From: Myxococcales bacterium
GTDB lineage: Bacteria > Desulfobacterota > Binatia > HRBIN30
Length of the DNA stretch: 64,000 bases
Reading direction: 5' to 3'
Assembly: GCA_037445065.1 (NCBI GenBank)
Contig: JBBILD010000003.1
Span: 32,001-96,000 of the forward strand
The position numbers were made by a program, and so were the translations under genes. Under the pieces are notes generated by a model. That model searched no databases. It was not told the DNA's origin and saw only the letters and a program-made list of their open reading frames with translations. Positions 1-64,000 of the stretch are shown here, piece by piece (position 1 is the stretch's first letter; every line of letters begins with the position of its first letter).

Positions 1-696
1 GCGGCGCGCGAAGCGGAGCGCCCGGTGCGCGCCGTGTTGCGGCAGATCAAGCGACGGCGTGTGAGGGCGCAGCGCGTCGGCATGCTCGCCTTTGTCCCGT
101 TCGTGGCCTTGTTAGTGGCGCACGCCGTCAATCCCGAGTTCCGCTTGTTCTACTCTTCGGTGGCTGCCTTTGCGGTGGCGCTAACCGGAATTTGGTCGCT
201 ACCCAACATACGCCGCCTCGCTTTGCACGAGGCGTGGCATGAGTACCGAGAGTACTTGTTTCTTTTCCCGCTCTTTCTTTCCATTACGCTGCTGCAAGTA
301 GCGGGCTTCTTCGATCGTCTGGAAAGCGTCTTGCTGGCCGGCATTGAGCGTCTGGGTGTGGGGCCGGTGGCGTGGATCCAATTCGCCGGTGCCACGGTGC
401 TCTCCGCCATGCTCGACAACAACGTGGTCGCGGATTTTTCCGCCCGTGCACTCCACGACCTCGAGTTGCCGCTCGTGCATCTGTTCTCCATGGCGCAAAT
501 TGCCGGTTACGCTCTCGGTGGGTGCTGGACGCACATTGGCTGCGCACAGTCGGTGGTGGCGTACGCGTTCATGCGGAAGGACGTGGACGAGCACTTTACC
601 CCCTTGGCCTGGATTCGAGTGATGACCCCTACTCTCACTGGCCTGTTTGCGCTGCTCACCGGGCTCGTTTTTCTGCGGGCCTGGTGCGCCGGCTAG
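1..696 (+). CDS. Ion transporter superfamily permease (ArsB/NhaB/NhaD-like), 5' truncated by window edge
   Basis: Multiple TM segments; motifs LSAMLDNNVV and LGGCWTHIG resemble the IT-superfamily 'SAxxDNxx' and 'GGxxTxIG' hairpins; the frame is open to the window start. Confidence 0.7.
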   Translation, partial: AAREAERPVRAVLRQIKRRRVRAQRVGMLAFVPFVALLVAHAVNPEFRLFYSSVAAFAVALTGIWSLPNIRRLALHEAWHEYREYLFLFPLFLSITLLQVAGFFDRLESVLLAGIERLGVGPVAWIQFAGATVLSAMLDNNVVADFSARALHDLELPLVHLFSMAQIAGYALGGCWTHIGCAQSVVAYAFMRKDVDEHFTPLAWIRVMTPTLTGLFALLTGLVFLRAWCAG

Positions 697-714
697 GCCG
701 AGCGGCGCTTGCGG

Positions 715-1521
715 CTACCTGTGACCAGGTGCTGAGCGCGCTGCGGCAAGTGCATCGAGGAACGCTTTGAGATCTTCCGGGCGCTTGACGCGTAGGCGCG
801 CACGGGTGGGTTCCGTGGAGCAGCCCACGCGGATGGTGAGGGCCGAGGGCGCCAGCAACGCAAACGCGTCTTCATCCGTGCGATCGTCGCCCGCGTATAG
901 CGGCAGGGCATCTGGACGGACGGTTTGCAGCAGGCCCAGGACGGCCTGCCCCTTGTTGATGCCGCGGGGACGGAACTCCCAAACGCAATGGCCGTGGATG
1001 AGTTCCAGCGGAGCCGATTCCGAGGCCAGACGCTGGGCAATGGCGGTAACCGCACTGTCGAGGCGGCTGACGGATGGCGGGTCCGCCTGGCGGTAGTGGC
1101 AGGCCAAAGACAGCTCCTTGTCTTCGAGCCACACGCCATGGAGGGAAGGGAGAAGGGTTGCGAGCTGTCGTCGCACTTCCTGCAAGGCTTCCTGTGCATC
1201 TTGGGAAAGGGTGGCGTGCCTCTCCTCCCCGCTCGGCCAGCGCAGCTCGGCGCCGTGGGCGCCGATGTAAAACACGCCGGGGACATCGAGCAGCGAGCGT
1301 ACATCGGACAAGCGGCGGCCGCTGACCACCGCCACGTACGTGGCGGCGGCGGAAGCAAGGCGGCCCAGTGTCTGTGCCGTGCTCGGCAAGGGCAGGGCTA
1401 GCTCAGGACGCGGGGCAATCGGCGCCAGAGTACCGTCGTAATCCAGGAAGCAAAACAGCGCGCCGGCAGAAGCGGCAGCGCGCAAAGCAGAGCGAAGCTC
1501 TTCGTGGCCCGCCTCATTCAC
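715..1521 (-). CDS. otsB: Trehalose-6-phosphate phosphatase (HAD)
   Basis: FLDYDGTLAPI, VSGR, NKG and GDDRTDEDAF HAD motifs; coupled to otsA. Confidence 0.95.
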   Translation of the reverse strand: MNEAGHEELRSALRAAASAGALFCFLDYDGTLAPIAPRPELALPLPSTAQTLGRLASAAATYVAVVSGRRLSDVRSLLDVPGVFYIGAHGAELRWPSGEERHATLSQDAQEALQEVRRQLATLLPSLHGVWLEDKELSLACHYRQADPPSVSRLDSAVTAIAQRLASESAPLELIHGHCVWEFRPRGINKGQAVLGLLQTVRPDALPLYAGDDRTDEDAFALLAPSALTIRVGCSTEPTRARLRVKRPEDLKAFLDALAAARSAPGHR

Positions 1522-3110
1522 AGCGTGCCTTCCAGTTTACGCCGCTGGGCGATGCGCCCCATCGCGGTGATGATCTTGCCCGCCCAACGGTAAATATTGT
1601 TCCGCTGCAAGGTGTCGCGCAGGGCGCTCATGCGCGTGCGGCGTTCGTGTGCTTCCATCGCCAGTGCCTGGTGCATGGCGGCGGCAAGCTCATCCACCGC
1701 GTACGGGTTCACTTGCAGCGCTTCCTCGAGTTCGCGCGCCACGCCGGTAAAGCGGCTCAGGATGAGAACGCCGTCCAAGTCCGGGCGCGCGGCCACGAAC
1801 TCTTTGGCCACCAAATTCATCCCATCGTGCAGGGAGCTTACCACGCAGACGTCGGCCAGCCGGTAAAACGCCAGTACTTCCTCGGGAGGGTGCGCCACGT
1901 CGAGGTAAATCACCGGGGTCCACCGCCCGGAGCCATACTTCCAGTTGATATCGGCGACCAACGAATCCAGTTCGGCGGCGAGGGCCTTGTAACTGGGAAT
2001 CCGGCTGCGGCTAGGCGCGCCGATTTGCACGAAGCAAATCTTGCCGGTGTACTCTGGGTGGGTTTGCAACAGCCGGTCGAAGGCGCGCAACCGTTCTGGG
2101 ATCCCCTTCGTGTAATCAATGCGATCCACGCCGAGGAGTACTCGCTCCTCACCCAGGCCGAGACGGGCGCGCAAGGCGCGCACGCGCTGCTCGAGTTCTG
2201 GGGCTCGTGCCTCTTCGCTGATGGCATCAATGTCTAGGCTAATGGGGAACGGGCGCACAAAGGTGGTTTGCCCGCGCCGCGTCACGCACGATTGCTCACT
2301 ATCCACGCGGGCTTCGACGGCGGATGCCACCGACTCGAGAAAGTTCTGGCAGTGGTAACGAATGTGGAAGCCGAGCAGGTCAGTGCCCAGCAGCCCGTCG
2401 AGGATTTCCGCCCCCCATGGGCAGATGCGAAACGCTTCCCGGTTCGGCCATGGAATGTGCCAGAACTGAGCAATGAGTAAGCGGGGTTGGGCCTCGCGCA
2501 GCATGCGGGGCAAGAGGGCGAAGTGGTAATCCTGGATGAGGACAATGGTGGGACGATCGCGTGCCTCGTCGAGCACGGCCTCCGCGAACTGGCGGTTGAC
2601 CCGCCGGTACGCCCCCCAATGTTCGACGCGGAACAGCGGCCGCTGAAACACGATGTGGCAGAGCGGCCACAAGGCCTGGTTGGCAAAGCCGAAGTAGTAG
2701 TCTTCCTCGTCCTCCTTGCTGATCCACAGCCGCCGCAGCGTGTAGCTGGGGGCCTGCGGCGGCACAGGCAAGCGGCCAGACGCATCGGCCACTTCGCGGT
2801 CGGCGTTGCCGCTGCCGTGCGCCACCCAGGTGCCACCGCAGGCGCGCATCATCGGCTCGAGGGCGGTGACCAGGCCGCTCACCGGTCGCTCGCATACGAT
2901 TTTCCCGGCCTCCAGCCGGTGCACGTAAGGTTCCCGGTTCGAAACCACCACCAAATTGTACCCTTGGAGAGCACGTTCCACGACCTGGTGGAGAGTCTCC
3001 CGGCTCCAGAAGCGAGGGAACTCCTCGCTACTTTCTAGCGCGTCGTATTGCGTCAGAGGTAACTCTCGCAACGGCACGGCAGGAGCTTCCTTAAGGCTCG
3101 CACGTGGCAT
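1518..3110 (-). CDS. otsA: Trehalose-6-phosphate synthase (GT20)
   Basis: [38 protein letters not shown]; start uncertain (ATG 3110 or GTG 3077). Confidence 0.95.
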
Positions 3111-3174
3111 CGGCAAGCTTGCCGTGCACCGGGGCCCTTGCCTGCAGCACGCGCTTTTGCCAGCGACAGGCCCC

Positions 3175-6480
<3,306 letters not shown>

Positions 6481-6489
<9 letters not shown>

Positions 6490-6520
6490 TGGGGCGCAGC
6501 GTTGCGCCCCATCAGCAGGC
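6481..6520. terminator. Perfect 18-bp hairpin between convergent treS and hppA
   Basis: GCCTGCTGATGGGGCGCA-GCGT-TGCGCCCCATCAGCAGGC; no strong U-tract. Confidence 0.65.
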
Positions 6521-6537
6521 AGCTTCTCACACCTCGC

Positions 6538-8985
6538 TCAGGCCTGCTCGCTCTTGATCCGCATGCCGTAGAAGGAACGGTACACAAAGGTCACTGCGCC
6601 AGCGAAGAACGCGAGCGCCAGGAAACGGGTGAGTGTATGAGGTAGGGTGACCGCCAGCTCCACGGCCAGTAAGCCGAACAGAGTCGTGAACTTGATCACC
6701 GGGTTCATGGCCACCGACGACGTGTCTTTGAACGGGTCACCGACCGTGTCCCCGACCACTGTGGCGGCGTGTAGTTCGGAGCCTTTTTCCTTGAGTTCGA
6801 CCTCGACGATTTTCTTGGCATTGTCCCAAGCCCCGCCCGCATTGGCCATGAAAATTGCCTGGAACAAGCCAAAGAGAGCAATCGAGACCAAGTACCCTAC
6901 GAAAAAGAACGGATCCAAGCTGGCGAAGGCGAGGGTGGAGAAAAACACGGCGAGGAAGATGTTGAACATGCCGGACTGCGCATACTGGGTGCAGATCTCC
7001 ACCACCCGTTTCGAGTCGGCGATGGAAGCCTTCTCGACTCCCTCGAGGCGGATGTTGGCCTTGATAAACTCCACTGCCCGGTAGGCACCAGTGACCACGG
7101 CCTGTGTCGTTGCGCCGGTGAACCAGTAAATCATCGCGCCTCCGCAAATGAGGCCCAGCAAGAAGGGCGGGCTGAGGAGAGACAAGTGCCCGAGGTATTC
7201 CGCTTGCAGGCCGTTGGTGAGGGCCACCACAATGGAGAAGATCATTGTGGTGGCACCGACGACTGCGGTCCCGATGAGTACGGGCTTGGCCGTTGCCTTG
7301 AACGTGTTGCCCGCGCCGTCGTTTTCCTCGAGATAGTGCTTGGCGCGATCAAAGGCCGGGGTAAATCCGAACTCCCTTTGAATCTCCTCCTTCACGTTGG
7401 GGATGTTCTCGATCACGGAAAGTTCGTAGACGGACTGCGCATTGTCGGTCACCGGGCCGTAGGAATCCACGGCGATCGTAACCGGTCCCATCCCCAGGAA
7501 GCCGAAAGCGACCAAGCCGAAAGCAAACACCGGGGCGGTCATGTGCGCAGTGGCTTGCGGCAAGGCCTGCTGCAGGTCGCCGCCACTCACGATCCAAGCG
7601 AGGCCCATGAGCACAATGAAGGTTGCCCCCATCCAGTACGACGAATAGTTTCCCGCAGTGAGACCACTCAGGATGTTGAGGGATGGCCCGCCCTCGCGCG
7701 AGGCTGTGACCACCTCGCGCACGTGCGCTGACTCGGTGGAAGTGAAGATCTTCACGAGCTCGGGGATCAGTGCGCCAGCGATGGTGCCGCAACTGATGAT
7801 CGTTGAGAGCTGCCACCACAGGTTCCCCGTGCCTAAGTCGCGAATCAGCAAGTACGACACGATGTAGGTGAGGGTGATGGAGACAATCGAGGTCAGCCAG
7901 ACGAGGAAGGTCAGTGGCTGCTCGAAGTTCATTTGGTCTGCGTTGCCGAGGCGGGCGCGCTGGATGGCCTCGTTCAGTAGGTAGGAGCCGCCGGAGGCCA
8001 CAATCATCATGATGCGCATGGCAAAGATCCACACCAGTAAGGTGACTTGTAGGTGCGGGTCCTGGCCGAGAACGAGCAGGATAAAGGTGATCAGCGCGAC
8101 GCCCGTGACTCCGTAGGTCTCGAAACCATCGGCCGATGGCCCCACCGAGTCGCCCGCATTGTCGCCGGTGCAATCCGCGATCACACCCGGATTGCGCGCG
8201 TCGTCTTCTTTGATGTTGAAGACGATCTTCATGAGATCGGAGCCGATGTCAGCGATCTTGGTGAAGATACCGCCAGCGATGCGCAGCGCAGAGGCGCCGA
8301 GGGACTCCCCAATCGCAAAGCCGATAAAACAGGGGCCGGCGAAGTTGGCGGGAATGTAGAGCAGGATCACGAGCATGATGAGCAGCTCTACGGAAATCAG
8401 GACCATACCGATGCTCATCCCGGCCTTGAGAGGGATTTCGTAAGTGGGGAACGGCTTGCCGCGTAGAGCCGCGAAGGCCGCTCGCGAGTTAGCGAAGTTG
8501 TTTACCCGCATCCCGAACCAAGCCACTCCGTAGCTGCCGCCGATCCCGACTAGGCTAAAGAAGAGAACGATCAGTACCTTGGTGAGATCGCCCTCGAAGG
8601 CGCGGTAGAAGTACACCGCCATGATGACGCCGATGAAAAACTCCAGGATCAGGATGAACTTGCCCTGGGTCAGCAGATACGTCTTACAGGTCTCGTAGAT
8701 CAGTTCGGAAATCTCGCGCATGGCGCGGTGCACCGGCAGGTTCTTGAGCTGTTGGTAAATGACCAAACCGAACAGCAGGCCAAGGGCGCACACCAGCAGG
8801 CCAATGGAAAGGAGGGTATGGCCGCTCACGCCCAGAAAGTGCACGATGCGGAAGTCCGGCAGCACCAGATGCATCTCGCCGTGCGCCTGCGTCCCAGCTC
8901 CAAACGCGGGCGCGGAAAACAAGCCTATCAGCCAGATTCCCAACCAGGCCAATGCCGGCCAGCTTTTGCGCGTTCCTTCGATCAT
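6538..8985 (-). CDS. hppA: Membrane-bound ion-translocating pyrophosphatase (K+-independent signature)
   Basis: GGIFTKIADIGSDL, EDDARNPGVIAD, DSYGPVTDNA, GNTFKA, GDTVGDPFKDT; AGAAGGGA upstream of ATG 8985. Confidence 0.95.
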   Translation of the reverse strand: MIEGTRKSWPALAWLGIWLIGLFSAPAFGAGTQAHGEMHLVLPDFRIVHFLGVSGHTLLSIGLLVCALGLLFGLVIYQQLKNLPVHRAMREISELIYETCKTYLLTQGKFILILEFFIGVIMAVYFYRAFEGDLTKVLIVLFFSLVGIGGSYGVAWFGMRVNNFANSRAAFAALRGKPFPTYEIPLKAGMSIGMVLISVELLIMLVILLYIPANFAGPCFIGFAIGESLGASALRIAGGIFTKIADIGSDLMKIVFNIKEDDARNPGVIADCTGDNAGDSVGPSADGFETYGVTGVALITFILLVLGQDPHLQVTLLVWIFAMRIMMIVASGGSYLLNEAIQRARLGNADQMNFEQPLTFLVWLTSIVSITLTYIVSYLLIRDLGTGNLWWQLSTIISCGTIAGALIPELVKIFTSTESAHVREVVTASREGGPSLNILSGLTAGNYSSYWMGATFIVLMGLAWIVSGGDLQQALPQATAHMTAPVFAFGLVAFGFLGMGPVTIAVDSYGPVTDNAQSVYELSVIENIPNVKEEIQREFGFTPAFDRAKHYLEENDGAGNTFKATAKPVLIGTAVVGATTMIFSIVVALTNGLQAEYLGHLSLLSPPFLLGLICGGAMIYWFTGATTQAVVTGAYRAVEFIKANIRLEGVEKASIADSKRVVEICTQYAQSGMFNIFLAVFFSTLAFASLDPFFFVGYLVSIALFGLFQAIFMANAGGAWDNAKKIVEVELKEKGSELHAATVVGDTVGDPFKDTSSVAMNPVIKFTTLFGLLAVELAVTLPHTLTRFLALAFFAGAVTFVYRSFYGMRIKSEQA

Positions 8986-9307
8986 GTCGGTTTCCCTTCT
9001 CTGCAAATTCGTTCTCCTGGGGTGGGGCCAAATGGCGGACCCATCTGGATCGTTCCCCACCCGAGACCACACCACAAGCGTCCCCTCAGAGGCCGCGCCC
9101 TTATGGCAAAACGCTCTTTTTGCCGCAAGGTAACCGGGCTCGGGCTAGTTTCGGGCGGTACCGGGCAGCGCTCGTGCGGCCGGGCTCGGTTGTGGTAGAG
9201 AGAAGAGGGCCCGCGGGATGGTGGCGAGGCCCTTTGGCAGCGGTGGTTGGTAGCGTTTCTCGAGCACGAGGAAGGGGCTCGGAGCGAGAAGTCAAGGTCG
9301 AAGAAGA

Positions 9308-9886
9308 ATGATCGGTAGCGAGAGCTGGATTCCGTTGACCGAAGAAGAGCGGAGCTTACTCCTCTCTGTTGCCCGGGAAAGCATCCGCAGCGCTCTCGAA
9401 GGGTACGAAGCCCCGGTGTTGGAAGAAATCCCGCCATTGTTGCAACAACCGGCCGCGGTGTTCGTGACCTTGTACCGAGGACAGGAGCTGCGAGGTTGCG
9501 TGGGCACGGTGGAGGCTCGCGAACCACTCTATCAGGCGGTGATCCGCACGGCGCGTTCAGCCGCTCTGCACGATCCCCGCTTCCCTCCGGTCCGGCCTGA
9601 AGAGGTCGATGCGCTGACCATCGAGATTTCTCGCTTGTCGCCCCTGCGCCCGGTGCCGCCGGAAGAGATCTTGGTGGGAATCCACGGCGTCTGCCTGGAA
9701 CTTGGCTCGGCGCGGGCTGTGTTCTTGCCGAAAGTGGCGCTCGAGCAAGGGTGGAGCCGAGAGCAACTCCTCGACCAGCTCGCCCGCAAGGCGGGGTTGG
9801 CTCCCGATGCCTGGCAGGAGGAGGATGCCCGCCTGTTCGTTTTTACCACCGAGGTGTTTGCTGCAGCGGGCAGCGGCCAGCAGTAG
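9308..9886 (+). CDS. AMMECR1 / AmmeMemoRadiSam system protein A
   Basis: VFVTL..LRGCVG, DPRFPPV, IEISRLS, VFLPKVALEQGW, KAGL. Confidence 0.9.
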   Translation: MIGSESWIPLTEEERSLLLSVARESIRSALEGYEAPVLEEIPPLLQQPAAVFVTLYRGQELRGCVGTVEAREPLYQAVIRTARSAALHDPRFPPVRPEEVDALTIEISRLSPLRPVPPEEILVGIHGVCLELGSARAVFLPKVALEQGWSREQLLDQLARKAGLAPDAWQEEDARLFVFTTEVFAAAGSGQQ

Positions 9887-9928
9887 CGGCGCTCGAACTG
9901 GCCGCAGGGGAAAGCCACGCCGCGTGGC

Positions 9929-11128
9929 TCAGGCAGCTACGTCCGGCGCCAGCGCCTTGAGAGCCTGCTCGATTCGGTCCAGAGCTTCCGACGAGTTGTC
10001 GAGCGAATTGGCATAGGAGATGCGGATGTGGTCCGGGTAACCGAAGTCGGTGCCGCCGACGAGCGCCACGTGGGCGCGCTCAATGAGAAACTTGGCCAAC
10101 TCATCGCCGGTTTGTGGTCCCCCTGGACGCCGCAGGTACGCCGAGACGTTCGGAAAAACATAAAACGCTCCTTGCGGCATCGGACAGCGAATCCCAGGGA
10201 TGCGGCGCAAGCGCTGCATGACGAAGTCCCGCCGCTCTGCGAAAGCCGCCATCATTTGCCCGACGGAGTCCTGCGGTCCGGCGAGCGCCGCAGCCGCGGC
10301 AGCCTGAGCGATGGAAGAGGGGTTCGAAGTCATCTGACCTTGGATGGTGGTCATGGCCTTAATCACGGGAGCGGGCGCTGCCGTGTAGCCCACGCGCCAG
10401 CCGGTCATGGCGTAGGTTTTGGATACGGAGTTACAGAGGATCGTTCGTTCGCGCAGCTCGGGTCGCAAGCGGAGGACTTGGCCGAGGCGAAAATCCCCGT
10501 ACACCATTTTTTCGTAGACGTCGTCTGAAATGATCCAGCAAGGCCGTTCGGCCACAACCTCGAGCAGAGCGGCGAGTTCCTCCTCGTTGTAGGCCACACC
10601 GGCGGGGTTGCTGGGGCTGTTCAAGATCACCGCGCGGGTGCGTGCACTCCAGGCCCCTGCCAGATCACTAGCGGTGAGTTTGAAATCGTTTTCCGGGCGA
10701 GGAAAGACAATGCGCGCTTCCGCTCCGGCTAGGCGGAGCATATCCGGGTAGCTGACCCAAAACGGTGCTGGAACGAGTACTTCGTCGCCATCGTTGAACA
10801 AGGCTTGGAAGGCGACAAAGAGCGAATGCTTGCCGCCGCAGTTGGCCATGACCTCGTTTTTCGCGTACTCGACGCCGTTGTCGCGCTTGAGCTTGGTGAC
10901 AATCGCCTCTTTGAGTTCGTCGGTGCCGCCAACGGGCGTGTACTTGGTCTCGCCACGGGCCAAGGCTTGCCGTGCAGCTTCCTTGATGTGCTCGGGCGTG
11001 TCGAAGTCCGGTTCGCCCGCGCCAAGGTCAATGACCGCTACGCCCTGCCGCCGCAGCGCGTTGGCAGCCTCGGTGACCGCCAGCGTGGCCGATGGTTTTA
11101 CGAAGCGCAGTCGTTGGCTGAGTTCCAT
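9929..11128 (-). CDS. aspC: Class I PLP aminotransferase (aspartate aminotransferase-like)
   Basis: GEPDFDTP, NSPSNPAG, SDDVY, SKTYAMTGWRVG. Confidence 0.9.
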   Translation of the reverse strand: MELSQRLRFVKPSATLAVTEAANALRRQGVAVIDLGAGEPDFDTPEHIKEAARQALARGETKYTPVGGTDELKEAIVTKLKRDNGVEYAKNEVMANCGGKHSLFVAFQALFNDGDEVLVPAPFWVSYPDMLRLAGAEARIVFPRPENDFKLTASDLAGAWSARTRAVILNSPSNPAGVAYNEEELAALLEVVAERPCWIISDDVYEKMVYGDFRLGQVLRLRPELRERTILCNSVSKTYAMTGWRVGYTAAPAPVIKAMTTIQGQMTSNPSSIAQAAAAAALAGPQDSVGQMMAAFAERRDFVMQRLRRIPGIRCPMPQGAFYVFPNVSAYLRRPGGPQTGDELAKFLIERAHVALVGGTDFGYPDHIRISYANSLDNSSEALDRIEQALKALAPDVAA

Positions 11129-11188
11129 GGCATTCCTTTCCCCACAGGTGGTTGCGATGCGACCGAGGCGCTTATCGAAAAGCGGGCC

Positions 11189-12274
11189 TCAGCGCGAGGG
11201 AGCGAGTTTCTCCAACAGTAGACGGCGCACGTTGTCGGGAACCTGCCCGCTGATGTCGCCCCCGAGGGCGGCCACTTCCTTCACCAAGCGGGAAGACGTG
11301 TACGAGTGTGCCTCGCTGGTGGGGAGAAACACGGTATGGATGTGCGGGCGCAAGTGGCGATTCATCATCGCCATTTGGAACTCGTATTCGAAGTCCGACA
11401 CCGCTCTGAGGCCGCGAATGATGACCCGCGCGCCCACTTGGTCGCAGTAATCCACGAGCAGACCGCCGAAGGCATCCACCTGCACCCGATCCCCCGCGTC
11501 GCGCAGCGCTTCGCGAATCATGGCCACTCGCTCCTCGGGCGTGAACAGGGCCCCGCCTTTCTTGGCGTCGCTGGTCACTCCTGCCACCGCCACGATGACC
11601 TGATCGAACACCTCGATGGCGCGGCGGATGAGGTCAATGTGACCGTTGGTGATCGGGTCAAAGGAACCAGCGTAAACGGCTTTCAGTAAACGATGGGACA
11701 TTTTGTTGTCGTTTGCCATGGAAGTCTGGAACAGAGCGACCGCTGTCTTTCCATACCGGCGGGTGTGAAGCAACTGCAGCGCTCCGTAGCGAGCGCGAAG
11801 GGAACGGTCGGCTGCCACCTCCAGCGCGAGCCATGCCTCTGGCGCGAGCAACGGAGATTCCCCGAGCAGCGAGAGCAGCGCATCCAAATCGGGCGTGCGG
11901 TACGGGGGATCGGCGAAGGCACCGTGGAAACGGACTCCTTGTTGCGCCAGCCGCCGCAGCGTGGGGAGAACGGCTCCGCGTAGGACAGTGGCTCGACTCG
12001 CAAATCGGCAGTGCGCGAGATTTTTGCGCAGCGCGGCGAGAGCGGCTTCGCTTTTCTCGACGAAGGTGACATGCCGGGCACCGCGGCTGAGCGCCTCGAT
12101 GCCGAGCGAGCCGCTACCCGCGTAGAGGTCCAGCAACTCTGCGCCATGCAGGGAAAAGCGGCTTTCTACAATGTTGAAAATGGCTCCTTTGACTTTGTCC
12201 GCCGTCGGCCGAGTTGCAAGGCCGCGCGGGGCCACCAATCTTCGCCCTTTTGCCTCCCCGGCGATCACCCGCAT
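11189..12274 (-). CDS. rsmD-coaD: Fused 16S rRNA m2G966 methyltransferase RsmD and pantetheine-phosphate adenylyltransferase CoaD
   Basis: N-half RVIAGEAKGR, RPT, LDLYAGSG, DPPY; C-half YAGSFDPITNGH, RGLRAVSDFEYE, SSRLVKE; no stop between them. Confidence 0.9.
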   Translation of the reverse strand: MRVIAGEAKGRRLVAPRGLATRPTADKVKGAIFNIVESRFSLHGAELLDLYAGSGSLGIEALSRGARHVTFVEKSEAALAALRKNLAHCRFASRATVLRGAVLPTLRRLAQQGVRFHGAFADPPYRTPDLDALLSLLGESPLLAPEAWLALEVAADRSLRARYGALQLLHTRRYGKTAVALFQTSMANDNKMSHRLLKAVYAGSFDPITNGHIDLIRRAIEVFDQVIVAVAGVTSDAKKGGALFTPEERVAMIREALRDAGDRVQVDAFGGLLVDYCDQVGARVIIRGLRAVSDFEYEFQMAMMNRHLRPHIHTVFLPTSEAHSYTSSRLVKEVAALGGDISGQVPDNVRRLLLEKLAPSR

Positions 12275-12304
12275 CGGCGCTCTCGCCTAGCTTGCAGAGG
12301 CGAA

Positions 12305-13513
12305 CTACGCCGTGGTCAGGGCGACGCGGGCGACCGCAGCGGCGAAGTCTGCGGCTCGCACCACGGCGGCGAGGTCAATTTGCTCCACCGTATCCGTGGG
12401 CTGGTGGTAGTTCCGCGGAACGCCGTTGTCTTCGAGAGTGATCAAGGAGAGAGCCGGGTAGCCGCATAACGCGGGGACTTTGCCGTCGGTGCCGGCGAGC
12501 AGGTGCACCGGGGTAACGCGCCCAAAGCGGCCGCTTGCGGCTACCGAGCGCGCCACCTCGAGCAGGCGGGGAGGGTAGTGGGTGCGGCCGAGCAGCCCCT
12601 CGCTCAGGATATAGTGTAGGTTCCCCCCACCAACACACTCGAAGTTGATGAAAAACGTGTGCTCGGGGTCCCAATGGGAGTGCGTTTCCACGAACTCCCA
12701 CATGCCCCCGCTGCCGCATTCTTCGGCGCCGGTTCCCACCAGCCACAGTTCCACGTCGTCGCCCAGTTGCTGGGCGAGCGAGTCGCCGGCCAGCAGCATG
12801 GCGGCCACTGCTGAGGCGTTGTCGTTCGCGCCCGGCGTGGGTTGGGCCATGGCCCATTGCAAGCCGAGACCCACGGCGAGGGCGAGCCCCAGGATGTCAG
12901 CATAGCGAATGGCCCCGAACAGCCAGCCATGGGAACCGGTCCACTCTGCAAGCGCGACCGCCGTTCCCAACGCCAGCAGCAGCTCAGGGACAGCCAGGGG
13001 CGGGATGGGCAAGCGGTTGCCGTTACCTTGCCGTTGGTGGTTCCAGCCCGCAAACCAATGAGCCACCCGCGGCGAGAAAACGAAGCCGGCCTCGGTGGTG
13101 TCAATATGGGCACTGAAAATCACACGCCGGCTCGCCTGTGGCGAGCCACGACGGCCGACGACGTTGACCGAGTTCGAGACTCCGAGCAGGCGCGAGAGAA
13201 TACGTGCTTGACGCCGGTTCTCCAAACGAAACGACACCCACGCCAACAGAACGAGGAGAACGCCGATCAAGCCGCCCCACAGGACCCCGAGCAAACCCAC
13301 GGCGGCGTGCAATGCCAGCACTCGGCCCGGGCGGGGCCCTCCTTCCACTGGCACCACCTGTACATCGGAGAACCCCAGTTGCTGCAGCCAGTCTGCGACT
13401 TGATCTGCCGCCTGCCGCTCGTAGAACGTGCCGGCGATGCGGCTCGGTAGCTCGCAGAGGCGTTGGATCCAAGCGCGGGCGCGGCTCTCCCGTTCCTGAG
13501 TTGCTTCCATCAT
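12305..13513 (-). CDS. M28 family metallopeptidase with membrane segments
   Basis: SAHIDT, GANDNAS, GAEE, NFECVG, YHQPTD; hydrophobic inserts. Confidence 0.85.
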   Translation of the reverse strand: MMEATQERESRARAWIQRLCELPSRIAGTFYERQAADQVADWLQQLGFSDVQVVPVEGGPRPGRVLALHAAVGLLGVLWGGLIGVLLVLLAWVSFRLENRRQARILSRLLGVSNSVNVVGRRGSPQASRRVIFSAHIDTTEAGFVFSPRVAHWFAGWNHQRQGNGNRLPIPPLAVPELLLALGTAVALAEWTGSHGWLFGAIRYADILGLALAVGLGLQWAMAQPTPGANDNASAVAAMLLAGDSLAQQLGDDVELWLVGTGAEECGSGGMWEFVETHSHWDPEHTFFINFECVGGGNLHYILSEGLLGRTHYPPRLLEVARSVAASGRFGRVTPVHLLAGTDGKVPALCGYPALSLITLEDNGVPRNYHQPTDTVEQIDLAAVVRAADFAAAVARVALTTA

Positions 13514-13699
13514 GGGCAGGCCTCCTCTCCTTTCGTTGTGTGCTGCTCGAGTGGGAAGCCCTTAGCTAGCGCTGGCGTTTCGCGGCTGCACCCGTGCGCG
13601 CGAACGGTGCCTACAGGGGAACGCGGGGGCCTTCGACGCGGGGCGTGACGGATGTGTGCATTGCTTGGCAAGGAGCAGCGGAACCGTTAGGGAAGGGCC

Positions 13700-14260
13700 A
13701 TGTCGCAAAGTTCGTTGGCGCCCGGGTTTTTGCTGGCCATGCCGCAGATGACGGACCCGAACTTCGCGCGCTCCGTGGTGTTGCTGTGCCGGCACGATGG
13801 CGACGGAGCCATGGGTCTGGTGGTCAATCGCCCCACCTCTACCTTGGTGTCGAGCGTGGTGGCGTTCGAGCCGCCATTGCGCGCAGATCGGGCACAGATG
13901 CGGGTTTGGACGGGTGGACCGGTGGAACCCCATCGCGGCTGGCTGCTGCTCGGTTTCGATCCGGGTGGTGACCATGCTGTGTCCATTGGTCCAGGGTTGT
14001 ATCTTTCGGGTTCTGCGGACCTGCTGCGCCGCTTGCTGGAAGAAGAACCGGAGCGGGCTGCCGATGCCCGGTTTTTGTTGGGGTACGCTGGGTGGGCCGG
14101 CGGTCAGCTCGAGGGAGAGCTGGCTGCCTCTGCGTGGCTCACCGCGGATGCGGATAAGGACCTGATCTTCCACACCGATGCTTCGCTCATGTGGGAAACG
14201 GCGATCCGCCGCTTGGGCATTGATCCGTACGCACTGCAGCTTGGGTCGGGCGTCCATTGA
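13700..14260 (+). CDS. YqgE/AlgH family protein
   Basis: LLAMPQMTDPNFARSVV, GGPV, LGYAGWAGGQLEGE. Confidence 0.92.
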   Translation: MSQSSLAPGFLLAMPQMTDPNFARSVVLLCRHDGDGAMGLVVNRPTSTLVSSVVAFEPPLRADRAQMRVWTGGPVEPHRGWLLLGFDPGGDHAVSIGPGLYLSGSADLLRRLLEEEPERAADARFLLGYAGWAGGQLEGELAASAWLTADADKDLIFHTDASLMWETAIRRLGIDPYALQLGSGVH

Positions 14261-14272
14261 GCAGGCTTGCGC

Positions 14273-15076
14273 ATGAACGGTAGTCACGAGCATCCGCTGC
14301 CCTCCGCGCCGGGGGTCCTGGCGGGGAAACGAGCGTGCATCCTGGGTGTGGCCAACGACCACAGCTTAGCGTGGGGGATCGCGCAGGCTTTTGCGGCCCA
14401 AGGCGCAGAGCTCGCTTTTACCTATGCGAACGAGGCGTTCGAGCGCCGGGTGCGGCCGCTGGCGGCCTCTCTCAACGTGGAGCGCGTCTATCCCTGCGAT
14501 GTGCTGGTGGACGAACAAATTGCCGCTCTGGCTGAACGTTTGGGCGCGGTGTGGGGCAAGGTAGACGTGTTGGTGCACGCCATTGCCTTTGCCGAACGCG
14601 AGGACTTGAAAGGGCGTTTTCTCGATACCTCGCGCGCCGGCTTTCGCCTCGCTCTCGAGGTGAGCACGTACTCTCTGGTGGCGTTGGCGCGGGCGTTCGA
14701 GCCGTTGTTGCCGGCGGGCGGATCGGTGCTCACGCTCACGTACTTTGGCGCAGAGAAGGTGGTGCCGAATTATAACGTGATGGGCGTGGCCAAAGCGGCC
14801 CTCGAGGCGAGTGTCCGTTACCTTGCGTACGAGCTGGGCTCCAAGCAGGTACGGGTGAACGCCATTTCAGCCGGTCCGGTGCGCACTCTTTCTGCTGCTG
14901 GCATCAGCGGTTTTCGGGATATGCTGCGCCATCATGCCGAGCGAGCCCCACTGCGACGCAACATTCGCGCGGAGGAAGTCGCGCATGCGGCCGTGTACTT
15001 GGCGAGCGACTGGGCAAGTGGGGTCACCGGCGAGGTGGTCCATGTGGACGCGGGTTACAACATCGTGGGAGTGTGA
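14273..15076 (+). CDS. fabI: Enoyl-ACP reductase
   Basis: GVANDHSLAWGIA, YNVMGVAKAALE, NAISAGPVRT. Confidence 0.95.
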   Translation: MNGSHEHPLPSAPGVLAGKRACILGVANDHSLAWGIAQAFAAQGAELAFTYANEAFERRVRPLAASLNVERVYPCDVLVDEQIAALAERLGAVWGKVDVLVHAIAFAEREDLKGRFLDTSRAGFRLALEVSTYSLVALARAFEPLLPAGGSVLTLTYFGAEKVVPNYNVMGVAKAALEASVRYLAYELGSKQVRVNAISAGPVRTLSAAGISGFRDMLRHHAERAPLRRNIRAEEVAHAAVYLASDWASGVTGEVVHVDAGYNIVGV

Positions 15077-15139
15077 GCAGGAGGCGCACCGGAAGCCAGG
15101 TGCCAGACGGCGGCGCCGGCGCAGGCAGGCGAAAGAGCG

Positions 15140-15928
15140 ATGCGCCCAATCTTGTTTTCCATAGGTGACTTCTCCGTGCCCAGTTTCTGGGCCATGGCCT
15201 TTCTGGCGTTTGTGGCGGGCTTTTTCGTGGTCCGCTCCGAAGTGCAGCGGCGTGGGTTTCCGGCCGACCTTGCCTATGACATCCTGCTGTATGCGTACAT
15301 CGGAGGCTGGGTCGGGGCGCGCTTGTTCCTGATCCCCACTGCCTGGGATCTGTTTGGCTCCGATCCGCTGGCCTTCTTGCTCTCGGGCAGTGGCTGGGTC
15401 TGGTACGGCGGCCTCATTGGCGGCGCGCTAGCGGTTGCCTTCCTGGCGCGCCAGCGTGGCGTCCCGCTGCTGGTGCTCGCGGACATCACCGCACCAGCAC
15501 TGGCGTTGGGGTTAGGCATCGGGCGAATCGGCTGCCAGCTCAGTGGCGACGGCGATTACGGCGTTCCCACCGACCTGCCGTGGGCCATGAGCTACCCGCA
15601 CGGAGTGGTGCCGACCACCGAGCGCGTGCACCCAGCGCCGGTGTACGAGATGCTGGCTTCGTTCGCCATTTTTGCTTTCCTGTGGCGCAAGCGCCGGGCG
15701 GCGCGCAGCGGAGAGATCACCGGCTGGTACTTGCTCTTGGCGCCAGCGGCGCGCTTCGCAATCGAGTTTGTGCGGCGCAATCCGGCGTGGCTGTGGGGGC
15801 TGACGACGGCGCAAGCTTACAGCATCGCCCTGATGTTGCTCGGGATCTTCCTGCTCCGTACCGCGAAACGCGGCGCAAGGCAGAACACCGAGCAGGCTGC
15901 GCAAGCAGTGGCGGACGGCGCCGCGTGA
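15140..15928 (+). CDS. lgt: Prolipoprotein diacylglyceryl transferase
   Basis: GARL, WYGG, GRIGC, HPAPVYE, RFAIEFVR. Confidence 0.9.
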   Translation: MRPILFSIGDFSVPSFWAMAFLAFVAGFFVVRSEVQRRGFPADLAYDILLYAYIGGWVGARLFLIPTAWDLFGSDPLAFLLSGSGWVWYGGLIGGALAVAFLARQRGVPLLVLADITAPALALGLGIGRIGCQLSGDGDYGVPTDLPWAMSYPHGVVPTTERVHPAPVYEMLASFAIFAFLWRKRRAARSGEITGWYLLLAPAARFAIEFVRRNPAWLWGLTTAQAYSIALMLLGIFLLRTAKRGARQNTEQAAQAVADGAA

Positions 15929-16033
15929 GCCGCCTGGCGCAGGAGCCGGCCGAACGGCGGTCTGGGGCAGCACCGAGAGACGTTGGGCGTGGGCTTGCGC
16001 TCCCCGGCTGCGCCGGCCTAGATTGCCGGTATC

Positions 16034-16624
16034 GTGCGCAAAGCGTGGCTCCTGCTTGCCGTTGCGATCGTGGCTTCACCCGTACGCGGGCAAATCTACG
16101 CTTGGCGCGATGCAGATGGGGTTACGCACTTTACGAATCTCGAGGAGGAGATTCCTGCGAGTGAGCGGGCGAACGCCCGAGAGGTGGTCGGGGCCGCCTG
16201 GAGCCGTGCTGGGTTGCAGGCGGAAGCGGAACCGGCGCCACCGGTGAGAGAGGAGAGAGGTGCAGCCACGGTCGTCGTGCCCGCGTTGGCTACGCGGCCC
16301 GCACCCGTTCCACCTGTTCGAGTGAGGGAGGTCGCCGGGGGAAACGTTCAGATCCAAGGTCCGCTGGCGGTTGCCGTGGCTGATGCCCCTGCGTTCGCTG
16401 CTGCCGTACCGGCTGTGTTTCCCGGGTTTGTCACCACCGCCTTCGACCGCGGTCGCTCGCGCCATCGGACACTGCGGCTTCTGGCGGAGGAGGCGCTCTT
16501 CCCTGAGCTGGTTTGGCCTGTTGCTTTGGCGGTTCCTTCTTCGCCGTGCCCGCGTCCCTGGCTGACCTTTGCCGGCGGTCCGCGGTATTCGTGCCTCGAG
16601 TGGCCACCGCTGGCGTTACGCTGA
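16034..16624 (+). CDS. Secreted DUF4124-domain protein
   Basis: Signal peptide followed by QIYAWRDADGVTHFTN. Confidence 0.75.
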   Translation: MRKAWLLLAVAIVASPVRGQIYAWRDADGVTHFTNLEEEIPASERANAREVVGAAWSRAGLQAEAEPAPPVREERGAATVVVPALATRPAPVPPVRVREVAGGNVQIQGPLAVAVADAPAFAAAVPAVFPGFVTTAFDRGRSRHRTLRLLAEEALFPELVWPVALAVPSSPCPRPWLTFAGGPRYSCLEWPPLALR

Positions 16625-17095
16625 TCGAGAACGAGTGCGGACGACGTTCTTCTTTGGGGACCGTGCAGCGCGCGGGAGGTTTGGGGCGAGGGGATCGGGG
16701 GCCGCCAAAGTGGCCTCGTGCGGGCCTCAACCGGCGCTGCTTATGTGCAGAAGGTGCTTTCGCAGACGGGGCTGGGTGGTGAACCGGTCGGCCGACGGTT
16801 GGTTGTGCGCGTGAGAGAAGAAGAATCCGTTTGTGGTGCCCAGCAAGGGTGCGCACTGTGCGCCCCTACGGGGACCGCAGGAGCTGGACCACGAACCCCG
16901 TCGGGCACAACGGACGAGCCGGTAATTTTTTGTGGCAAGGGTCCGCCCGAGGTTCGCGCGCTTCGTAGCCGGGCCGCGTTGTCGCTCCCCTCCCTGCTTC
17001 CGAAGGTGGTGCAGAGCTCGCCATTGCGACCCTGATGCGGACCGTCTAGGCGAAGCATTTACGGACATCGTTTGGGTGAAAGACGGCGCGGAGTC

Positions 17096-17653
17096 ATGAA
17101 GATCGAAAGACTTTTGCAGCGCGAGCAAAGCATCGTTGTTGTGATTGACATTCAGGAGGCGTACCGCGGAAAGACCTTTTGCGAGGAACGCTTTCTCGCT
17201 GCGACGCAACGGCTGTTGCGCAGCGCGCAGTTGGTCGGTGTTCCTGTGCTGGCGACCGAACAGTACCCGCGCGGCTTGGGTGCCACCTTGCCGGAGATTC
17301 GCTCCCTATTTGGTAGCGAGGCGAAGGTCTTCGAGAAGCGCAGCCTGAGTTGCTGGCATGCCGCGGGCTTTGCGGAAGCGTTGCGGGCTGCAGCGCGCTG
17401 GCAGCTAGTGGTTTGTGGGTTGGAGACCCATGCTTGTGTCAACCAGACCGTGCACGACTTGTTGGCGCGAGGGTTCCAGGTGCACGTCCCGGTAGACGCT
17501 GTGGCGTCGCGCTTTCCGCTCGACTACCGCGTTGGGCTACGCAAAATGTTCCAGAGCGGTGCCGTTCCTGCCACGGTGGAGATGGTAGCTTTCGAGTGGC
17601 TACGCACCGCCGAGGCCAAGGAATTCAAGTCGGTGCAGCAACTCTTCAAATAG
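17096..17653 (+). CDS. Isochorismatase family hydrolase
   Basis: VIDIQE, TEQYPRGLG, GLETHACVNQT. Confidence 0.9.
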   Translation: MKIERLLQREQSIVVVIDIQEAYRGKTFCEERFLAATQRLLRSAQLVGVPVLATEQYPRGLGATLPEIRSLFGSEAKVFEKRSLSCWHAAGFAEALRAAARWQLVVCGLETHACVNQTVHDLLARGFQVHVPVDAVASRFPLDYRVGLRKMFQSGAVPATVEMVAFEWLRTAEAKEFKSVQQLFK

Positions 17654-17736
17654 TGGCCTCTGACAACGGAGTGCGGTGTGGGAATGGTGCGCGGGCCGCG
17701 CCAATCCGCTAAGCGGATTCATCTCGAGGATCAGAG

Positions 17737-19143
17737 ATGGGTCGAACACTGTTGGATAAAGTTTGGGAAGCGCACACTGTGCGCGAACTGCCGGGAGGGC
17801 AGACACAGCTCTTCATTGGTTTGCACCTGGTGCACGAAGTGACCAGCCCGCAGGCCTTTCAGATGCTGCGCGAACAAGGGCTCCGGGTGCTGTTTCCAGA
17901 GCGGACGGTCGCGACTGTGGATCACATCATCCCCACCGACACGCGACGGCGGCCGTATGCGGACGAGCAGGCCGAGGGGATGATGAGCGCCATCGAGCGG
18001 AACTGCGCTGAGTTCGGAATTCGCTTCTTTAACGCCAACAGCGGGCAGCAGGGAATCGTGCACGTGTTGGGTCCGGAACTCGGCCTCACGCAGCCTGGGA
18101 TGACGGTGGCGTGCGGCGACAGCCACACCAGTACGCATGGTGCGCTGGGGGCTGTGGCCTTTGGCATCGGCACCAGTCAGGTGCGCGATGTCTTGGCCGC
18201 GCAGTGCCTGGTGATGCAAAAACCGCGGGTGCGGCGCATTGTAGTCCGTGGGCGCCTGGCGCGCGGAGTGTATGCCAAGGACGTGATCTTGTTCATCATC
18301 CGCAAGCTCGGGGTGAAAGGCGGGGTCGGCTACGCCTACGAATATGCGGGTGAGGTGATCGATGCCATGTCCATGGAAGAGCGCATGACGGTGTGCAACA
18401 TGAGCATCGAAGGCGGGGCGCGGCTCGGGTACGTGAATCCGGACCAGAAGACGTTCGACTACTTGCGCGGGCGGCCTTTTGCGCCGGCGGGGGACGCCTT
18501 CGAGCGTGCGGTAACGTGGTGGTCGGCGATGGCCTCGGATGCGAACGCAGCCTACGACGATGTGGTCGAGTTGGACGGTTCCGCCATCGCTCCCACGGTT
18601 ACCTGGGGGATCAACCCCGGGCAGGCAATCGGGGTGGACGAGACGATCCCTCCGCCCGAGGCCTTTCCGCCGGATGAGCGCGCGGTTGCAGAGGAGGCGT
18701 ACGCGTACATGGATGTGCAGCCGGGCAAGCCGATCCGCGGTATGAAGATCGACGTCGCTTTTATTGGCTCCTGCACCAACGGCCGCCTTTCCGACTTGCG
18801 CGAGGCTGCCCGGATTGCTCGCTTGGGCCGCGTGCGACCGCATGTAAAGGCCCTGGTCGTGCCCGGTTCGGAAGCGGTGGCACGGGCTGCAGAGGAGGAG
18901 GGATTGCACGAAATCTTTGGCGCTGCGGGCTTCGAATGGCGCTTGCCAGGTTGCTCGATGTGCCTGGCTATGAACCCGGACAAGCTCGTCGGCCGCCAAG
19001 TGTGCGCTTCCTCCAGCAACCGCAATTTCAAGGGGCGGCAGGGATCCCCGGCCGGACGGACCTTGCTGATGAGTCCGGCGATGGTGGCGGCAGCGGCGAT
19101 CGCGGGCGAGGTCGTGGATGTACGCGAGGTTCTGAAAGACTGA
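17737..19143 (+). CDS. leuC: 3-isopropylmalate dehydratase large subunit
   Basis: [40 protein letters not shown]. Confidence 0.97.
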
Positions 19144-19160
19144 ATAGGCAGGAGGAGCGG

Positions 19161-19781
19161 ATGGCAAAATCGAGCCGAATCGAACGGGTCGAGGGGCGCC
19201 CCATCCCGTTGCGTGGAAACGATATTGATACCGATCGGATTATCCCGGCCCGCTTCATGAAGGTGGTGATCTTCGAAGGGCTCGGCCAGTACGCCTTTTA
19301 TGATGAGCGTTTCGACGCGCAGGGTCGTTCCAAAGGGCACGTTCTCGACGACCCTCGCTTCCAAGCCAAAGGCCCGCGGATCGCCGTGGTGAACAAGAAC
19401 TTTGGTTGTGGCTCGTCGCGGGAACATGCGCCCCAAGCGCTGCTGCGGTGGGGGATTCGCGCGCTCGTCGGTGAGTCCTTCGCGGATATCTTTTTCGGGA
19501 ATTGCATTGCTTTGGGCATGCCGTGCGTGACCGCGGGTGAGGAAGCGATTACCACGCTGCAGGAGTTGGTAGAACGCCACCCGCAGGAGATCATGGTGGT
19601 TGATTTGAACGAGTGCCGCGTGTCGTTTGTGGGGCGAAGTATCCCGGTGCAAATTCCAGAGGCTGCGCGCCGGCAACTGCTGGAGGGCACCTGGGATGCC
19701 ACGCAGATCTTGCTGCAAGCAGAAGAGCAAATCCGCGAGACGGCGCGGCGCCTCCCCTACGTGCGCGGCTTTTCGAGCTGA
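19161..19781 (+). CDS. leuD: 3-isopropylmalate dehydratase small subunit
   Basis: DIDTDRIIPARF, NFGCGSSREHA; GGAGGAG RBS before ATG 19161. Confidence 0.97.
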   Translation: MAKSSRIERVEGRPIPLRGNDIDTDRIIPARFMKVVIFEGLGQYAFYDERFDAQGRSKGHVLDDPRFQAKGPRIAVVNKNFGCGSSREHAPQALLRWGIRALVGESFADIFFGNCIALGMPCVTAGEEAITTLQELVERHPQEIMVVDLNECRVSFVGRSIPVQIPEAARRQLLEGTWDATQILLQAEEQIRETARRLPYVRGFSS

Positions 19782-19802
19782 CTGCCGAAGGCAGACCTGG
19801 TG

Positions 19803-20633
19803 ATGGCGGCAAGCGAACGAGAGGGGGATGGGCAAGCCACAGCGCGCGAGCGTCTGCGCCTGCTTTATGAGCTGAACCGGGACCTGACCACCTTTGCCGA
19901 TCTGGCTCGCTTGCTGGCTTTTGCTACCGAACGCGGGCGTGTTCTCTTCGAAGCCGAGGGCTGCGCGATCTTGATGCTCGATCCCAAGAGGAACGAGTTT
20001 TACTTCCCGGTGGTCAGCGACGTTGACGCTTCGTCGGAGGCAAAACTGGGAGAGGTGCGTTTCCCGGCCGATCGCGGTATTGCGGGCTGGGTGCTCGCTC
20101 ATGATCGTGCCGAGCTCGTGGCGGATACCGCCAATGATGAGCGCTTTTACCGCGGCGTCGACCAGCAGACGCACATGACAACGCGGTCCCTGCTGTGCGC
20201 TCCTTTGCGCACGCGAACGGGGAACATCGGGGTCATGGAGGTCGTGAACCCTGCGCCTCGGTTCTTGACCCCGGCTGACTTGGAGTTTTTGGAGGCGGTG
20301 GCGGCGGACGTGGCTGTGGCTTGCGAGAAAGCGCAACTCTACGAGCGCTTGCGCGACGAGGCGCTGGGCTTGCGGCAAGTGTGCCGGGTGGCCGGGCTGA
20401 CTCTGGCGGTGGCAGGGGGAGTACTGGTGGCAGGTGCGGTCTTGGGGCAGCTCGGGCGGGCGCTGCCGGTGCTGGAACTCGTAGTGCGGCCTACCTTCGT
20501 GATGGGTGTGGTCGCCGTTTTGGGAGGTGGCTTGCTCACCGCGGTGGCCCAGGGGTGGCTGGTTCCGCCGGCCGAGGCGACTCGGGTAGCCGCAGGTGGA
20601 GGAAGTACTCCACGTTTCCCTTTGGTCCGGTAA
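19803..20633 (+). CDS. GAF-domain protein with C-terminal transmembrane helices
   Basis: GIAGWV, DERFY, TRSLLCAPL, IGVMEVVN; two hydrophobic C-terminal helices. Confidence 0.8.
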   Translation: MAASEREGDGQATARERLRLLYELNRDLTTFADLARLLAFATERGRVLFEAEGCAILMLDPKRNEFYFPVVSDVDASSEAKLGEVRFPADRGIAGWVLAHDRAELVADTANDERFYRGVDQQTHMTTRSLLCAPLRTRTGNIGVMEVVNPAPRFLTPADLEFLEAVAADVAVACEKAQLYERLRDEALGLRQVCRVAGLTLAVAGGVLVAGAVLGQLGRALPVLELVVRPTFVMGVVAVLGGGLLTAVAQGWLVPPAEATRVAAGGGSTPRFPLVR

Positions 20634-21324
20634 TCGGTGAGGTGCACTCACCGTAGCAATCAAAACCTAGCTGCACGGCGAAGGCGCGGATTGCGCGCAC
20701 CGCCGCATCGCGGGCCGTAGCGCTGCGCACGACGCCGCCGGAGCCCACTAGTTCGCGGCCGACCTCGAATTGGGGTTTGACCAGCGGCAGCACATCGGCT
20801 CCGGGGAGGAGCAAGCCGACGATCACGGGCAGAACGAGGCGCAGGGAAATGAAGGAAACGTCAATCACGGCCAGAGACGCGCGCTCCAGGAGTTGCTCGG
20901 GAGTCACATGGCGGATGTTCGTGCGCTCCAAAACCACCACACGCGGGTCCCTGCGCAACTTCCAGGCGAGCTGCCCATAGCCAACATCGATTGCGTAAAC
21001 CCGCGCTGCACCTCGCTGCAGCAAGCAGTCCGTGAAGCCGCCTGTGGAAGCGCCGACATCGAGTGCGATGCGCCCCCGCACGTCGAGCGCGAAGGAGTCG
21101 AGGGCGTGGGCGAGCTTGAGGCCACCACGGCTGACAAACGGAAGATCCTCCCCCCGGACCTCGAGCGCAGCATCCTCCGGCAGCAGCGTTCCCGGTTTTC
21201 GCACGAGCTGGGTGCCGTGGTAGACCGCCCCGGCTAACACCAAAGCTTGCGCCCGCTCGCGGCTAGGTGCCAGCCCGCGTTCGACGAGAAGCTTGTCGGC
21301 GCGTACACGGCGGCGAGACCTCAT
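20536..21324 (-). CDS. tlyA: TlyA family rRNA 2'-O-methyltransferase
   Basis: S4 domain, FVSRGGLKL, DVGASTGGFTD, DVSFISL, KPQFE. Confidence 0.95.
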   Translation of the reverse strand: MRSRRRVRADKLLVERGLAPSRERAQALVLAGAVYHGTQLVRKPGTLLPEDAALEVRGEDLPFVSRGGLKLAHALDSFALDVRGRIALDVGASTGGFTDCLLQRGAARVYAIDVGYGQLAWKLRRDPRVVVLERTNIRHVTPEQLLERASLAVIDVSFISLRLVLPVIVGLLLPGADVLPLVKPQFEVGRELVGSGGVVRSATARDAAVRAIRAFAVQLGFDCYGECTSPITGPKGNVEYFLHLRLPESPRPAEPATPGPPR

Positions 21325-22214
21325 GGGGAACAAGCCCGCGCCACGATTAGGCGGGCAATTTGCCGCAGTGGCTCCGCTCGCTGATCGAACCCGGCAAGCT
21401 CGTTGAGGGCGGAGTCGAGCAACTCGCGGGCGCGCTGCTTGGAGGCGGGCAAGCCGAGCACTGCCGGAAAAGTAGCCTTTTGCCGCTCGCGGTCGCGACC
21501 ACCTCGCTTGCCGGTGAGCTGAAAGCTTCCCTCTTCATCCAAGATGTCGTCCGCGATTTGGAAGGCAAGGCCGAGAAACTCCGCGTACCGTGTGAGGCGG
21601 CGCAAGTCACTTGAGCGCGCCCCGCCCAGGATCGCGCCCGCCCGCACGCTGGCGCGGATCAACTCGCCGGTTTTGCGCACGTGGATGTACTCCACCAGGG
21701 GCAGGTCGGGGGTGGAATGCTCCGCATGGAGATCCGCCGCCTGGCCCGCCACCATCCCGCGGGCCCCAGCCGCCGCCGCCACCTCGACCAGCACCTGCAG
21801 GGCCCGCCGCGGCGGTACGGAGCCAGAGAGTGCCGCCTGACCCATGAGGTGGAATGCCTCGGTCAAGAGAGCGTCTCCGGCGAGAATGGCCAGTGCCTCG
21901 CCAAAGACCACATGGCTGGTGGGCCGCCCACGGCGCAACTCATCGTCGTCCATGGCGGGAAGGTCGTCGTGGATCAGGGAGTAGGTGTGGATCATCTCGA
22001 TGGCACAAGCAAAGGGCAGAATGGGCTCGAGAGATCCCCCCACTGCTTCGCTGGCTGCCAGCGCCAGCACCGGGCGCAGCCGCTTGCCACCGGAGAGAAG
22101 GCTATAGCGAATGGCTTCGATCAGGCGATCTGGATGTTGCGTGGCGGGAAAGTAGCGATCGAGAGCCCGGTCCACTAAGCGCCGCTTTTGTTCGAGGTAG
22201 CGGTTCAGCCGCAA
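21321..22214 (-). CDS. ispA: Farnesyl/geranylgeranyl diphosphate synthase
   Basis: GGKRLRP, HDDLPAMDDD, FQIADDILD. Confidence 0.95.
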   Translation of the reverse strand: MRLNRYLEQKRRLVDRALDRYFPATQHPDRLIEAIRYSLLSGGKRLRPVLALAASEAVGGSLEPILPFACAIEMIHTYSLIHDDLPAMDDDELRRGRPTSHVVFGEALAILAGDALLTEAFHLMGQAALSGSVPPRRALQVLVEVAAAAGARGMVAGQAADLHAEHSTPDLPLVEYIHVRKTGELIRASVRAGAILGGARSSDLRRLTRYAEFLGLAFQIADDILDEEGSFQLTGKRGGRDRERQKATFPAVLGLPASKQRARELLDSALNELAGFDQRAEPLRQIARLIVARACSP

Positions 22215-22218
22215 CGGC

Positions 22219-22461
22219 TCACTCCTCCGTTTCTGGTTCGAGTGACATGAGTGTGAGCTGGCCTTCTGCAGAGCGGGTCAGCACCTCTACTTTGCTCTCG
22301 ATTTGTGTCAACCGCTCGTTGAGTTTGCGGACCAAGGCGACACCTTGCTCGAATGTCGCCAGAGCGTCCTCGAGCGGCAAGTCACCCCGCTCCAGCCGGC
22401 GAACGATTTCTTCGAGGGCGCGCATGGCTTCCTCGAACGACTGCAGAGATTCCTCGCTCAT
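22219..22461 (-). CDS. xseB: Exodeoxyribonuclease VII small subunit
   Basis: SFEEAMRALEEIVRRLERGDLPLEDAL; lies between xseA and ispA. Confidence 0.95.
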   Translation of the reverse strand: MSEESLQSFEEAMRALEEIVRRLERGDLPLEDALATFEQGVALVRKLNERLTQIESKVEVLTRSAEGQLTLMSLEPETEE

Positions 22462-23690
22462 GATCCTTCCTCTCCTTGCTCGACCGTTTCCACCCGGACT
22501 TGCGAGGCTCCGCGGGCAAAGCGCAGGCGTAAGCGGTCCCCGGAACTGAGGGATCGAGCATCGCGGACGATGGCGCCGCTGTCCACCCGGGTGGCAAGAG
22601 CAAAGCCTCGGTCGAGCACCGCCAGCGGGCTCAGCGCGTGCAACTGCTCTGCAAGGGCGCGTGCCCTGAGCCGGTGTTGAAGGACAAGCCGCCCGATGGC
22701 GCGTGCCGCGCGCTCGCCCAGTTCATCGAGCCGCAGGCGGTGGTTCTCGATGGCGTGGCGCGGGTCGCGCAGCCGCCGCGCCAAGTGGGAAAGCCTTTCG
22801 CGGTGCAGGCTGAGAGTGCGACCAAACGCACTGGCCAACAGTCGCCGCTGTTGTTCGATGTGGGCGAGCAAGTCGCGCCGATGCGGAACCACCATGGTGG
22901 CAGCGGCGGTCGGAGTGGGAGCGCGGCGGTCGGCAACCAAATCGGCAATCGTGACATCAATCTCGTGGCCGACTGCGGAGACGATCGGAACTCTGCAGGC
23001 CGCAATCGCCCGCGCCACAGCCTCGTCATTGAAGGCCCACAAGTCTTCGCGCGAGCCGCCCCCGCGGCCGACAATGATCACGTCGAGATCGGGCAACCGT
23101 TGTAAGTCGTGCAGCGCTTGCACGATCTCGCCCGGTGCCTCCTTGCCTTGCACCAACACAGGCCGAACCACCACTGGCACGCTGGGCATACGTTGGTGCA
23201 ACACGACCAGCATGTCCCGAATCGCTGCGCCGCCGAGGGCGGTTACGATGCCGACCCGGCGCGGCAGAAACGGCAGTGGGCGCTTGCGTTCCTCCGCGAA
23301 CAGCCCCTCTGCAGCGAGCCGTTGCTTGAGCTGTTCGAGAGCCAGGTGCACGCTACCAATTCCGCACGGCTCCATCGTGTCCACGTACAACTGCAGCGTG
23401 CCCCGTACCTCATACAGGCTCACCCGGCCGTGCACCAGCACCTTGAGTCCATCTTCCGGACGAAAGGCAAGAGCCCGGTTTGCGCCACGGAACATGACCG
23501 CGGAGATTTGCGACTGCTCGTCCTTGAGCACGAAATAAAAGTGCCCGGAGGGCGGCACACGAAAGTTCGAGATTTCTCCCACCACCCAACACTCCTCGAG
23601 CACGGTCTCGAGCGCTTCGCGTACGCGCTGCGTTAGTTCGGACACGGTCAGGTAACTCGGGCGGGGCCAGAGCCCCGGGGTGTCACTCAT
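22458..23690 (-). CDS. xseA: Exodeoxyribonuclease VII large subunit
   Basis: GEISN, SGHFYF, GRGGGSREDLWAFN, SAVGHEID, PTPTAAA. Confidence 0.96.
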   Translation of the reverse strand: MSDTPGLWPRPSYLTVSELTQRVREALETVLEECWVVGEISNFRVPPSGHFYFVLKDEQSQISAVMFRGANRALAFRPEDGLKVLVHGRVSLYEVRGTLQLYVDTMEPCGIGSVHLALEQLKQRLAAEGLFAEERKRPLPFLPRRVGIVTALGGAAIRDMLVVLHQRMPSVPVVVRPVLVQGKEAPGEIVQALHDLQRLPDLDVIIVGRGGGSREDLWAFNDEAVARAIAACRVPIVSAVGHEIDVTIADLVADRRAPTPTAAATMVVPHRRDLLAHIEQQRRLLASAFGRTLSLHRERLSHLARRLRDPRHAIENHRLRLDELGERAARAIGRLVLQHRLRARALAEQLHALSPLAVLDRGFALATRVDSGAIVRDARSLSSGDRLRLRFARGASQVRVETVEQGEEGS

Positions 23691-23745
23691 GACCTGGCTC
23701 TTACCAAAGAGGCGCGTCAAGCAGCAACGCGCTGTTCCTGCACCC

Positions 23746-24924
23746 TTACCGAGTGGGCTGTGCGGGGGCGCTCTCTAGAACGGCGCTGGGCAACCCAGGA
23801 TCGGCCGGTTCCGTGCTGGAAAGCGGGTCGCGCAGCATGTTCGCAACCGAAACCAAGGCGATGTCCGACTCAGTGAAGCGCCTTACTTCTTCGCGTAGTG
23901 TTTCCGCGCTGCCCTCCGCGGGGACCAAGAGGATGCGATCGCCCGCCTGCTGCGCCAGCATGCGGGCAGCAACCAGGCGGACTTGCAAGCGGTCAGGCGG
24001 ACTTTGCACGAGGTTTTCCTCGGCACTCGTACAGCGGATTTCCATTCGTGCCACCCGGCTGCACACTTCCTTGCTCCAGGAATTCGGCCACACGACCAGA
24101 AGAGGGGCGCGGCCGCGCAACTGTGCGAGGAACCCGATCTCGGTCAAGGCGGGAACCGTCTCTTCCCGGGCCCGTAGCAGCAAACCCGAAGCTCGGGGCA
24201 ATTTCTGGAATGCGAGAGCGAGGGAGGCCGTGAGGTCGCCTTCTTCCGTTTCCGGTGCCGATTCGGGAGGGTATACCCAGTCCACCAACACTTCCCCTCC
24301 CGCGGCAGCAAGCCGCTCAGCCACCACGTCGGAAAACGGCGTAAAGGGCGACACGGCAAACGAGGGTCGCGGTTCGATGGCAAGAAACTCGCGGGCGGAC
24401 AGGAGGTCGCTTCCGAGGCCGGTAACGATCAAGGAGACCCGCGGGCGGCCGGGGATCCAGTCGAAACGCACCGTGTGAGTGCGGAGACCGGCGATTCCAT
24501 ACTGGAGTTCAGCGAAGTCTTTTCCTTCCTGCACGGCCACGGAAGTGCCAGGTACCTGGTGGGGGAGAGCAAGAAAGGGGGCAAGAAATTGATCGAAGTT
24601 ACGCGGCCGGCGCAGGGAAAGCAGGTAACGCCGGTGGGTCCATTGAAGCACGCCTTGTCCCATCGGTTCTTCGTCGGGATCGGGTAACGGAAAAGACTCC
24701 GCGAATTGGCGCAAAGCAATTGTGAGCTGGGCGGCAGCGAGAATCACTTGCGAGGGTTCGACGGCGGCAGGCTCGGCGGAAAGGGCAGGAGCAGCAATGG
24801 GGCGGTTCTCGAGTGGGTTCCCCTGTTGGAGGTACTGTAAGTCGAGGTACGCGAGGCCAGCGATGAGGAGCATCGACAGCCAGCGCAGCGGCGACAAAGC
24901 AGTGAGGAAGCGGACACGAGCCAT
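23746..24924 (-). CDS. Divergent polysaccharide deacetylase (YibQ)-like membrane-anchored protein
   Basis: N-terminal TM; RPRVSLIVTGLG, FAVSPF, GGEVL; position after ctpA is typical; metal motifs degenerate. Confidence 0.6.
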   Translation of the reverse strand: MARVRFLTALSPLRWLSMLLIAGLAYLDLQYLQQGNPLENRPIAAPALSAEPAAVEPSQVILAAAQLTIALRQFAESFPLPDPDEEPMGQGVLQWTHRRYLLSLRRPRNFDQFLAPFLALPHQVPGTSVAVQEGKDFAELQYGIAGLRTHTVRFDWIPGRPRVSLIVTGLGSDLLSAREFLAIEPRPSFAVSPFTPFSDVVAERLAAAGGEVLVDWVYPPESAPETEEGDLTASLALAFQKLPRASGLLLRAREETVPALTEIGFLAQLRGRAPLLVVWPNSWSKEVCSRVARMEIRCTSAEENLVQSPPDRLQVRLVAARMLAQQAGDRILLVPAEGSAETLREEVRRFTESDIALVSVANMLRDPLSSTEPADPGLPSAVLESAPAQPTR

Positions 24925-24980
24925 CGGCGCCCCGGACCAACTGCGCTCCGGTGTCTGCTTACCGCCGCCTCGACTTCGCG

Positions 24981-26345
24981 CTACTGTTGTTGCGCAACGA
25001 CGGTCTTAAATACCTGCCAACTCTTCAGCAGCTCGAGGGCGCGGTCGAGTTGCGGGTCCTTGCCCAATTCCCCTTCTCGAATCTCGGGCAGCGCGCTCTC
25101 GCCCTCGTCCTCCGGTACATCCTCCGACTCCCCCGGCTCGCCAGAGGGCGGTTGTTTCGGAGCCCGCAAGTGACGCGGGAGATTCTCTTCACGGATTCGG
25201 GGGAAGGTTCCTGCTCCGCTGCCGGCACGCACGAGAGCGGGGGTGTTGTCCAGGATGATGTCCGGTGTGATCCCGGTCGCCTGGATGGAACGTCCTTTGG
25301 GGGTGTAGTAGCGCGCCGTGGTCAGGCGGATGGCGGAGTTCTCGTCCAGCGGCAAGATGGTCTGCACCGATCCCTTGCCGAATGTTTGCGTGCCGAGCAC
25401 CAGAGCACGCCGGTGGTCTTGCAGGGCTCCGGCCACAATTTCCGAGGCACTGGCGCTGCCGCCGTTGACCAACACGATCATGGGGAAGTCCGTATGGGAG
25501 CCGGCCTTGTGCGCGAAGTACTTTTGTTTCTGTGTCTCTAGCCGGCCATCCGTGTACACGACCAGGCCGGAATCAATGAATTCATCTGCCACTTTGATTG
25601 CCTGGGTCAGCAAGCCGCCTGGGTTGTTGCGTAGATCCAGAATCAGGCCCTGGAGCGGACCGCCGTTGTCCTGCTCCAGCTTGGCGAGTGCTTTTTGCAA
25701 ATCGTCGTCGGTTCGTTCCTGGAAACTGGTGATCCGCACATAGGCGTACCCTTTTTCCAGCAAGCGCGCTTTGACACTTTGGATTTTGATGATCTCGCGG
25801 GTGAGCGTGAGTTCGATCGGCTTGGCGACCCCTTCGCGGCGAATGGTCAAGCGCACTTTTGTGCCGGGGGTGCCGCGCATGCGCCGCACCGCATCCACCA
25901 GCGACATGTCCTTGGTCAACTCCTCATCGATTTTGATGATTTGGTCCCCGGAACGGATGCCGGCGCGATAGGCTGGGGTGTCTTCGATGGGCGAGACCAC
26001 GGTGAGCACGTTGTTGCGGATCGTGATCTCGATGCCCAGACCTCCGAACGTGCCACGGGTGTCCACCTGTAACTCCCGGTACGAGTCGGGGGGCAAGTAC
26101 GCGCTATGTGGATCCAAGGCACTCATCATGCCGGTGATCGCGCCCTCGATGAGTTGCTTGGTGGTCACCGGGTCCACGTAATTGCGCTGCACCAGTGTGA
26201 GCACGTTGGTGAAGACTTCGATGTTTTCGTACGCGTCCTTGGCGATTGCCGAGACGCGGGTAGCCAGACGGCTGCCCGACCACAAGACGAGGCTCAATAA
26301 AACTCCCCACCACAGCGCGTGGAGCCAGCGGCGACGTGACGTCAT
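24981..26345 (-). CDS. ctpA: Carboxyl-terminal processing protease (S41, PDZ)
   Basis: LDPHS, FGGLGI, DLRNNPGG, SASASEIVAGALQD, TFGKGSVQ. Confidence 0.95.
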   Translation of the reverse strand: MTSRRRWLHALWWGVLLSLVLWSGSRLATRVSAIAKDAYENIEVFTNVLTLVQRNYVDPVTTKQLIEGAITGMMSALDPHSAYLPPDSYRELQVDTRGTFGGLGIEITIRNNVLTVVSPIEDTPAYRAGIRSGDQIIKIDEELTKDMSLVDAVRRMRGTPGTKVRLTIRREGVAKPIELTLTREIIKIQSVKARLLEKGYAYVRITSFQERTDDDLQKALAKLEQDNGGPLQGLILDLRNNPGGLLTQAIKVADEFIDSGLVVYTDGRLETQKQKYFAHKAGSHTDFPMIVLVNGGSASASEIVAGALQDHRRALVLGTQTFGKGSVQTILPLDENSAIRLTTARYYTPKGRSIQATGITPDIILDNTPALVRAGSGAGTFPRIREENLPRHLRAPKQPPSGEPGESEDVPEDEGESALPEIREGELGKDPQLDRALELLKSWQVFKTVVAQQQ

Positions 26346-26546
26346 GAGTGGACTGGACCTTTCTGCCAACACGAAGTGGCACGGCTTATAACCGAAGTGC
26401 GCTCCCGGCACAATTTACCTTCTTCCTCGCGAACGCGTGTTGCACTTCGCGGCGGCACTCCACGGGGACACGGTTCGCGTCGCTCTGGAGATCCTTTGCG
26501 GGCGGGATTGGCGCAACCAACGCAGTCGCTAAACTCTGGCGGTACC

Positions 26547-27125
26547 ATGAGTAGTTCGTCGTTAGTGCGCCGCAATCTCACCGAGTTTTTCCGAGAGATT
26601 CTGCAGCGAGCCATGGAAGCGCAGGAAGTGCGTACCACGGAGGATGCAGAATTTTACCTGGTCAAACTGCTCGAAGGGGTTGCGCATCCGGTACGCCGCT
26701 GGGACGACCGCCCGCTTGCGCTCGATTACTTGGAGTCCTTTCACAGTCCGCCGGCTCATCGCTTCGGCAAGCTCAAGCACGTTGGCGACACAGCGTTGCT
26801 CATGGCCGGGTTGTTCATGGAAGCGATGGACCGCCGGCTCGTGAACAGTGACTACTACGCGATGCTCGGCCAAACTGCGTACGGCCACCTCGCAACCTTG
26901 GGGAGCGTTGGAACGGCCAGCGGCGTGTTTTCCGAGTTATCCGACCGGTTCCGCGACTTGGTGCGGGTGTTCGCGGAAATCAGTTTCCGCGATCTGTTTC
27001 CAAGCGACGCGCAGGCGTTACGCGTGTACACACGCTGGCTCTACACGCGCAGTGAGCGGGATGCGCTGTGGCTCATCCAGCGCGGTATGATCCCGGTGCG
27101 GCCACCAAAGGGGAAAGCCCACTGA
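26547..27125 (+). CDS. Hypothetical helical protein
   Basis: Protein-like composition (EFFRE, FYLVKLL, LKHVGDTALL, YYAMLG); 3' end overlaps the convergent methyltransferase. Confidence 0.7.
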   Translation: MSSSSLVRRNLTEFFREILQRAMEAQEVRTTEDAEFYLVKLLEGVAHPVRRWDDRPLALDYLESFHSPPAHRFGKLKHVGDTALLMAGLFMEAMDRRLVNSDYYAMLGQTAYGHLATLGSVGTASGVFSELSDRFRDLVRVFAEISFRDLFPSDAQALRVYTRWLYTRSERDALWLIQRGMIPVRPPKGKAH

Positions 27126-27771
27126 GTGCAGCCTTCTCGGCGGCCTTGCCGTTGCGGGCAATCATAATGGTGAAGAGGGAGTAACGGCTCAGTTTGAAGG
27201 CGCGCACTTGGTCCAGCGGTTGAGAGTCCAGCACCTCGTTCAAGTCCAGGGTGTGCCAGCCGAGATGTAAGGTGATCGGCTCCACCATGCGATCGAGAGC
27301 CGCGAACAACCGGTTGCGGCTGCGGAAGTGGTTGATCAAAGCGATGGTCCCCTGGGGTTTGCTGACACGCACGATCTCTCCCATCAGCCGCCGAGCATCC
27401 GGCACAACGCTCACGACATGGAAGGCGGTTACGTAATCGAAGACACTGTTCTCGAACTGCAGATTGAGCGCATCCATCCGCATGAGGCGGATGTGGGTCC
27501 AGCCGTGGCGTCGTACCTTTTCCTGTGCCTTTTGCAGCATGTCGGGAGCGAGATCGATGCCGACCACTTGCGCATGTGTTGGATAGGCCTCGAGCGAGAT
27601 CCCGGTACCAACGCCGACCTCGAGCACCTTGGCGCCAGGCGGAATGGCCAATGACTCAATCACACGGTGGATACGCGGGGCAAAGATCCGCGTAAAAATT
27701 AAATCGTAAACGTGAGCGAGCTCCGAATACAGTTTACTCTCGTGTGCCTGCGCGCCCTCGAATGCGGCCAT
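27073..27771 (-). CDS. Class I SAM methyltransferase, PmtA (phospholipid N-methyltransferase)-like
   Basis: YDLIF, VLEVGVGTG, GIDL, VVSVVPD, NHF. Confidence 0.8.
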   Translation of the reverse strand: MAAFEGAQAHESKLYSELAHVYDLIFTRIFAPRIHRVIESLAIPPGAKVLEVGVGTGISLEAYPTHAQVVGIDLAPDMLQKAQEKVRRHGWTHIRLMRMDALNLQFENSVFDYVTAFHVVSVVPDARRLMGEIVRVSKPQGTIALINHFRSRNRLFAALDRMVEPITLHLGWHTLDLNEVLDSQPLDQVRAFKLSRYSLFTIMIARNGKAAEKAALSGLSPLVAAPGSYRAG

Positions 27772-27817
27772 GCGTGCGTGCTCCTTGCGCGGTTCCCCAG
27801 GGGCTGAGCGCGGGAGC

Positions 27818-28006
27818 TTACGCGGCCGTGTCCCCGCGTAGCTCGCGTTTGAAAGCGGTTACGTCGCGTTGCCGAAAACGCCACTGCCGGCCTTTCTTGA
27901 ACGCCGGCAGGATACTCTTGCGCGCGAATTCGTTCACGGTGTCCGGACTCATATCGAGAATACGAGCAACTTCCTTGCTCGTGAGAATTGCATCGTCTTT
28001 TTCCAT
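27818..28006 (-). CDS. Small excisionase/BldC-like helix-turn-helix protein
   Basis: LTSKEVARIL, LPAFKKGRQWRF. Confidence 0.85.
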   Translation of the reverse strand: MEKDDAILTSKEVARILDMSPDTVNEFARKSILPAFKKGRQWRFRQRDVTAFKRELRGDTAA

Positions 28007-28143
28007 CGCGATTCCCCCCGCAGGCCGGTCACTTGTCCGCTCAAAAATTGAATAGCTAGGATCGGCTAACATGGAGGAAAAATGCAGTCAAGGAAGCCAC
28101 CCCTCGTTAGATTCCCTCGGAAAAACCTCGCTAATTCACTGAC

Positions 28144-29862
28144 TTATCGCTGGTTCCCCGTGCGACTGGGGCGCAAACGCAGCAAGCGCAAGCGGGCCGG
28201 GGCTCGGCCTTGCGGGGTGAGGCGGTCGAGAGTGTACAAGATGTCGAAAGTGCCCTCCGTCAGGGGTTGGCGCTCATCGGGCCAGCGAAAGGCGATCGCT
28301 GGCCAGCTTCGGTCACCTTGCACCAAGAACATCCGGAAATGCTCTCCGCCAAAGGGCTGAACCGCGCGCAGAGACACCGCTCGCGAGAAAAACACGGGCT
28401 CGGGATTGCCGGCCCCGAACGGCTCGAGTTGTTCGATCTCTTGCCAGGTGCGGTCTGTCAGTTGCTCGAGGGGTAGTTCGAGATCTGCCCACACGGTTTC
28501 GGTGACTTGGGGTGCTCGCTGCAGGCGGATGGCTTGTTCGAAGCAGTGGCGGAAGGCCGGGATCTGGTCGGCCGCAATGGTGAGTCCGGCTGCCATCGGG
28601 TGCCCACCGAAACCGAGCAGAAGATCCGCGCACTCGCGCAACGCGGCGTGGACGTTCCAACCCGCGACGCTGCGCACGGATCCACGCCCGACGCCGCTTT
28701 GCGGGTCGAGTGCAATCAGGGCCGTGGGGCGCTGGAAGCGCTCCACCAAGCGGGCGGCGACGATCCCAATCACCCCAGGGTGCCAATCCGGGCTTGCGTA
28801 CACTAGAGTGCTCAAATGTTCCAAATCTGCGTCAGAGCGGCACAGTTCGATCGCCTGGCGCAGGACTTCCGCTTCGATCACCTGCCGATCTCGGTTGGTT
28901 TGGTCAATGAGCTGGGCAAGTTGCCAGGCGCGTTCCGTGTCTTGCTCGATGAGCAACTCGAACGCCTCTCGCGCAAGTCGCAGGCGGCCGCTCGCGTTCA
29001 GGCGCGGGGTGAGGCGGAAACTGACCGTTGCGGTGTCCATGCGTTCCCAGCCGGCAACCGACCGCAGCGCAGCGATGCCGGGGCGGGCTCCATTTTCGAG
29101 TAGGCGCAAGCCGTGGCTTACGATGACGCGGTTCTCCTCCGTGAGCGGAACGAGATCAGCCACCGTGCCCAGGCTCACCAAGTCCAAGCACTGGCGCAAG
29201 TCAGGGAGCTCTCCCCCCTGCGCGCGCAGGCGGCTGCGCACGCCGAGGGCCAGGTAAAAGGCAACTCCGGCACCGCACAGTCCTGAGAAAGGAAACCCGG
29301 CATTGTGCTCCACTGGATTGAGCACGGCGTAGGCCGGTAGGGGCTCTTTCGGGACCTGGTGATGATCGCACACGATGACGTCCATCCCCAATTCCCGCGC
29401 CACCAGCAACTCGCGGTGACTCGCCCCGCCGCAGTCCACGGTGATCAGCACCCGGGTACCGGCGCCTGCCAACTCCTTCAGCGCAGCAGCGTTGAGTCCG
29501 TATCCTTCACGGTGGCGGTCGGGAATGTACACCGAAGGGGCATGGTCGAGATCGCGCAAGAAGCTGTACAGAACCGCCGCCCCGCTCACTCCGTCCACAT
29601 CGTAGTCTGCAAAGATGGTAACTGGCTCCCGGCGCGTGAGAGCGGCGATCACTCGGTGTACGGCGCGCTCCATGTCGCGGAACAAGAAGGGAGAGCGCAG
29701 TCCTTCACTGAGCCGAGGCTTGAGGAAGCGCTCCGCAGAGGCTGGGTCTTCGATCCCACGACGGACCAGGAGCTGCGCCAAAAGGGAGTTGATCCCCAGC
29801 TCACCTTCGAGTTGGGCTTCCGCCGCTGGATTCCCAGTCCGCAGGCACCACCGTTCCGCCAT
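28144..29862 (-). CDS. recJ: ssDNA-specific exonuclease RecJ
   Basis: DYDVDG, ITVDCG, DHH, GTVADLVPL, GGHPMAAG. Confidence 0.95.
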   Translation of the reverse strand: MAERWCLRTGNPAAEAQLEGELGINSLLAQLLVRRGIEDPASAERFLKPRLSEGLRSPFLFRDMERAVHRVIAALTRREPVTIFADYDVDGVSGAAVLYSFLRDLDHAPSVYIPDRHREGYGLNAAALKELAGAGTRVLITVDCGGASHRELLVARELGMDVIVCDHHQVPKEPLPAYAVLNPVEHNAGFPFSGLCGAGVAFYLALGVRSRLRAQGGELPDLRQCLDLVSLGTVADLVPLTEENRVIVSHGLRLLENGARPGIAALRSVAGWERMDTATVSFRLTPRLNASGRLRLAREAFELLIEQDTERAWQLAQLIDQTNRDRQVIEAEVLRQAIELCRSDADLEHLSTLVYASPDWHPGVIGIVAARLVERFQRPTALIALDPQSGVGRGSVRSVAGWNVHAALRECADLLLGFGGHPMAAGLTIAADQIPAFRHCFEQAIRLQRAPQVTETVWADLELPLEQLTDRTWQEIEQLEPFGAGNPEPVFFSRAVSLRAVQPFGGEHFRMFLVQGDRSWPAIAFRWPDERQPLTEGTFDILYTLDRLTPQGRAPARLRLLRLRPSRTGNQR

Positions 29863-29902
29863 CAAGGACTTTGTGGCACAGGCTTCCCGTAGGGCCAAGG
29901 GA

Positions 29903-30826
29903 TTAGGCCGTGCGCGCTCGTGCCAAAGCCGATCCCTGCAGCCAGAGGACGATGGGGCTGGAGATAAAGATCGAGGAGTACGTGCCAACGGTAAAGCCCA
30001 CGAGCAACGCAAAGGCGAATCCGTTGATCACGTCCCCGCCCAAGAAAAACAGCGCGAGCAAGACCAAAATCGCGGTTCCCGTGGTTAGGATTGTGCGGCT
30101 CAAGGTTTCGTTGATGCTTTGGTTGATGATCTTGTCGAGAGGATCGCGGCGGTTCTTGCGCAAGTTTTCGCGGATTCGATCGGAAACAATCACCGTGTCG
30201 TTGACCGAAAAGCCGACTACCGTCAGCAGTGCGGCGACAATGGTCAAATCGAACTCGTAGTTGAAGAGGGACAGCGCACCGACTGTGATCAACACGTCGT
30301 GGAACAAAGCAACTGCCGCTCCGATCCCGAAGCGCAGTTCGAAGCGGATCCAAATGTAAATCCCCATCATGACCGTGGCCGCGAGCACGGCGAGGATGGC
30401 GCGCGTGCGCAGCTCGCGGCCGACACGTGGGCCGACCGTTTCGATGCGCAGGATCTCCCATGCGTCGGTGCCGAATCTGTCGGTCAGGGCACGGGTAACC
30501 CGTTCGCTCACGTCGCTCTTCTCGTCCTTGCCCGAGGCAACTCGGATCAGGAACTCGCCGCCGCGTGAGTCGGCACTGCGAAAGTCCTGGATCGAGGCGT
30601 CGGCTAGTTCCGCGGCAGCGAGAGCGCTGCGTACGGCGTCCACCTTTTCTTCCTTGTGAAAGCGGACGTGCACGAGGGTACCACCGGCAAAGTCAATTCC
30701 ATAATTCGGCCCGCCCTTGAGAACCAGCGAGGCAAGGCCGGCCAAAATCAACGCCGAAGAAACGACGAGGGCTTTCCTGAAGTTGCCGACGAAATCGAAT
30801 TTTGTCCCCGGTTTGATCAGTTCCAT
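29903..30826 (-). CDS. secF: Protein translocase subunit SecF
   Basis: GIDFAGG, HDVLIT, GFSVNDTVIVSDRIRE. Confidence 0.96.
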   Translation of the reverse strand: MELIKPGTKFDFVGNFRKALVVSSALILAGLASLVLKGGPNYGIDFAGGTLVHVRFHKEEKVDAVRSALAAAELADASIQDFRSADSRGGEFLIRVASGKDEKSDVSERVTRALTDRFGTDAWEILRIETVGPRVGRELRTRAILAVLAATVMMGIYIWIRFELRFGIGAAVALFHDVLITVGALSLFNYEFDLTIVAALLTVVGFSVNDTVIVSDRIRENLRKNRRDPLDKIINQSINETLSRTILTTGTAILVLLALFFLGGDVINGFAFALLVGFTVGTYSSIFISSPIVLWLQGSALARARTA

Positions 30827-30840
30827 CTGCGACCTCTCCA

Positions 30841-32441
30841 CTAAATGCTCACGCGCTCGATCCGCCGCCGTGAAAGCAACCAGTCGTAAACCATGCGCGT
30901 GCCCACAACAGCGGTAAAGACGGAAGTCACGATGCCCACGCACAGGGTGACCGCGAAGCCTTTGATCGGGCCGGATCCAAACTGGAACAGAATCAGGCCG
31001 GATAGGAAAGTGGTGATATTCGAGTCGAGAATTGCCGGGAGGGCGCGTTCATAGCCGGCCTGGATGGCCGCGGCTGGACCTTTGCCGAGACGCAATTCTT
31101 CGCGGATGCGTTCGTTGATAAGCACGTTGGCATCTACCGCCATCCCCAGCGTGAGAACGATGCCGGCAATGCCGGGCAGAGTCAGAGTTGCCTGTAAAGC
31201 CGCCAGGGCAGCGAGCAGGAAGGCAACGTTGAGAATCAGTGCGAGGTCGGCGAGCAGCCCCGCAAACCGGTAGTACACGATCATGAAAATGACGACCATC
31301 GAGCCGCCGACCATGAAGGAGATAAACCCTTTGCGAATGGAATCTTGACCTAACGTCGGCCCGACCGTGCGCTCCTCGGCGATGTACACCGGGGCAGGAA
31401 GGGCGCCGGCACGCAAGACAATGGCCAGGTCGCGTGCCTCCTGAAGGCTGAACTGGCCGGTGATCGAGGCGCGGCCGCCGCCGATCCGTTCTTGGATCAC
31501 CGGTGCAGAGTACACCATTCCGTCGAGGATAATGGCGAGGCGGCGCTTCACGTTGGCACCAGTGATTTCCTCGAAGCGCTTGGCACCGCGCGGCGTGAAG
31601 TCGAGGGACACGTACGGTCCCTCGAGCTGCGTGCCTGCTCGAACCCGCGCATCGGCAATGGCGTCACCCGTCAGCAGCACCTTCTTCTCGACCAGGTACT
31701 TGGTCTTTTCGATCCGGTGGCCGACGCGCTCGCCCGTATAGCCGGGAACGATTTCCAGATCGGGCGGCAAGGGTTTCTGGCCGCTGATGTAAGCGTCTGC
31801 GTCCGGGACTTCGGCCAGCAGTTTGAACTCCAGCACGGCCGTGCGGCCAATGAGGGCTTTGGCGCGCTGTGGGTCCTGCACACCAGGCAACTGCACCAGG
31901 ATATCCTGACTGCCTTGGCGTTGGATGATTGGCTCGGCGACCCCGAACTGGTCCACTCGATTGCGGATGGTTTCGAGGGCCTGGTCAACGGCGAATTCGC
32001 GCAAGCGGCGCTCTTCAGCAGGTAACAGCTTTAGTTCGAACACGGTTGCGCCGTTTTCCGTACGCGAATCGCTGATGGTGAGGATGGAGAAGTCTTCTTC
32101 GATGAACTTCTCGAATTCGGAGCGGGCTTGAACCGAGTCCAGCCGTGCCACCAGGCGGTCGTCTTTGCGCTCTACACTGGCGATCGGGAGTTTCTTGTCC
32201 CCCGCCTCGCGGCGCAAATCCTCCGCCGTGCGATCGAGGGAGTTTTGCACCGCCTTGTCCACATCCACGGTGAGGACCAGATGCGTGCCCCCGCGCAAGT
32301 CGAGGCCTAAGCGAATCTGATTGGAGGGCAGATAGCGTTTCCAGAACTCCGGCAGCTCGCTGACCAGCGATGGCGTAAGGTACACCAGCGCGGCGACGAT
32401 CAGCGCGAGCATCCCTGCGATTCGATAGGTGAGGTTTCCCT

Positions 32442-32445
<4 letters not shown>
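30841..32445 (-). CDS. secD: Protein translocase subunit SecD
   Basis: LGLDLRGG, LRAGALP, GMAVDANVLINERI. Confidence 0.96.
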
Positions 32446-35031
<2,586 letters not shown>

Positions 35032-35182
35032 AACCGGAGTGTCTCGCATCGCTGCTTACTGGCAGCGCAGCGGCCGGACAGAGCCGCGCGAAGTTCGCGG
35101 CGATTAACCACAGGGCCCGCTGGCCGTCAAGGTTGCGCCAAGGCCGGTCGGTGCTGGCGGCTCGGTCCTGTAGGGAAAAACA

Positions 35183-35212
35183 AAAAAGGCACGGCTGGCG
35201 CCGTGCCTTTTT
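35183..35212. terminator. Intrinsic terminator after groEL (bidirectional type)
   Basis: AAAAAGGCACGGC-TGGC-GCCGTGCCTTTTT with A and T tracts on both flanks. Confidence 0.85.
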
Positions 35213-35233
35213 GTGTCCGCCCAAGGGACGAGA

Positions 35234-36868
<1,635 letters not shown>

Positions 36869-37162
36869 TTAGCCTTCGATCACCGCGAGAACGTCGTCCT
36901 CGCGCAAAATGAGATGCTCCTCGCCGTCAAGCTTGATCTCCGTCCCAGCGTACTTCCCGAAAAGAATCCGGTCGCCGGGTTTCACGTCGAGCGGGATGAC
37001 CTTCCCATCCTCGTTGCGCCCTGGCCCCACCGCAATGACTTTGCCTTCTTGCGGTTTTTCCTTGGCGGTGTCAGGGATGATGATCCCGCCCTTCGTTTTT
37101 TCCTCTTCCGTGATCCGCTTGACGATCAACCTGTCATGCAACGGACGAATCTTGACTGCCAT
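36869..37162 (-). CDS. groS: Co-chaperonin GroES
   Basis: [33 protein letters not shown]. Confidence 0.98.
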
Positions 37163-37323
37163 ACCCTCCTCCTCGAACAAATTTTTTCCGCGGGCAGGGC
37201 GCCTGCCCGCGGGACGTTGTTGCCTGAATGCGTGCGGGTTCGGGGATGGTCCCGAACCCCAACCCATGCCCGGGTCCGCGACCCTGAGGCTCGCCCGAGC
37301 TAGGCACCGCGCCACCTCTTGTT

Positions 37324-37776
37324 TTAATGGATGGTGATCGGCACCCGCTTGCTCGCCAGCTCCCTCGGGGCCTTCATGGTGACCTCGAGCACGCCGTTGT
37401 GATAGCTGGCCCGAACCGTGTCCGGATCCACGCCGGAGGGAAGCGCAACGTTGCGCTCGAAGCGGCCGTACCGGATTTCCTTGTAGAAGCGGCTCGAACC
37501 ATTGCCTTCATGGACTTCCTTCCGCTCGCCGCGGATCCAGAGCCGGTCGCCTTCCACGCTGACCTCGAGATCGCTGGGGTCCACACCCGGCAGGTCGGCG
37601 CGGACGACGTATTCGTCACCGCGAACGAAGGACTCGACCGCAGGTGCCAACGGTACCGTCCAGCTCCGCCCGAACCACCGGCTCTCTTCCTCGAAGAAGC
37701 GAGTGAAGAAGTCATCAATCTCGTCGTGCAGCGTGGAAAGCGGAGCCAACGGTCGCCACGGGGTCAACGCCATCAT
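37324..37776 (-). CDS. Small heat shock protein Hsp20
   Basis: [34 protein letters not shown]. Confidence 0.93.
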
Positions 37777-37825
37777 CGCTGCTCACCTCCTTTCCGTGCA
37801 CACTGTCTGTTTTTTGGCGGCCTCG

Positions 37826-37853
37826 CAAATAATCACGCTTGTTCCCGCGTCAA
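37826..37853 (-). promoter_or_regulatory. Candidate sigma70-type promoter of hsp20-groES-groEL
   Basis: Minus strand TTGACG-N16-TATTTG in a locally AT-rich patch. Confidence 0.35.
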
Positions 37854-38085
37854 GGGCTCGCGCCGCAAAAACTGTGCTCGCTTGTTAACCTCCGCTGGCC
37901 GTTGCCCGGGGCAATGGAATGGAAGGCGCTGTTCACTCAGCGGGAGGGAGTTTGCCTGTTCGGCAGGGATCTTTTATCCTGCCGGTCATTTTCGTGGCGG
38001 AGGAGCGGACTGCGAAGGCGCCGAGTCGGTGCGGTGTGCGAGGCCCAAGGTCCGAAGGAGAACAAAGTTTGAGGACTTCGTGCGT

Positions 38086-39291
38086 ATGAAAGCGGACTTC
38101 CCGCGGATCAAGAGTTTACCGCCTTACGTATTCAACATTATCGGCGAGTTGAAGCAGCAGGCGCGGCGCGCTGGGGAGGACATTGTGGATTTTGGGATGG
38201 GGAACCCCGATGGGCCGACCCCTCCGCACATTGTTGCCAAGCTCATCGAAGCGGCCTCGAAGCCCATCAACCACCGCTACAGCGCATCCCGCGGGATTTT
38301 CAAACTCCGGCTGGCAATTGCCGATTGGTACCGCCGCCGCTTCGGCGTCGAGGTGGATCCGGAAACGGAGGCGATCGTTACCATTGGCTCCAAAGAGGGC
38401 CTGGGACACCTAGCCATGGCGGTGCTGGGGCCGGGAGACGTCGTGTTGTGCCCAGATCCAACGTACCCGATTCATCAGTATTCGGTGATTCTGGCTGGCG
38501 GGGAATTGTGTCGGGTGCCCCTGCGTGCGGGCACGGACTTCTTTGAGTCTCTGGTCCGCGCTGCCAGCCAGTGTTGGCCGCGACCCAAGATGGTCGTGGT
38601 CAACTTCCCTCATAACCCGACCACGGCAGTCACCGATCTCGCCTTCTTTCAGAAGCTCGTGGATTTTGCCCGCGAGCACCGCCTCTTGGTTGTGCACGAC
38701 CTGGCATACGCGGACCTCTGCTTCGACGGCTACCAGGCCCCGAGCATCCTGCAGGTGCCGGGCAGTAAGGAGGTGGCGGTCGAATTCTTTACCCTTTCGA
38801 AAAGCTACAACATGCCGGGCTGGCGGGTGGGCTTTGCCGTGGGCAACGCGGCGATGATCCACGCCTTGGCTCGGGTGAAGAGTTACATGGACTACGGAAT
38901 GTTTCAGCCGATCCAGATTGCGGCCATCCACGCCTTGAACGGGCCGCAGGAGGTCGTCGAAGAAATCCGAGATCGCTACCGGCAACGGCGTGACGTGTTA
39001 GTGGACGGACTGAACCGCATCGGCTGGCCGGTTGCAAAGCCTCTAGCCACGATGTTCGTGTGGGCTCCAATTCCACCGGGATTTACCCACTTGGGTTCAC
39101 TGGAGTTCTCCAAGTTCCTGTTGCGCGAAGCCAAAGTGGCGGTATCGCCCGGCGTTGGCTTCGGGGAACACGGTGAGGGCTTTGTACGCTTTGCGCTCAT
39201 CGAAAACGAGCATCGCACGCGGCAAGCGATTCGCGGAATCCGCCGTGCCTTGGGACGGTGTGGGGCAGCTGCTCAGCAGCGCCTGGCTTGA
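38086..39291 (+). CDS. alaC: Class I aminotransferase, AlaC / LL-DAP aminotransferase-like
   Basis: [42 protein letters not shown]; directly upstream of hom. Confidence 0.85.
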
Positions 39292-39351
39292 GGCGGGTAA
39301 AGTAGGTGGAGCAGGGCGCCCAATCAGACTTAGGGGAAGAGGGAGCGGGAA

Positions 39352-40671
39352 GTGCGAGAAGTGCGTTTGGGACTCGCTGGCTTTGGCACGATCGGTACAG
39401 GGGTGGTCAAGTTGCTCGAAGGCTTGGGGCCGGCGCTCGCGAGACGTTTGGGGTTTCGGCTCAAGCTGGCTCAAGTTGCCGACGTGGACCTCAATCGCGA
39501 TCGCGGGGTAGCGGTTCCGCGCGAATTGTTCACCACGGATGCGTTTGCGCTCGTTTCTGACCCGCAGATAGACGTGGTCATTGAGCTGATCGGTGGGTGC
39601 AACGTTGCTCGGCGCCTGGTGCTAGCCGCCCTGCGTGCGGGAAAAAGCGTGGTGACGGCGAACAAGGCCTTGCTTGCGGTCCACGGCCAGGAGATTTTTC
39701 GCTCGGCGGAAGAGAACAAGCTGGACGTCGGCTTCGAGGCCAGCGTTGGGGGTGGGATTCCCATCGTTCGCACTTTGCGCCAGGGGCTGAGCGGCGACCG
39801 CGTGCGCGCCGTGTACGGCATTGTCAACGGCACCTCCAATTACATCCTGACGCAAATGAGCGAACAGGAAGCCGAATTCGAACCCGTGTTACGGCGGGCG
39901 CAGGCGGAGGGCTTAGCGGAGGCAGATCCGAGTTTCGATGTCGACGGCATTGACGCTGCCCACAAGCTGACCCTGCTCATCCAGCTCGCCTTCGGCGTGT
40001 ACGTTCCCTTCGAGCAGATTCCTACCGAGGGTATCCGGCACGTCACACCGTTGGACATTCGTTTTGCACGCGAGCTGGGCTACGTCATAAAGTTGCTTGC
40101 AATCGCCAAACTTCATGGCAGAGAAGTAGAGGCAAGGGTGCATCCCACGATGGTTCCGCGCAAACACGTTCTGGCCGATGTCAAAGGCGCGTACAACGGA
40201 ATTACCGTGGATGGCGAGGCCCTGGGGCAAACCTTTTACTACGGGTTGGGGGCGGGGATGATGCCAACCGCAACTGCTGTGCTCGCCGACGTGATCGAGG
40301 TTGCGCGGAATCGGGTGTACGGCTCGAGTGGTGCTACACCACCCCTTGGTTATCCGATCGGCGAGCAGAAGCGAGCCAGGCTGCGCCCGCTCGAGCGGTG
40401 TGAATCGGAGTTTTACTTGCGCCTGCACGCCGTAGACAGGCCGGGAGTGCTGGGCCAAATCGCGAGCATTCTGGGCCGCCGACAGATCTCGATCGCAGCC
40501 GTGACCCAGCACGGGAACGGCGAAGGCGGGGTGGTGCCGGTGGTGATGCGTACTCATCGTGCACTAGAGCGGAATTTGCGGCTGGCTTTGCGCGAGATCG
40601 CGCGCTTGCGGGTGATCCGGAAGCCGGTCGGCGTGATTCGAATCGAAGAGAGCCTGGGCGGGGCGTCGTGA
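39352..40671 (+). CDS. hom: Homoserine dehydrogenase with ACT domain
   Basis: [34 protein letters not shown]. Confidence 0.96.
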
Positions 40672-43142
40672 TGGGCGCGCAGGCAAAGGGGGCGTGGGCG
40701 GGTGTGCTCCTGGCCGGAGTGCTGCTCGCAGCGCAGGAGAGCCGAGCGATCCCCGCCTGCACAGCCGCCGACGTGATTGCCCAGGAAACGAACTGCGGGC
40801 CGAGCGGGAACTGCATCATCTCGAGAACGTACGAGATCCCGGCCGATCCTCCGTGTACCTTCGACTTTTCAGGCCGCAACGTCACGTTGGCATCTACGGC
40901 GCGCTTCACCGTTGGACCGGGGGAGATGACCCTGTTGGCCGCCAACTTTACGATGTCGGCGGGAGCGCTCATTGATGGGCAAGGGACCGGGGCTTCGGGC
41001 CGCGGAGCCACAGGCGGGCGGATTCGGGTGAATGCAAGCGGCAACTGCGATCTTGGTGGAGCCAGCGGCAGCCGCTCGCGCATAGATGTTTCCTCGAACG
41101 CGGGCGGTGGGCTGATTGACATCCGTTGTGGGGGGAACGCATCGCTCAATGGCCGGCTCAATGCGGACAACCTACGGTCCACTGCAGATGGCGGTACCAT
41201 TGTGGTGGCAGCCGGGGGAAATCTCACTTCGACGTCCTCCCCACAAACGGAGATCACCGCGCGGGGTGGGTCCGCCGCACCGCGCGGCGGCGGTGCCATT
41301 TCGCTCGAGGCGGGAGGAGACATTTCCCTCGCGACGAACACGATCTTAGATGTAACCGGCTCGAGCGCTGGGAGTGTGGACATTAGTGCGGTGCGCAACA
41401 TCTCTATGGGCGGTGTTAGCGGAAACGGGAACGGTGCCGCCGGCAGTGGGGCCACAGTGACCATTTCTGCCGGTTGGGCGGCCACGATCAGCGGCGTCAT
41501 TGTGCTCAATGGAGGGACGGCCGATCCCACTGCGGGTGGCGAGGGGGGGGCGCTGACCATTGAAAGTTTGTTTGGCGACGTCGTCTTGGCTGGTAACGTC
41601 CGTGCCGAGGGGTCTGGGCCGGACGGGGACGGCGGCGAGATTGACATCTCAGCCAACGGCAGTGTGCGGATCAACCAAGGAGTGACTCTGTCCGCGCGCA
41701 GCAACGGCAGCGAGGGTGTGGGTGGCGGTGTGTCTATCTCTGCGACCCTCGACTTGGTTTCTCAAGCACAATCGGCGACCCTCATTGACGTCGCCGGAGG
41801 AGGGGGTGGTGGCGGCCTGGATATCGAGGCGGGTAGGAACGTCACGTTGCTGGGGAAGGTGGATGTCAGCGGTAACGCCGCCGGTGGGGTTGGAGGAGAC
41901 GTTTCGATTTTGGCCGGGGCAGGTGGCTCAGGATCAATGACCGTTGGGGCCAATGTGGACGTCAGTGGAGGTCCGTGTAACTTGGACTTCGGGTGTGGCG
42001 AGGGCGGAACGACCGACCTGAGCGCCTGCGATCTCACGGTGACCTCCGCCGCCACCGTTACCGCCAACGCTCCCGGTGCGGCCGGTGCTCACCAGTTGGA
42101 GGTGCGAAAGCAACTGCGGGTTGATGGGATCGTCACTGCCGTGAAAACCTTGTCTTCGGGGAGCGATGGATCTGTAACGATTGAACACCACGCTTCCTTT
42201 CCACCCGTGCTCGGCACCAATCGAGTTCGCCCTGTGCCGACGTTGAGTCCGAAGCCATTTTGTTCTCCAGACTTGAGCCAAGAGTGCTTGGTCCCCTGTC
42301 CGGTGTGCGGGAACAATGTCGTCGAGTTCCCGGAGACCTGTGACGGCGGCAACACCGCGAGCTGCGACGGCTGCAGCCTGCTTTGCCAAGTGGAAGAGTG
42401 CCCACCGTCTCAATTTTGCCCGGGCAACGTCAACTGCAGCGCTCAGTTGGGTTGCGCGATTTGTCCCGACGCACCCACGCCGACGCCCACGAACACCAGA
42501 ACGCCGACCAGTACGCCGACGCCTTCACCCACCGTCAGTGCGACGCCCACGGAAACGTTGACTGCGACGCCGACTGACACTCCTCCACCCACCGCCACGC
42601 GTTCGCCAAGCCTCACGCCCTCGCAAACCGATACCCCCTCGCCGACCCTGAGTGTTACACCGACGCAGACGGCATCCGCGACGCGGACACCGACACCCAG
42701 CCCCACTGCCTCCGTCACTCCCACGGTGAGTCCGACCTACACGGCTTCGCCCACTCCCTCTTTGTCGCCGACGGCCTCGGCGACGCTGACTTGGACCCCG
42801 ACACCCAGCGCAACGCCTTCGCCAACGGCTTCTCCGAGTGAGACCCGGACCGCCTCGCCGACCCCGAGCCCAACGGCCACGGTTTCTGTGACGCCGACCG
42901 CCTCAACAACATGGACCGCTGAGCCCATGCCCACCGACACTCCGCGAGGGGAAGTGTGTGCGGGGGACTGCGCCGGTGATGGCGAAGTGACCGTGGATGA
43001 GCTGTTGCGCATGGTCAACATTGCCCTCGGGAGCGCCCCGGTAGAGACTTGCTTGGCCGGGGATACGAACGGGGACGGCGAAATTACGATTGATGAGATT
43101 CTGCGCGGGGTCAATTCCGCCCTGTTTGGATGCGCCTCGTGA
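40671..43142 (+). CDS. Secreted protein: Gly-rich beta-solenoid, Myxococcus-type Cys-rich repeat, PT linker, dockerin-like tail
   Basis: Signal peptide; repeated GGxIxIx[19 protein letters not shown]...CDGCS; long P/T/S tract; [16 protein letters not shown]...[13 protein letters not shown]. Confidence 0.85.
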
Positions 43143-43215
43143 GTTTCGACCGAGAACACTGTAGAAGGGCAGGGCCAGTTCGGTTATGGGGAGCTGGTGC
43201 GAGGGAGCGAGGAGC

Positions 43216-44169
43216 ATGGACCGGAACCTGGCACTGGAAGCGGTTCGCGTGACCGAAGCCGCCGCCCTTGCCGCCGCGCGGCTGATGGGGCGGGGCGACG
43301 TTGCGGGGGTGGATCGCGCCGCCGCGGAGGCGATGCGTAAGGCGATTCGCTCGATCGCCATCCGCGGGCGTGTTGCCCTGGGCGAAGGCGAGCCGGGGGT
43401 GGCCGACGTGTTGTACGTCGGTGAAATGGTGGGAAGTGGCGAGGGGCCCGAGATCGACGTGGCGCTCGATGCCCTGGAAGGTGCCTCGATTTGTGCCACC
43501 GGTGGATACAACGCCTTGTCGCTGATTGCTTTCGCGGAGCGCGACGGGTTCTTGCGTTGCCCAGAGACGTACATGGAAAAAATCGTGGTAGGACCCGAGG
43601 GGCGGGAGGTGATCGACCTCGACCGCTCGCCGACCGAGAACCTGAAAGCTCTGGCGGAGGCGAAGGGCGTGTATGTGGCCGACCTAACGGTGGCCATCCT
43701 CGATCGGCCGCGCCATGCCCAGCTCATCGCCGAGGTGCGCAAGGCAGGGGCCCGCATCAAGCTCCTGCCAGACGGAGACGTCGCTGCGGGCATCGCGACC
43801 GTACGGCCGGAAACGGGCATTGATATGCTGCTCGGCATCGGAGGTGCCGCCCAGGGAATCCTCACCGCTGCTGCCATCCGCTGCGCCGGCGGCGGAATGC
43901 AGGCCCGCTTGCGGCCGCGCAATGACGACGAGGCGCGCCGCTGCCGAGCTGCCGGCATCGAAGACCTGAATCGCAAGCTGACTGCCGAAGACATGGCAAG
44001 CGGTAGCGTCATGTTCGCTGCCACTGGGGTCACCAATGGCGATCTGCTGCGCGGAGTGCGCTTTTTCCGCGGTGGGGCGACGACCAACTCTCTGGTCATG
44101 CGCTCGCGCACGCATACCGTTCGCTTCATCGAAGCTACTCATCGCTTCGATTTCAAACCGGAGTACTGA
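43216..44169 (+). CDS. glpX: Class II fructose-1,6-bisphosphatase GlpX homolog with divergent active site
   Basis: RVTEAAA, GEGE, YMEK, DRPRH, DGDV, FAATGVTNGDLLRGV; AGGAG RBS. Confidence 0.85.
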   Translation: MDRNLALEAVRVTEAAALAAARLMGRGDVAGVDRAAAEAMRKAIRSIAIRGRVALGEGEPGVADVLYVGEMVGSGEGPEIDVALDALEGASICATGGYNALSLIAFAERDGFLRCPETYMEKIVVGPEGREVIDLDRSPTENLKALAEAKGVYVADLTVAILDRPRHAQLIAEVRKAGARIKLLPDGDVAAGIATVRPETGIDMLLGIGGAAQGILTAAAIRCAGGGMQARLRPRNDDEARRCRAAGIEDLNRKLTAEDMASGSVMFAATGVTNGDLLRGVRFFRGGATTNSLVMRSRTHTVRFIEATHRFDFKPEY

Positions 44170-44176
44170 GGGCGCT

Positions 44177-44950
44177 GTGGCAAACGAGGCAGTTCGTCTC
44201 GACCTCGAGGATCGCGTGGCGTGGCTCACGATCGCACGCCCAGCGGCGCTCAATGCCCTCAATACCACCGTGCTCACAGGGCTGGCGGAGGCGATCGAAC
44301 GGGTGGCGAGCAGCGAGGCTCGCTGCCTGGTGATTCGCGGACAGGGAGAGAAGGCCTTTGTCGCGGGTGCCGACATTGCCGAGCTGGCCGAACTCGACCC
44401 TCCGGCAGCGCAGCGCTTCGCGCAGTTGGGCCAGCAAGTGTTTCAAAGGATCGAGGCCTTATCGTGCCCGGTGCTCGCTGCTGTCAATGGCTACGCGCTC
44501 GGCGGCGGACTCGAACTCGCGCTGGCGTGCGACCTCATTGTGGCCGCGGACCATGCTCAATTCGCACAGCCTGAGATCACGCTCGGGATTGTGCCCGGGT
44601 TCGGTGGCACACAGCGGCTGATTCGCCGGGTAGGGCCGGGGGCGGCCCGCTGGCTCATCTTTACCGGCAAGCGCATTTCGGCTGCAGAGGCGCTACGCTT
44701 GCGCCTCGTAGATCAGGTGGTGCCAGCCCCAGAACTGGCGGGCACAGTGCGGGCATTGGCTAGCGAGCTGGCGGCGAAGCCGCGGCTTGCTCTGCAGCAG
44801 GCCAAGCGGTTGTTGCGACTGGCGGCGGAAACTCCGCTCGCTCACGGCCTCCAGGCCGAGGCTGCTGCCTTCGCCGTGTGTTTTGCACACCCAGACCGGG
44901 TGGAAGGCATGCGCGCGTTCCTGGAGAAGCGGGCGCCTCGGTTCGTGTGA
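44177..44950 (+). CDS. Enoyl-CoA hydratase/isomerase (crotonase)
   Basis: AFVAGADI, GGGLELALACD, QPEITLGIVPGFGGTQRL. Confidence 0.93.
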   Translation: MANEAVRLDLEDRVAWLTIARPAALNALNTTVLTGLAEAIERVASSEARCLVIRGQGEKAFVAGADIAELAELDPPAAQRFAQLGQQVFQRIEALSCPVLAAVNGYALGGGLELALACDLIVAADHAQFAQPEITLGIVPGFGGTQRLIRRVGPGAARWLIFTGKRISAAEALRLRLVDQVVPAPELAGTVRALASELAAKPRLALQQAKRLLRLAAETPLAHGLQAEAAAFAVCFAHPDRVEGMRAFLEKRAPRFV

Positions 44951-44966
44951 CAGCGGAGAAGCCGCA

Positions 44967-45191
44967 ATGGAGTGGCGCGAATGTTTCCGGACGCCCAGCG
45001 AAGCGGAGGCCCATCTCGTGCGGGGCTTCCTGGAATCGCGTGGCGTTCCGTGCGTACTGATGAGCAGCCGGTTCAGTGCCCAACCGCTCACCTTCGGGGC
45101 ACTGGGCGAGATCAAAGTCCTGGTGCCGGAAGAGTGGCACGCGAGTGCCCTCGCGATGATCCGGCGCCGCCTGGCAGGAGAAAACGGATGA
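44967..45191 (+). CDS. DUF2007-like small protein
   Basis: [16 protein letters not shown]...IKVLVPE; coupled to the next gene. Confidence 0.75.
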
Positions 45192-46852
45192 GCAAGCACG
45201 GTGAGTTCGAGCGGTCGGCTTCCAAGAGCGAATGGCTGGAAAAACGCTATCCCCGCGACAAGGATCGTTTGCCGGCCTTCACCACCCTCTCCGACGCGCC
45301 CGTGGAGCCCCTGTACACCCCGGACGATCTGCCACGTTTCTCCTACGAAGAGCGTTTGGGCTACCCGGGCGAGTACCCGTTCACGCGCGGAGTGTACCCG
45401 AGCATGTACCGGGGCAAGTTGTGGACCATGCGCCAGTTTGCCGGTTACGGCACGGCCGAGGACACCAACGAGCGCTTTCGCTTCTTGCTGTCGCAAGGGC
45501 AAACTGGGTTGTCCACGGCTTTCGACATGCCCACGCTGATGGGTTACGACGCCGATCATCCACGGGCCCGCGGCGAGGTGGGACGCGAGGGTGTGGCAGT
45601 GTCGAGCCTGGCCGACATGGAGGCCCTGTTTGCCGGTATTCCGCTCGATCAGGTGACCACCTCGATGACCGTCAACTGCACCGCCAGTATCCTGCTCGCC
45701 ATGTACTTTGCGGTGGCACAGGGCCGCGGTATCCCGCTGCACAAACTCGGCGGCACCATCCAAAACGACATGCTCAAGGAGTTCATCGCCCAGAAGGAGT
45801 GGATCTGCCCGCCGCGTCCCTCGGTGCGCATCATCGTGGACATGATCGAGTTTTGCACCCGGGAAGCGCCGCGCTGGCACGCGGTTTCGATTTCCGGGTA
45901 CCACATTCGCGAGGCCGGCTCGACCGCGGCCCAGGAACTCGCGTTCACTCTTGCGGACGGCATCGGCTACGTGCAGGCGGCTGTGGAACGCGGGCTCGAG
46001 GTTGACGCATTCGCTCCGCGTTTGTCGTTTTTCTTCAACGTTCACAACGACTTTTTCGAAGAGATCGCCAAGTTCCGTGCCGCTCGGCGGATGTGGGCCA
46101 AGATTATGCGCGAGCGCTTCGGAGCGAAAAACCCGCGCTCGTGGCTGCTCCGCACCCACGCACAAACGGCGGGCTGCAGTCTCACCGCCCAGCAGCCGTG
46201 GAACAACGTCGTGCGGGTGGCACTGCAGGCTCTGGCAGCAGTGCTCGGTGGCACGCAGTCCTTACACACAAACTCGATGGACGAAACACTGGCCTTGCCG
46301 AGCGAGCAGGCGGTGCTGATCGCTCTTCGTACCCAGCAAATCATCGCCGAGGAAACGGGCGTCGCGAACTTTGTGGATCCGTTGGGTGGAAGCTATGCGG
46401 TGGAGGCACTCACCGATCGGATCGAGGCGGAAGCTTGGGAGTACATCCGCCGCATAGATGAGCTGGGGGGCATCGTGCGCGCCATCGAGATCGGCTTCCC
46501 GCAAAGAGAAATTGCCGAGGCCGCCTACCGCTATCAGCAGCAACTCGAACGCGGCGAAAAGGTGATCGTAGGGGTCAACAAGTACCAAATGCGCGAGGAG
46601 CCCCCGATCGAAGTTCTACGCATTCCGCCCGAGGTGGAACGCAAGCAGGTCGAGCGTGTGCGCCAGCGCAAGGCGGCGCGGAACGCGCGTGCCGTACGGG
46701 GGGCACTCGACTCGATCCGGCGCGCGGCACGCGAAGGGTCGAACTTGATGCCGCCGATCATCGAGGCGGTGAAGCAAGAGGTCACTGTCGGCGAGATTTC
46801 GGATGTCTTCCGCGAAGTCTTCGGCGTGTACCAGGACCCCGCTTACCTCTGA
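45188..46852 (+). CDS. B12-dependent acyl-CoA mutase large subunit (isobutyryl-CoA mutase-like)
   Basis: [47 protein letters not shown]. Confidence 0.92.
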
Positions 46853-47399
46853 GCCCGCATTGCGCGCAAAGCAGAGCGCAGGGATTCGGAGCCCCTACGC
46901 CGGGCACCGATTCATCGCTTGCGGTCCACCCCATCCCAAAAGGGCACGCTCTGTGCCGGCCTGAATCCTGCCGGATTCAGGGATCGCCTCGTCTTGCATC
47001 GGCCAACTATCAGCATTGGCGGTGGCTTCGGTAGCCGCTAGGGTGCCTGAACGACCGAACCGCGCTGCAAACAGCGCTCGCCCCGCGTGGTTGACCGCTC
47101 GCAGGTAGAGCGGCCGTTCCGTGGGAACATCCCCAGCCAACCGTGCGCGTTTTGTGTTTCGTCGCACCGACCTGACGCTTGTCCCCCGAGGCGGGTGAGC
47201 CAAGCAACGCTGCCGGATCGCCCTACGAGGCCAGCGTTTACGGCGGTGTAGAGTTTGGGAAGCCACACGGAAGAGGGGAAGAAGTGGGTGCACCGTCCGC
47301 AGTGCGCCGTGCGGCGGCCAGCGGGGAGCTGGGACCACCAGGCGTGGTTTTGGGTCTCGTCTCGGTTACCATCGAGGGTTGGGCGTAGGCCGCTGAGGA

Positions 47400-48170
47400 C
47401 GGCGTTGCGGGAGAGTTCTCGCTGCACTGCAGCCACGTGCCGTCCAGGGAAGTCGTGGCTTCCCGGGATGGGAGGAGCATGGTGATCCCAGTTGCGCTGG
47501 TGCGGGAGCCAAAGCGTGGAGCGGGTTCCCGGGCCCAGGTTTCTGGGTTGGCCCTTCGCCAACGGGAGGTACGCGTATGCGGAGATCGAGCTGGGCCACG
47601 TGGTGCGGGTGGATTTGCGGCGCCCGGACTAGGAATGTCGGGGCGAGGCGTGTGTCGCGACACCCTCCGGGGCAAGGTTGGCTACAGCGGCCGAGGACGA
47701 CAGTTGGGTTCTGAGCACCGTGGACGATGGCGGTAGCGGTATGGGCTGGCTTATCGAGCCCGCAGCTCCGATGCAGTTCGGAGGCTGCGGATTTCCAGGA
47801 GTGGTGAGCCGGGAAGTCGCGGGGGTCTCGCCTCGTAGTTGCTAGCCCAAGGCGCGACCCCCTTCCTCGCCGCACGAATTCTTGGTCGCCAGCGTGGAGG
47901 GGCAGCGCTCGGGCGGGGAGAGCCGGTGGCCTACGCTGCTGGGTTCCTTCGGGCCCATCCCGCGCTTGGTGCCGTCCGCTGTCGGTAGCCGCGGCGTGGA
48001 ACTCCAAGAGTTCGTCTACCTTGGTCCTGCGGAGCTATCTCCGACGGTTCCGGCGGCCAACGGCTGCAACGCGGAGGAAAGCGCGCCTGGCGGCACGTGG
48101 GAGTGGATCGTACTTTTCGTCTTGGTGGCGGCGCGGTGGGGTTGCCCGTGGCACCGGGCTGCGTCTGCCC
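47400..48170 (+). pseudogene. Possible eroded secreted protein ending in a GC-TM-basic tail
   Basis: Fragments GRYAYAEIELGHVVRVDL* and PTVPAANGCNAEESAPGGTWEWIVLFVLVAARW; stops between; boundaries approximate. Confidence 0.3.
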
Positions 48171-48418
48171 TGCGCGCCGTCTCACTTGCCGCCAACTCGG
48201 CCTCGGCGCGGGTGATCGCCAATGACGCCACGCTGCGCATCGACTTCGGTCCCCTGCAACCCGCACCCCAGTCCAACCCCCGGGCGCAGGCTCGTGAGAA
48301 AGCGTTCTCGAACGCGCCATCGCTTCGGGTGTTGACAATTGCGTTGGGAGGTAGAGACCTCTCTTGCTGCAACGGGGTGCCGGCGGCCGGGTGCGCGGCA
48401 GCACGCACGAGGCTTGCG

Positions 48419-49860
48419 ATGACGAGAGCTCGGCAAGATGGAAACGGGCCGCGGCAGGGGCGGTGGGGAGAGAGCGGGGGCGCTGCAGGGCCAAGAAGGG
48501 GGCGCTTTGCCCTGCAGTGCTGTGCGCAAGCGCCGTGCTGGTTGGGACTCCGGCTCGGGCGGGGATGCGGTCGGTCTGGGTTTGCGGGATTCCGCGCAAG
48601 TGGTGGTTCTCGATGGCGACACGAATTCGGTCGTCAGCACAATTTCCCCCCTCACTGCCACGCGCCCTGGCCGCAACCCCGGATGGCCGCCACGTGATGG
48701 TTTTTCTGGGCGACGCTTCCCCCGGGTTGATCCGAACCGAGGCCGACGTACTGGCGGGCACCGTGCTCCTGTCTGGTGGGTCGTGCACCTCCGGCATCAG
48801 TCCGGACTCCGAGTGGGTTTACTTGGCGACGGTAGCCGGTCTCTGCGCGGGGGGCCGGTGTGGTGTGGTGGAGGCCGTGGGCGTAAATAGTCTGCGCGTT
48901 ACCGCCACCGTACCCATTCGGCAGCCGAGCAGCCCTTGCGACCTCGCCGTAACCCCCGATGGTAGCCGCGTCCTGGTCATGCATAAGGACGGGGTTTCCG
49001 TTTCTCCCTCGACACAGCGACCTTAGAGTTCGGTACCCCTTTGGTCCTGCCGTGCTGCCCGATCTGTTTTATCCGCGCCAACGCCGATGGCGCCCGCTTC
49101 CAGATCGGGTACGGGGACGTGTGGGTCTCCGGTTTCCACGGTCGCGATGTAAACACGCTGGTGTGCCGAGATGTGATCCGTTCGAAGGCGGAGCTGGCTA
49201 CTTGTCCATCTCCCCGGACGGAACGCGGGTGTACCTTCCGGTTCTGCTTCCGCGGACATGCCAAGTACGGTTGCTGGCCTTCGACATAGCGCGAGGGTCC
49301 ATCGCTGGCGTTCTGGGTCTGCCCATGGAAACGCCGGGTGTGAGCGCCGCTAGCATTCTCGCCTTGAGCCCCGAGGGAGCCCGCGCGTATGTGCAGTCCG
49401 TGGGGCCGTCTAACCTGCTGGTCATCAACACCGTTTCCAACCGTATCGCGGCCAGCTTGCTTCTCTTGGTGGGCCGCTTCGTCTTGAGCAGCGACTCGAG
49501 GCGTGCCCACGCGGCCGGCCCCGATTCCCTTCTTCGCCATCGATACGGCGTCGAACGAGGTCGCGACTGCACTCCCGCTCTCGGTTGGGGGCATGGCGCT
49601 GGTTGACTCCACGGCTCCGCCAAGTGCGAGTCCAACGCAGACGTCGACGCGGACGGTTACCCCCTACGATCGCCGTGACGGGCACCTCGACCCCGCCGCC
49701 GCCCGCAACGCACACACTGGCTGTCGGGCGGGGATGTTCGGGCGGCTACTCGGTGCTGCCCGATCCCCCCAACGCGCTCGCGCCGTTTCTCTACTACGGC
49801 TTTGTAGTGATCGTAGCCGGGCGTTGCCGGCCCTGGGTAAGGAGGCAGGCGCAGGTCGAG
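48419..49860 (+). pseudogene. Frameshifted YVTN/YncE-type beta-propeller surface protein with PT linker and C-terminal TM tail
   Basis: Repeats VVVLDGDTNSVV, LAATPDGRHV, LAVTPDGSRV, LSISPDGTRVY, LSPEGARAYV and AIDTASNEVA spread over several + frames. Confidence 0.75.
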
Positions 49861-50433
49861 GCTGCGCCGGCGGGAGCAGTTGGTTGCGCCTTTTGGGGCT
49901 TCGGACCTTTCTTGTCCTGCGCGCCGACGGGCCGGCGCTGGCCCAGGAACCGGTTACGGTTCTTGCCGATTCCGTTTTCCTGCTGAGGACCACTCTCACG
50001 GGAGCCCACGCCGATTCGGAAGGGATCTCGACGTTGCGTAGCAGCCAGGTGCCGTGCACCGCACACCCCCCCTCACGGTGGAGCAGTCCGTGGTGCTCGC
50101 GCTCGAACCGTAGGCTCCCTGCGCCCCTGCCATTACGCAGTACCGAATCGATGAGGCTCTCATTGTCCCGATGCCTTCCTAGAGCACGAGACGGTTTCGG
50201 GGCTCGGTGATTGGATACCCGGTTTCAATCGGCTAGCTGGCAGCAGAACCGGAGACAGTGAGTGGCGCGGCAAGCACTGGCGGAGCCGCCTACCTCATTC
50301 GGCCGCACGAAGGATCGATGGGACCGGGCGGCCACGTCATCGATAGCGCGCCGCTGCCGGCAGAGAACACGGGTCCGCCCCTGTCGCTGCCGGAGAATGC
50401 GTTCAATGCGCCACCAATCTTCCCGCCTGCGGT

Positions 50434-52025
50434 GTGAGTGCAATCGGTAACTGCCCGAGCGGCACGGCACGCCTGGGCAGGCTCCGGGCGGAACTCGCCC
50501 TCGCTGTCACTGGTGGCTTCACGGCGCAGTTTCCGCCCTCGACAGACCGCCGCGAAGTGATTGAGGTCGTCTGCTGTGCTGTTGACGCTGTTTCGGAAAT
50601 CTCTACGCGCGAGGTTGATGCGGAGTTCCTGGTCAAGTCCGTTCAGATCTGGACGATGAACGCCACCGTGCTGCCACCCAGCGGCCGGCAATACACGGCG
50701 CAGGACTTTCAGGACCACTGGCGGCCGAGTGTGGGAAAAGCCAGCGCGATGCCGTCTTCGGCTTTTGGCCCGGTGGGTCGAGCGGGGCGCACGTGAACGT
50801 TACGGGTCTGGGGGTTCCCGGTGCCTTGCCGGGAGACGCGGACACGGCGGTGGAGTTGGCGGGAGCAGATGACTTCGTGGCTATCCGCAGGACGTTCGCT
50901 TTGTTGCAATTGTCGGGTTCGTTCTCGATCGAGCTGTGGGTGAAGCTGACCGCCACCTCCCAGTCCGACAAGTACCTGCTCAACAAGGGCAACCACTACG
51001 CCGTGCTGTACGGGTAGGTGCTGAATGCTGGAGTTGTCTGCCGGCGAGGGCACGTTCACCGGTAGCGACCCGCGCCCGTACCGCGCCATTCCGGCGGAGG
51101 ACACATCTCGGCATCACATCGTCTACGCGTACGATTAATGAGAACAGGGACTGTTTTAGCGGTACAAGGATTGCCCGCCGGTCGAGCCCACTCCTGCTGC
51201 GCTGCGCTTTTCCCTGGGAAGCACGAGCGAGGATTTGATCCTGGGTGGGGCTGGTCCGGGCTAGCTCAACAACGTCCATGCAGTACTGGATGAGGTGGCC
51301 GTGTGTCAGCGCTGAGTGCGAGCGAGGTGCGGGTGCGCTACCGGGCCAAGCGTTGCGGCGGCTGTGGCGAGTCGCAGCCTTGCTCGAGGGTCGGTCGGTT
51401 GCCGGTGGGTGATGCGTAAGTGGAGTCCATCCGCAACAAAGCGAACTTCGGTACCGACACCGACCTGCACGTTGGCACTTCGGCGACCGCGAAGGGACAG
51501 CCTGAGCCGAACAAGCACCGCGCACTGCCTGCTTTTGGCCTTGCCCAGACCTTGCCGAGTGGGGCCTCCGTCGTGGAGGCGTGGCTGCACCTTTCTCTCT
51601 CCGCGCTGTTTGTCGGCTCGGACTTGCCGGGATTCGCGGTGTATCGGAACGAGCAGGACTTTGCGGAGGCGCTAGTCACGTGGAGCAACCAGCCTCCCGC
51701 CAGCTCGGTGCCGGCACCGGTGGCGCGGCTAATCCAGCCCGCCGCGGCAGGATGAACGGCGCTGGAAGTCACCAGCCTCGTTGCCGACTGCTGGCAGCTC
51801 CGCTCTGGCCAGTGCTCCTGGCAGGTGCGCTGGCTGAACGAGGTGGACGACGTCAGCGCGGGGATGTGGCTGGCGAGCCGCGAAGCCCCAGGCGCGGGCC
51901 AGCGCCCGTACCTGGAAGTCTTCTATCGGCTGCCGAGCGCATTGGTCTGGCAAGTCACGGGGGTGCCTCGGAGGCTCGGCGAAGTCGGTGCGAGGCCTGG
52001 AATGCGCCAGGAGGTGAAGCCGTGA
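50434..52025 (+). pseudogene. Eroded modular secreted protein: M12-peptidase-like fragment, LamG domain, DNRLRE(CBM96)-like domain
   Basis: AVSEISTREVDAEFLVKSVQIWT; FSIELWVK, HHIVYAYD*, LDEVAV; DA*VES..NFG, VTWSNQP, SREA...RPYLEVFY; internal stops and frameshifts. Confidence 0.7.
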
Positions 52026-52690
52026 AGGGGCGAGAGGGTCTTCCTGATGCGGGCTGTTACATTGCTGCGCTGTGCACGGGTGGGGCTGGTTCCCGCATCG
52101 CGCATGCTGGGAGTGGCGACCGATGGGGCGTGCGGGAGGTGATCGCCGGAGACGAAGCCGAGCTGGTCCCCTTGATGCGCGCGTGTGTGGAAGGCGAGCA
52201 GGCGTTCCACGGGCGCTGCAATGGCGCTGTGTGGGACCTGGCTTGGGCTGAGTCGGTGGTCACCGCACGCAAGCGCTAGCTCGTGCTGAGCCTCGATGGC
52301 CACATCGTGGGCTTTTTCGATTTGCCGGGGCGGGTACCTGAACCGTTCGGAGAGCCGATTGTGGATCGTTACGCCTGCTCGTTCTGGTGCGCGGCGGTCG
52401 GCGTGCGTCTGGACCAACTGGGAAAAGAGTTGGCCGTTCGCGCGTTTTGGTACCGCGCGTATCACGCCTTCCTGGCCGCGCCTGCGCGCGGGTACGAGTA
52501 TCTGGGGGCGAGCGTGCCGTGGGACCAGCACCCGTATCTGCCCAAGCCGTTTGCCGAGTACGCGAGCGTCGTTGCGTGCAAACCGATGGTAGACGGCGAG
52601 GGCAACGGGCGGTTTTTGCTCAAATGCAAGCTTACCCAGGCTCTCGAAACTCTCGTGAGCGAGGGAGCCAGTTCGCCCCTGCCTTCTTGA
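52022..52690 (+). pseudogene. Possible GNAT-like gene interrupted by one in-frame TAG (52277-52279)
   Basis: AGGAGGT RBS then GTG 52022; VREVIAGDEAELVPLM...ARKR*LVLSLDGHIVGF continues in the same frame. Confidence 0.45.
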
Positions 52691-53200
52691 GTCCGGCCAG
52701 GCGGCCGGGCCGGCTGCGGCGGGGCCAAGCACCGCGGGCGGTGCGGCTGCGCGATGGAGGCGTGAGGCGCAGCCCATTCGTTGCTGGTGTTGCGCACCCG
52801 GGCGCCCGGCAGAACTTGCTGCGTACTGCCGCCCGAAATGGGCCTGTTCTGCAGCGCACGACTTGGGGGTTGGCTCTCGGCGCGCGCCCTACAGATCATG
52901 GAAGCGCGCGGTCACATCCAGGATTGCCGAGAAGAAGTTTCGGTCCTTGCGGCAGGCTTCGCTGCGGAGCCTCGGCGACGAGCGGCCTCAGTGACAAGAG
53001 CCTTAGGCCGAGCGCAAGCCCGGCTGAGGACGGTCGCTCTGCCTCGCGTTTCGGTCGCGGGCGAGAAAACGGTCTTTCGAGAAGGGCGGGACGGGTCTCA
53101 CCAAGGGTAAGGCCTCGCCGGTCTCCGCTCACAGCCGGGCGGTGGGGGTGCGATCCGGCAACTTGCGCGGTGGGGAGGCCAGCAGTAGGGAAGGTAGTTC

Positions 53201-53608
53201 ATGAACCAACGGCGGCTGCGGATTTTGGTGGCCAAACCGGGGCTCGACGGCCATGATCGGGGCGCAAAAATCATCGCGCGGGCACTGCGCGATGCAGGCT
53301 TCGAGGTCATTTACACCGGCTTGCACCAGACTCCGGAAATGATCGTCGAGACGGCGATCCAGGAAGACGTGGATGCGATTGGGCTGAGCATTTTGTCCGG
53401 CGCGCATATGACGTTGTTCCCGGACGTACTGCGCTTGCTGGCGGAAAAGGGCGTCGAGGACATCCCAGTGTTCGGCGGCGGGATCATCCCTCCAGAAGAT
53501 GCACGCGAACTCAAGGCCTTGGGAGTGCGCGAGATCTTCACACCCGGTGCCTCGATTCAAGAAATCGTGGACTGGGTGAGAACGCATCTACGGCCGCGCA
53601 GCGAGTGA
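53201..53608 (+). CDS. Acyl-CoA mutase small (cobalamin-binding) subunit
   Basis: [12 protein letters not shown] (DxHxxG), [15 protein letters not shown]. Confidence 0.95.
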
Positions 53609-53620
53609 CAAGAGCAGGCG

Positions 53621-54829
53621 ATGCCAGTCAGGGAGGGCGAGCAGTGGGCGGTGATCATCGTTGGTGCTGGTCCGGCTGGCAGTGCGACCGCCCTCCACCT
53701 CGTGCGCCGCGCTCCGGGGCTAGCTGGCCGCGTGCTGCTGCTCGACAAAGCCGTTCATCCTCGCCCGAAAGTCTGTGCTGGCGGGCTCATTCCGGCGACC
53801 ATGGAGAACCTCGCCGAGTTGGGGCTCGACTGCGCGGTGCCGCACACGGTGGTTGCAGAGGCCCGCGTGTACATGCCGCACGGAGTGGTCGAGTATCGGC
53901 GGCCTTCGCTTTGTACGATTGTGCGGCGCGCGGAATTCGATGCCCTGTTGGTGGAATCCTGTGTGCGTCAGGGCATCCGTTACCAGGGTGGCGAGAAAGT
54001 CGAGGCGCTTTCGCGCGCTCCTGGAGCGGTCGTGGTGGAAACGAGCCGTGCCCGTTATCGCGCCCAAGTGTTGGTCGGGGCGGACGGCTCAGGGAGCCTC
54101 GTGCGCCGCTCGCTGTTGCCCGCTGCCAAGGACCACATCGGCCGCGCCGTGATGGTGGACGTACCCCTCGACCGGGTTCGCTGGGACGGGTGGCCGAGTC
54201 GCTTCGACTTCGATTTCCGCGACGTTCCGCGCGGGCTTCCGGGGTATGGCTGGATCTTCCCTTGTTGGATCGGGGGTAGGCCGCACGTGAACGTCGGTGT
54301 GTACTCGCTGCGCAGCGCGCACTCTGGCGCGCTCATGCGCGCCTGCCTCGACCGCGTGTTGCAGTCGCTTGCGGCACCCACAGAAGTACGCAGACAAGCG
54401 GCTCCGATCCGCTGGTACGCAGGGCGCCCGCAGGTGGCCGGGGAGCGGGTCTTGCTGGTCGGCGACGCTGCGGGAGTGGATGCGCTGCTCGGCGAGGGGA
54501 TTTCGTATGCTTTGGAGTCGGGACGCTGGGCGGCGGCTGCCATCGAGCGAGCGCTTGCGGAACATTCGTACGAATTTTCTTGGGCCGCACGCGAACTGCA
54601 CGAGAGTTGGATGGGCCGCAAGCTGCGCCGCTTGGCGTGGCTGGCGCGTTTGCTGTACGGACCTTCGCATCGCGCGTGGTTTGCTCTCGCTGCACGGAGC
54701 GCGCTGGCGCGAGAATTGGGGGTGCGCTGGTACAACGGGATCGGAGGCTGGGACCGGCGACGCGGGCGCGAGGCTCTGCGGTTGTGGTTGCGCGGCGCTT
54801 TGCCCTCGATGCTCGAGCTGGGAAGCTAA
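53621..54829 (+). CDS. Geranylgeranyl reductase-family FAD oxidoreductase
   Basis: GAGPAG, PRPKVCAGG, GADG, YGWIFP, VGDAAG, GEGISYA. Confidence 0.88.
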   Translation: MPVREGEQWAVIIVGAGPAGSATALHLVRRAPGLAGRVLLLDKAVHPRPKVCAGGLIPATMENLAELGLDCAVPHTVVAEARVYMPHGVVEYRRPSLCTIVRRAEFDALLVESCVRQGIRYQGGEKVEALSRAPGAVVVETSRARYRAQVLVGADGSGSLVRRSLLPAAKDHIGRAVMVDVPLDRVRWDGWPSRFDFDFRDVPRGLPGYGWIFPCWIGGRPHVNVGVYSLRSAHSGALMRACLDRVLQSLAAPTEVRRQAAPIRWYAGRPQVAGERVLLVGDAAGVDALLGEGISYALESGRWAAAAIERALAEHSYEFSWAARELHESWMGRKLRRLAWLARLLYGPSHRAWFALAARSALARELGVRWYNGIGGWDRRRGREALRLWLRGALPSMLELGS

Positions 54830-54860
54830 GCGGACAACCGAACGGGAAGGAGGATTCTGC

Positions 54861-55844
54861 ATGCATGGGATCAAATTCGCGGCAGTGCTGCCGCTCGAAG
54901 ATTTCCGGGCCGCGCGGCGGGTCGCGGAAACGGCAGAAGACAGTGGTTTTTACGCAGTTGCCGGCGAGGACCACTTTTTTGTCACCGGCCTCATGGGCCA
55001 GGACCGCTTCCAGCCGCGGCTCGAGTGCTTTACCTTGCTGAGCGCGTTGGCACCGCTCACCGAGCGGCTCAAACTCACGCAAATCGTGGCCGCGAATCCG
55101 TTTCGCCACCCAGCGCTCACGGCCAAGATCGCGAGTTCGCTGCATCACATTACCGGTGGGCGCGTAGAGTTGGGTCTCGGGGCAGGTTGGTTTCGCGAAG
55201 AGTACGATGCCTTTGGATTGCCATACCCGCCACCGCAGGAAAGAGTCGCCCAACTCGGTGAAGCCGTTGCGATCATCCGGAAGTTATGGACGGAGAAGGA
55301 AACGAGCTTTGCCGGGCAGTACTACCGTCTCGAACGGGCGCCGCACGAGCCGAAGCCGGCGCCGCAGCCGCGCCTGATGCTGGGTGGTGGCGGCCGTCCG
55401 ATCGTTCGCCTCGCGGCGCGCGAGGCCGATATCCTCAATCTCATTCCGCCGGTTGGCGGCGCGCGCGGCAAGATCGTGATGGAGGAGACGGTGAAGTTCG
55501 ACCTGGCGGCGTTTGCGCGCCGAGTCGCCTGGCTCGAAGAAGAATGCCGCATCATCGGGCGCGATCCCGCCGAAATCGAACTGTCCGCCATGGTCTACGT
55601 GGCCTTGGGTGAAAGCCGCAGCGAAGCGGACATGTTCGTTCAGGCCATGGCGCAAACCCTGGGAGTGAGCGACCTCGCCGCCGTGTACCGCTCGCCGAAC
55701 ACGCTGGTGGGGACAGCGGAACAGATCGTCGAGGAGATCCAGCGCCGGCACGCGGAACACCGGATCAGTTACTACTTTTGCAACTTCCTCGCTCCCGCCA
55801 TGTTCGAGCGATTCTGCCGCGAGGTGGTGGCGAAGTTGGTGTGA
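54861..55844 (+). CDS. LLM-class flavin/F420-dependent oxidoreductase
   Basis: EDHF, FRHPALTAK, GGRVELGLGAGW, LMLGGGG; GGAGG RBS. Confidence 0.9.
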   Translation: MHGIKFAAVLPLEDFRAARRVAETAEDSGFYAVAGEDHFFVTGLMGQDRFQPRLECFTLLSALAPLTERLKLTQIVAANPFRHPALTAKIASSLHHITGGRVELGLGAGWFREEYDAFGLPYPPPQERVAQLGEAVAIIRKLWTEKETSFAGQYYRLERAPHEPKPAPQPRLMLGGGGRPIVRLAAREADILNLIPPVGGARGKIVMEETVKFDLAAFARRVAWLEEECRIIGRDPAEIELSAMVYVALGESRSEADMFVQAMAQTLGVSDLAAVYRSPNTLVGTAEQIVEEIQRRHAEHRISYYFCNFLAPAMFERFCREVVAKLV

Positions 55845-56656
55845 AGTCGGGGAGGGACGGGGGTTTGTTCGACGATCTCGGCGTGCCGGTTGCACTCGAA
55901 CCACCTGCGACGCGGATCGTGAGTTTAGTTCCGAGTCTAACCGAGCTTTTGTTTTCGCTCGGCGTGGGTAAAAACGTCGTCGGCATCACCCGTTACTGTA
56001 CCGAGCCGGCCGCAGTGGTGGACCGCCTACCCAGGGTGGGCGGGACCAAAAACCCGAATCTTGCTGCCATCCGCGCCCTGGCGCCGGACTTGGTGGTGGC
56101 GAACGCGGAGGAGAATCGCGCGGCGGACGTGGAAAAGCTCCGCCATGCCGGCCTGCGCGTGTTCGTGTCTTACCCGCGCCGGGTGCGGGAGCTGCCCGGG
56201 CTCATGCGCCGCCTGGGGCAGCTTACCGCCGCGCACGCGGCGGCGGAGCAGCTCGCCGCGGAACTCGAGGAACGGATGGCGAGAATTCACCTCGGGGGCC
56301 ACTGCCGGGTCTTTGTCCCGATCTGGCGGAACCCGTGGATGAGTGTCGGCGCGGACACCTTCGCCGCGGACCTGCTTGCGCTGTGCGGCGGGCAGAACGT
56401 TTGCGCCAGTGCTCCCGGACGCTACCCAGAAGTGGCACTCGAGCAAGTGCGAGACGCCGACCCGGAAGTCATTCTGCTTCCCGACGAGCCGTACCGGTTC
56501 GAGCGTAAGCACCTGCCGAGCTTGCAGCCCTTGGCTGCGACGCGCGCCTGGCGGCGAGGCGCGGTGTACTTCATTGATGGCAAGGCGCTCACTTGGTTCG
56601 GTCCACGCACAGCCGGCGCGATTCGTTACTTGCAGGGGCTGCTGCAAGCTTGCTGA
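55841..56656 (+). CDS. BtuF-like helical-backbone metal/cobalamin-binding protein lacking a signal peptide
   Basis: RIVSLVPSLTE, VGITRYC, VGGTKNP, EEN, LPDEPY, WFGPR. Confidence 0.85.
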   Translation: MKSGRDGGLFDDLGVPVALEPPATRIVSLVPSLTELLFSLGVGKNVVGITRYCTEPAAVVDRLPRVGGTKNPNLAAIRALAPDLVVANAEENRAADVEKLRHAGLRVFVSYPRRVRELPGLMRRLGQLTAAHAAAEQLAAELEERMARIHLGGHCRVFVPIWRNPWMSVGADTFAADLLALCGGQNVCASAPGRYPEVALEQVRDADPEVILLPDEPYRFERKHLPSLQPLAATRAWRRGAVYFIDGKALTWFGPRTAGAIRYLQGLLQAC

Positions 56657-56894
56657 TCTGCGAGGTCTCCGTGCTCGGCATCCCGGGGACGTGGCTCGTG
56701 AACGGAAAGCCGCGCCCTGGCTTGGATCGGAACCTGGTTCTGGGAACTTGCGGGCGCGGCGATGGTTCCGGCGCGCGCTCGCATGTGCGGCCGTCGGGGC
56801 AAGCGCCAGCGGGCATGGGTTCCGGAGCGTAGTTTGCACGTTGACTTGCCCCGCGCACTGGAGCATGCGGTGAGGTGCCCGGAGAGGGGGAACG

Positions 56895-58592
56895 ATGGTG
56901 GACAGGTGGGCTGACTGGCGGCTCGGTGCAGCCTGCCTCATCGTGTTTGCTCCCCGTCTCGCGCTCGCTTTTTCCAGTGGGATTACCGGTCTCACGACGA
57001 GTCCCGCAGGGTGTAACCAATGCCACTCGGGTGGGCAGGTGCCGGCCGTCACGTTGAGCGGGCCGACCACGGTGACACCCGGGTCCACGAACGAGTACGT
57101 GCTCGAGATCGCCCCAGTCGGTTCGCAGATTTGGGGTGGTCTCAACGCCGGTGCGAGCGCCGGCACCCTCTCGGTGGGTGGCGCCCATTCTTCCGGCACC
57201 AAGCTTTTGAATGGCGAGATCACGCACACGCAGCGCAAGGGCGGCGACGGGAATCCGATCCGCTTTTCGTTTTTGTGGACAGCGCCGACCACGGGCGGGG
57301 CGTTCGCTCTGCGGGCCTGGGGGAATGCAGTCAATGGCAATGGAGCAAATTCCGGCGACCGCGCCGCGTTCGCAAGCCTGAACGTGAATACAGGACCGAC
57401 TGCCCCGCCGACCGCAACCGTGACCCTCACGCCGACACCAAGCCCCACGAGTACCCGGACGCCGACCGCAACCCAGACCCTCCGCCCAACCTCCACCCCA
57501 ACGCCAACCGGAACCCTCACCGCAACGCCTTCTGCCAGTCCCACCCCGAGTGCAAGCCGGACGCCGAGCGCAACGCCGTCGCCGAGCGATACGCCGTCTC
57601 CGCTTCCGACAGTCACTGCTAGCCCAACGCCTTCGTCAACCAGCACCGGGACGGCAACGCCGAGCGTGTCGTTGACTCCGACGCGGACTGGGACGGCAAC
57701 GGCCAGTGCGTCTGTGACCTTTTCGCCGACCCGGTCTCCCTCGCCGAGTTCGACCGCGACGTTGTTGGCGAGCGCGACACCGACGCCGCGGGCTTCGGCC
57801 ACCGCGACGGACTCGGCGACCCCCAGCCGCTCTCCCACCCCGACCCCGAGCGTGTCGCCGAGTGCGAGTCCTTCGGCGACTCGCACGGCGACGGCCACGT
57901 TGCTCCCTACCGCAACCGCGTCGGCAAGCCGCACTGCCACGGCGCCAGCAAGCGCAACGCCTTCTGCCAGTCCCACCCCGAGTGCAAGCCGGACGCCGAG
58001 CGCAACGCCGTCGCCGAGCGATACGCCGTCTCCGCTTCCTACACTCATTGCTAGCCCAACGCCTTCGTTCACCAGCACCGGGACGGCAACGCCGAGCGTG
58101 TCGTTGACTCCGACGCGGACTGGGACGGCAACGGCCAGTGCGTCTGTGACCTTTTCACCGACCCGGTCTCCCTCGCCGACCTCGACCTTGTCGGCGAGCG
58201 CGACACCCACGCCGTCGGCGTCGGCCACCGCGACGGACTCGGCGACCCCGAGCCGCTCTCCCACCCCGACCCCGAGCGTGTCGCCGAGTGCGAGTCCTTC
58301 GGCGACTCGCACGGCGACGGCCACGTTGCTCCCTACCGCAACCCCTTCGCCAAGCCGCACTGCTACGGCCACCGCCACCGCCACCCGGAGTCCGCGGAGT
58401 TCGGCTTGTCCCGGCGATTGTGGCGGCGACGGAGAAGTTACCGTGGACGAGTTAGTGGTGCTGGTCAACATTGCGCTCGGAAGCATGCCGGTGGAAGCGT
58501 GTTTGGCCGGCGACACGAATGAAGACGGTGACATCACGATCGAGGAAATTCTGCGTGGGGTGAACGCTTCTCTGTTCGGATGCGGCACCTGA
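56895..58592 (+). CDS. Secreted protein: CxxCH Reeler/choice-of-anchor-V-like domain, very long T/S/P stalk, dockerin-like tail
   Basis: Signal peptide [56 protein letters not shown]...GDTNEDGDITIEE. Confidence 0.88.
   Translation: MVDRWADWRLGAACLIVFAPRLALAFSSGITGLTTSPAGCNQCHSGGQVPAVTLSGPTTVTPGSTNEYVLEIAPVGSQIWGGLNAGASAGTLSVGGAHSSGTKLLNGEITHTQRKGGDGNPIRFSFLWTAPTTGGAFALRAWGNAVNGNGANSGDRAAFASLNVNTGPTAPPTATVTLTPTPSPTSTRTPTATQTLRPTSTPTPTGTLTATPSASPTPSASRTPSATPSPSDTPSPLPTVTASPTPSSTSTGTATPSVSLTPTRTGTATASASVTFSPTRSPSPSSTATLLASATPTPRASATATDSATPSRSPTPTPSVSPSASPSATRTATATLLPTATASASRTATAPASATPSASPTPSASRTPSATPSPSDTPSPLPTLIASPTPSFTSTGTATPSVSLTPTRTGTATASASVTFSPTRSPSPTSTLSASATPTPSASATATDSATPSRSPTPTPSVSPSASPSATRTATATLLPTATPSPSRTATATATATRSPRSSACPGDCGGDGEVTVDELVVLVNIALGSMPVEACLAGDTNEDGDITIEEILRGVNASLFGCGT
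57521..58370 (+). repeat. Near-identical tandem duplication (432-bp period) within the T/S/P stalk
   Basis: CGCAACGCCTTCTGCCAGTCCCACCCCGAG begins at both 57521 and 57953; the second copy has a 6-bp in-frame deletion. Confidence 0.92.
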
Positions 58593-59185
58593 GGTGAATG
58601 GTGAGGACGTCCCCGGGGGCATGTGAGCCACTCTGGGATGAAGCGGAAGCGGCAGCCGTGGCCAAGCCCCAGCGCACTGGGCAAGCCGGCGGTTCATCGG
58701 TGGAGTTAGAGTCGCGCAGCGACTTTCGTGACTTGAGGTAGTGCAGGACGTGCAGCGAGTGGTGGTACACCGCCGTGCAAGGTGGAGACCTCGAAGCGCT
58801 TCAGGGCAGCGTTGGCGCCGGTACGGGTTGCGGTTTGCGGGCAGGAAAAACGGCTGTCGCTCTCGCGTGTTGCTTCGTTGGGCGCCCGATGGAGGGCCGT
58901 ACCGTCCGTGCACGCAGTCGTTAACTGACTTGCGAAGATCCGCGTGGTGAGCCCGTATTCTCGCGCGTCATGCGCAGCGGCGCACGAGCTACGAGCCGGC
59001 TACGCAGTCTATTTGCGTTTTACTCTGCCTACCTTGGGCTGGCAGCCGCTCCGACGACCCAGCGCTCGCGTTCAGACAGGGCATACCCACGTCGTTGCGT
59101 GCCAGCGCAAGCTCGCAGATGCGGACAGGTTTGTTGACTCATCCAGTCCACGAGTGCAGACTCGGTCCGCGGGAGGGTTCTGGCC

Positions 59186-60598
59186 ATGGCGCGCAAACAG
59201 CTTTCATGGTTAACGGGGGCGACTCTGGTGCTGCTCGTCGGTTCCCGTACGGTCTTTGCCTTTTCGACGGGGATCACCGGTCTGACCACGAGTTCCACGG
59301 GTTGTAACCAGTGCCATTCGGGCGGACAGGTTCCAGCCGTGACCTTGAGCGGGCCGACCAATGTCGCGCCCGGATCCACGAACGAGTACACGTTAGAGAT
59401 CACGCCCGTGGGCACGCAGATTTGGGGCGGTCTCGACGCCGGTGCGAGCGGTGGCACCCTATCTGTCGGTGGCTCGAATTCTGCTTCGACGCAGCTCCTG
59501 AGCGGCGAGATCACGCATACGCAGCGCAAAGGGGGAGACGGAAACCCGATTCGTTTCTCCTTTCTGTGGACGGCACCAGCGGTGGGAGGAGTGTTCACGC
59601 TGCGCGCGTGGGGCAACGCGGTCAATGGGAACGGAGCGAATTCCGGCGACCGCGCCGCGTTCGCAAGTTTGAGTGTGAACGCCGGTCCGACCGCCACGCC
59701 GACCGTTACTGCAACCGCGACCGCTTCGCCCACACCGACTCCACCGGCGCACGACGCGCTTGTGCAGCCCTTGGCCCCGCGTACGATCAAGATTCCCAAA
59801 ACGGCTCCGGTGGGAGTGACCAAGAAGTTTGCGCTCAAGGTGCGGAACGCCGATCCGAGTGGCGTCCCAGCGCAAACGATTGCCTTGTCATTACTGTCCA
59901 CGACTTGCCCGTCAGGGGTGACCTTCACGGCTCCCGATTTCGACGGCAAGACCGCCGGCGAGCAAAGTCAGATTCTGCTCAACCCCGGACAAGGGAAGGC
60001 CGCAGTGGTCTCGGTGAGTGTATCGCACGCCGACATCAGCTCGCTTTTGCCCACGCTGCCCTTCCGCTGCTCCGCCACGTACCGGGCTGACGTGGTGCTG
60101 AGTGGGAACACGGACCCATCCCCGAACAACAACGAATTTCCATTGGAACTCAACTTCATTGACCTCGCCGATGCAGCCCAGCCAGCACCCGACGAGGCAT
60201 GGCTCAAGCGCGCTCCGCACGCTCGCGCCAACATCCCGTCTGGCGTGCTCACGCAAACCGTCCGTCGCACGATTCAAGTCGCCAACGCCGACACCGTGCC
60301 TCATACTCTCGGTCTAGCCGTGGACGCATCTGCGTGCCCTTGGGTGTCGGTGCTCAGCATTGACTTCGATCCCAAGACTCCGAGCATCGAGCCCAACCTG
60401 CTGGTGGCCCCCGGAAAAACCGGGAAGGCGCTGGTGCAGTTGGTCGCAGATGGGTCCATGATCTCCACTTCGAACAGCAGGGCGCCGCAGCGCTGTGTGC
60501 TCACTGCGACCGTACAAGGCCCGGCCAGTCCGGATCCGGAGCCCAGTAACGACAGTAGCAAGTTCGTACTGGATGTGATTGACAAGAACGACTTGTAG
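59186..60598 (+). CDS. Secreted protein: CxxCH Reeler/choice-of-anchor-V-like domain, short PT linker, two ~140-aa two-Cys domains
   Basis: N-domain near-identical to that of 56895..58592; C-terminal units ending DPSPNNN and DPEPSND; GGAGG RBS. Confidence 0.88.
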   Translation: MARKQLSWLTGATLVLLVGSRTVFAFSTGITGLTTSSTGCNQCHSGGQVPAVTLSGPTNVAPGSTNEYTLEITPVGTQIWGGLDAGASGGTLSVGGSNSASTQLLSGEITHTQRKGGDGNPIRFSFLWTAPAVGGVFTLRAWGNAVNGNGANSGDRAAFASLSVNAGPTATPTVTATATASPTPTPPAHDALVQPLAPRTIKIPKTAPVGVTKKFALKVRNADPSGVPAQTIALSLLSTTCPSGVTFTAPDFDGKTAGEQSQILLNPGQGKAAVVSVSVSHADISSLLPTLPFRCSATYRADVVLSGNTDPSPNNNEFPLELNFIDLADAAQPAPDEAWLKRAPHARANIPSGVLTQTVRRTIQVANADTVPHTLGLAVDASACPWVSVLSIDFDPKTPSIEPNLLVAPGKTGKALVQLVADGSMISTSNSRAPQRCVLTATVQGPASPDPEPSNDSSKFVLDVIDKNDL

Positions 60599-60613
60599 AG
60601 TGCATTATGTGCC

Positions 60614-63502
60614 ATGACGTATTTTCTCGTCATGGCACTTGCACTCGTAGCGCTGGCAGAGCGGGTTCGTGCCGTTTGCTCGGCTTCGGAAATGGTTGGG
60701 ACCGAACCAAGCTGTACGGCGCCTGTTTGCCGAATCCGGGGCACCTACACAATCGAAGACCAGTGCTTGCTGGACTTCTCGTTCGCGGATGTAGTGTTGG
60801 AAGCCGGTGCGCGCTGGAATGTGGGGGCGCGGTCGGCCACTGTGCTCGCTCGCAGCTTCACGGTGCGTGCGGGTGCATTCGTGGATGCACGGGGCCTCGC
60901 GACGCAGGGCCCGGGGACGCGCGGCGGCACGCTGGAACTACGGGTTGGGGGGCCCGTGTTGCTCGAGGCGGGCAGCACACGGGGGCGGATCGACGCCTCT
61001 GCCACCCAGCATGCTGGGCAGATCCGCATTAGCGCGGCGGGGCCGCTCCGGATCGCGGGCCGCCTACTGGCCGCAAACCTCACCAACGGCGCCTCGGGCG
61101 GGCGGATCGAACTGGTAAGTTCGGACGCGGTGATCGTCGACAGCTCGGCCGAAATGGACTTTTCGGGCGGCCTCTCCGCCCCCGGGGGTGGAGGATCGCT
61201 CTCCATCCGGGCGGGAGCCGATGTCACCTTGGGTGCACCGCTGGCGGGCAACGGCTCGAACGGCGGGACTGTGCAGATCGAAGCCGGAGGGAAGGTTGCA
61301 GTGGGCACGGTCCTGCTGAGTGGGACGGGCGATGCGGGCAGTGGTGGAACGTTGGCGATCCGTGCCTTTCGCGACGTCGCACTGCTCGGCCCGGTGCGCC
61401 TGCAGGGAAGCACGCGCCTGCTGACAGACGGTGGGGATGGCGGAGCGCTGTCTGTCGAAAGCCGCTACGGCTCGGTGCAGGTCGGCGCCACTCTCTCGGC
61501 CGAGGGAGCCGAACCCAACGGCTTTGGCGGATCCATTCAGATCCTCGCTGCTGGTTCACTTACGTTTGCCAAAGGCACGACGGTTTCGATGCGTGCCAAC
61601 GGCTCCCTCGGTGCGGGCGGAACACTGCAGGCCTGGGCAGGTCAGCAGATCGTGCAACTGAGTGCTGTTGACGCCAGCGGGGGGGCTGAAGGCGGACAAG
61701 TGGGGTTGGAGGCACTGGGAGATCTCGTGCTTGCCGGCACGATGGACGTGCGCGGACGGGGCGAAGGAGCTGTGGGCGGCGAAGCAGGACTGCTGGCAGG
61801 GGGCTCGACCGAGGGAGCTTGGGCGCAGGGGGACCTGCGCATCTCGGGCACAGTTGATGTGTCTGGCGGGACGTGCGGGACTTCCGGTTGTGGTGCTGGA
61901 GGTTCGTTTTCGGCAACAGGATGTTCCGTATCGTTGGAAGGAACGGGCCGCGTGCTAGCGCGCGGTGGTGGGGAAGGGGGAGTTCTGACCATGACCGCGC
62001 GCTCCTCGCTCGGCGTGCAAGGGACTCTACTCGCCACCCCTAGCACGAGCGGGGGTCGGCCGGGTGTCATCCACTTCCAGGTACTGAACGGAATCGCCCC
62101 GGTGGTGAGTGGAAATGCGCTGCCGCTCCCGGTGATCACCGCGAGCCCCCCATGCACGCCTGAAACGATCGCCGGCTGTGTCATGCCGTGCCCACGCTGC
62201 GGCGACGGCCGCACGGACTACCCCGAAGAGTGCGACGATGGGAACCAGGCGTCGTGCGACGGCTGCTCCGCGCACTGCCAGCAAGAGGATTGCGCGCCTG
62301 CGGCATGGTGTGTTCCCTGCGAGGCATCCCTGGGCTGCCCTCCAGAGCCCGAGCCGCGGTGTGCGCCGCCGCCCAGCGCCACGCCGACGCCGACCGCGCG
62401 GCCGAGCGCGACGTCCACGCCGACTGCGCGGTCTAGCGCGACGGCCACCCGCGCAGTGCCAGCCGCGACGTTGACCGCAACGGAGACACCGAGAGTCGTG
62501 CCGACTGCAAGCCCGACGCCGACACCGCTCGTCAGCGGATCGGTTGCGACGCTGCCGACCCGGAGTCCCACACGAACGTGGTCGCCCACTGCCGGCCTAC
62601 AGCCTTCTCCGACGCTGCCGCCGACTGCTACAGCGAGCCCTACCTCGACCCCACGGTCACGGCACGACCTAATGTTGTTCCCGCCGCGCCCGGTGGTCTT
62701 GCGCTTGGCCCCCGGCGCTGCGCTGGTGCACAAACCGTTACCAGTGCGGGTGCGCAACATTGCCAGCGACAGCGACGTTGCGGTACCTGTGCGTGTGGTT
62801 GCGACCAGCAACTGTCCCACCGGCTCGGTCCCCGAGGCGGTAGCGTTCGACCCCGGGGGCGAAGGGAACCCGAGTGTCGCTCTCGTTCCCCCTGGGAAGT
62901 CTCGTCAAGGGTTGCTCGAAATCGAAGCCCGTGCCGAGGCGTTTACCTCGACGGGGCCGCTTTCCCCCCAGCGCTGTCGGATCGAGCTGGTGGCTGAGGT
63001 CGCGTTGCCGGGTAACCAAGACCCGACACCGGACAACAACCGGGCGTTTGTGGAAGTGGACGTGGTAGACGCGGGCGACGGGTGGCTCAGCAGGGTCCAC
63101 CAAACGGCCATCGTCGCAGCACACCCGAAGGTGATTCGGCTCCAGCCTGGTCACGATTTCGCGGAGGCTCGCTTACGACTCGGGCTGCGGAACGGGGACC
63201 GCAACGATCGGGACGGACACGCGGTGCGCCTGCTGGGCAGCGACGGGACTTGCCCGGCGGGCACGATCGGCCCGCCGTTGCTCCGACCGCGGCCGGATTT
63301 GCTGCCTGGAGCGGTGTGGGTGCGCAGTGCGGGCACGCGCGGCCTCTCGGTGCCGGTTCGTTATCGGAGAGCTGACATCCCGCTGGCCGCACCTGGTCGG
63401 CGTTACCGCTGCTTTCTGTCGTTCGAAGCAATTGGCCCTGCCGGGGACCGCGATCCGAGCAACAACACCACCGTGCTTACCCTCGACATGGTGGTCCGCT
63501 GA
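60614..63502 (+). CDS. Secreted protein: Gly-rich beta-solenoid, Cys-rich repeat, PT linker, two ~140-aa two-Cys domains
   Basis: N-region colinear with 40671..43142; CGDGRTDYPEECDDGN; C-terminal units ending DPTPDNN and DRDPSNN. Confidence 0.86.
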   Translation: MTYFLVMALALVALAERVRAVCSASEMVGTEPSCTAPVCRIRGTYTIEDQCLLDFSFADVVLEAGARWNVGARSATVLARSFTVRAGAFVDARGLATQGPGTRGGTLELRVGGPVLLEAGSTRGRIDASATQHAGQIRISAAGPLRIAGRLLAANLTNGASGGRIELVSSDAVIVDSSAEMDFSGGLSAPGGGGSLSIRAGADVTLGAPLAGNGSNGGTVQIEAGGKVAVGTVLLSGTGDAGSGGTLAIRAFRDVALLGPVRLQGSTRLLTDGGDGGALSVESRYGSVQVGATLSAEGAEPNGFGGSIQILAAGSLTFAKGTTVSMRANGSLGAGGTLQAWAGQQIVQLSAVDASGGAEGGQVGLEALGDLVLAGTMDVRGRGEGAVGGEAGLLAGGSTEGAWAQGDLRISGTVDVSGGTCGTSGCGAGGSFSATGCSVSLEGTGRVLARGGGEGGVLTMTARSSLGVQGTLLATPSTSGGRPGVIHFQVLNGIAPVVSGNALPLPVITASPPCTPETIAGCVMPCPRCGDGRTDYPEECDDGNQASCDGCSAHCQQEDCAPAAWCVPCEASLGCPPEPEPRCAPPPSATPTPTARPSATSTPTARSSATATRAVPAATLTATETPRVVPTASPTPTPLVSGSVATLPTRSPTRTWSPTAGLQPSPTLPPTATASPTSTPRSRHDLMLFPPRPVVLRLAPGAALVHKPLPVRVRNIASDSDVAVPVRVVATSNCPTGSVPEAVAFDPGGEGNPSVALVPPGKSRQGLLEIEARAEAFTSTGPLSPQRCRIELVAEVALPGNQDPTPDNNRAFVEVDVVDAGDGWLSRVHQTAIVAAHPKVIRLQPGHDFAEARLRLGLRNGDRNDRDGHAVRLLGSDGTCPAGTIGPPLLRPRPDLLPGAVWVRSAGTRGLSVPVRYRRADIPLAAPGRRYRCFLSFEAIGPAGDRDPSNNTTVLTLDMVVR

Positions 63503-63777
63503 AGCCGCGGCCCGCACGCTGGATCTCGAAGGCGGTTTCTATGACCTAAAGGCAGATTCCAGCTTGGTCCGGGAAAAGTCGCACACCTTCGGGAGGCACG
63601 CTGGTTTCGAGTCCGGCGGGCACAGAAAAGCAGCGCAAGGTAATTCCGGGACTGGCTTGCATCGGCTTTACCCGAACTGCCGCGCGGCCTTGCTCGGATA
63701 CCCGCGGTTTCGCGCTCTAGGTAAACGGGATGCGCACGGGGTGAGACCAGGCGGGGTCTCACCTGCGTTGTGCCCAG

Positions 63778-64000
63778 CTACCGTTGAGGGTTGCGCACGG
63801 GGAGCTCGGCTTCGGCGTCCGCGGTGGCGGTGATCTCGTCCCGGTGATTCACGCACTCGAGGGCGAAGCGCACGTAGCCTTTCCCGTTGCGCAGAAACTT
63901 GTCCGTTACCTTGCCTTGAACCCAGGTTACGTCGCCCATGAAGTTGAACTTGTGGTAGCGGGCGTCAATTTTGGTAATGAACGCATTGTCGCCGATCCAG
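63778..64000 (-). CDS. MaoC/FAS1-like hotdog dehydratase, C-terminal part (5' end beyond the window)
   Basis: Hand translation: WIGDNAFITKIDARYHKFNFMGDVTWVQGKVTDK...CVNHRDEITATADAEAELP...*. Confidence 0.75.
   Translation of the reverse strand, partial: WIGDNAFITKIDARYHKFNFMGDVTWVQGKVTDKFLRNGKGYVRFALECVNHRDEITATADAEAELPVRNPQR

Follow-up and report, generated by a model that had tools for sequence, protein, structure and literature searches.

Two cargoes on two tails: a dockerin-like module and an unannotated tandem Ig-like module in exported proteins of a Binatia genome

The window analysed here, a stretch of 64,000 nucleotides, carries on its plus strand four genes in which two cargoes, A and B, are each joined to two tails, X and Y. 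Gene AX (40671..43142) encodes a signal peptide, recognised by eye, followed by cargo A (40734..42470), a linker rich in Pro, Thr and Ser (P/T/S; 42465..42935) and module X (42957..43133), a dockerin-like domain with two putative calcium-loop repeats and four invariant cysteines. BX (56895..58592) consists of a signal peptide, cargo B (56967..57389), a long P/T/S linker (57390..58403) with an internal duplication of 423 nt, 94% identical, and X (58407..58583). In BY (59186..60598), a signal peptide and cargo B (59258..59680) are connected by a short linker to a tandem Y module (59750..60592), whose two units (59750-60172 and 60191-60592) are predicted Ig-like beta-sandwiches with one Cys pair each. 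AY (60614..63502) starts 15 nt downstream of the end of BY and combines a signal peptide, cargo A (60659..62353) and a linker with tandem Y (62663..63496; units 62663-63079 and 63098-63496).

A sequence-only reading of this locus had proposed a complete two-by-two matrix of cargoes and tails, and the four open reading frames indeed share them in this way. In BLASTP comparisons among the four proteins, cargo A of AX (residues 22-600) matches that of AY (16-580) with 36.6% identity over 584 columns (E=1e-54), and residues 1-165 of BX and BY, which include cargo B, are 75.8% identical. The X modules of AX and BX share 79.7% over 59 residues, and the Y modules of BY (189-467) and AY (684-962) share 25.4% over 303 columns (E=1e-14), while neither diagonal pair, AX/BY or BX/AY, matched at E≤0.01. 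Every cargo match stops at the start of a P/T/S run (residues 599-755 in AX, 166-503 in BX, 167-191 in BY and 579-684 in AY), so the switch between cargo and tail falls within the linker, as had been suggested. A contig of sequencing run X2 bridges the two genes at 58374-59325, leading from X at the end of BX to the first part of BY, and run X9, from a different study, contributes contigs covering 56807-57047 and 58360-58619; the gene order is, therefore, no assembly artefact. Misassembly of BX in particular was considered and rejected, given that the two B copies are 77% and the two X copies 74% identical in DNA and that BX is also present in other runs.

The cysteine-rich repeat described for cargo A passes the TIGR02232 (DUF4215) cut-off of 20.8 bits with 26.1 and 32.3 bits, and is present in both A proteins. 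The label 'beta-solenoid' for this cargo is at most tentative: its Gly-rich repeats were recognised by eye, and an ESM Atlas search was uninformative, with a best score of 0.81. By profile score, cargo B is assigned to the NCBIfam choice-of-anchor V domain (NF041895; 124.5 bits in BX and 124.7 in BY, cut-off 42). It scores below the cut-off of the MXAN_6652 family (NF041894; 104-107 vs 200 bits), which NCBIfam describes as MYXO-CTERM-anchored. Both cysteines and the histidine of its CxxCH motif are invariant in 28 out of 28 B domains. The label 'Reeler-like' could not be upheld for this cargo, as Reeler was among neither the eight Pfam families matched by these 28 domains nor their nine PDB matches.

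The matrix is composed of three older genes (AX, BY and AY) and a young chimera, BX. AX is an old gene, located between hom and glpX in all seven of the best-scoring relatives; the tree available for cargo A is a quick one. BX arose recently and locally as a chimera, with B copied from BY and X from AX. It is missing at the corresponding site in the related genomes G023 and G041, and its B domain is 85% identical to that of BY, compared to 71% to the G041 ortholog, with the two local copies being sisters in the tree (support 97/94). The two local X modules agree at 47 of 59 positions, whereas that of AX agrees with its own orthologs at 35-39 of 59, and in a comparison of 820 pairs no X was closer to that of AX than the one in BX.

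Beyond the window, X was found on 56 ORFs of the genome (58 matches, of which 26 are C-terminal, 21 near the N-terminus and 11 internal) and Y on six. A third cargo family, matrixin, also occurs with X and with Y in the same genome, which makes a full matrix less surprising. With three cargo families bearing both, the proposal that the two tails can be exchanged on common cargoes is supported. Furthermore, A and B bear additional tails in relatives, so that the matrix is not closed at two by two, and other tails, T and Z, swap between cargoes likewise. The matrix thus represents a minor part of the tail swapping seen throughout the genome. The idea that low-complexity linkers act as shuffling joints fits the four window genes, but it does not hold generally for Y: only 30 out of 118 Y proteins have an upstream 30-residue stretch of which at least half is P/T/S.

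Module X consists of two repeats, spaced 32 residues apart, each a 12-residue calcium loop with a helix after it, an architecture predicted from sequence. Among 27 sequences, Asp occupies position 1 of both loops in all 27, and Glu occupies position 12 in 26. The X of AX scores 21.5 bits against Pfam Dockerin_1, below the cut-off of 22.9, and the sole variant above it (L017) reaches 24.5 bits. Dockerin_1 was matched by 19 out of 27 X sequences at E≤0.1, whereas EF-hand models matched all 27 with higher scores, and a PDB search with the X profile retrieved mostly calmodulin-like chains. These scores, together with the Glu at loop position 12, would suit a module that makes no use of cohesin and instead binds calcium in an EF-hand-like way or associates with itself. 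We regard this alternative as improbable, since each loop of X is preceded by Gly-Asp and lacks an entering helix, the repeat spacing is 32 residues, X shares its distribution and gene clusters with cohesin, and X replaces a lipid anchor in some proteins.

The evidence for this last point comes from 30 orthologs of a decaheme cytochrome: X alone is present in 10 of them and a lipobox alone in 17, while three have neither and none has both. X and the lipoprotein anchor never occur together in this set, which supports the earlier view of X as an anchor-like module, standing in for a lipoprotein signal. The lipobox pattern was likewise absent from all 56 X ORFs; the pattern, here and for the other proteins considered, is an ad hoc regular expression, which missed two likely signals (L301 and L304). 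Among the cargoes tagged with X are both di-heme and multiheme cytochromes, along with many propellers. The system also looks non-cellulolytic, as had been supposed, given that no glycoside hydrolase match was obtained in 54/56 X ORFs scanned (Pfam; in part at E≤1e-5).

The genome encodes cohesins of its own, with 16 matches on 12 ORFs. One of these proteins (C11:104185-106497) has three cohesins, scoring above the Pfam cut-off, and a lipobox pattern, while another (C21:55272-56924) has two cohesins and a MYXO-CTERM; MYXO-CTERM passes its own cut-off on two cohesin-bearing ORFs. The genome thus contains both a cohesin, as expected alongside a dockerin-like tag, and an anchored multi-cohesin scaffoldin, as expected of a cellulosome-like complex. 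In the PDB, the genome's cohesin profiles retrieved scaffoldin chains first (E=2e-7 and 3e-8). Two X genes lie immediately upstream of a three-cohesin gene in G023, and the same arrangement is found on contig C11 of G000. X is also carried by three of the 12 cohesin ORFs, and some X-cohesin pairs could, therefore, close on themselves. A complex prediction of X with a cohesin from C11 and two calcium ions scored 0.20, against a mark of 0.32, with controls not folded, and weighs neither for nor against binding. GspD and two Rce1-like proteases are encoded in the genome as well.

Across the sampled genomes, cohesins track X and Y does not. X was present with at least 10 matches in all 25 genomes sampled within the order and in only nine out of 175 genomes outside it, with one or two matches each; cohesin-like domains were detected in 25/25 and 5/175, respectively. 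Since these 25 genomes are essentially one clade, the co-occurrence of X and cohesin amounts to about one event rather than 25. Y was found in 14 of the 25 and in 41 of the 175, was restricted to one class among the genomes sampled, and is represented by a single gene in many genomes.

These distributions bear on the proposal that X recognises Y, in the manner of dockerin and cohesin, and so brings the A and B proteins together in one complex. In its favour are the three shared cargo families, the position of BX directly upstream of BY-AY, the beta-sandwich of cohesin size formed by Y and the occurrence of Y in 36 out of 52 genomes in the order rich in X. Nevertheless, Y was absent at E≤1e-4 from five out of five X-rich genomes that are 98-100% complete (all or nearly all candidates scored). 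X was present in only two of the 41 Y-bearing genomes outside the order, and five of the latter, rescored in full, gave no X match better than 1.3e-4. Y always bears cargo or stands alone, and by the lipobox test it lacks a membrane anchor: the pattern was absent from all six Y ORFs of the genome and from each of 78 Y proteins in the library whose start is intact. When aligned to the genome's cohesin profile, Y obtained an hhalign probability of 0.45%, and no Cohesin match was found on any of the six Y proteins, while true cohesins exist elsewhere in the genome. We, thus, consider an X/Y pair very improbable, and the role of cohesin-like partner, earlier suggested as one option for Y, is not sustained; the likely partner of X, judging from homology and distribution, is a cohesin.

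Modelling of tandem Y gave a confident structure (pLDDT 96, pTM 0.90), a beta-sandwich with 8-9 strand elements per unit, whereas a single-sequence fold lacking the first 16 residues reached a pLDDT of 39.6. Its structural neighbours are Ig-like sandwiches, with a best Z of 9.8, a value that indicates a common fold and says nothing on function; Z was at most 6.7 for cadherins and 6.8 for a CARDB-like archaeal domain. Cohesin was absent among the best 50 fold-search matches and the Foldseek matches listed, although such absence does not exclude the fold. A PDB sequence search with the Y profile returned nothing (best E=0.46), and Pfam and NCBIfam, including CARDB, DUF11 and CHDL, gave no match on the window's Y. 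Y, a pair of Ig-like sandwiches by its model, is without annotation, restricted to one class, and constitutes a previously undescribed tail family.

The position of Y was assessed in the best 150 of 400 proteins by score, a set biased toward tandem pairs. Y is C-terminal in 147 of them and N-terminal in three, and it is attached to 37 cargo clusters. Its units end in conserved Asp/Asn motifs, the last three residues being NDF, NDL or NDY in 82 of the 150. Such a terminal position and ending, along with the confinement to one class, could be expected if Y, rather than binding a surface, were a signal at the C-terminus by which a secretion machine recognises proteins for export or targeting, as in type IX secretion, where the C-terminal domain is Ig-like. 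However, the end motif recurs at the end of the first unit in 79 out of 149 cases, and thus looks structural, while AY ends without it. Moreover, the three N-terminal cases, the occurrence of Y in giant proteins and alone behind a signal peptide (P0072, P0091 and L227), and the many genomes with a single Y gene all fit poorly with a dedicated signal, which we find quite improbable. Alternatively, Y could be an ordinary accessory Ig-like domain (a spacer, a stabiliser or a binder of substrates or foreign surfaces), with its anchor-like appearance arising from free shuffling of terminal domains. This fits with the commonness of the fold, the similar swapping of T and Z, and the nearest ESM Atlas clusters of Y, which are DUF11/CARDB proteins (0.89-0.90, to be taken as a lead only); a DUF11 match was found in only 2 out of 81 whole Y proteins. 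Set against this are the strong conservation of Y across unrelated cargoes, the six-residue gap between its units, fixed in 106 out of 149, and the presence of X in just one of the best 150 Y proteins, and we consider the accessory role unlikely. No conserved neighbour gene pointing to a Y receptor emerged from 20 loci, and a related-locus search with a single Y protein yielded two weak, partial matches and a single full one, the latter on a possibly misbinned contig labelled Enterobacteriaceae, so that it offered no guide to taxonomy.

Altogether, we consider it rather probable that the tails are parallel, with X a dockerin-like tag for anchored cohesin scaffoldins and Y a separate surface-retention module. 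Many proteins would be exported with a plain signal peptide and then retained at the cell surface or matrix via one of several portable tails, which recombination would exchange among cargoes. X would be a disulfide-stapled tag with calcium-binding loops that most likely binds the cohesins of scaffoldins anchored by a lipoprotein signal or MYXO-CTERM, together forming a non-cellulolytic cohesin-dockerin display system. Y would most likely keep its cargo in place through non-covalent and probably calcium-dependent binding to a ligand at the surface or in the matrix, in a RapA-like manner. If X binds cohesin and Y acts independently, as proposed, the two are parallel addresses and not a pair. 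More tentatively, they may belong to a multi-address surface code of this class, in which cohesin-dockerin contacts would place proteases, propellers and even an MtrC-like decaheme cytochrome on anchored scaffoldins, the last amounting to a redox complex built by dockerins. In this scheme Y would serve as the tag for another, undescribed docking system that has a separate receptor or polymer, and a tail swap like that in BX would redirect a protein from one system to the other.

If the favoured reading of parallel tails is correct, cohesin-dockerin contacts serve an entire order of uncultured diderms as a general means of displaying non-carbohydrate proteins at the surface, with X standing in for the lipid anchor on an electron-transfer cytochrome. 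Y, as a well-folded, unannotated tail family, is a testable candidate surface-retention module, and BX would be a tail swap caught soon after its occurrence. In the open literature, most subscription journals being outside its scope, no report was found that joins Binatia or Binatota with dockerin or cohesin, and the main text of a Binatota survey (PMC8262859) makes no mention of them.

Choice-of-anchor domains occur with alternative anchors. In this genome and its relatives, cargo B passes the choice-of-anchor V cut-off but bears X, tandem Y, T or other tails. Regarding MYXO-CTERM sorting by myxosortase and type II secretion (PMC11980579), MYXO-CTERM tails and GspD are present here, the two Rce1-like proteases are at most candidate myxosortases, and the four window proteins lack MYXO-CTERM. 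Y shares with CARDB/DUF11 domains a C-terminal Asp/Asn motif and a language-model likeness, though the window's Y has no Pfam match. Its layout is analogous to that of the Ra-CHDL of Rhizobium RapA and Ply, a calcium-dependent tandem beta-sandwich, alone in RapA and a C-terminal enzyme tail in Ply, that binds the bacterium's own polysaccharide (PMC5061743). No sequence link to RapA was found, and Y differs in having a Cys pair and in its export, which would follow a signal peptide of the Sec type and not the type I secretion used by Raps. Non-cellulosomal cohesin-dockerin systems include the planctosome (PMC6461901), the Ca. Stygibacter complex (PMC8542988) and the amylosome and mucinolysome (PMC12997984), two of these being genome-only predictions in diderm bacteria. 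As in those accounts, dockerin-type tags occur here on secreted proteins other than cellulases, and multi-cohesin scaffoldins have their own surface anchor. In contrast to them, the tag has four invariant cysteines and lies at either end of proteins on 56 ORFs, the cargoes include multiheme and di-heme cytochromes and propellers, the scaffoldins bear a lipobox or MYXO-CTERM, and several non-dockerin tails operate in parallel. The display of X proteins, as predicted from these sequences, would, thus, represent a new form of non-cellulosomal cohesin-dockerin display.

The four genes, named by cargo and then by tail, lie on the + strand at 40671-43142 (AX), 56895-58592 (BX), 59186-60598 (BY) and 60614-63502 (AY). 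Pairwise comparison confirmed that the ORFs are real and form the two-by-two matrix described in the sequence-only reading. Cargo A is common to AX and AY (36.6% over 584 columns), cargo B to BX and BY (75.8% over 165), the dockerin-like module X to AX and BX (79.7% over 59) and the tandem Ig-like module Y to BY and AY (25.4% over 303). AX/BY and BX/AY, the diagonal pairs, showed no match in the comparison among the four proteins. The shared cargo stops in each case at the onset of a Pro/Thr/Ser run, placing the switch within that linker as proposed, and a hydrophobic N-terminal stretch in all four proteins reads as a putative signal peptide. BX and the BX-BY junction were present in contigs of other sequencing runs. 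The BX linker contains a 423-nt tandem duplication (57521-58369), where one contig, in runs X5 and X6, contains a junction that steps back by 414 bases.

Cargo B scored above the cut-off of the NCBIfam family choice-of-anchor V (NF041895); its likeness to a second family, whose description gives MYXO-CTERM as the anchor, stayed below cut-off. All 28 of the B domains aligned keep the CxxCH motif; the Reeler-like label found no backing among profile and PDB matches. The Cys-rich repeat of cargo A exceeded the TIGR02232 cut-off, and its Gly-rich part matched no family.

The matrix widens beyond two by two in relatives. Among 33 rows of cargo A, the tail was X in 12, Y-Y in 9, another in 9 and cut off in 3, and among 32 rows of cargo B it was X in 7, Y-Y in 6, another in 18 and cut off in 1, some rows being one gene counted twice. 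X and Y exchange in three cargo families, and within the genome X also exchanges with MYXO-CTERM-type tails and with a further tail, T (3 of the 7 such labels being below cut-off or assigned by pattern). Pro/Thr/Ser linkers, once proposed as shuffling joints, are no general feature of Y proteins (30 of 118). T, of ~170 aa, accounts for many of the 'other' A and B rows in relatives; the genome itself has it on 4 ORFs, with FG-GAP and trypsin cargoes. It had no Pfam or NCBIfam match on the proteins scanned. T-related loci are C10:107881-111962, C2:131296-133326 and C6:175301-176320 in the genome, and L184-L208 in the library. Another unannotated domain, W (~190 aa), occurs as 16 copies on 11 ORFs of the genome (e.g. 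C20:47858-49333 and C9:5224-6777), some on lipoproteins and one together with X.

AX is located between hom and glpX in all seven closest relatives. Downstream of a btuF-like gene, the relative G023 carries AY only, the relative G041 BY-AY, and the genome under study BX-BY-AY. The B domain of BX is 85% identical to that of BY versus 71% to the G041 ortholog, and the tree places the BX and BY domains as sisters (97/94). Of the 820 pairs among 41 equal-length X domains, that of AX with BX is the most similar (73% DNA and 80% protein identity; means 57% and 53%), 17 weaker or different-length matches being left out. Since its B is closest to that of BY and its X to that of AX, BX is a chimera assembled recently from local parts; the breakpoints presumably lie somewhere in the linkers. 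A broken cargo B copy in another relative (G092:C23:416353-416514; 83% identical over 54 residues) may represent a decaying gene. Elsewhere in the window, ~6.3 kb of fragmented ORFs (46853-53200), with propeller-like pieces by eye at 47882-49606 and a CBM96 piece at 51420-51755, are probably decayed secreted-protein genes; they separate two methylmalonyl-CoA mutase genes that are adjacent in G023 and G041. Positions 1518-9075 hold ordinary genes for glycosyltransferase 20, an alpha-amylase/maltokinase-type fusion and an H+-pyrophosphatase.

An iterated profile found 58 X matches on 56 ORFs of the genome, a few of them weak or partial: 26 C-terminal, 21 near the N-terminus and 11 internal. The module combines two calcium-type loops 32 residues apart with four invariant Cys. 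We call it dockerin-like, rather than a filed member, because EF-hand models outscore Dockerin_1 and the dockerin cut-off is mostly missed. Among the 54 of these 56 ORFs that were scanned with Pfam, none matched a glycoside hydrolase, in line with the suggested non-cellulolytic system; cargoes included proteases (trypsin, M28, matrixin), propellers (FG-GAP, NHL, BNR), a di-heme peroxidase, cytochrome P460 and an MtrC/MtrF-like protein. In one scan, 25 of 45 X ORFs had no match at E<=1e-5.

The MtrC/MtrF-like protein, with ten CxxCH motifs, carries X right behind its signal peptide; of 52 genomes from the order, 33 have it. Loci were fetched for 30 of its 34 matches. Among these orthologs, 10 had X without a lipobox, 17 a lipobox without X, 3 neither and none both, a direct comparative test that supports X as an anchor. 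The gene itself (L246, C7:151986-154454) heads a cluster with ORFs of 7, 4, 18 and 6 CxxCH motifs.

Cohesins, the likely partner of X, gave 16 matches on 12 ORFs of the genome. Three Pfam cohesins (89.5 bits versus 24.1) and a lipobox pattern occur together in one protein, and two cohesin-bearing ORFs end in a MYXO-CTERM above cut-off. Profiles of these domains retrieved cellulosomal scaffoldin chains as first matches. In G023, two X genes lie directly upstream of a gene whose product has three cohesins between a signal peptide and a MYXO-CTERM-like tail (18.5 bits, cut-off 20); its counterpart in the genome runs off contig C11 and, from an identical repeat sequence, seems to continue on C22. 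A single cohesin-like ORF (C11:103704-104339) directly follows the three-cohesin lipoprotein, as in G156 and G023.

Module Y comprises 11 units on 6 ORFs of the genome and 400 library representatives. Among the best 150 of these, it is C-terminal in 147, spans 37 cargo clusters and occurs with X in one. The predicted model (81-sequence alignment; pLDDT 96, pTM 0.90) has two beta-sandwiches. Structure comparison placed Ig-like folds closest to it, with a Vpr domain at the top (Z 9.8, rmsd 2.8, 108 aligned), then Calx-beta (Z 9.0, 8.9) and a pilus chaperone (8.7); cadherins scored up to 6.7. No catalytic family was found for Y. A Cys pair and Asp/Asn motifs kept in each unit suggest a disulfide and bound calcium. 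Some proteins consist of a signal peptide and Y with no cargo, and some large proteins carry Y N-terminally, which fits a self-contained binding module. Near-N-terminal tandem Y occurs in L031, L147 and L223 (2300-2500 aa), in L031 alongside a teneurin TTR-like domain; L210-L215, L225 and L226 are conserved secreted proteins of 380-400 aa from two other families, with a single C-terminal Y. Evidence for Y as an anchor is weaker than for X, and consists of its swaps with X and the lack of a lipobox in its proteins (0 of 6 in the genome, 0 of 78 in the library).

Distribution was assessed in 200 genomes of the class, 25 in the order and 175 outside, scoring a limited number of candidates. X matched in 25/25 genomes of the order (at least 10 matches each, the count being capped at 31) and 9/175 outside, the cohesin-like profile in 25/25 and 5/175, Pfam Cohesin in 22/25 and 12/175, and Y in 14/25 and 41/175; only 2 of these 41 had an X match. 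Because of this limit, five X-rich genomes were rescored for Y, which gave nothing at E<=1e-4; rescoring of five Y genomes for X gave a partial best match at 1.3e-4. Y was present in 36 of 52 genomes of the order and in none of 100 other genomes of a phylum-wide sample. Related genomes are not independent, and the co-occurrence of X and cohesin is close to one event; the X/Y split recurs in several families. Of the two forms in which X and Y had been proposed as interchangeable attachment modules, that of alternative addresses is supported, given the X/lipobox exclusion and the swaps, and that of a mutually binding pair is unlikely, given their unlinked distributions and the lack of profile likeness between Y and the genome's cohesins. 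The best overall explanation, which we favour with some reservation, would be display of X proteins through cohesins, with Y as a parallel, independent surface tail.

Y is an unannotated family of common fold. Its domain layout is like that of RapA and the Ply glycanases of Rhizobium, which bind the cell's own polysaccharide (PMC5061743); the likeness is one of analogy only. Sorting of MYXO-CTERM proteins via type II secretion has been shown in Myxococcus (PMC11980579), and GspD is present here. A literature search, supplements excluded, found no paper on such a cohesin-dockerin system in the host's class. Cohesin-dockerin complexes other than cellulosomes have been described or proposed for Planctomycetes (PMC6461901), Cloacimonadota (PMC8542988) and gut Firmicutes (PMC12997984), and the X system is a variant of this already known kind.
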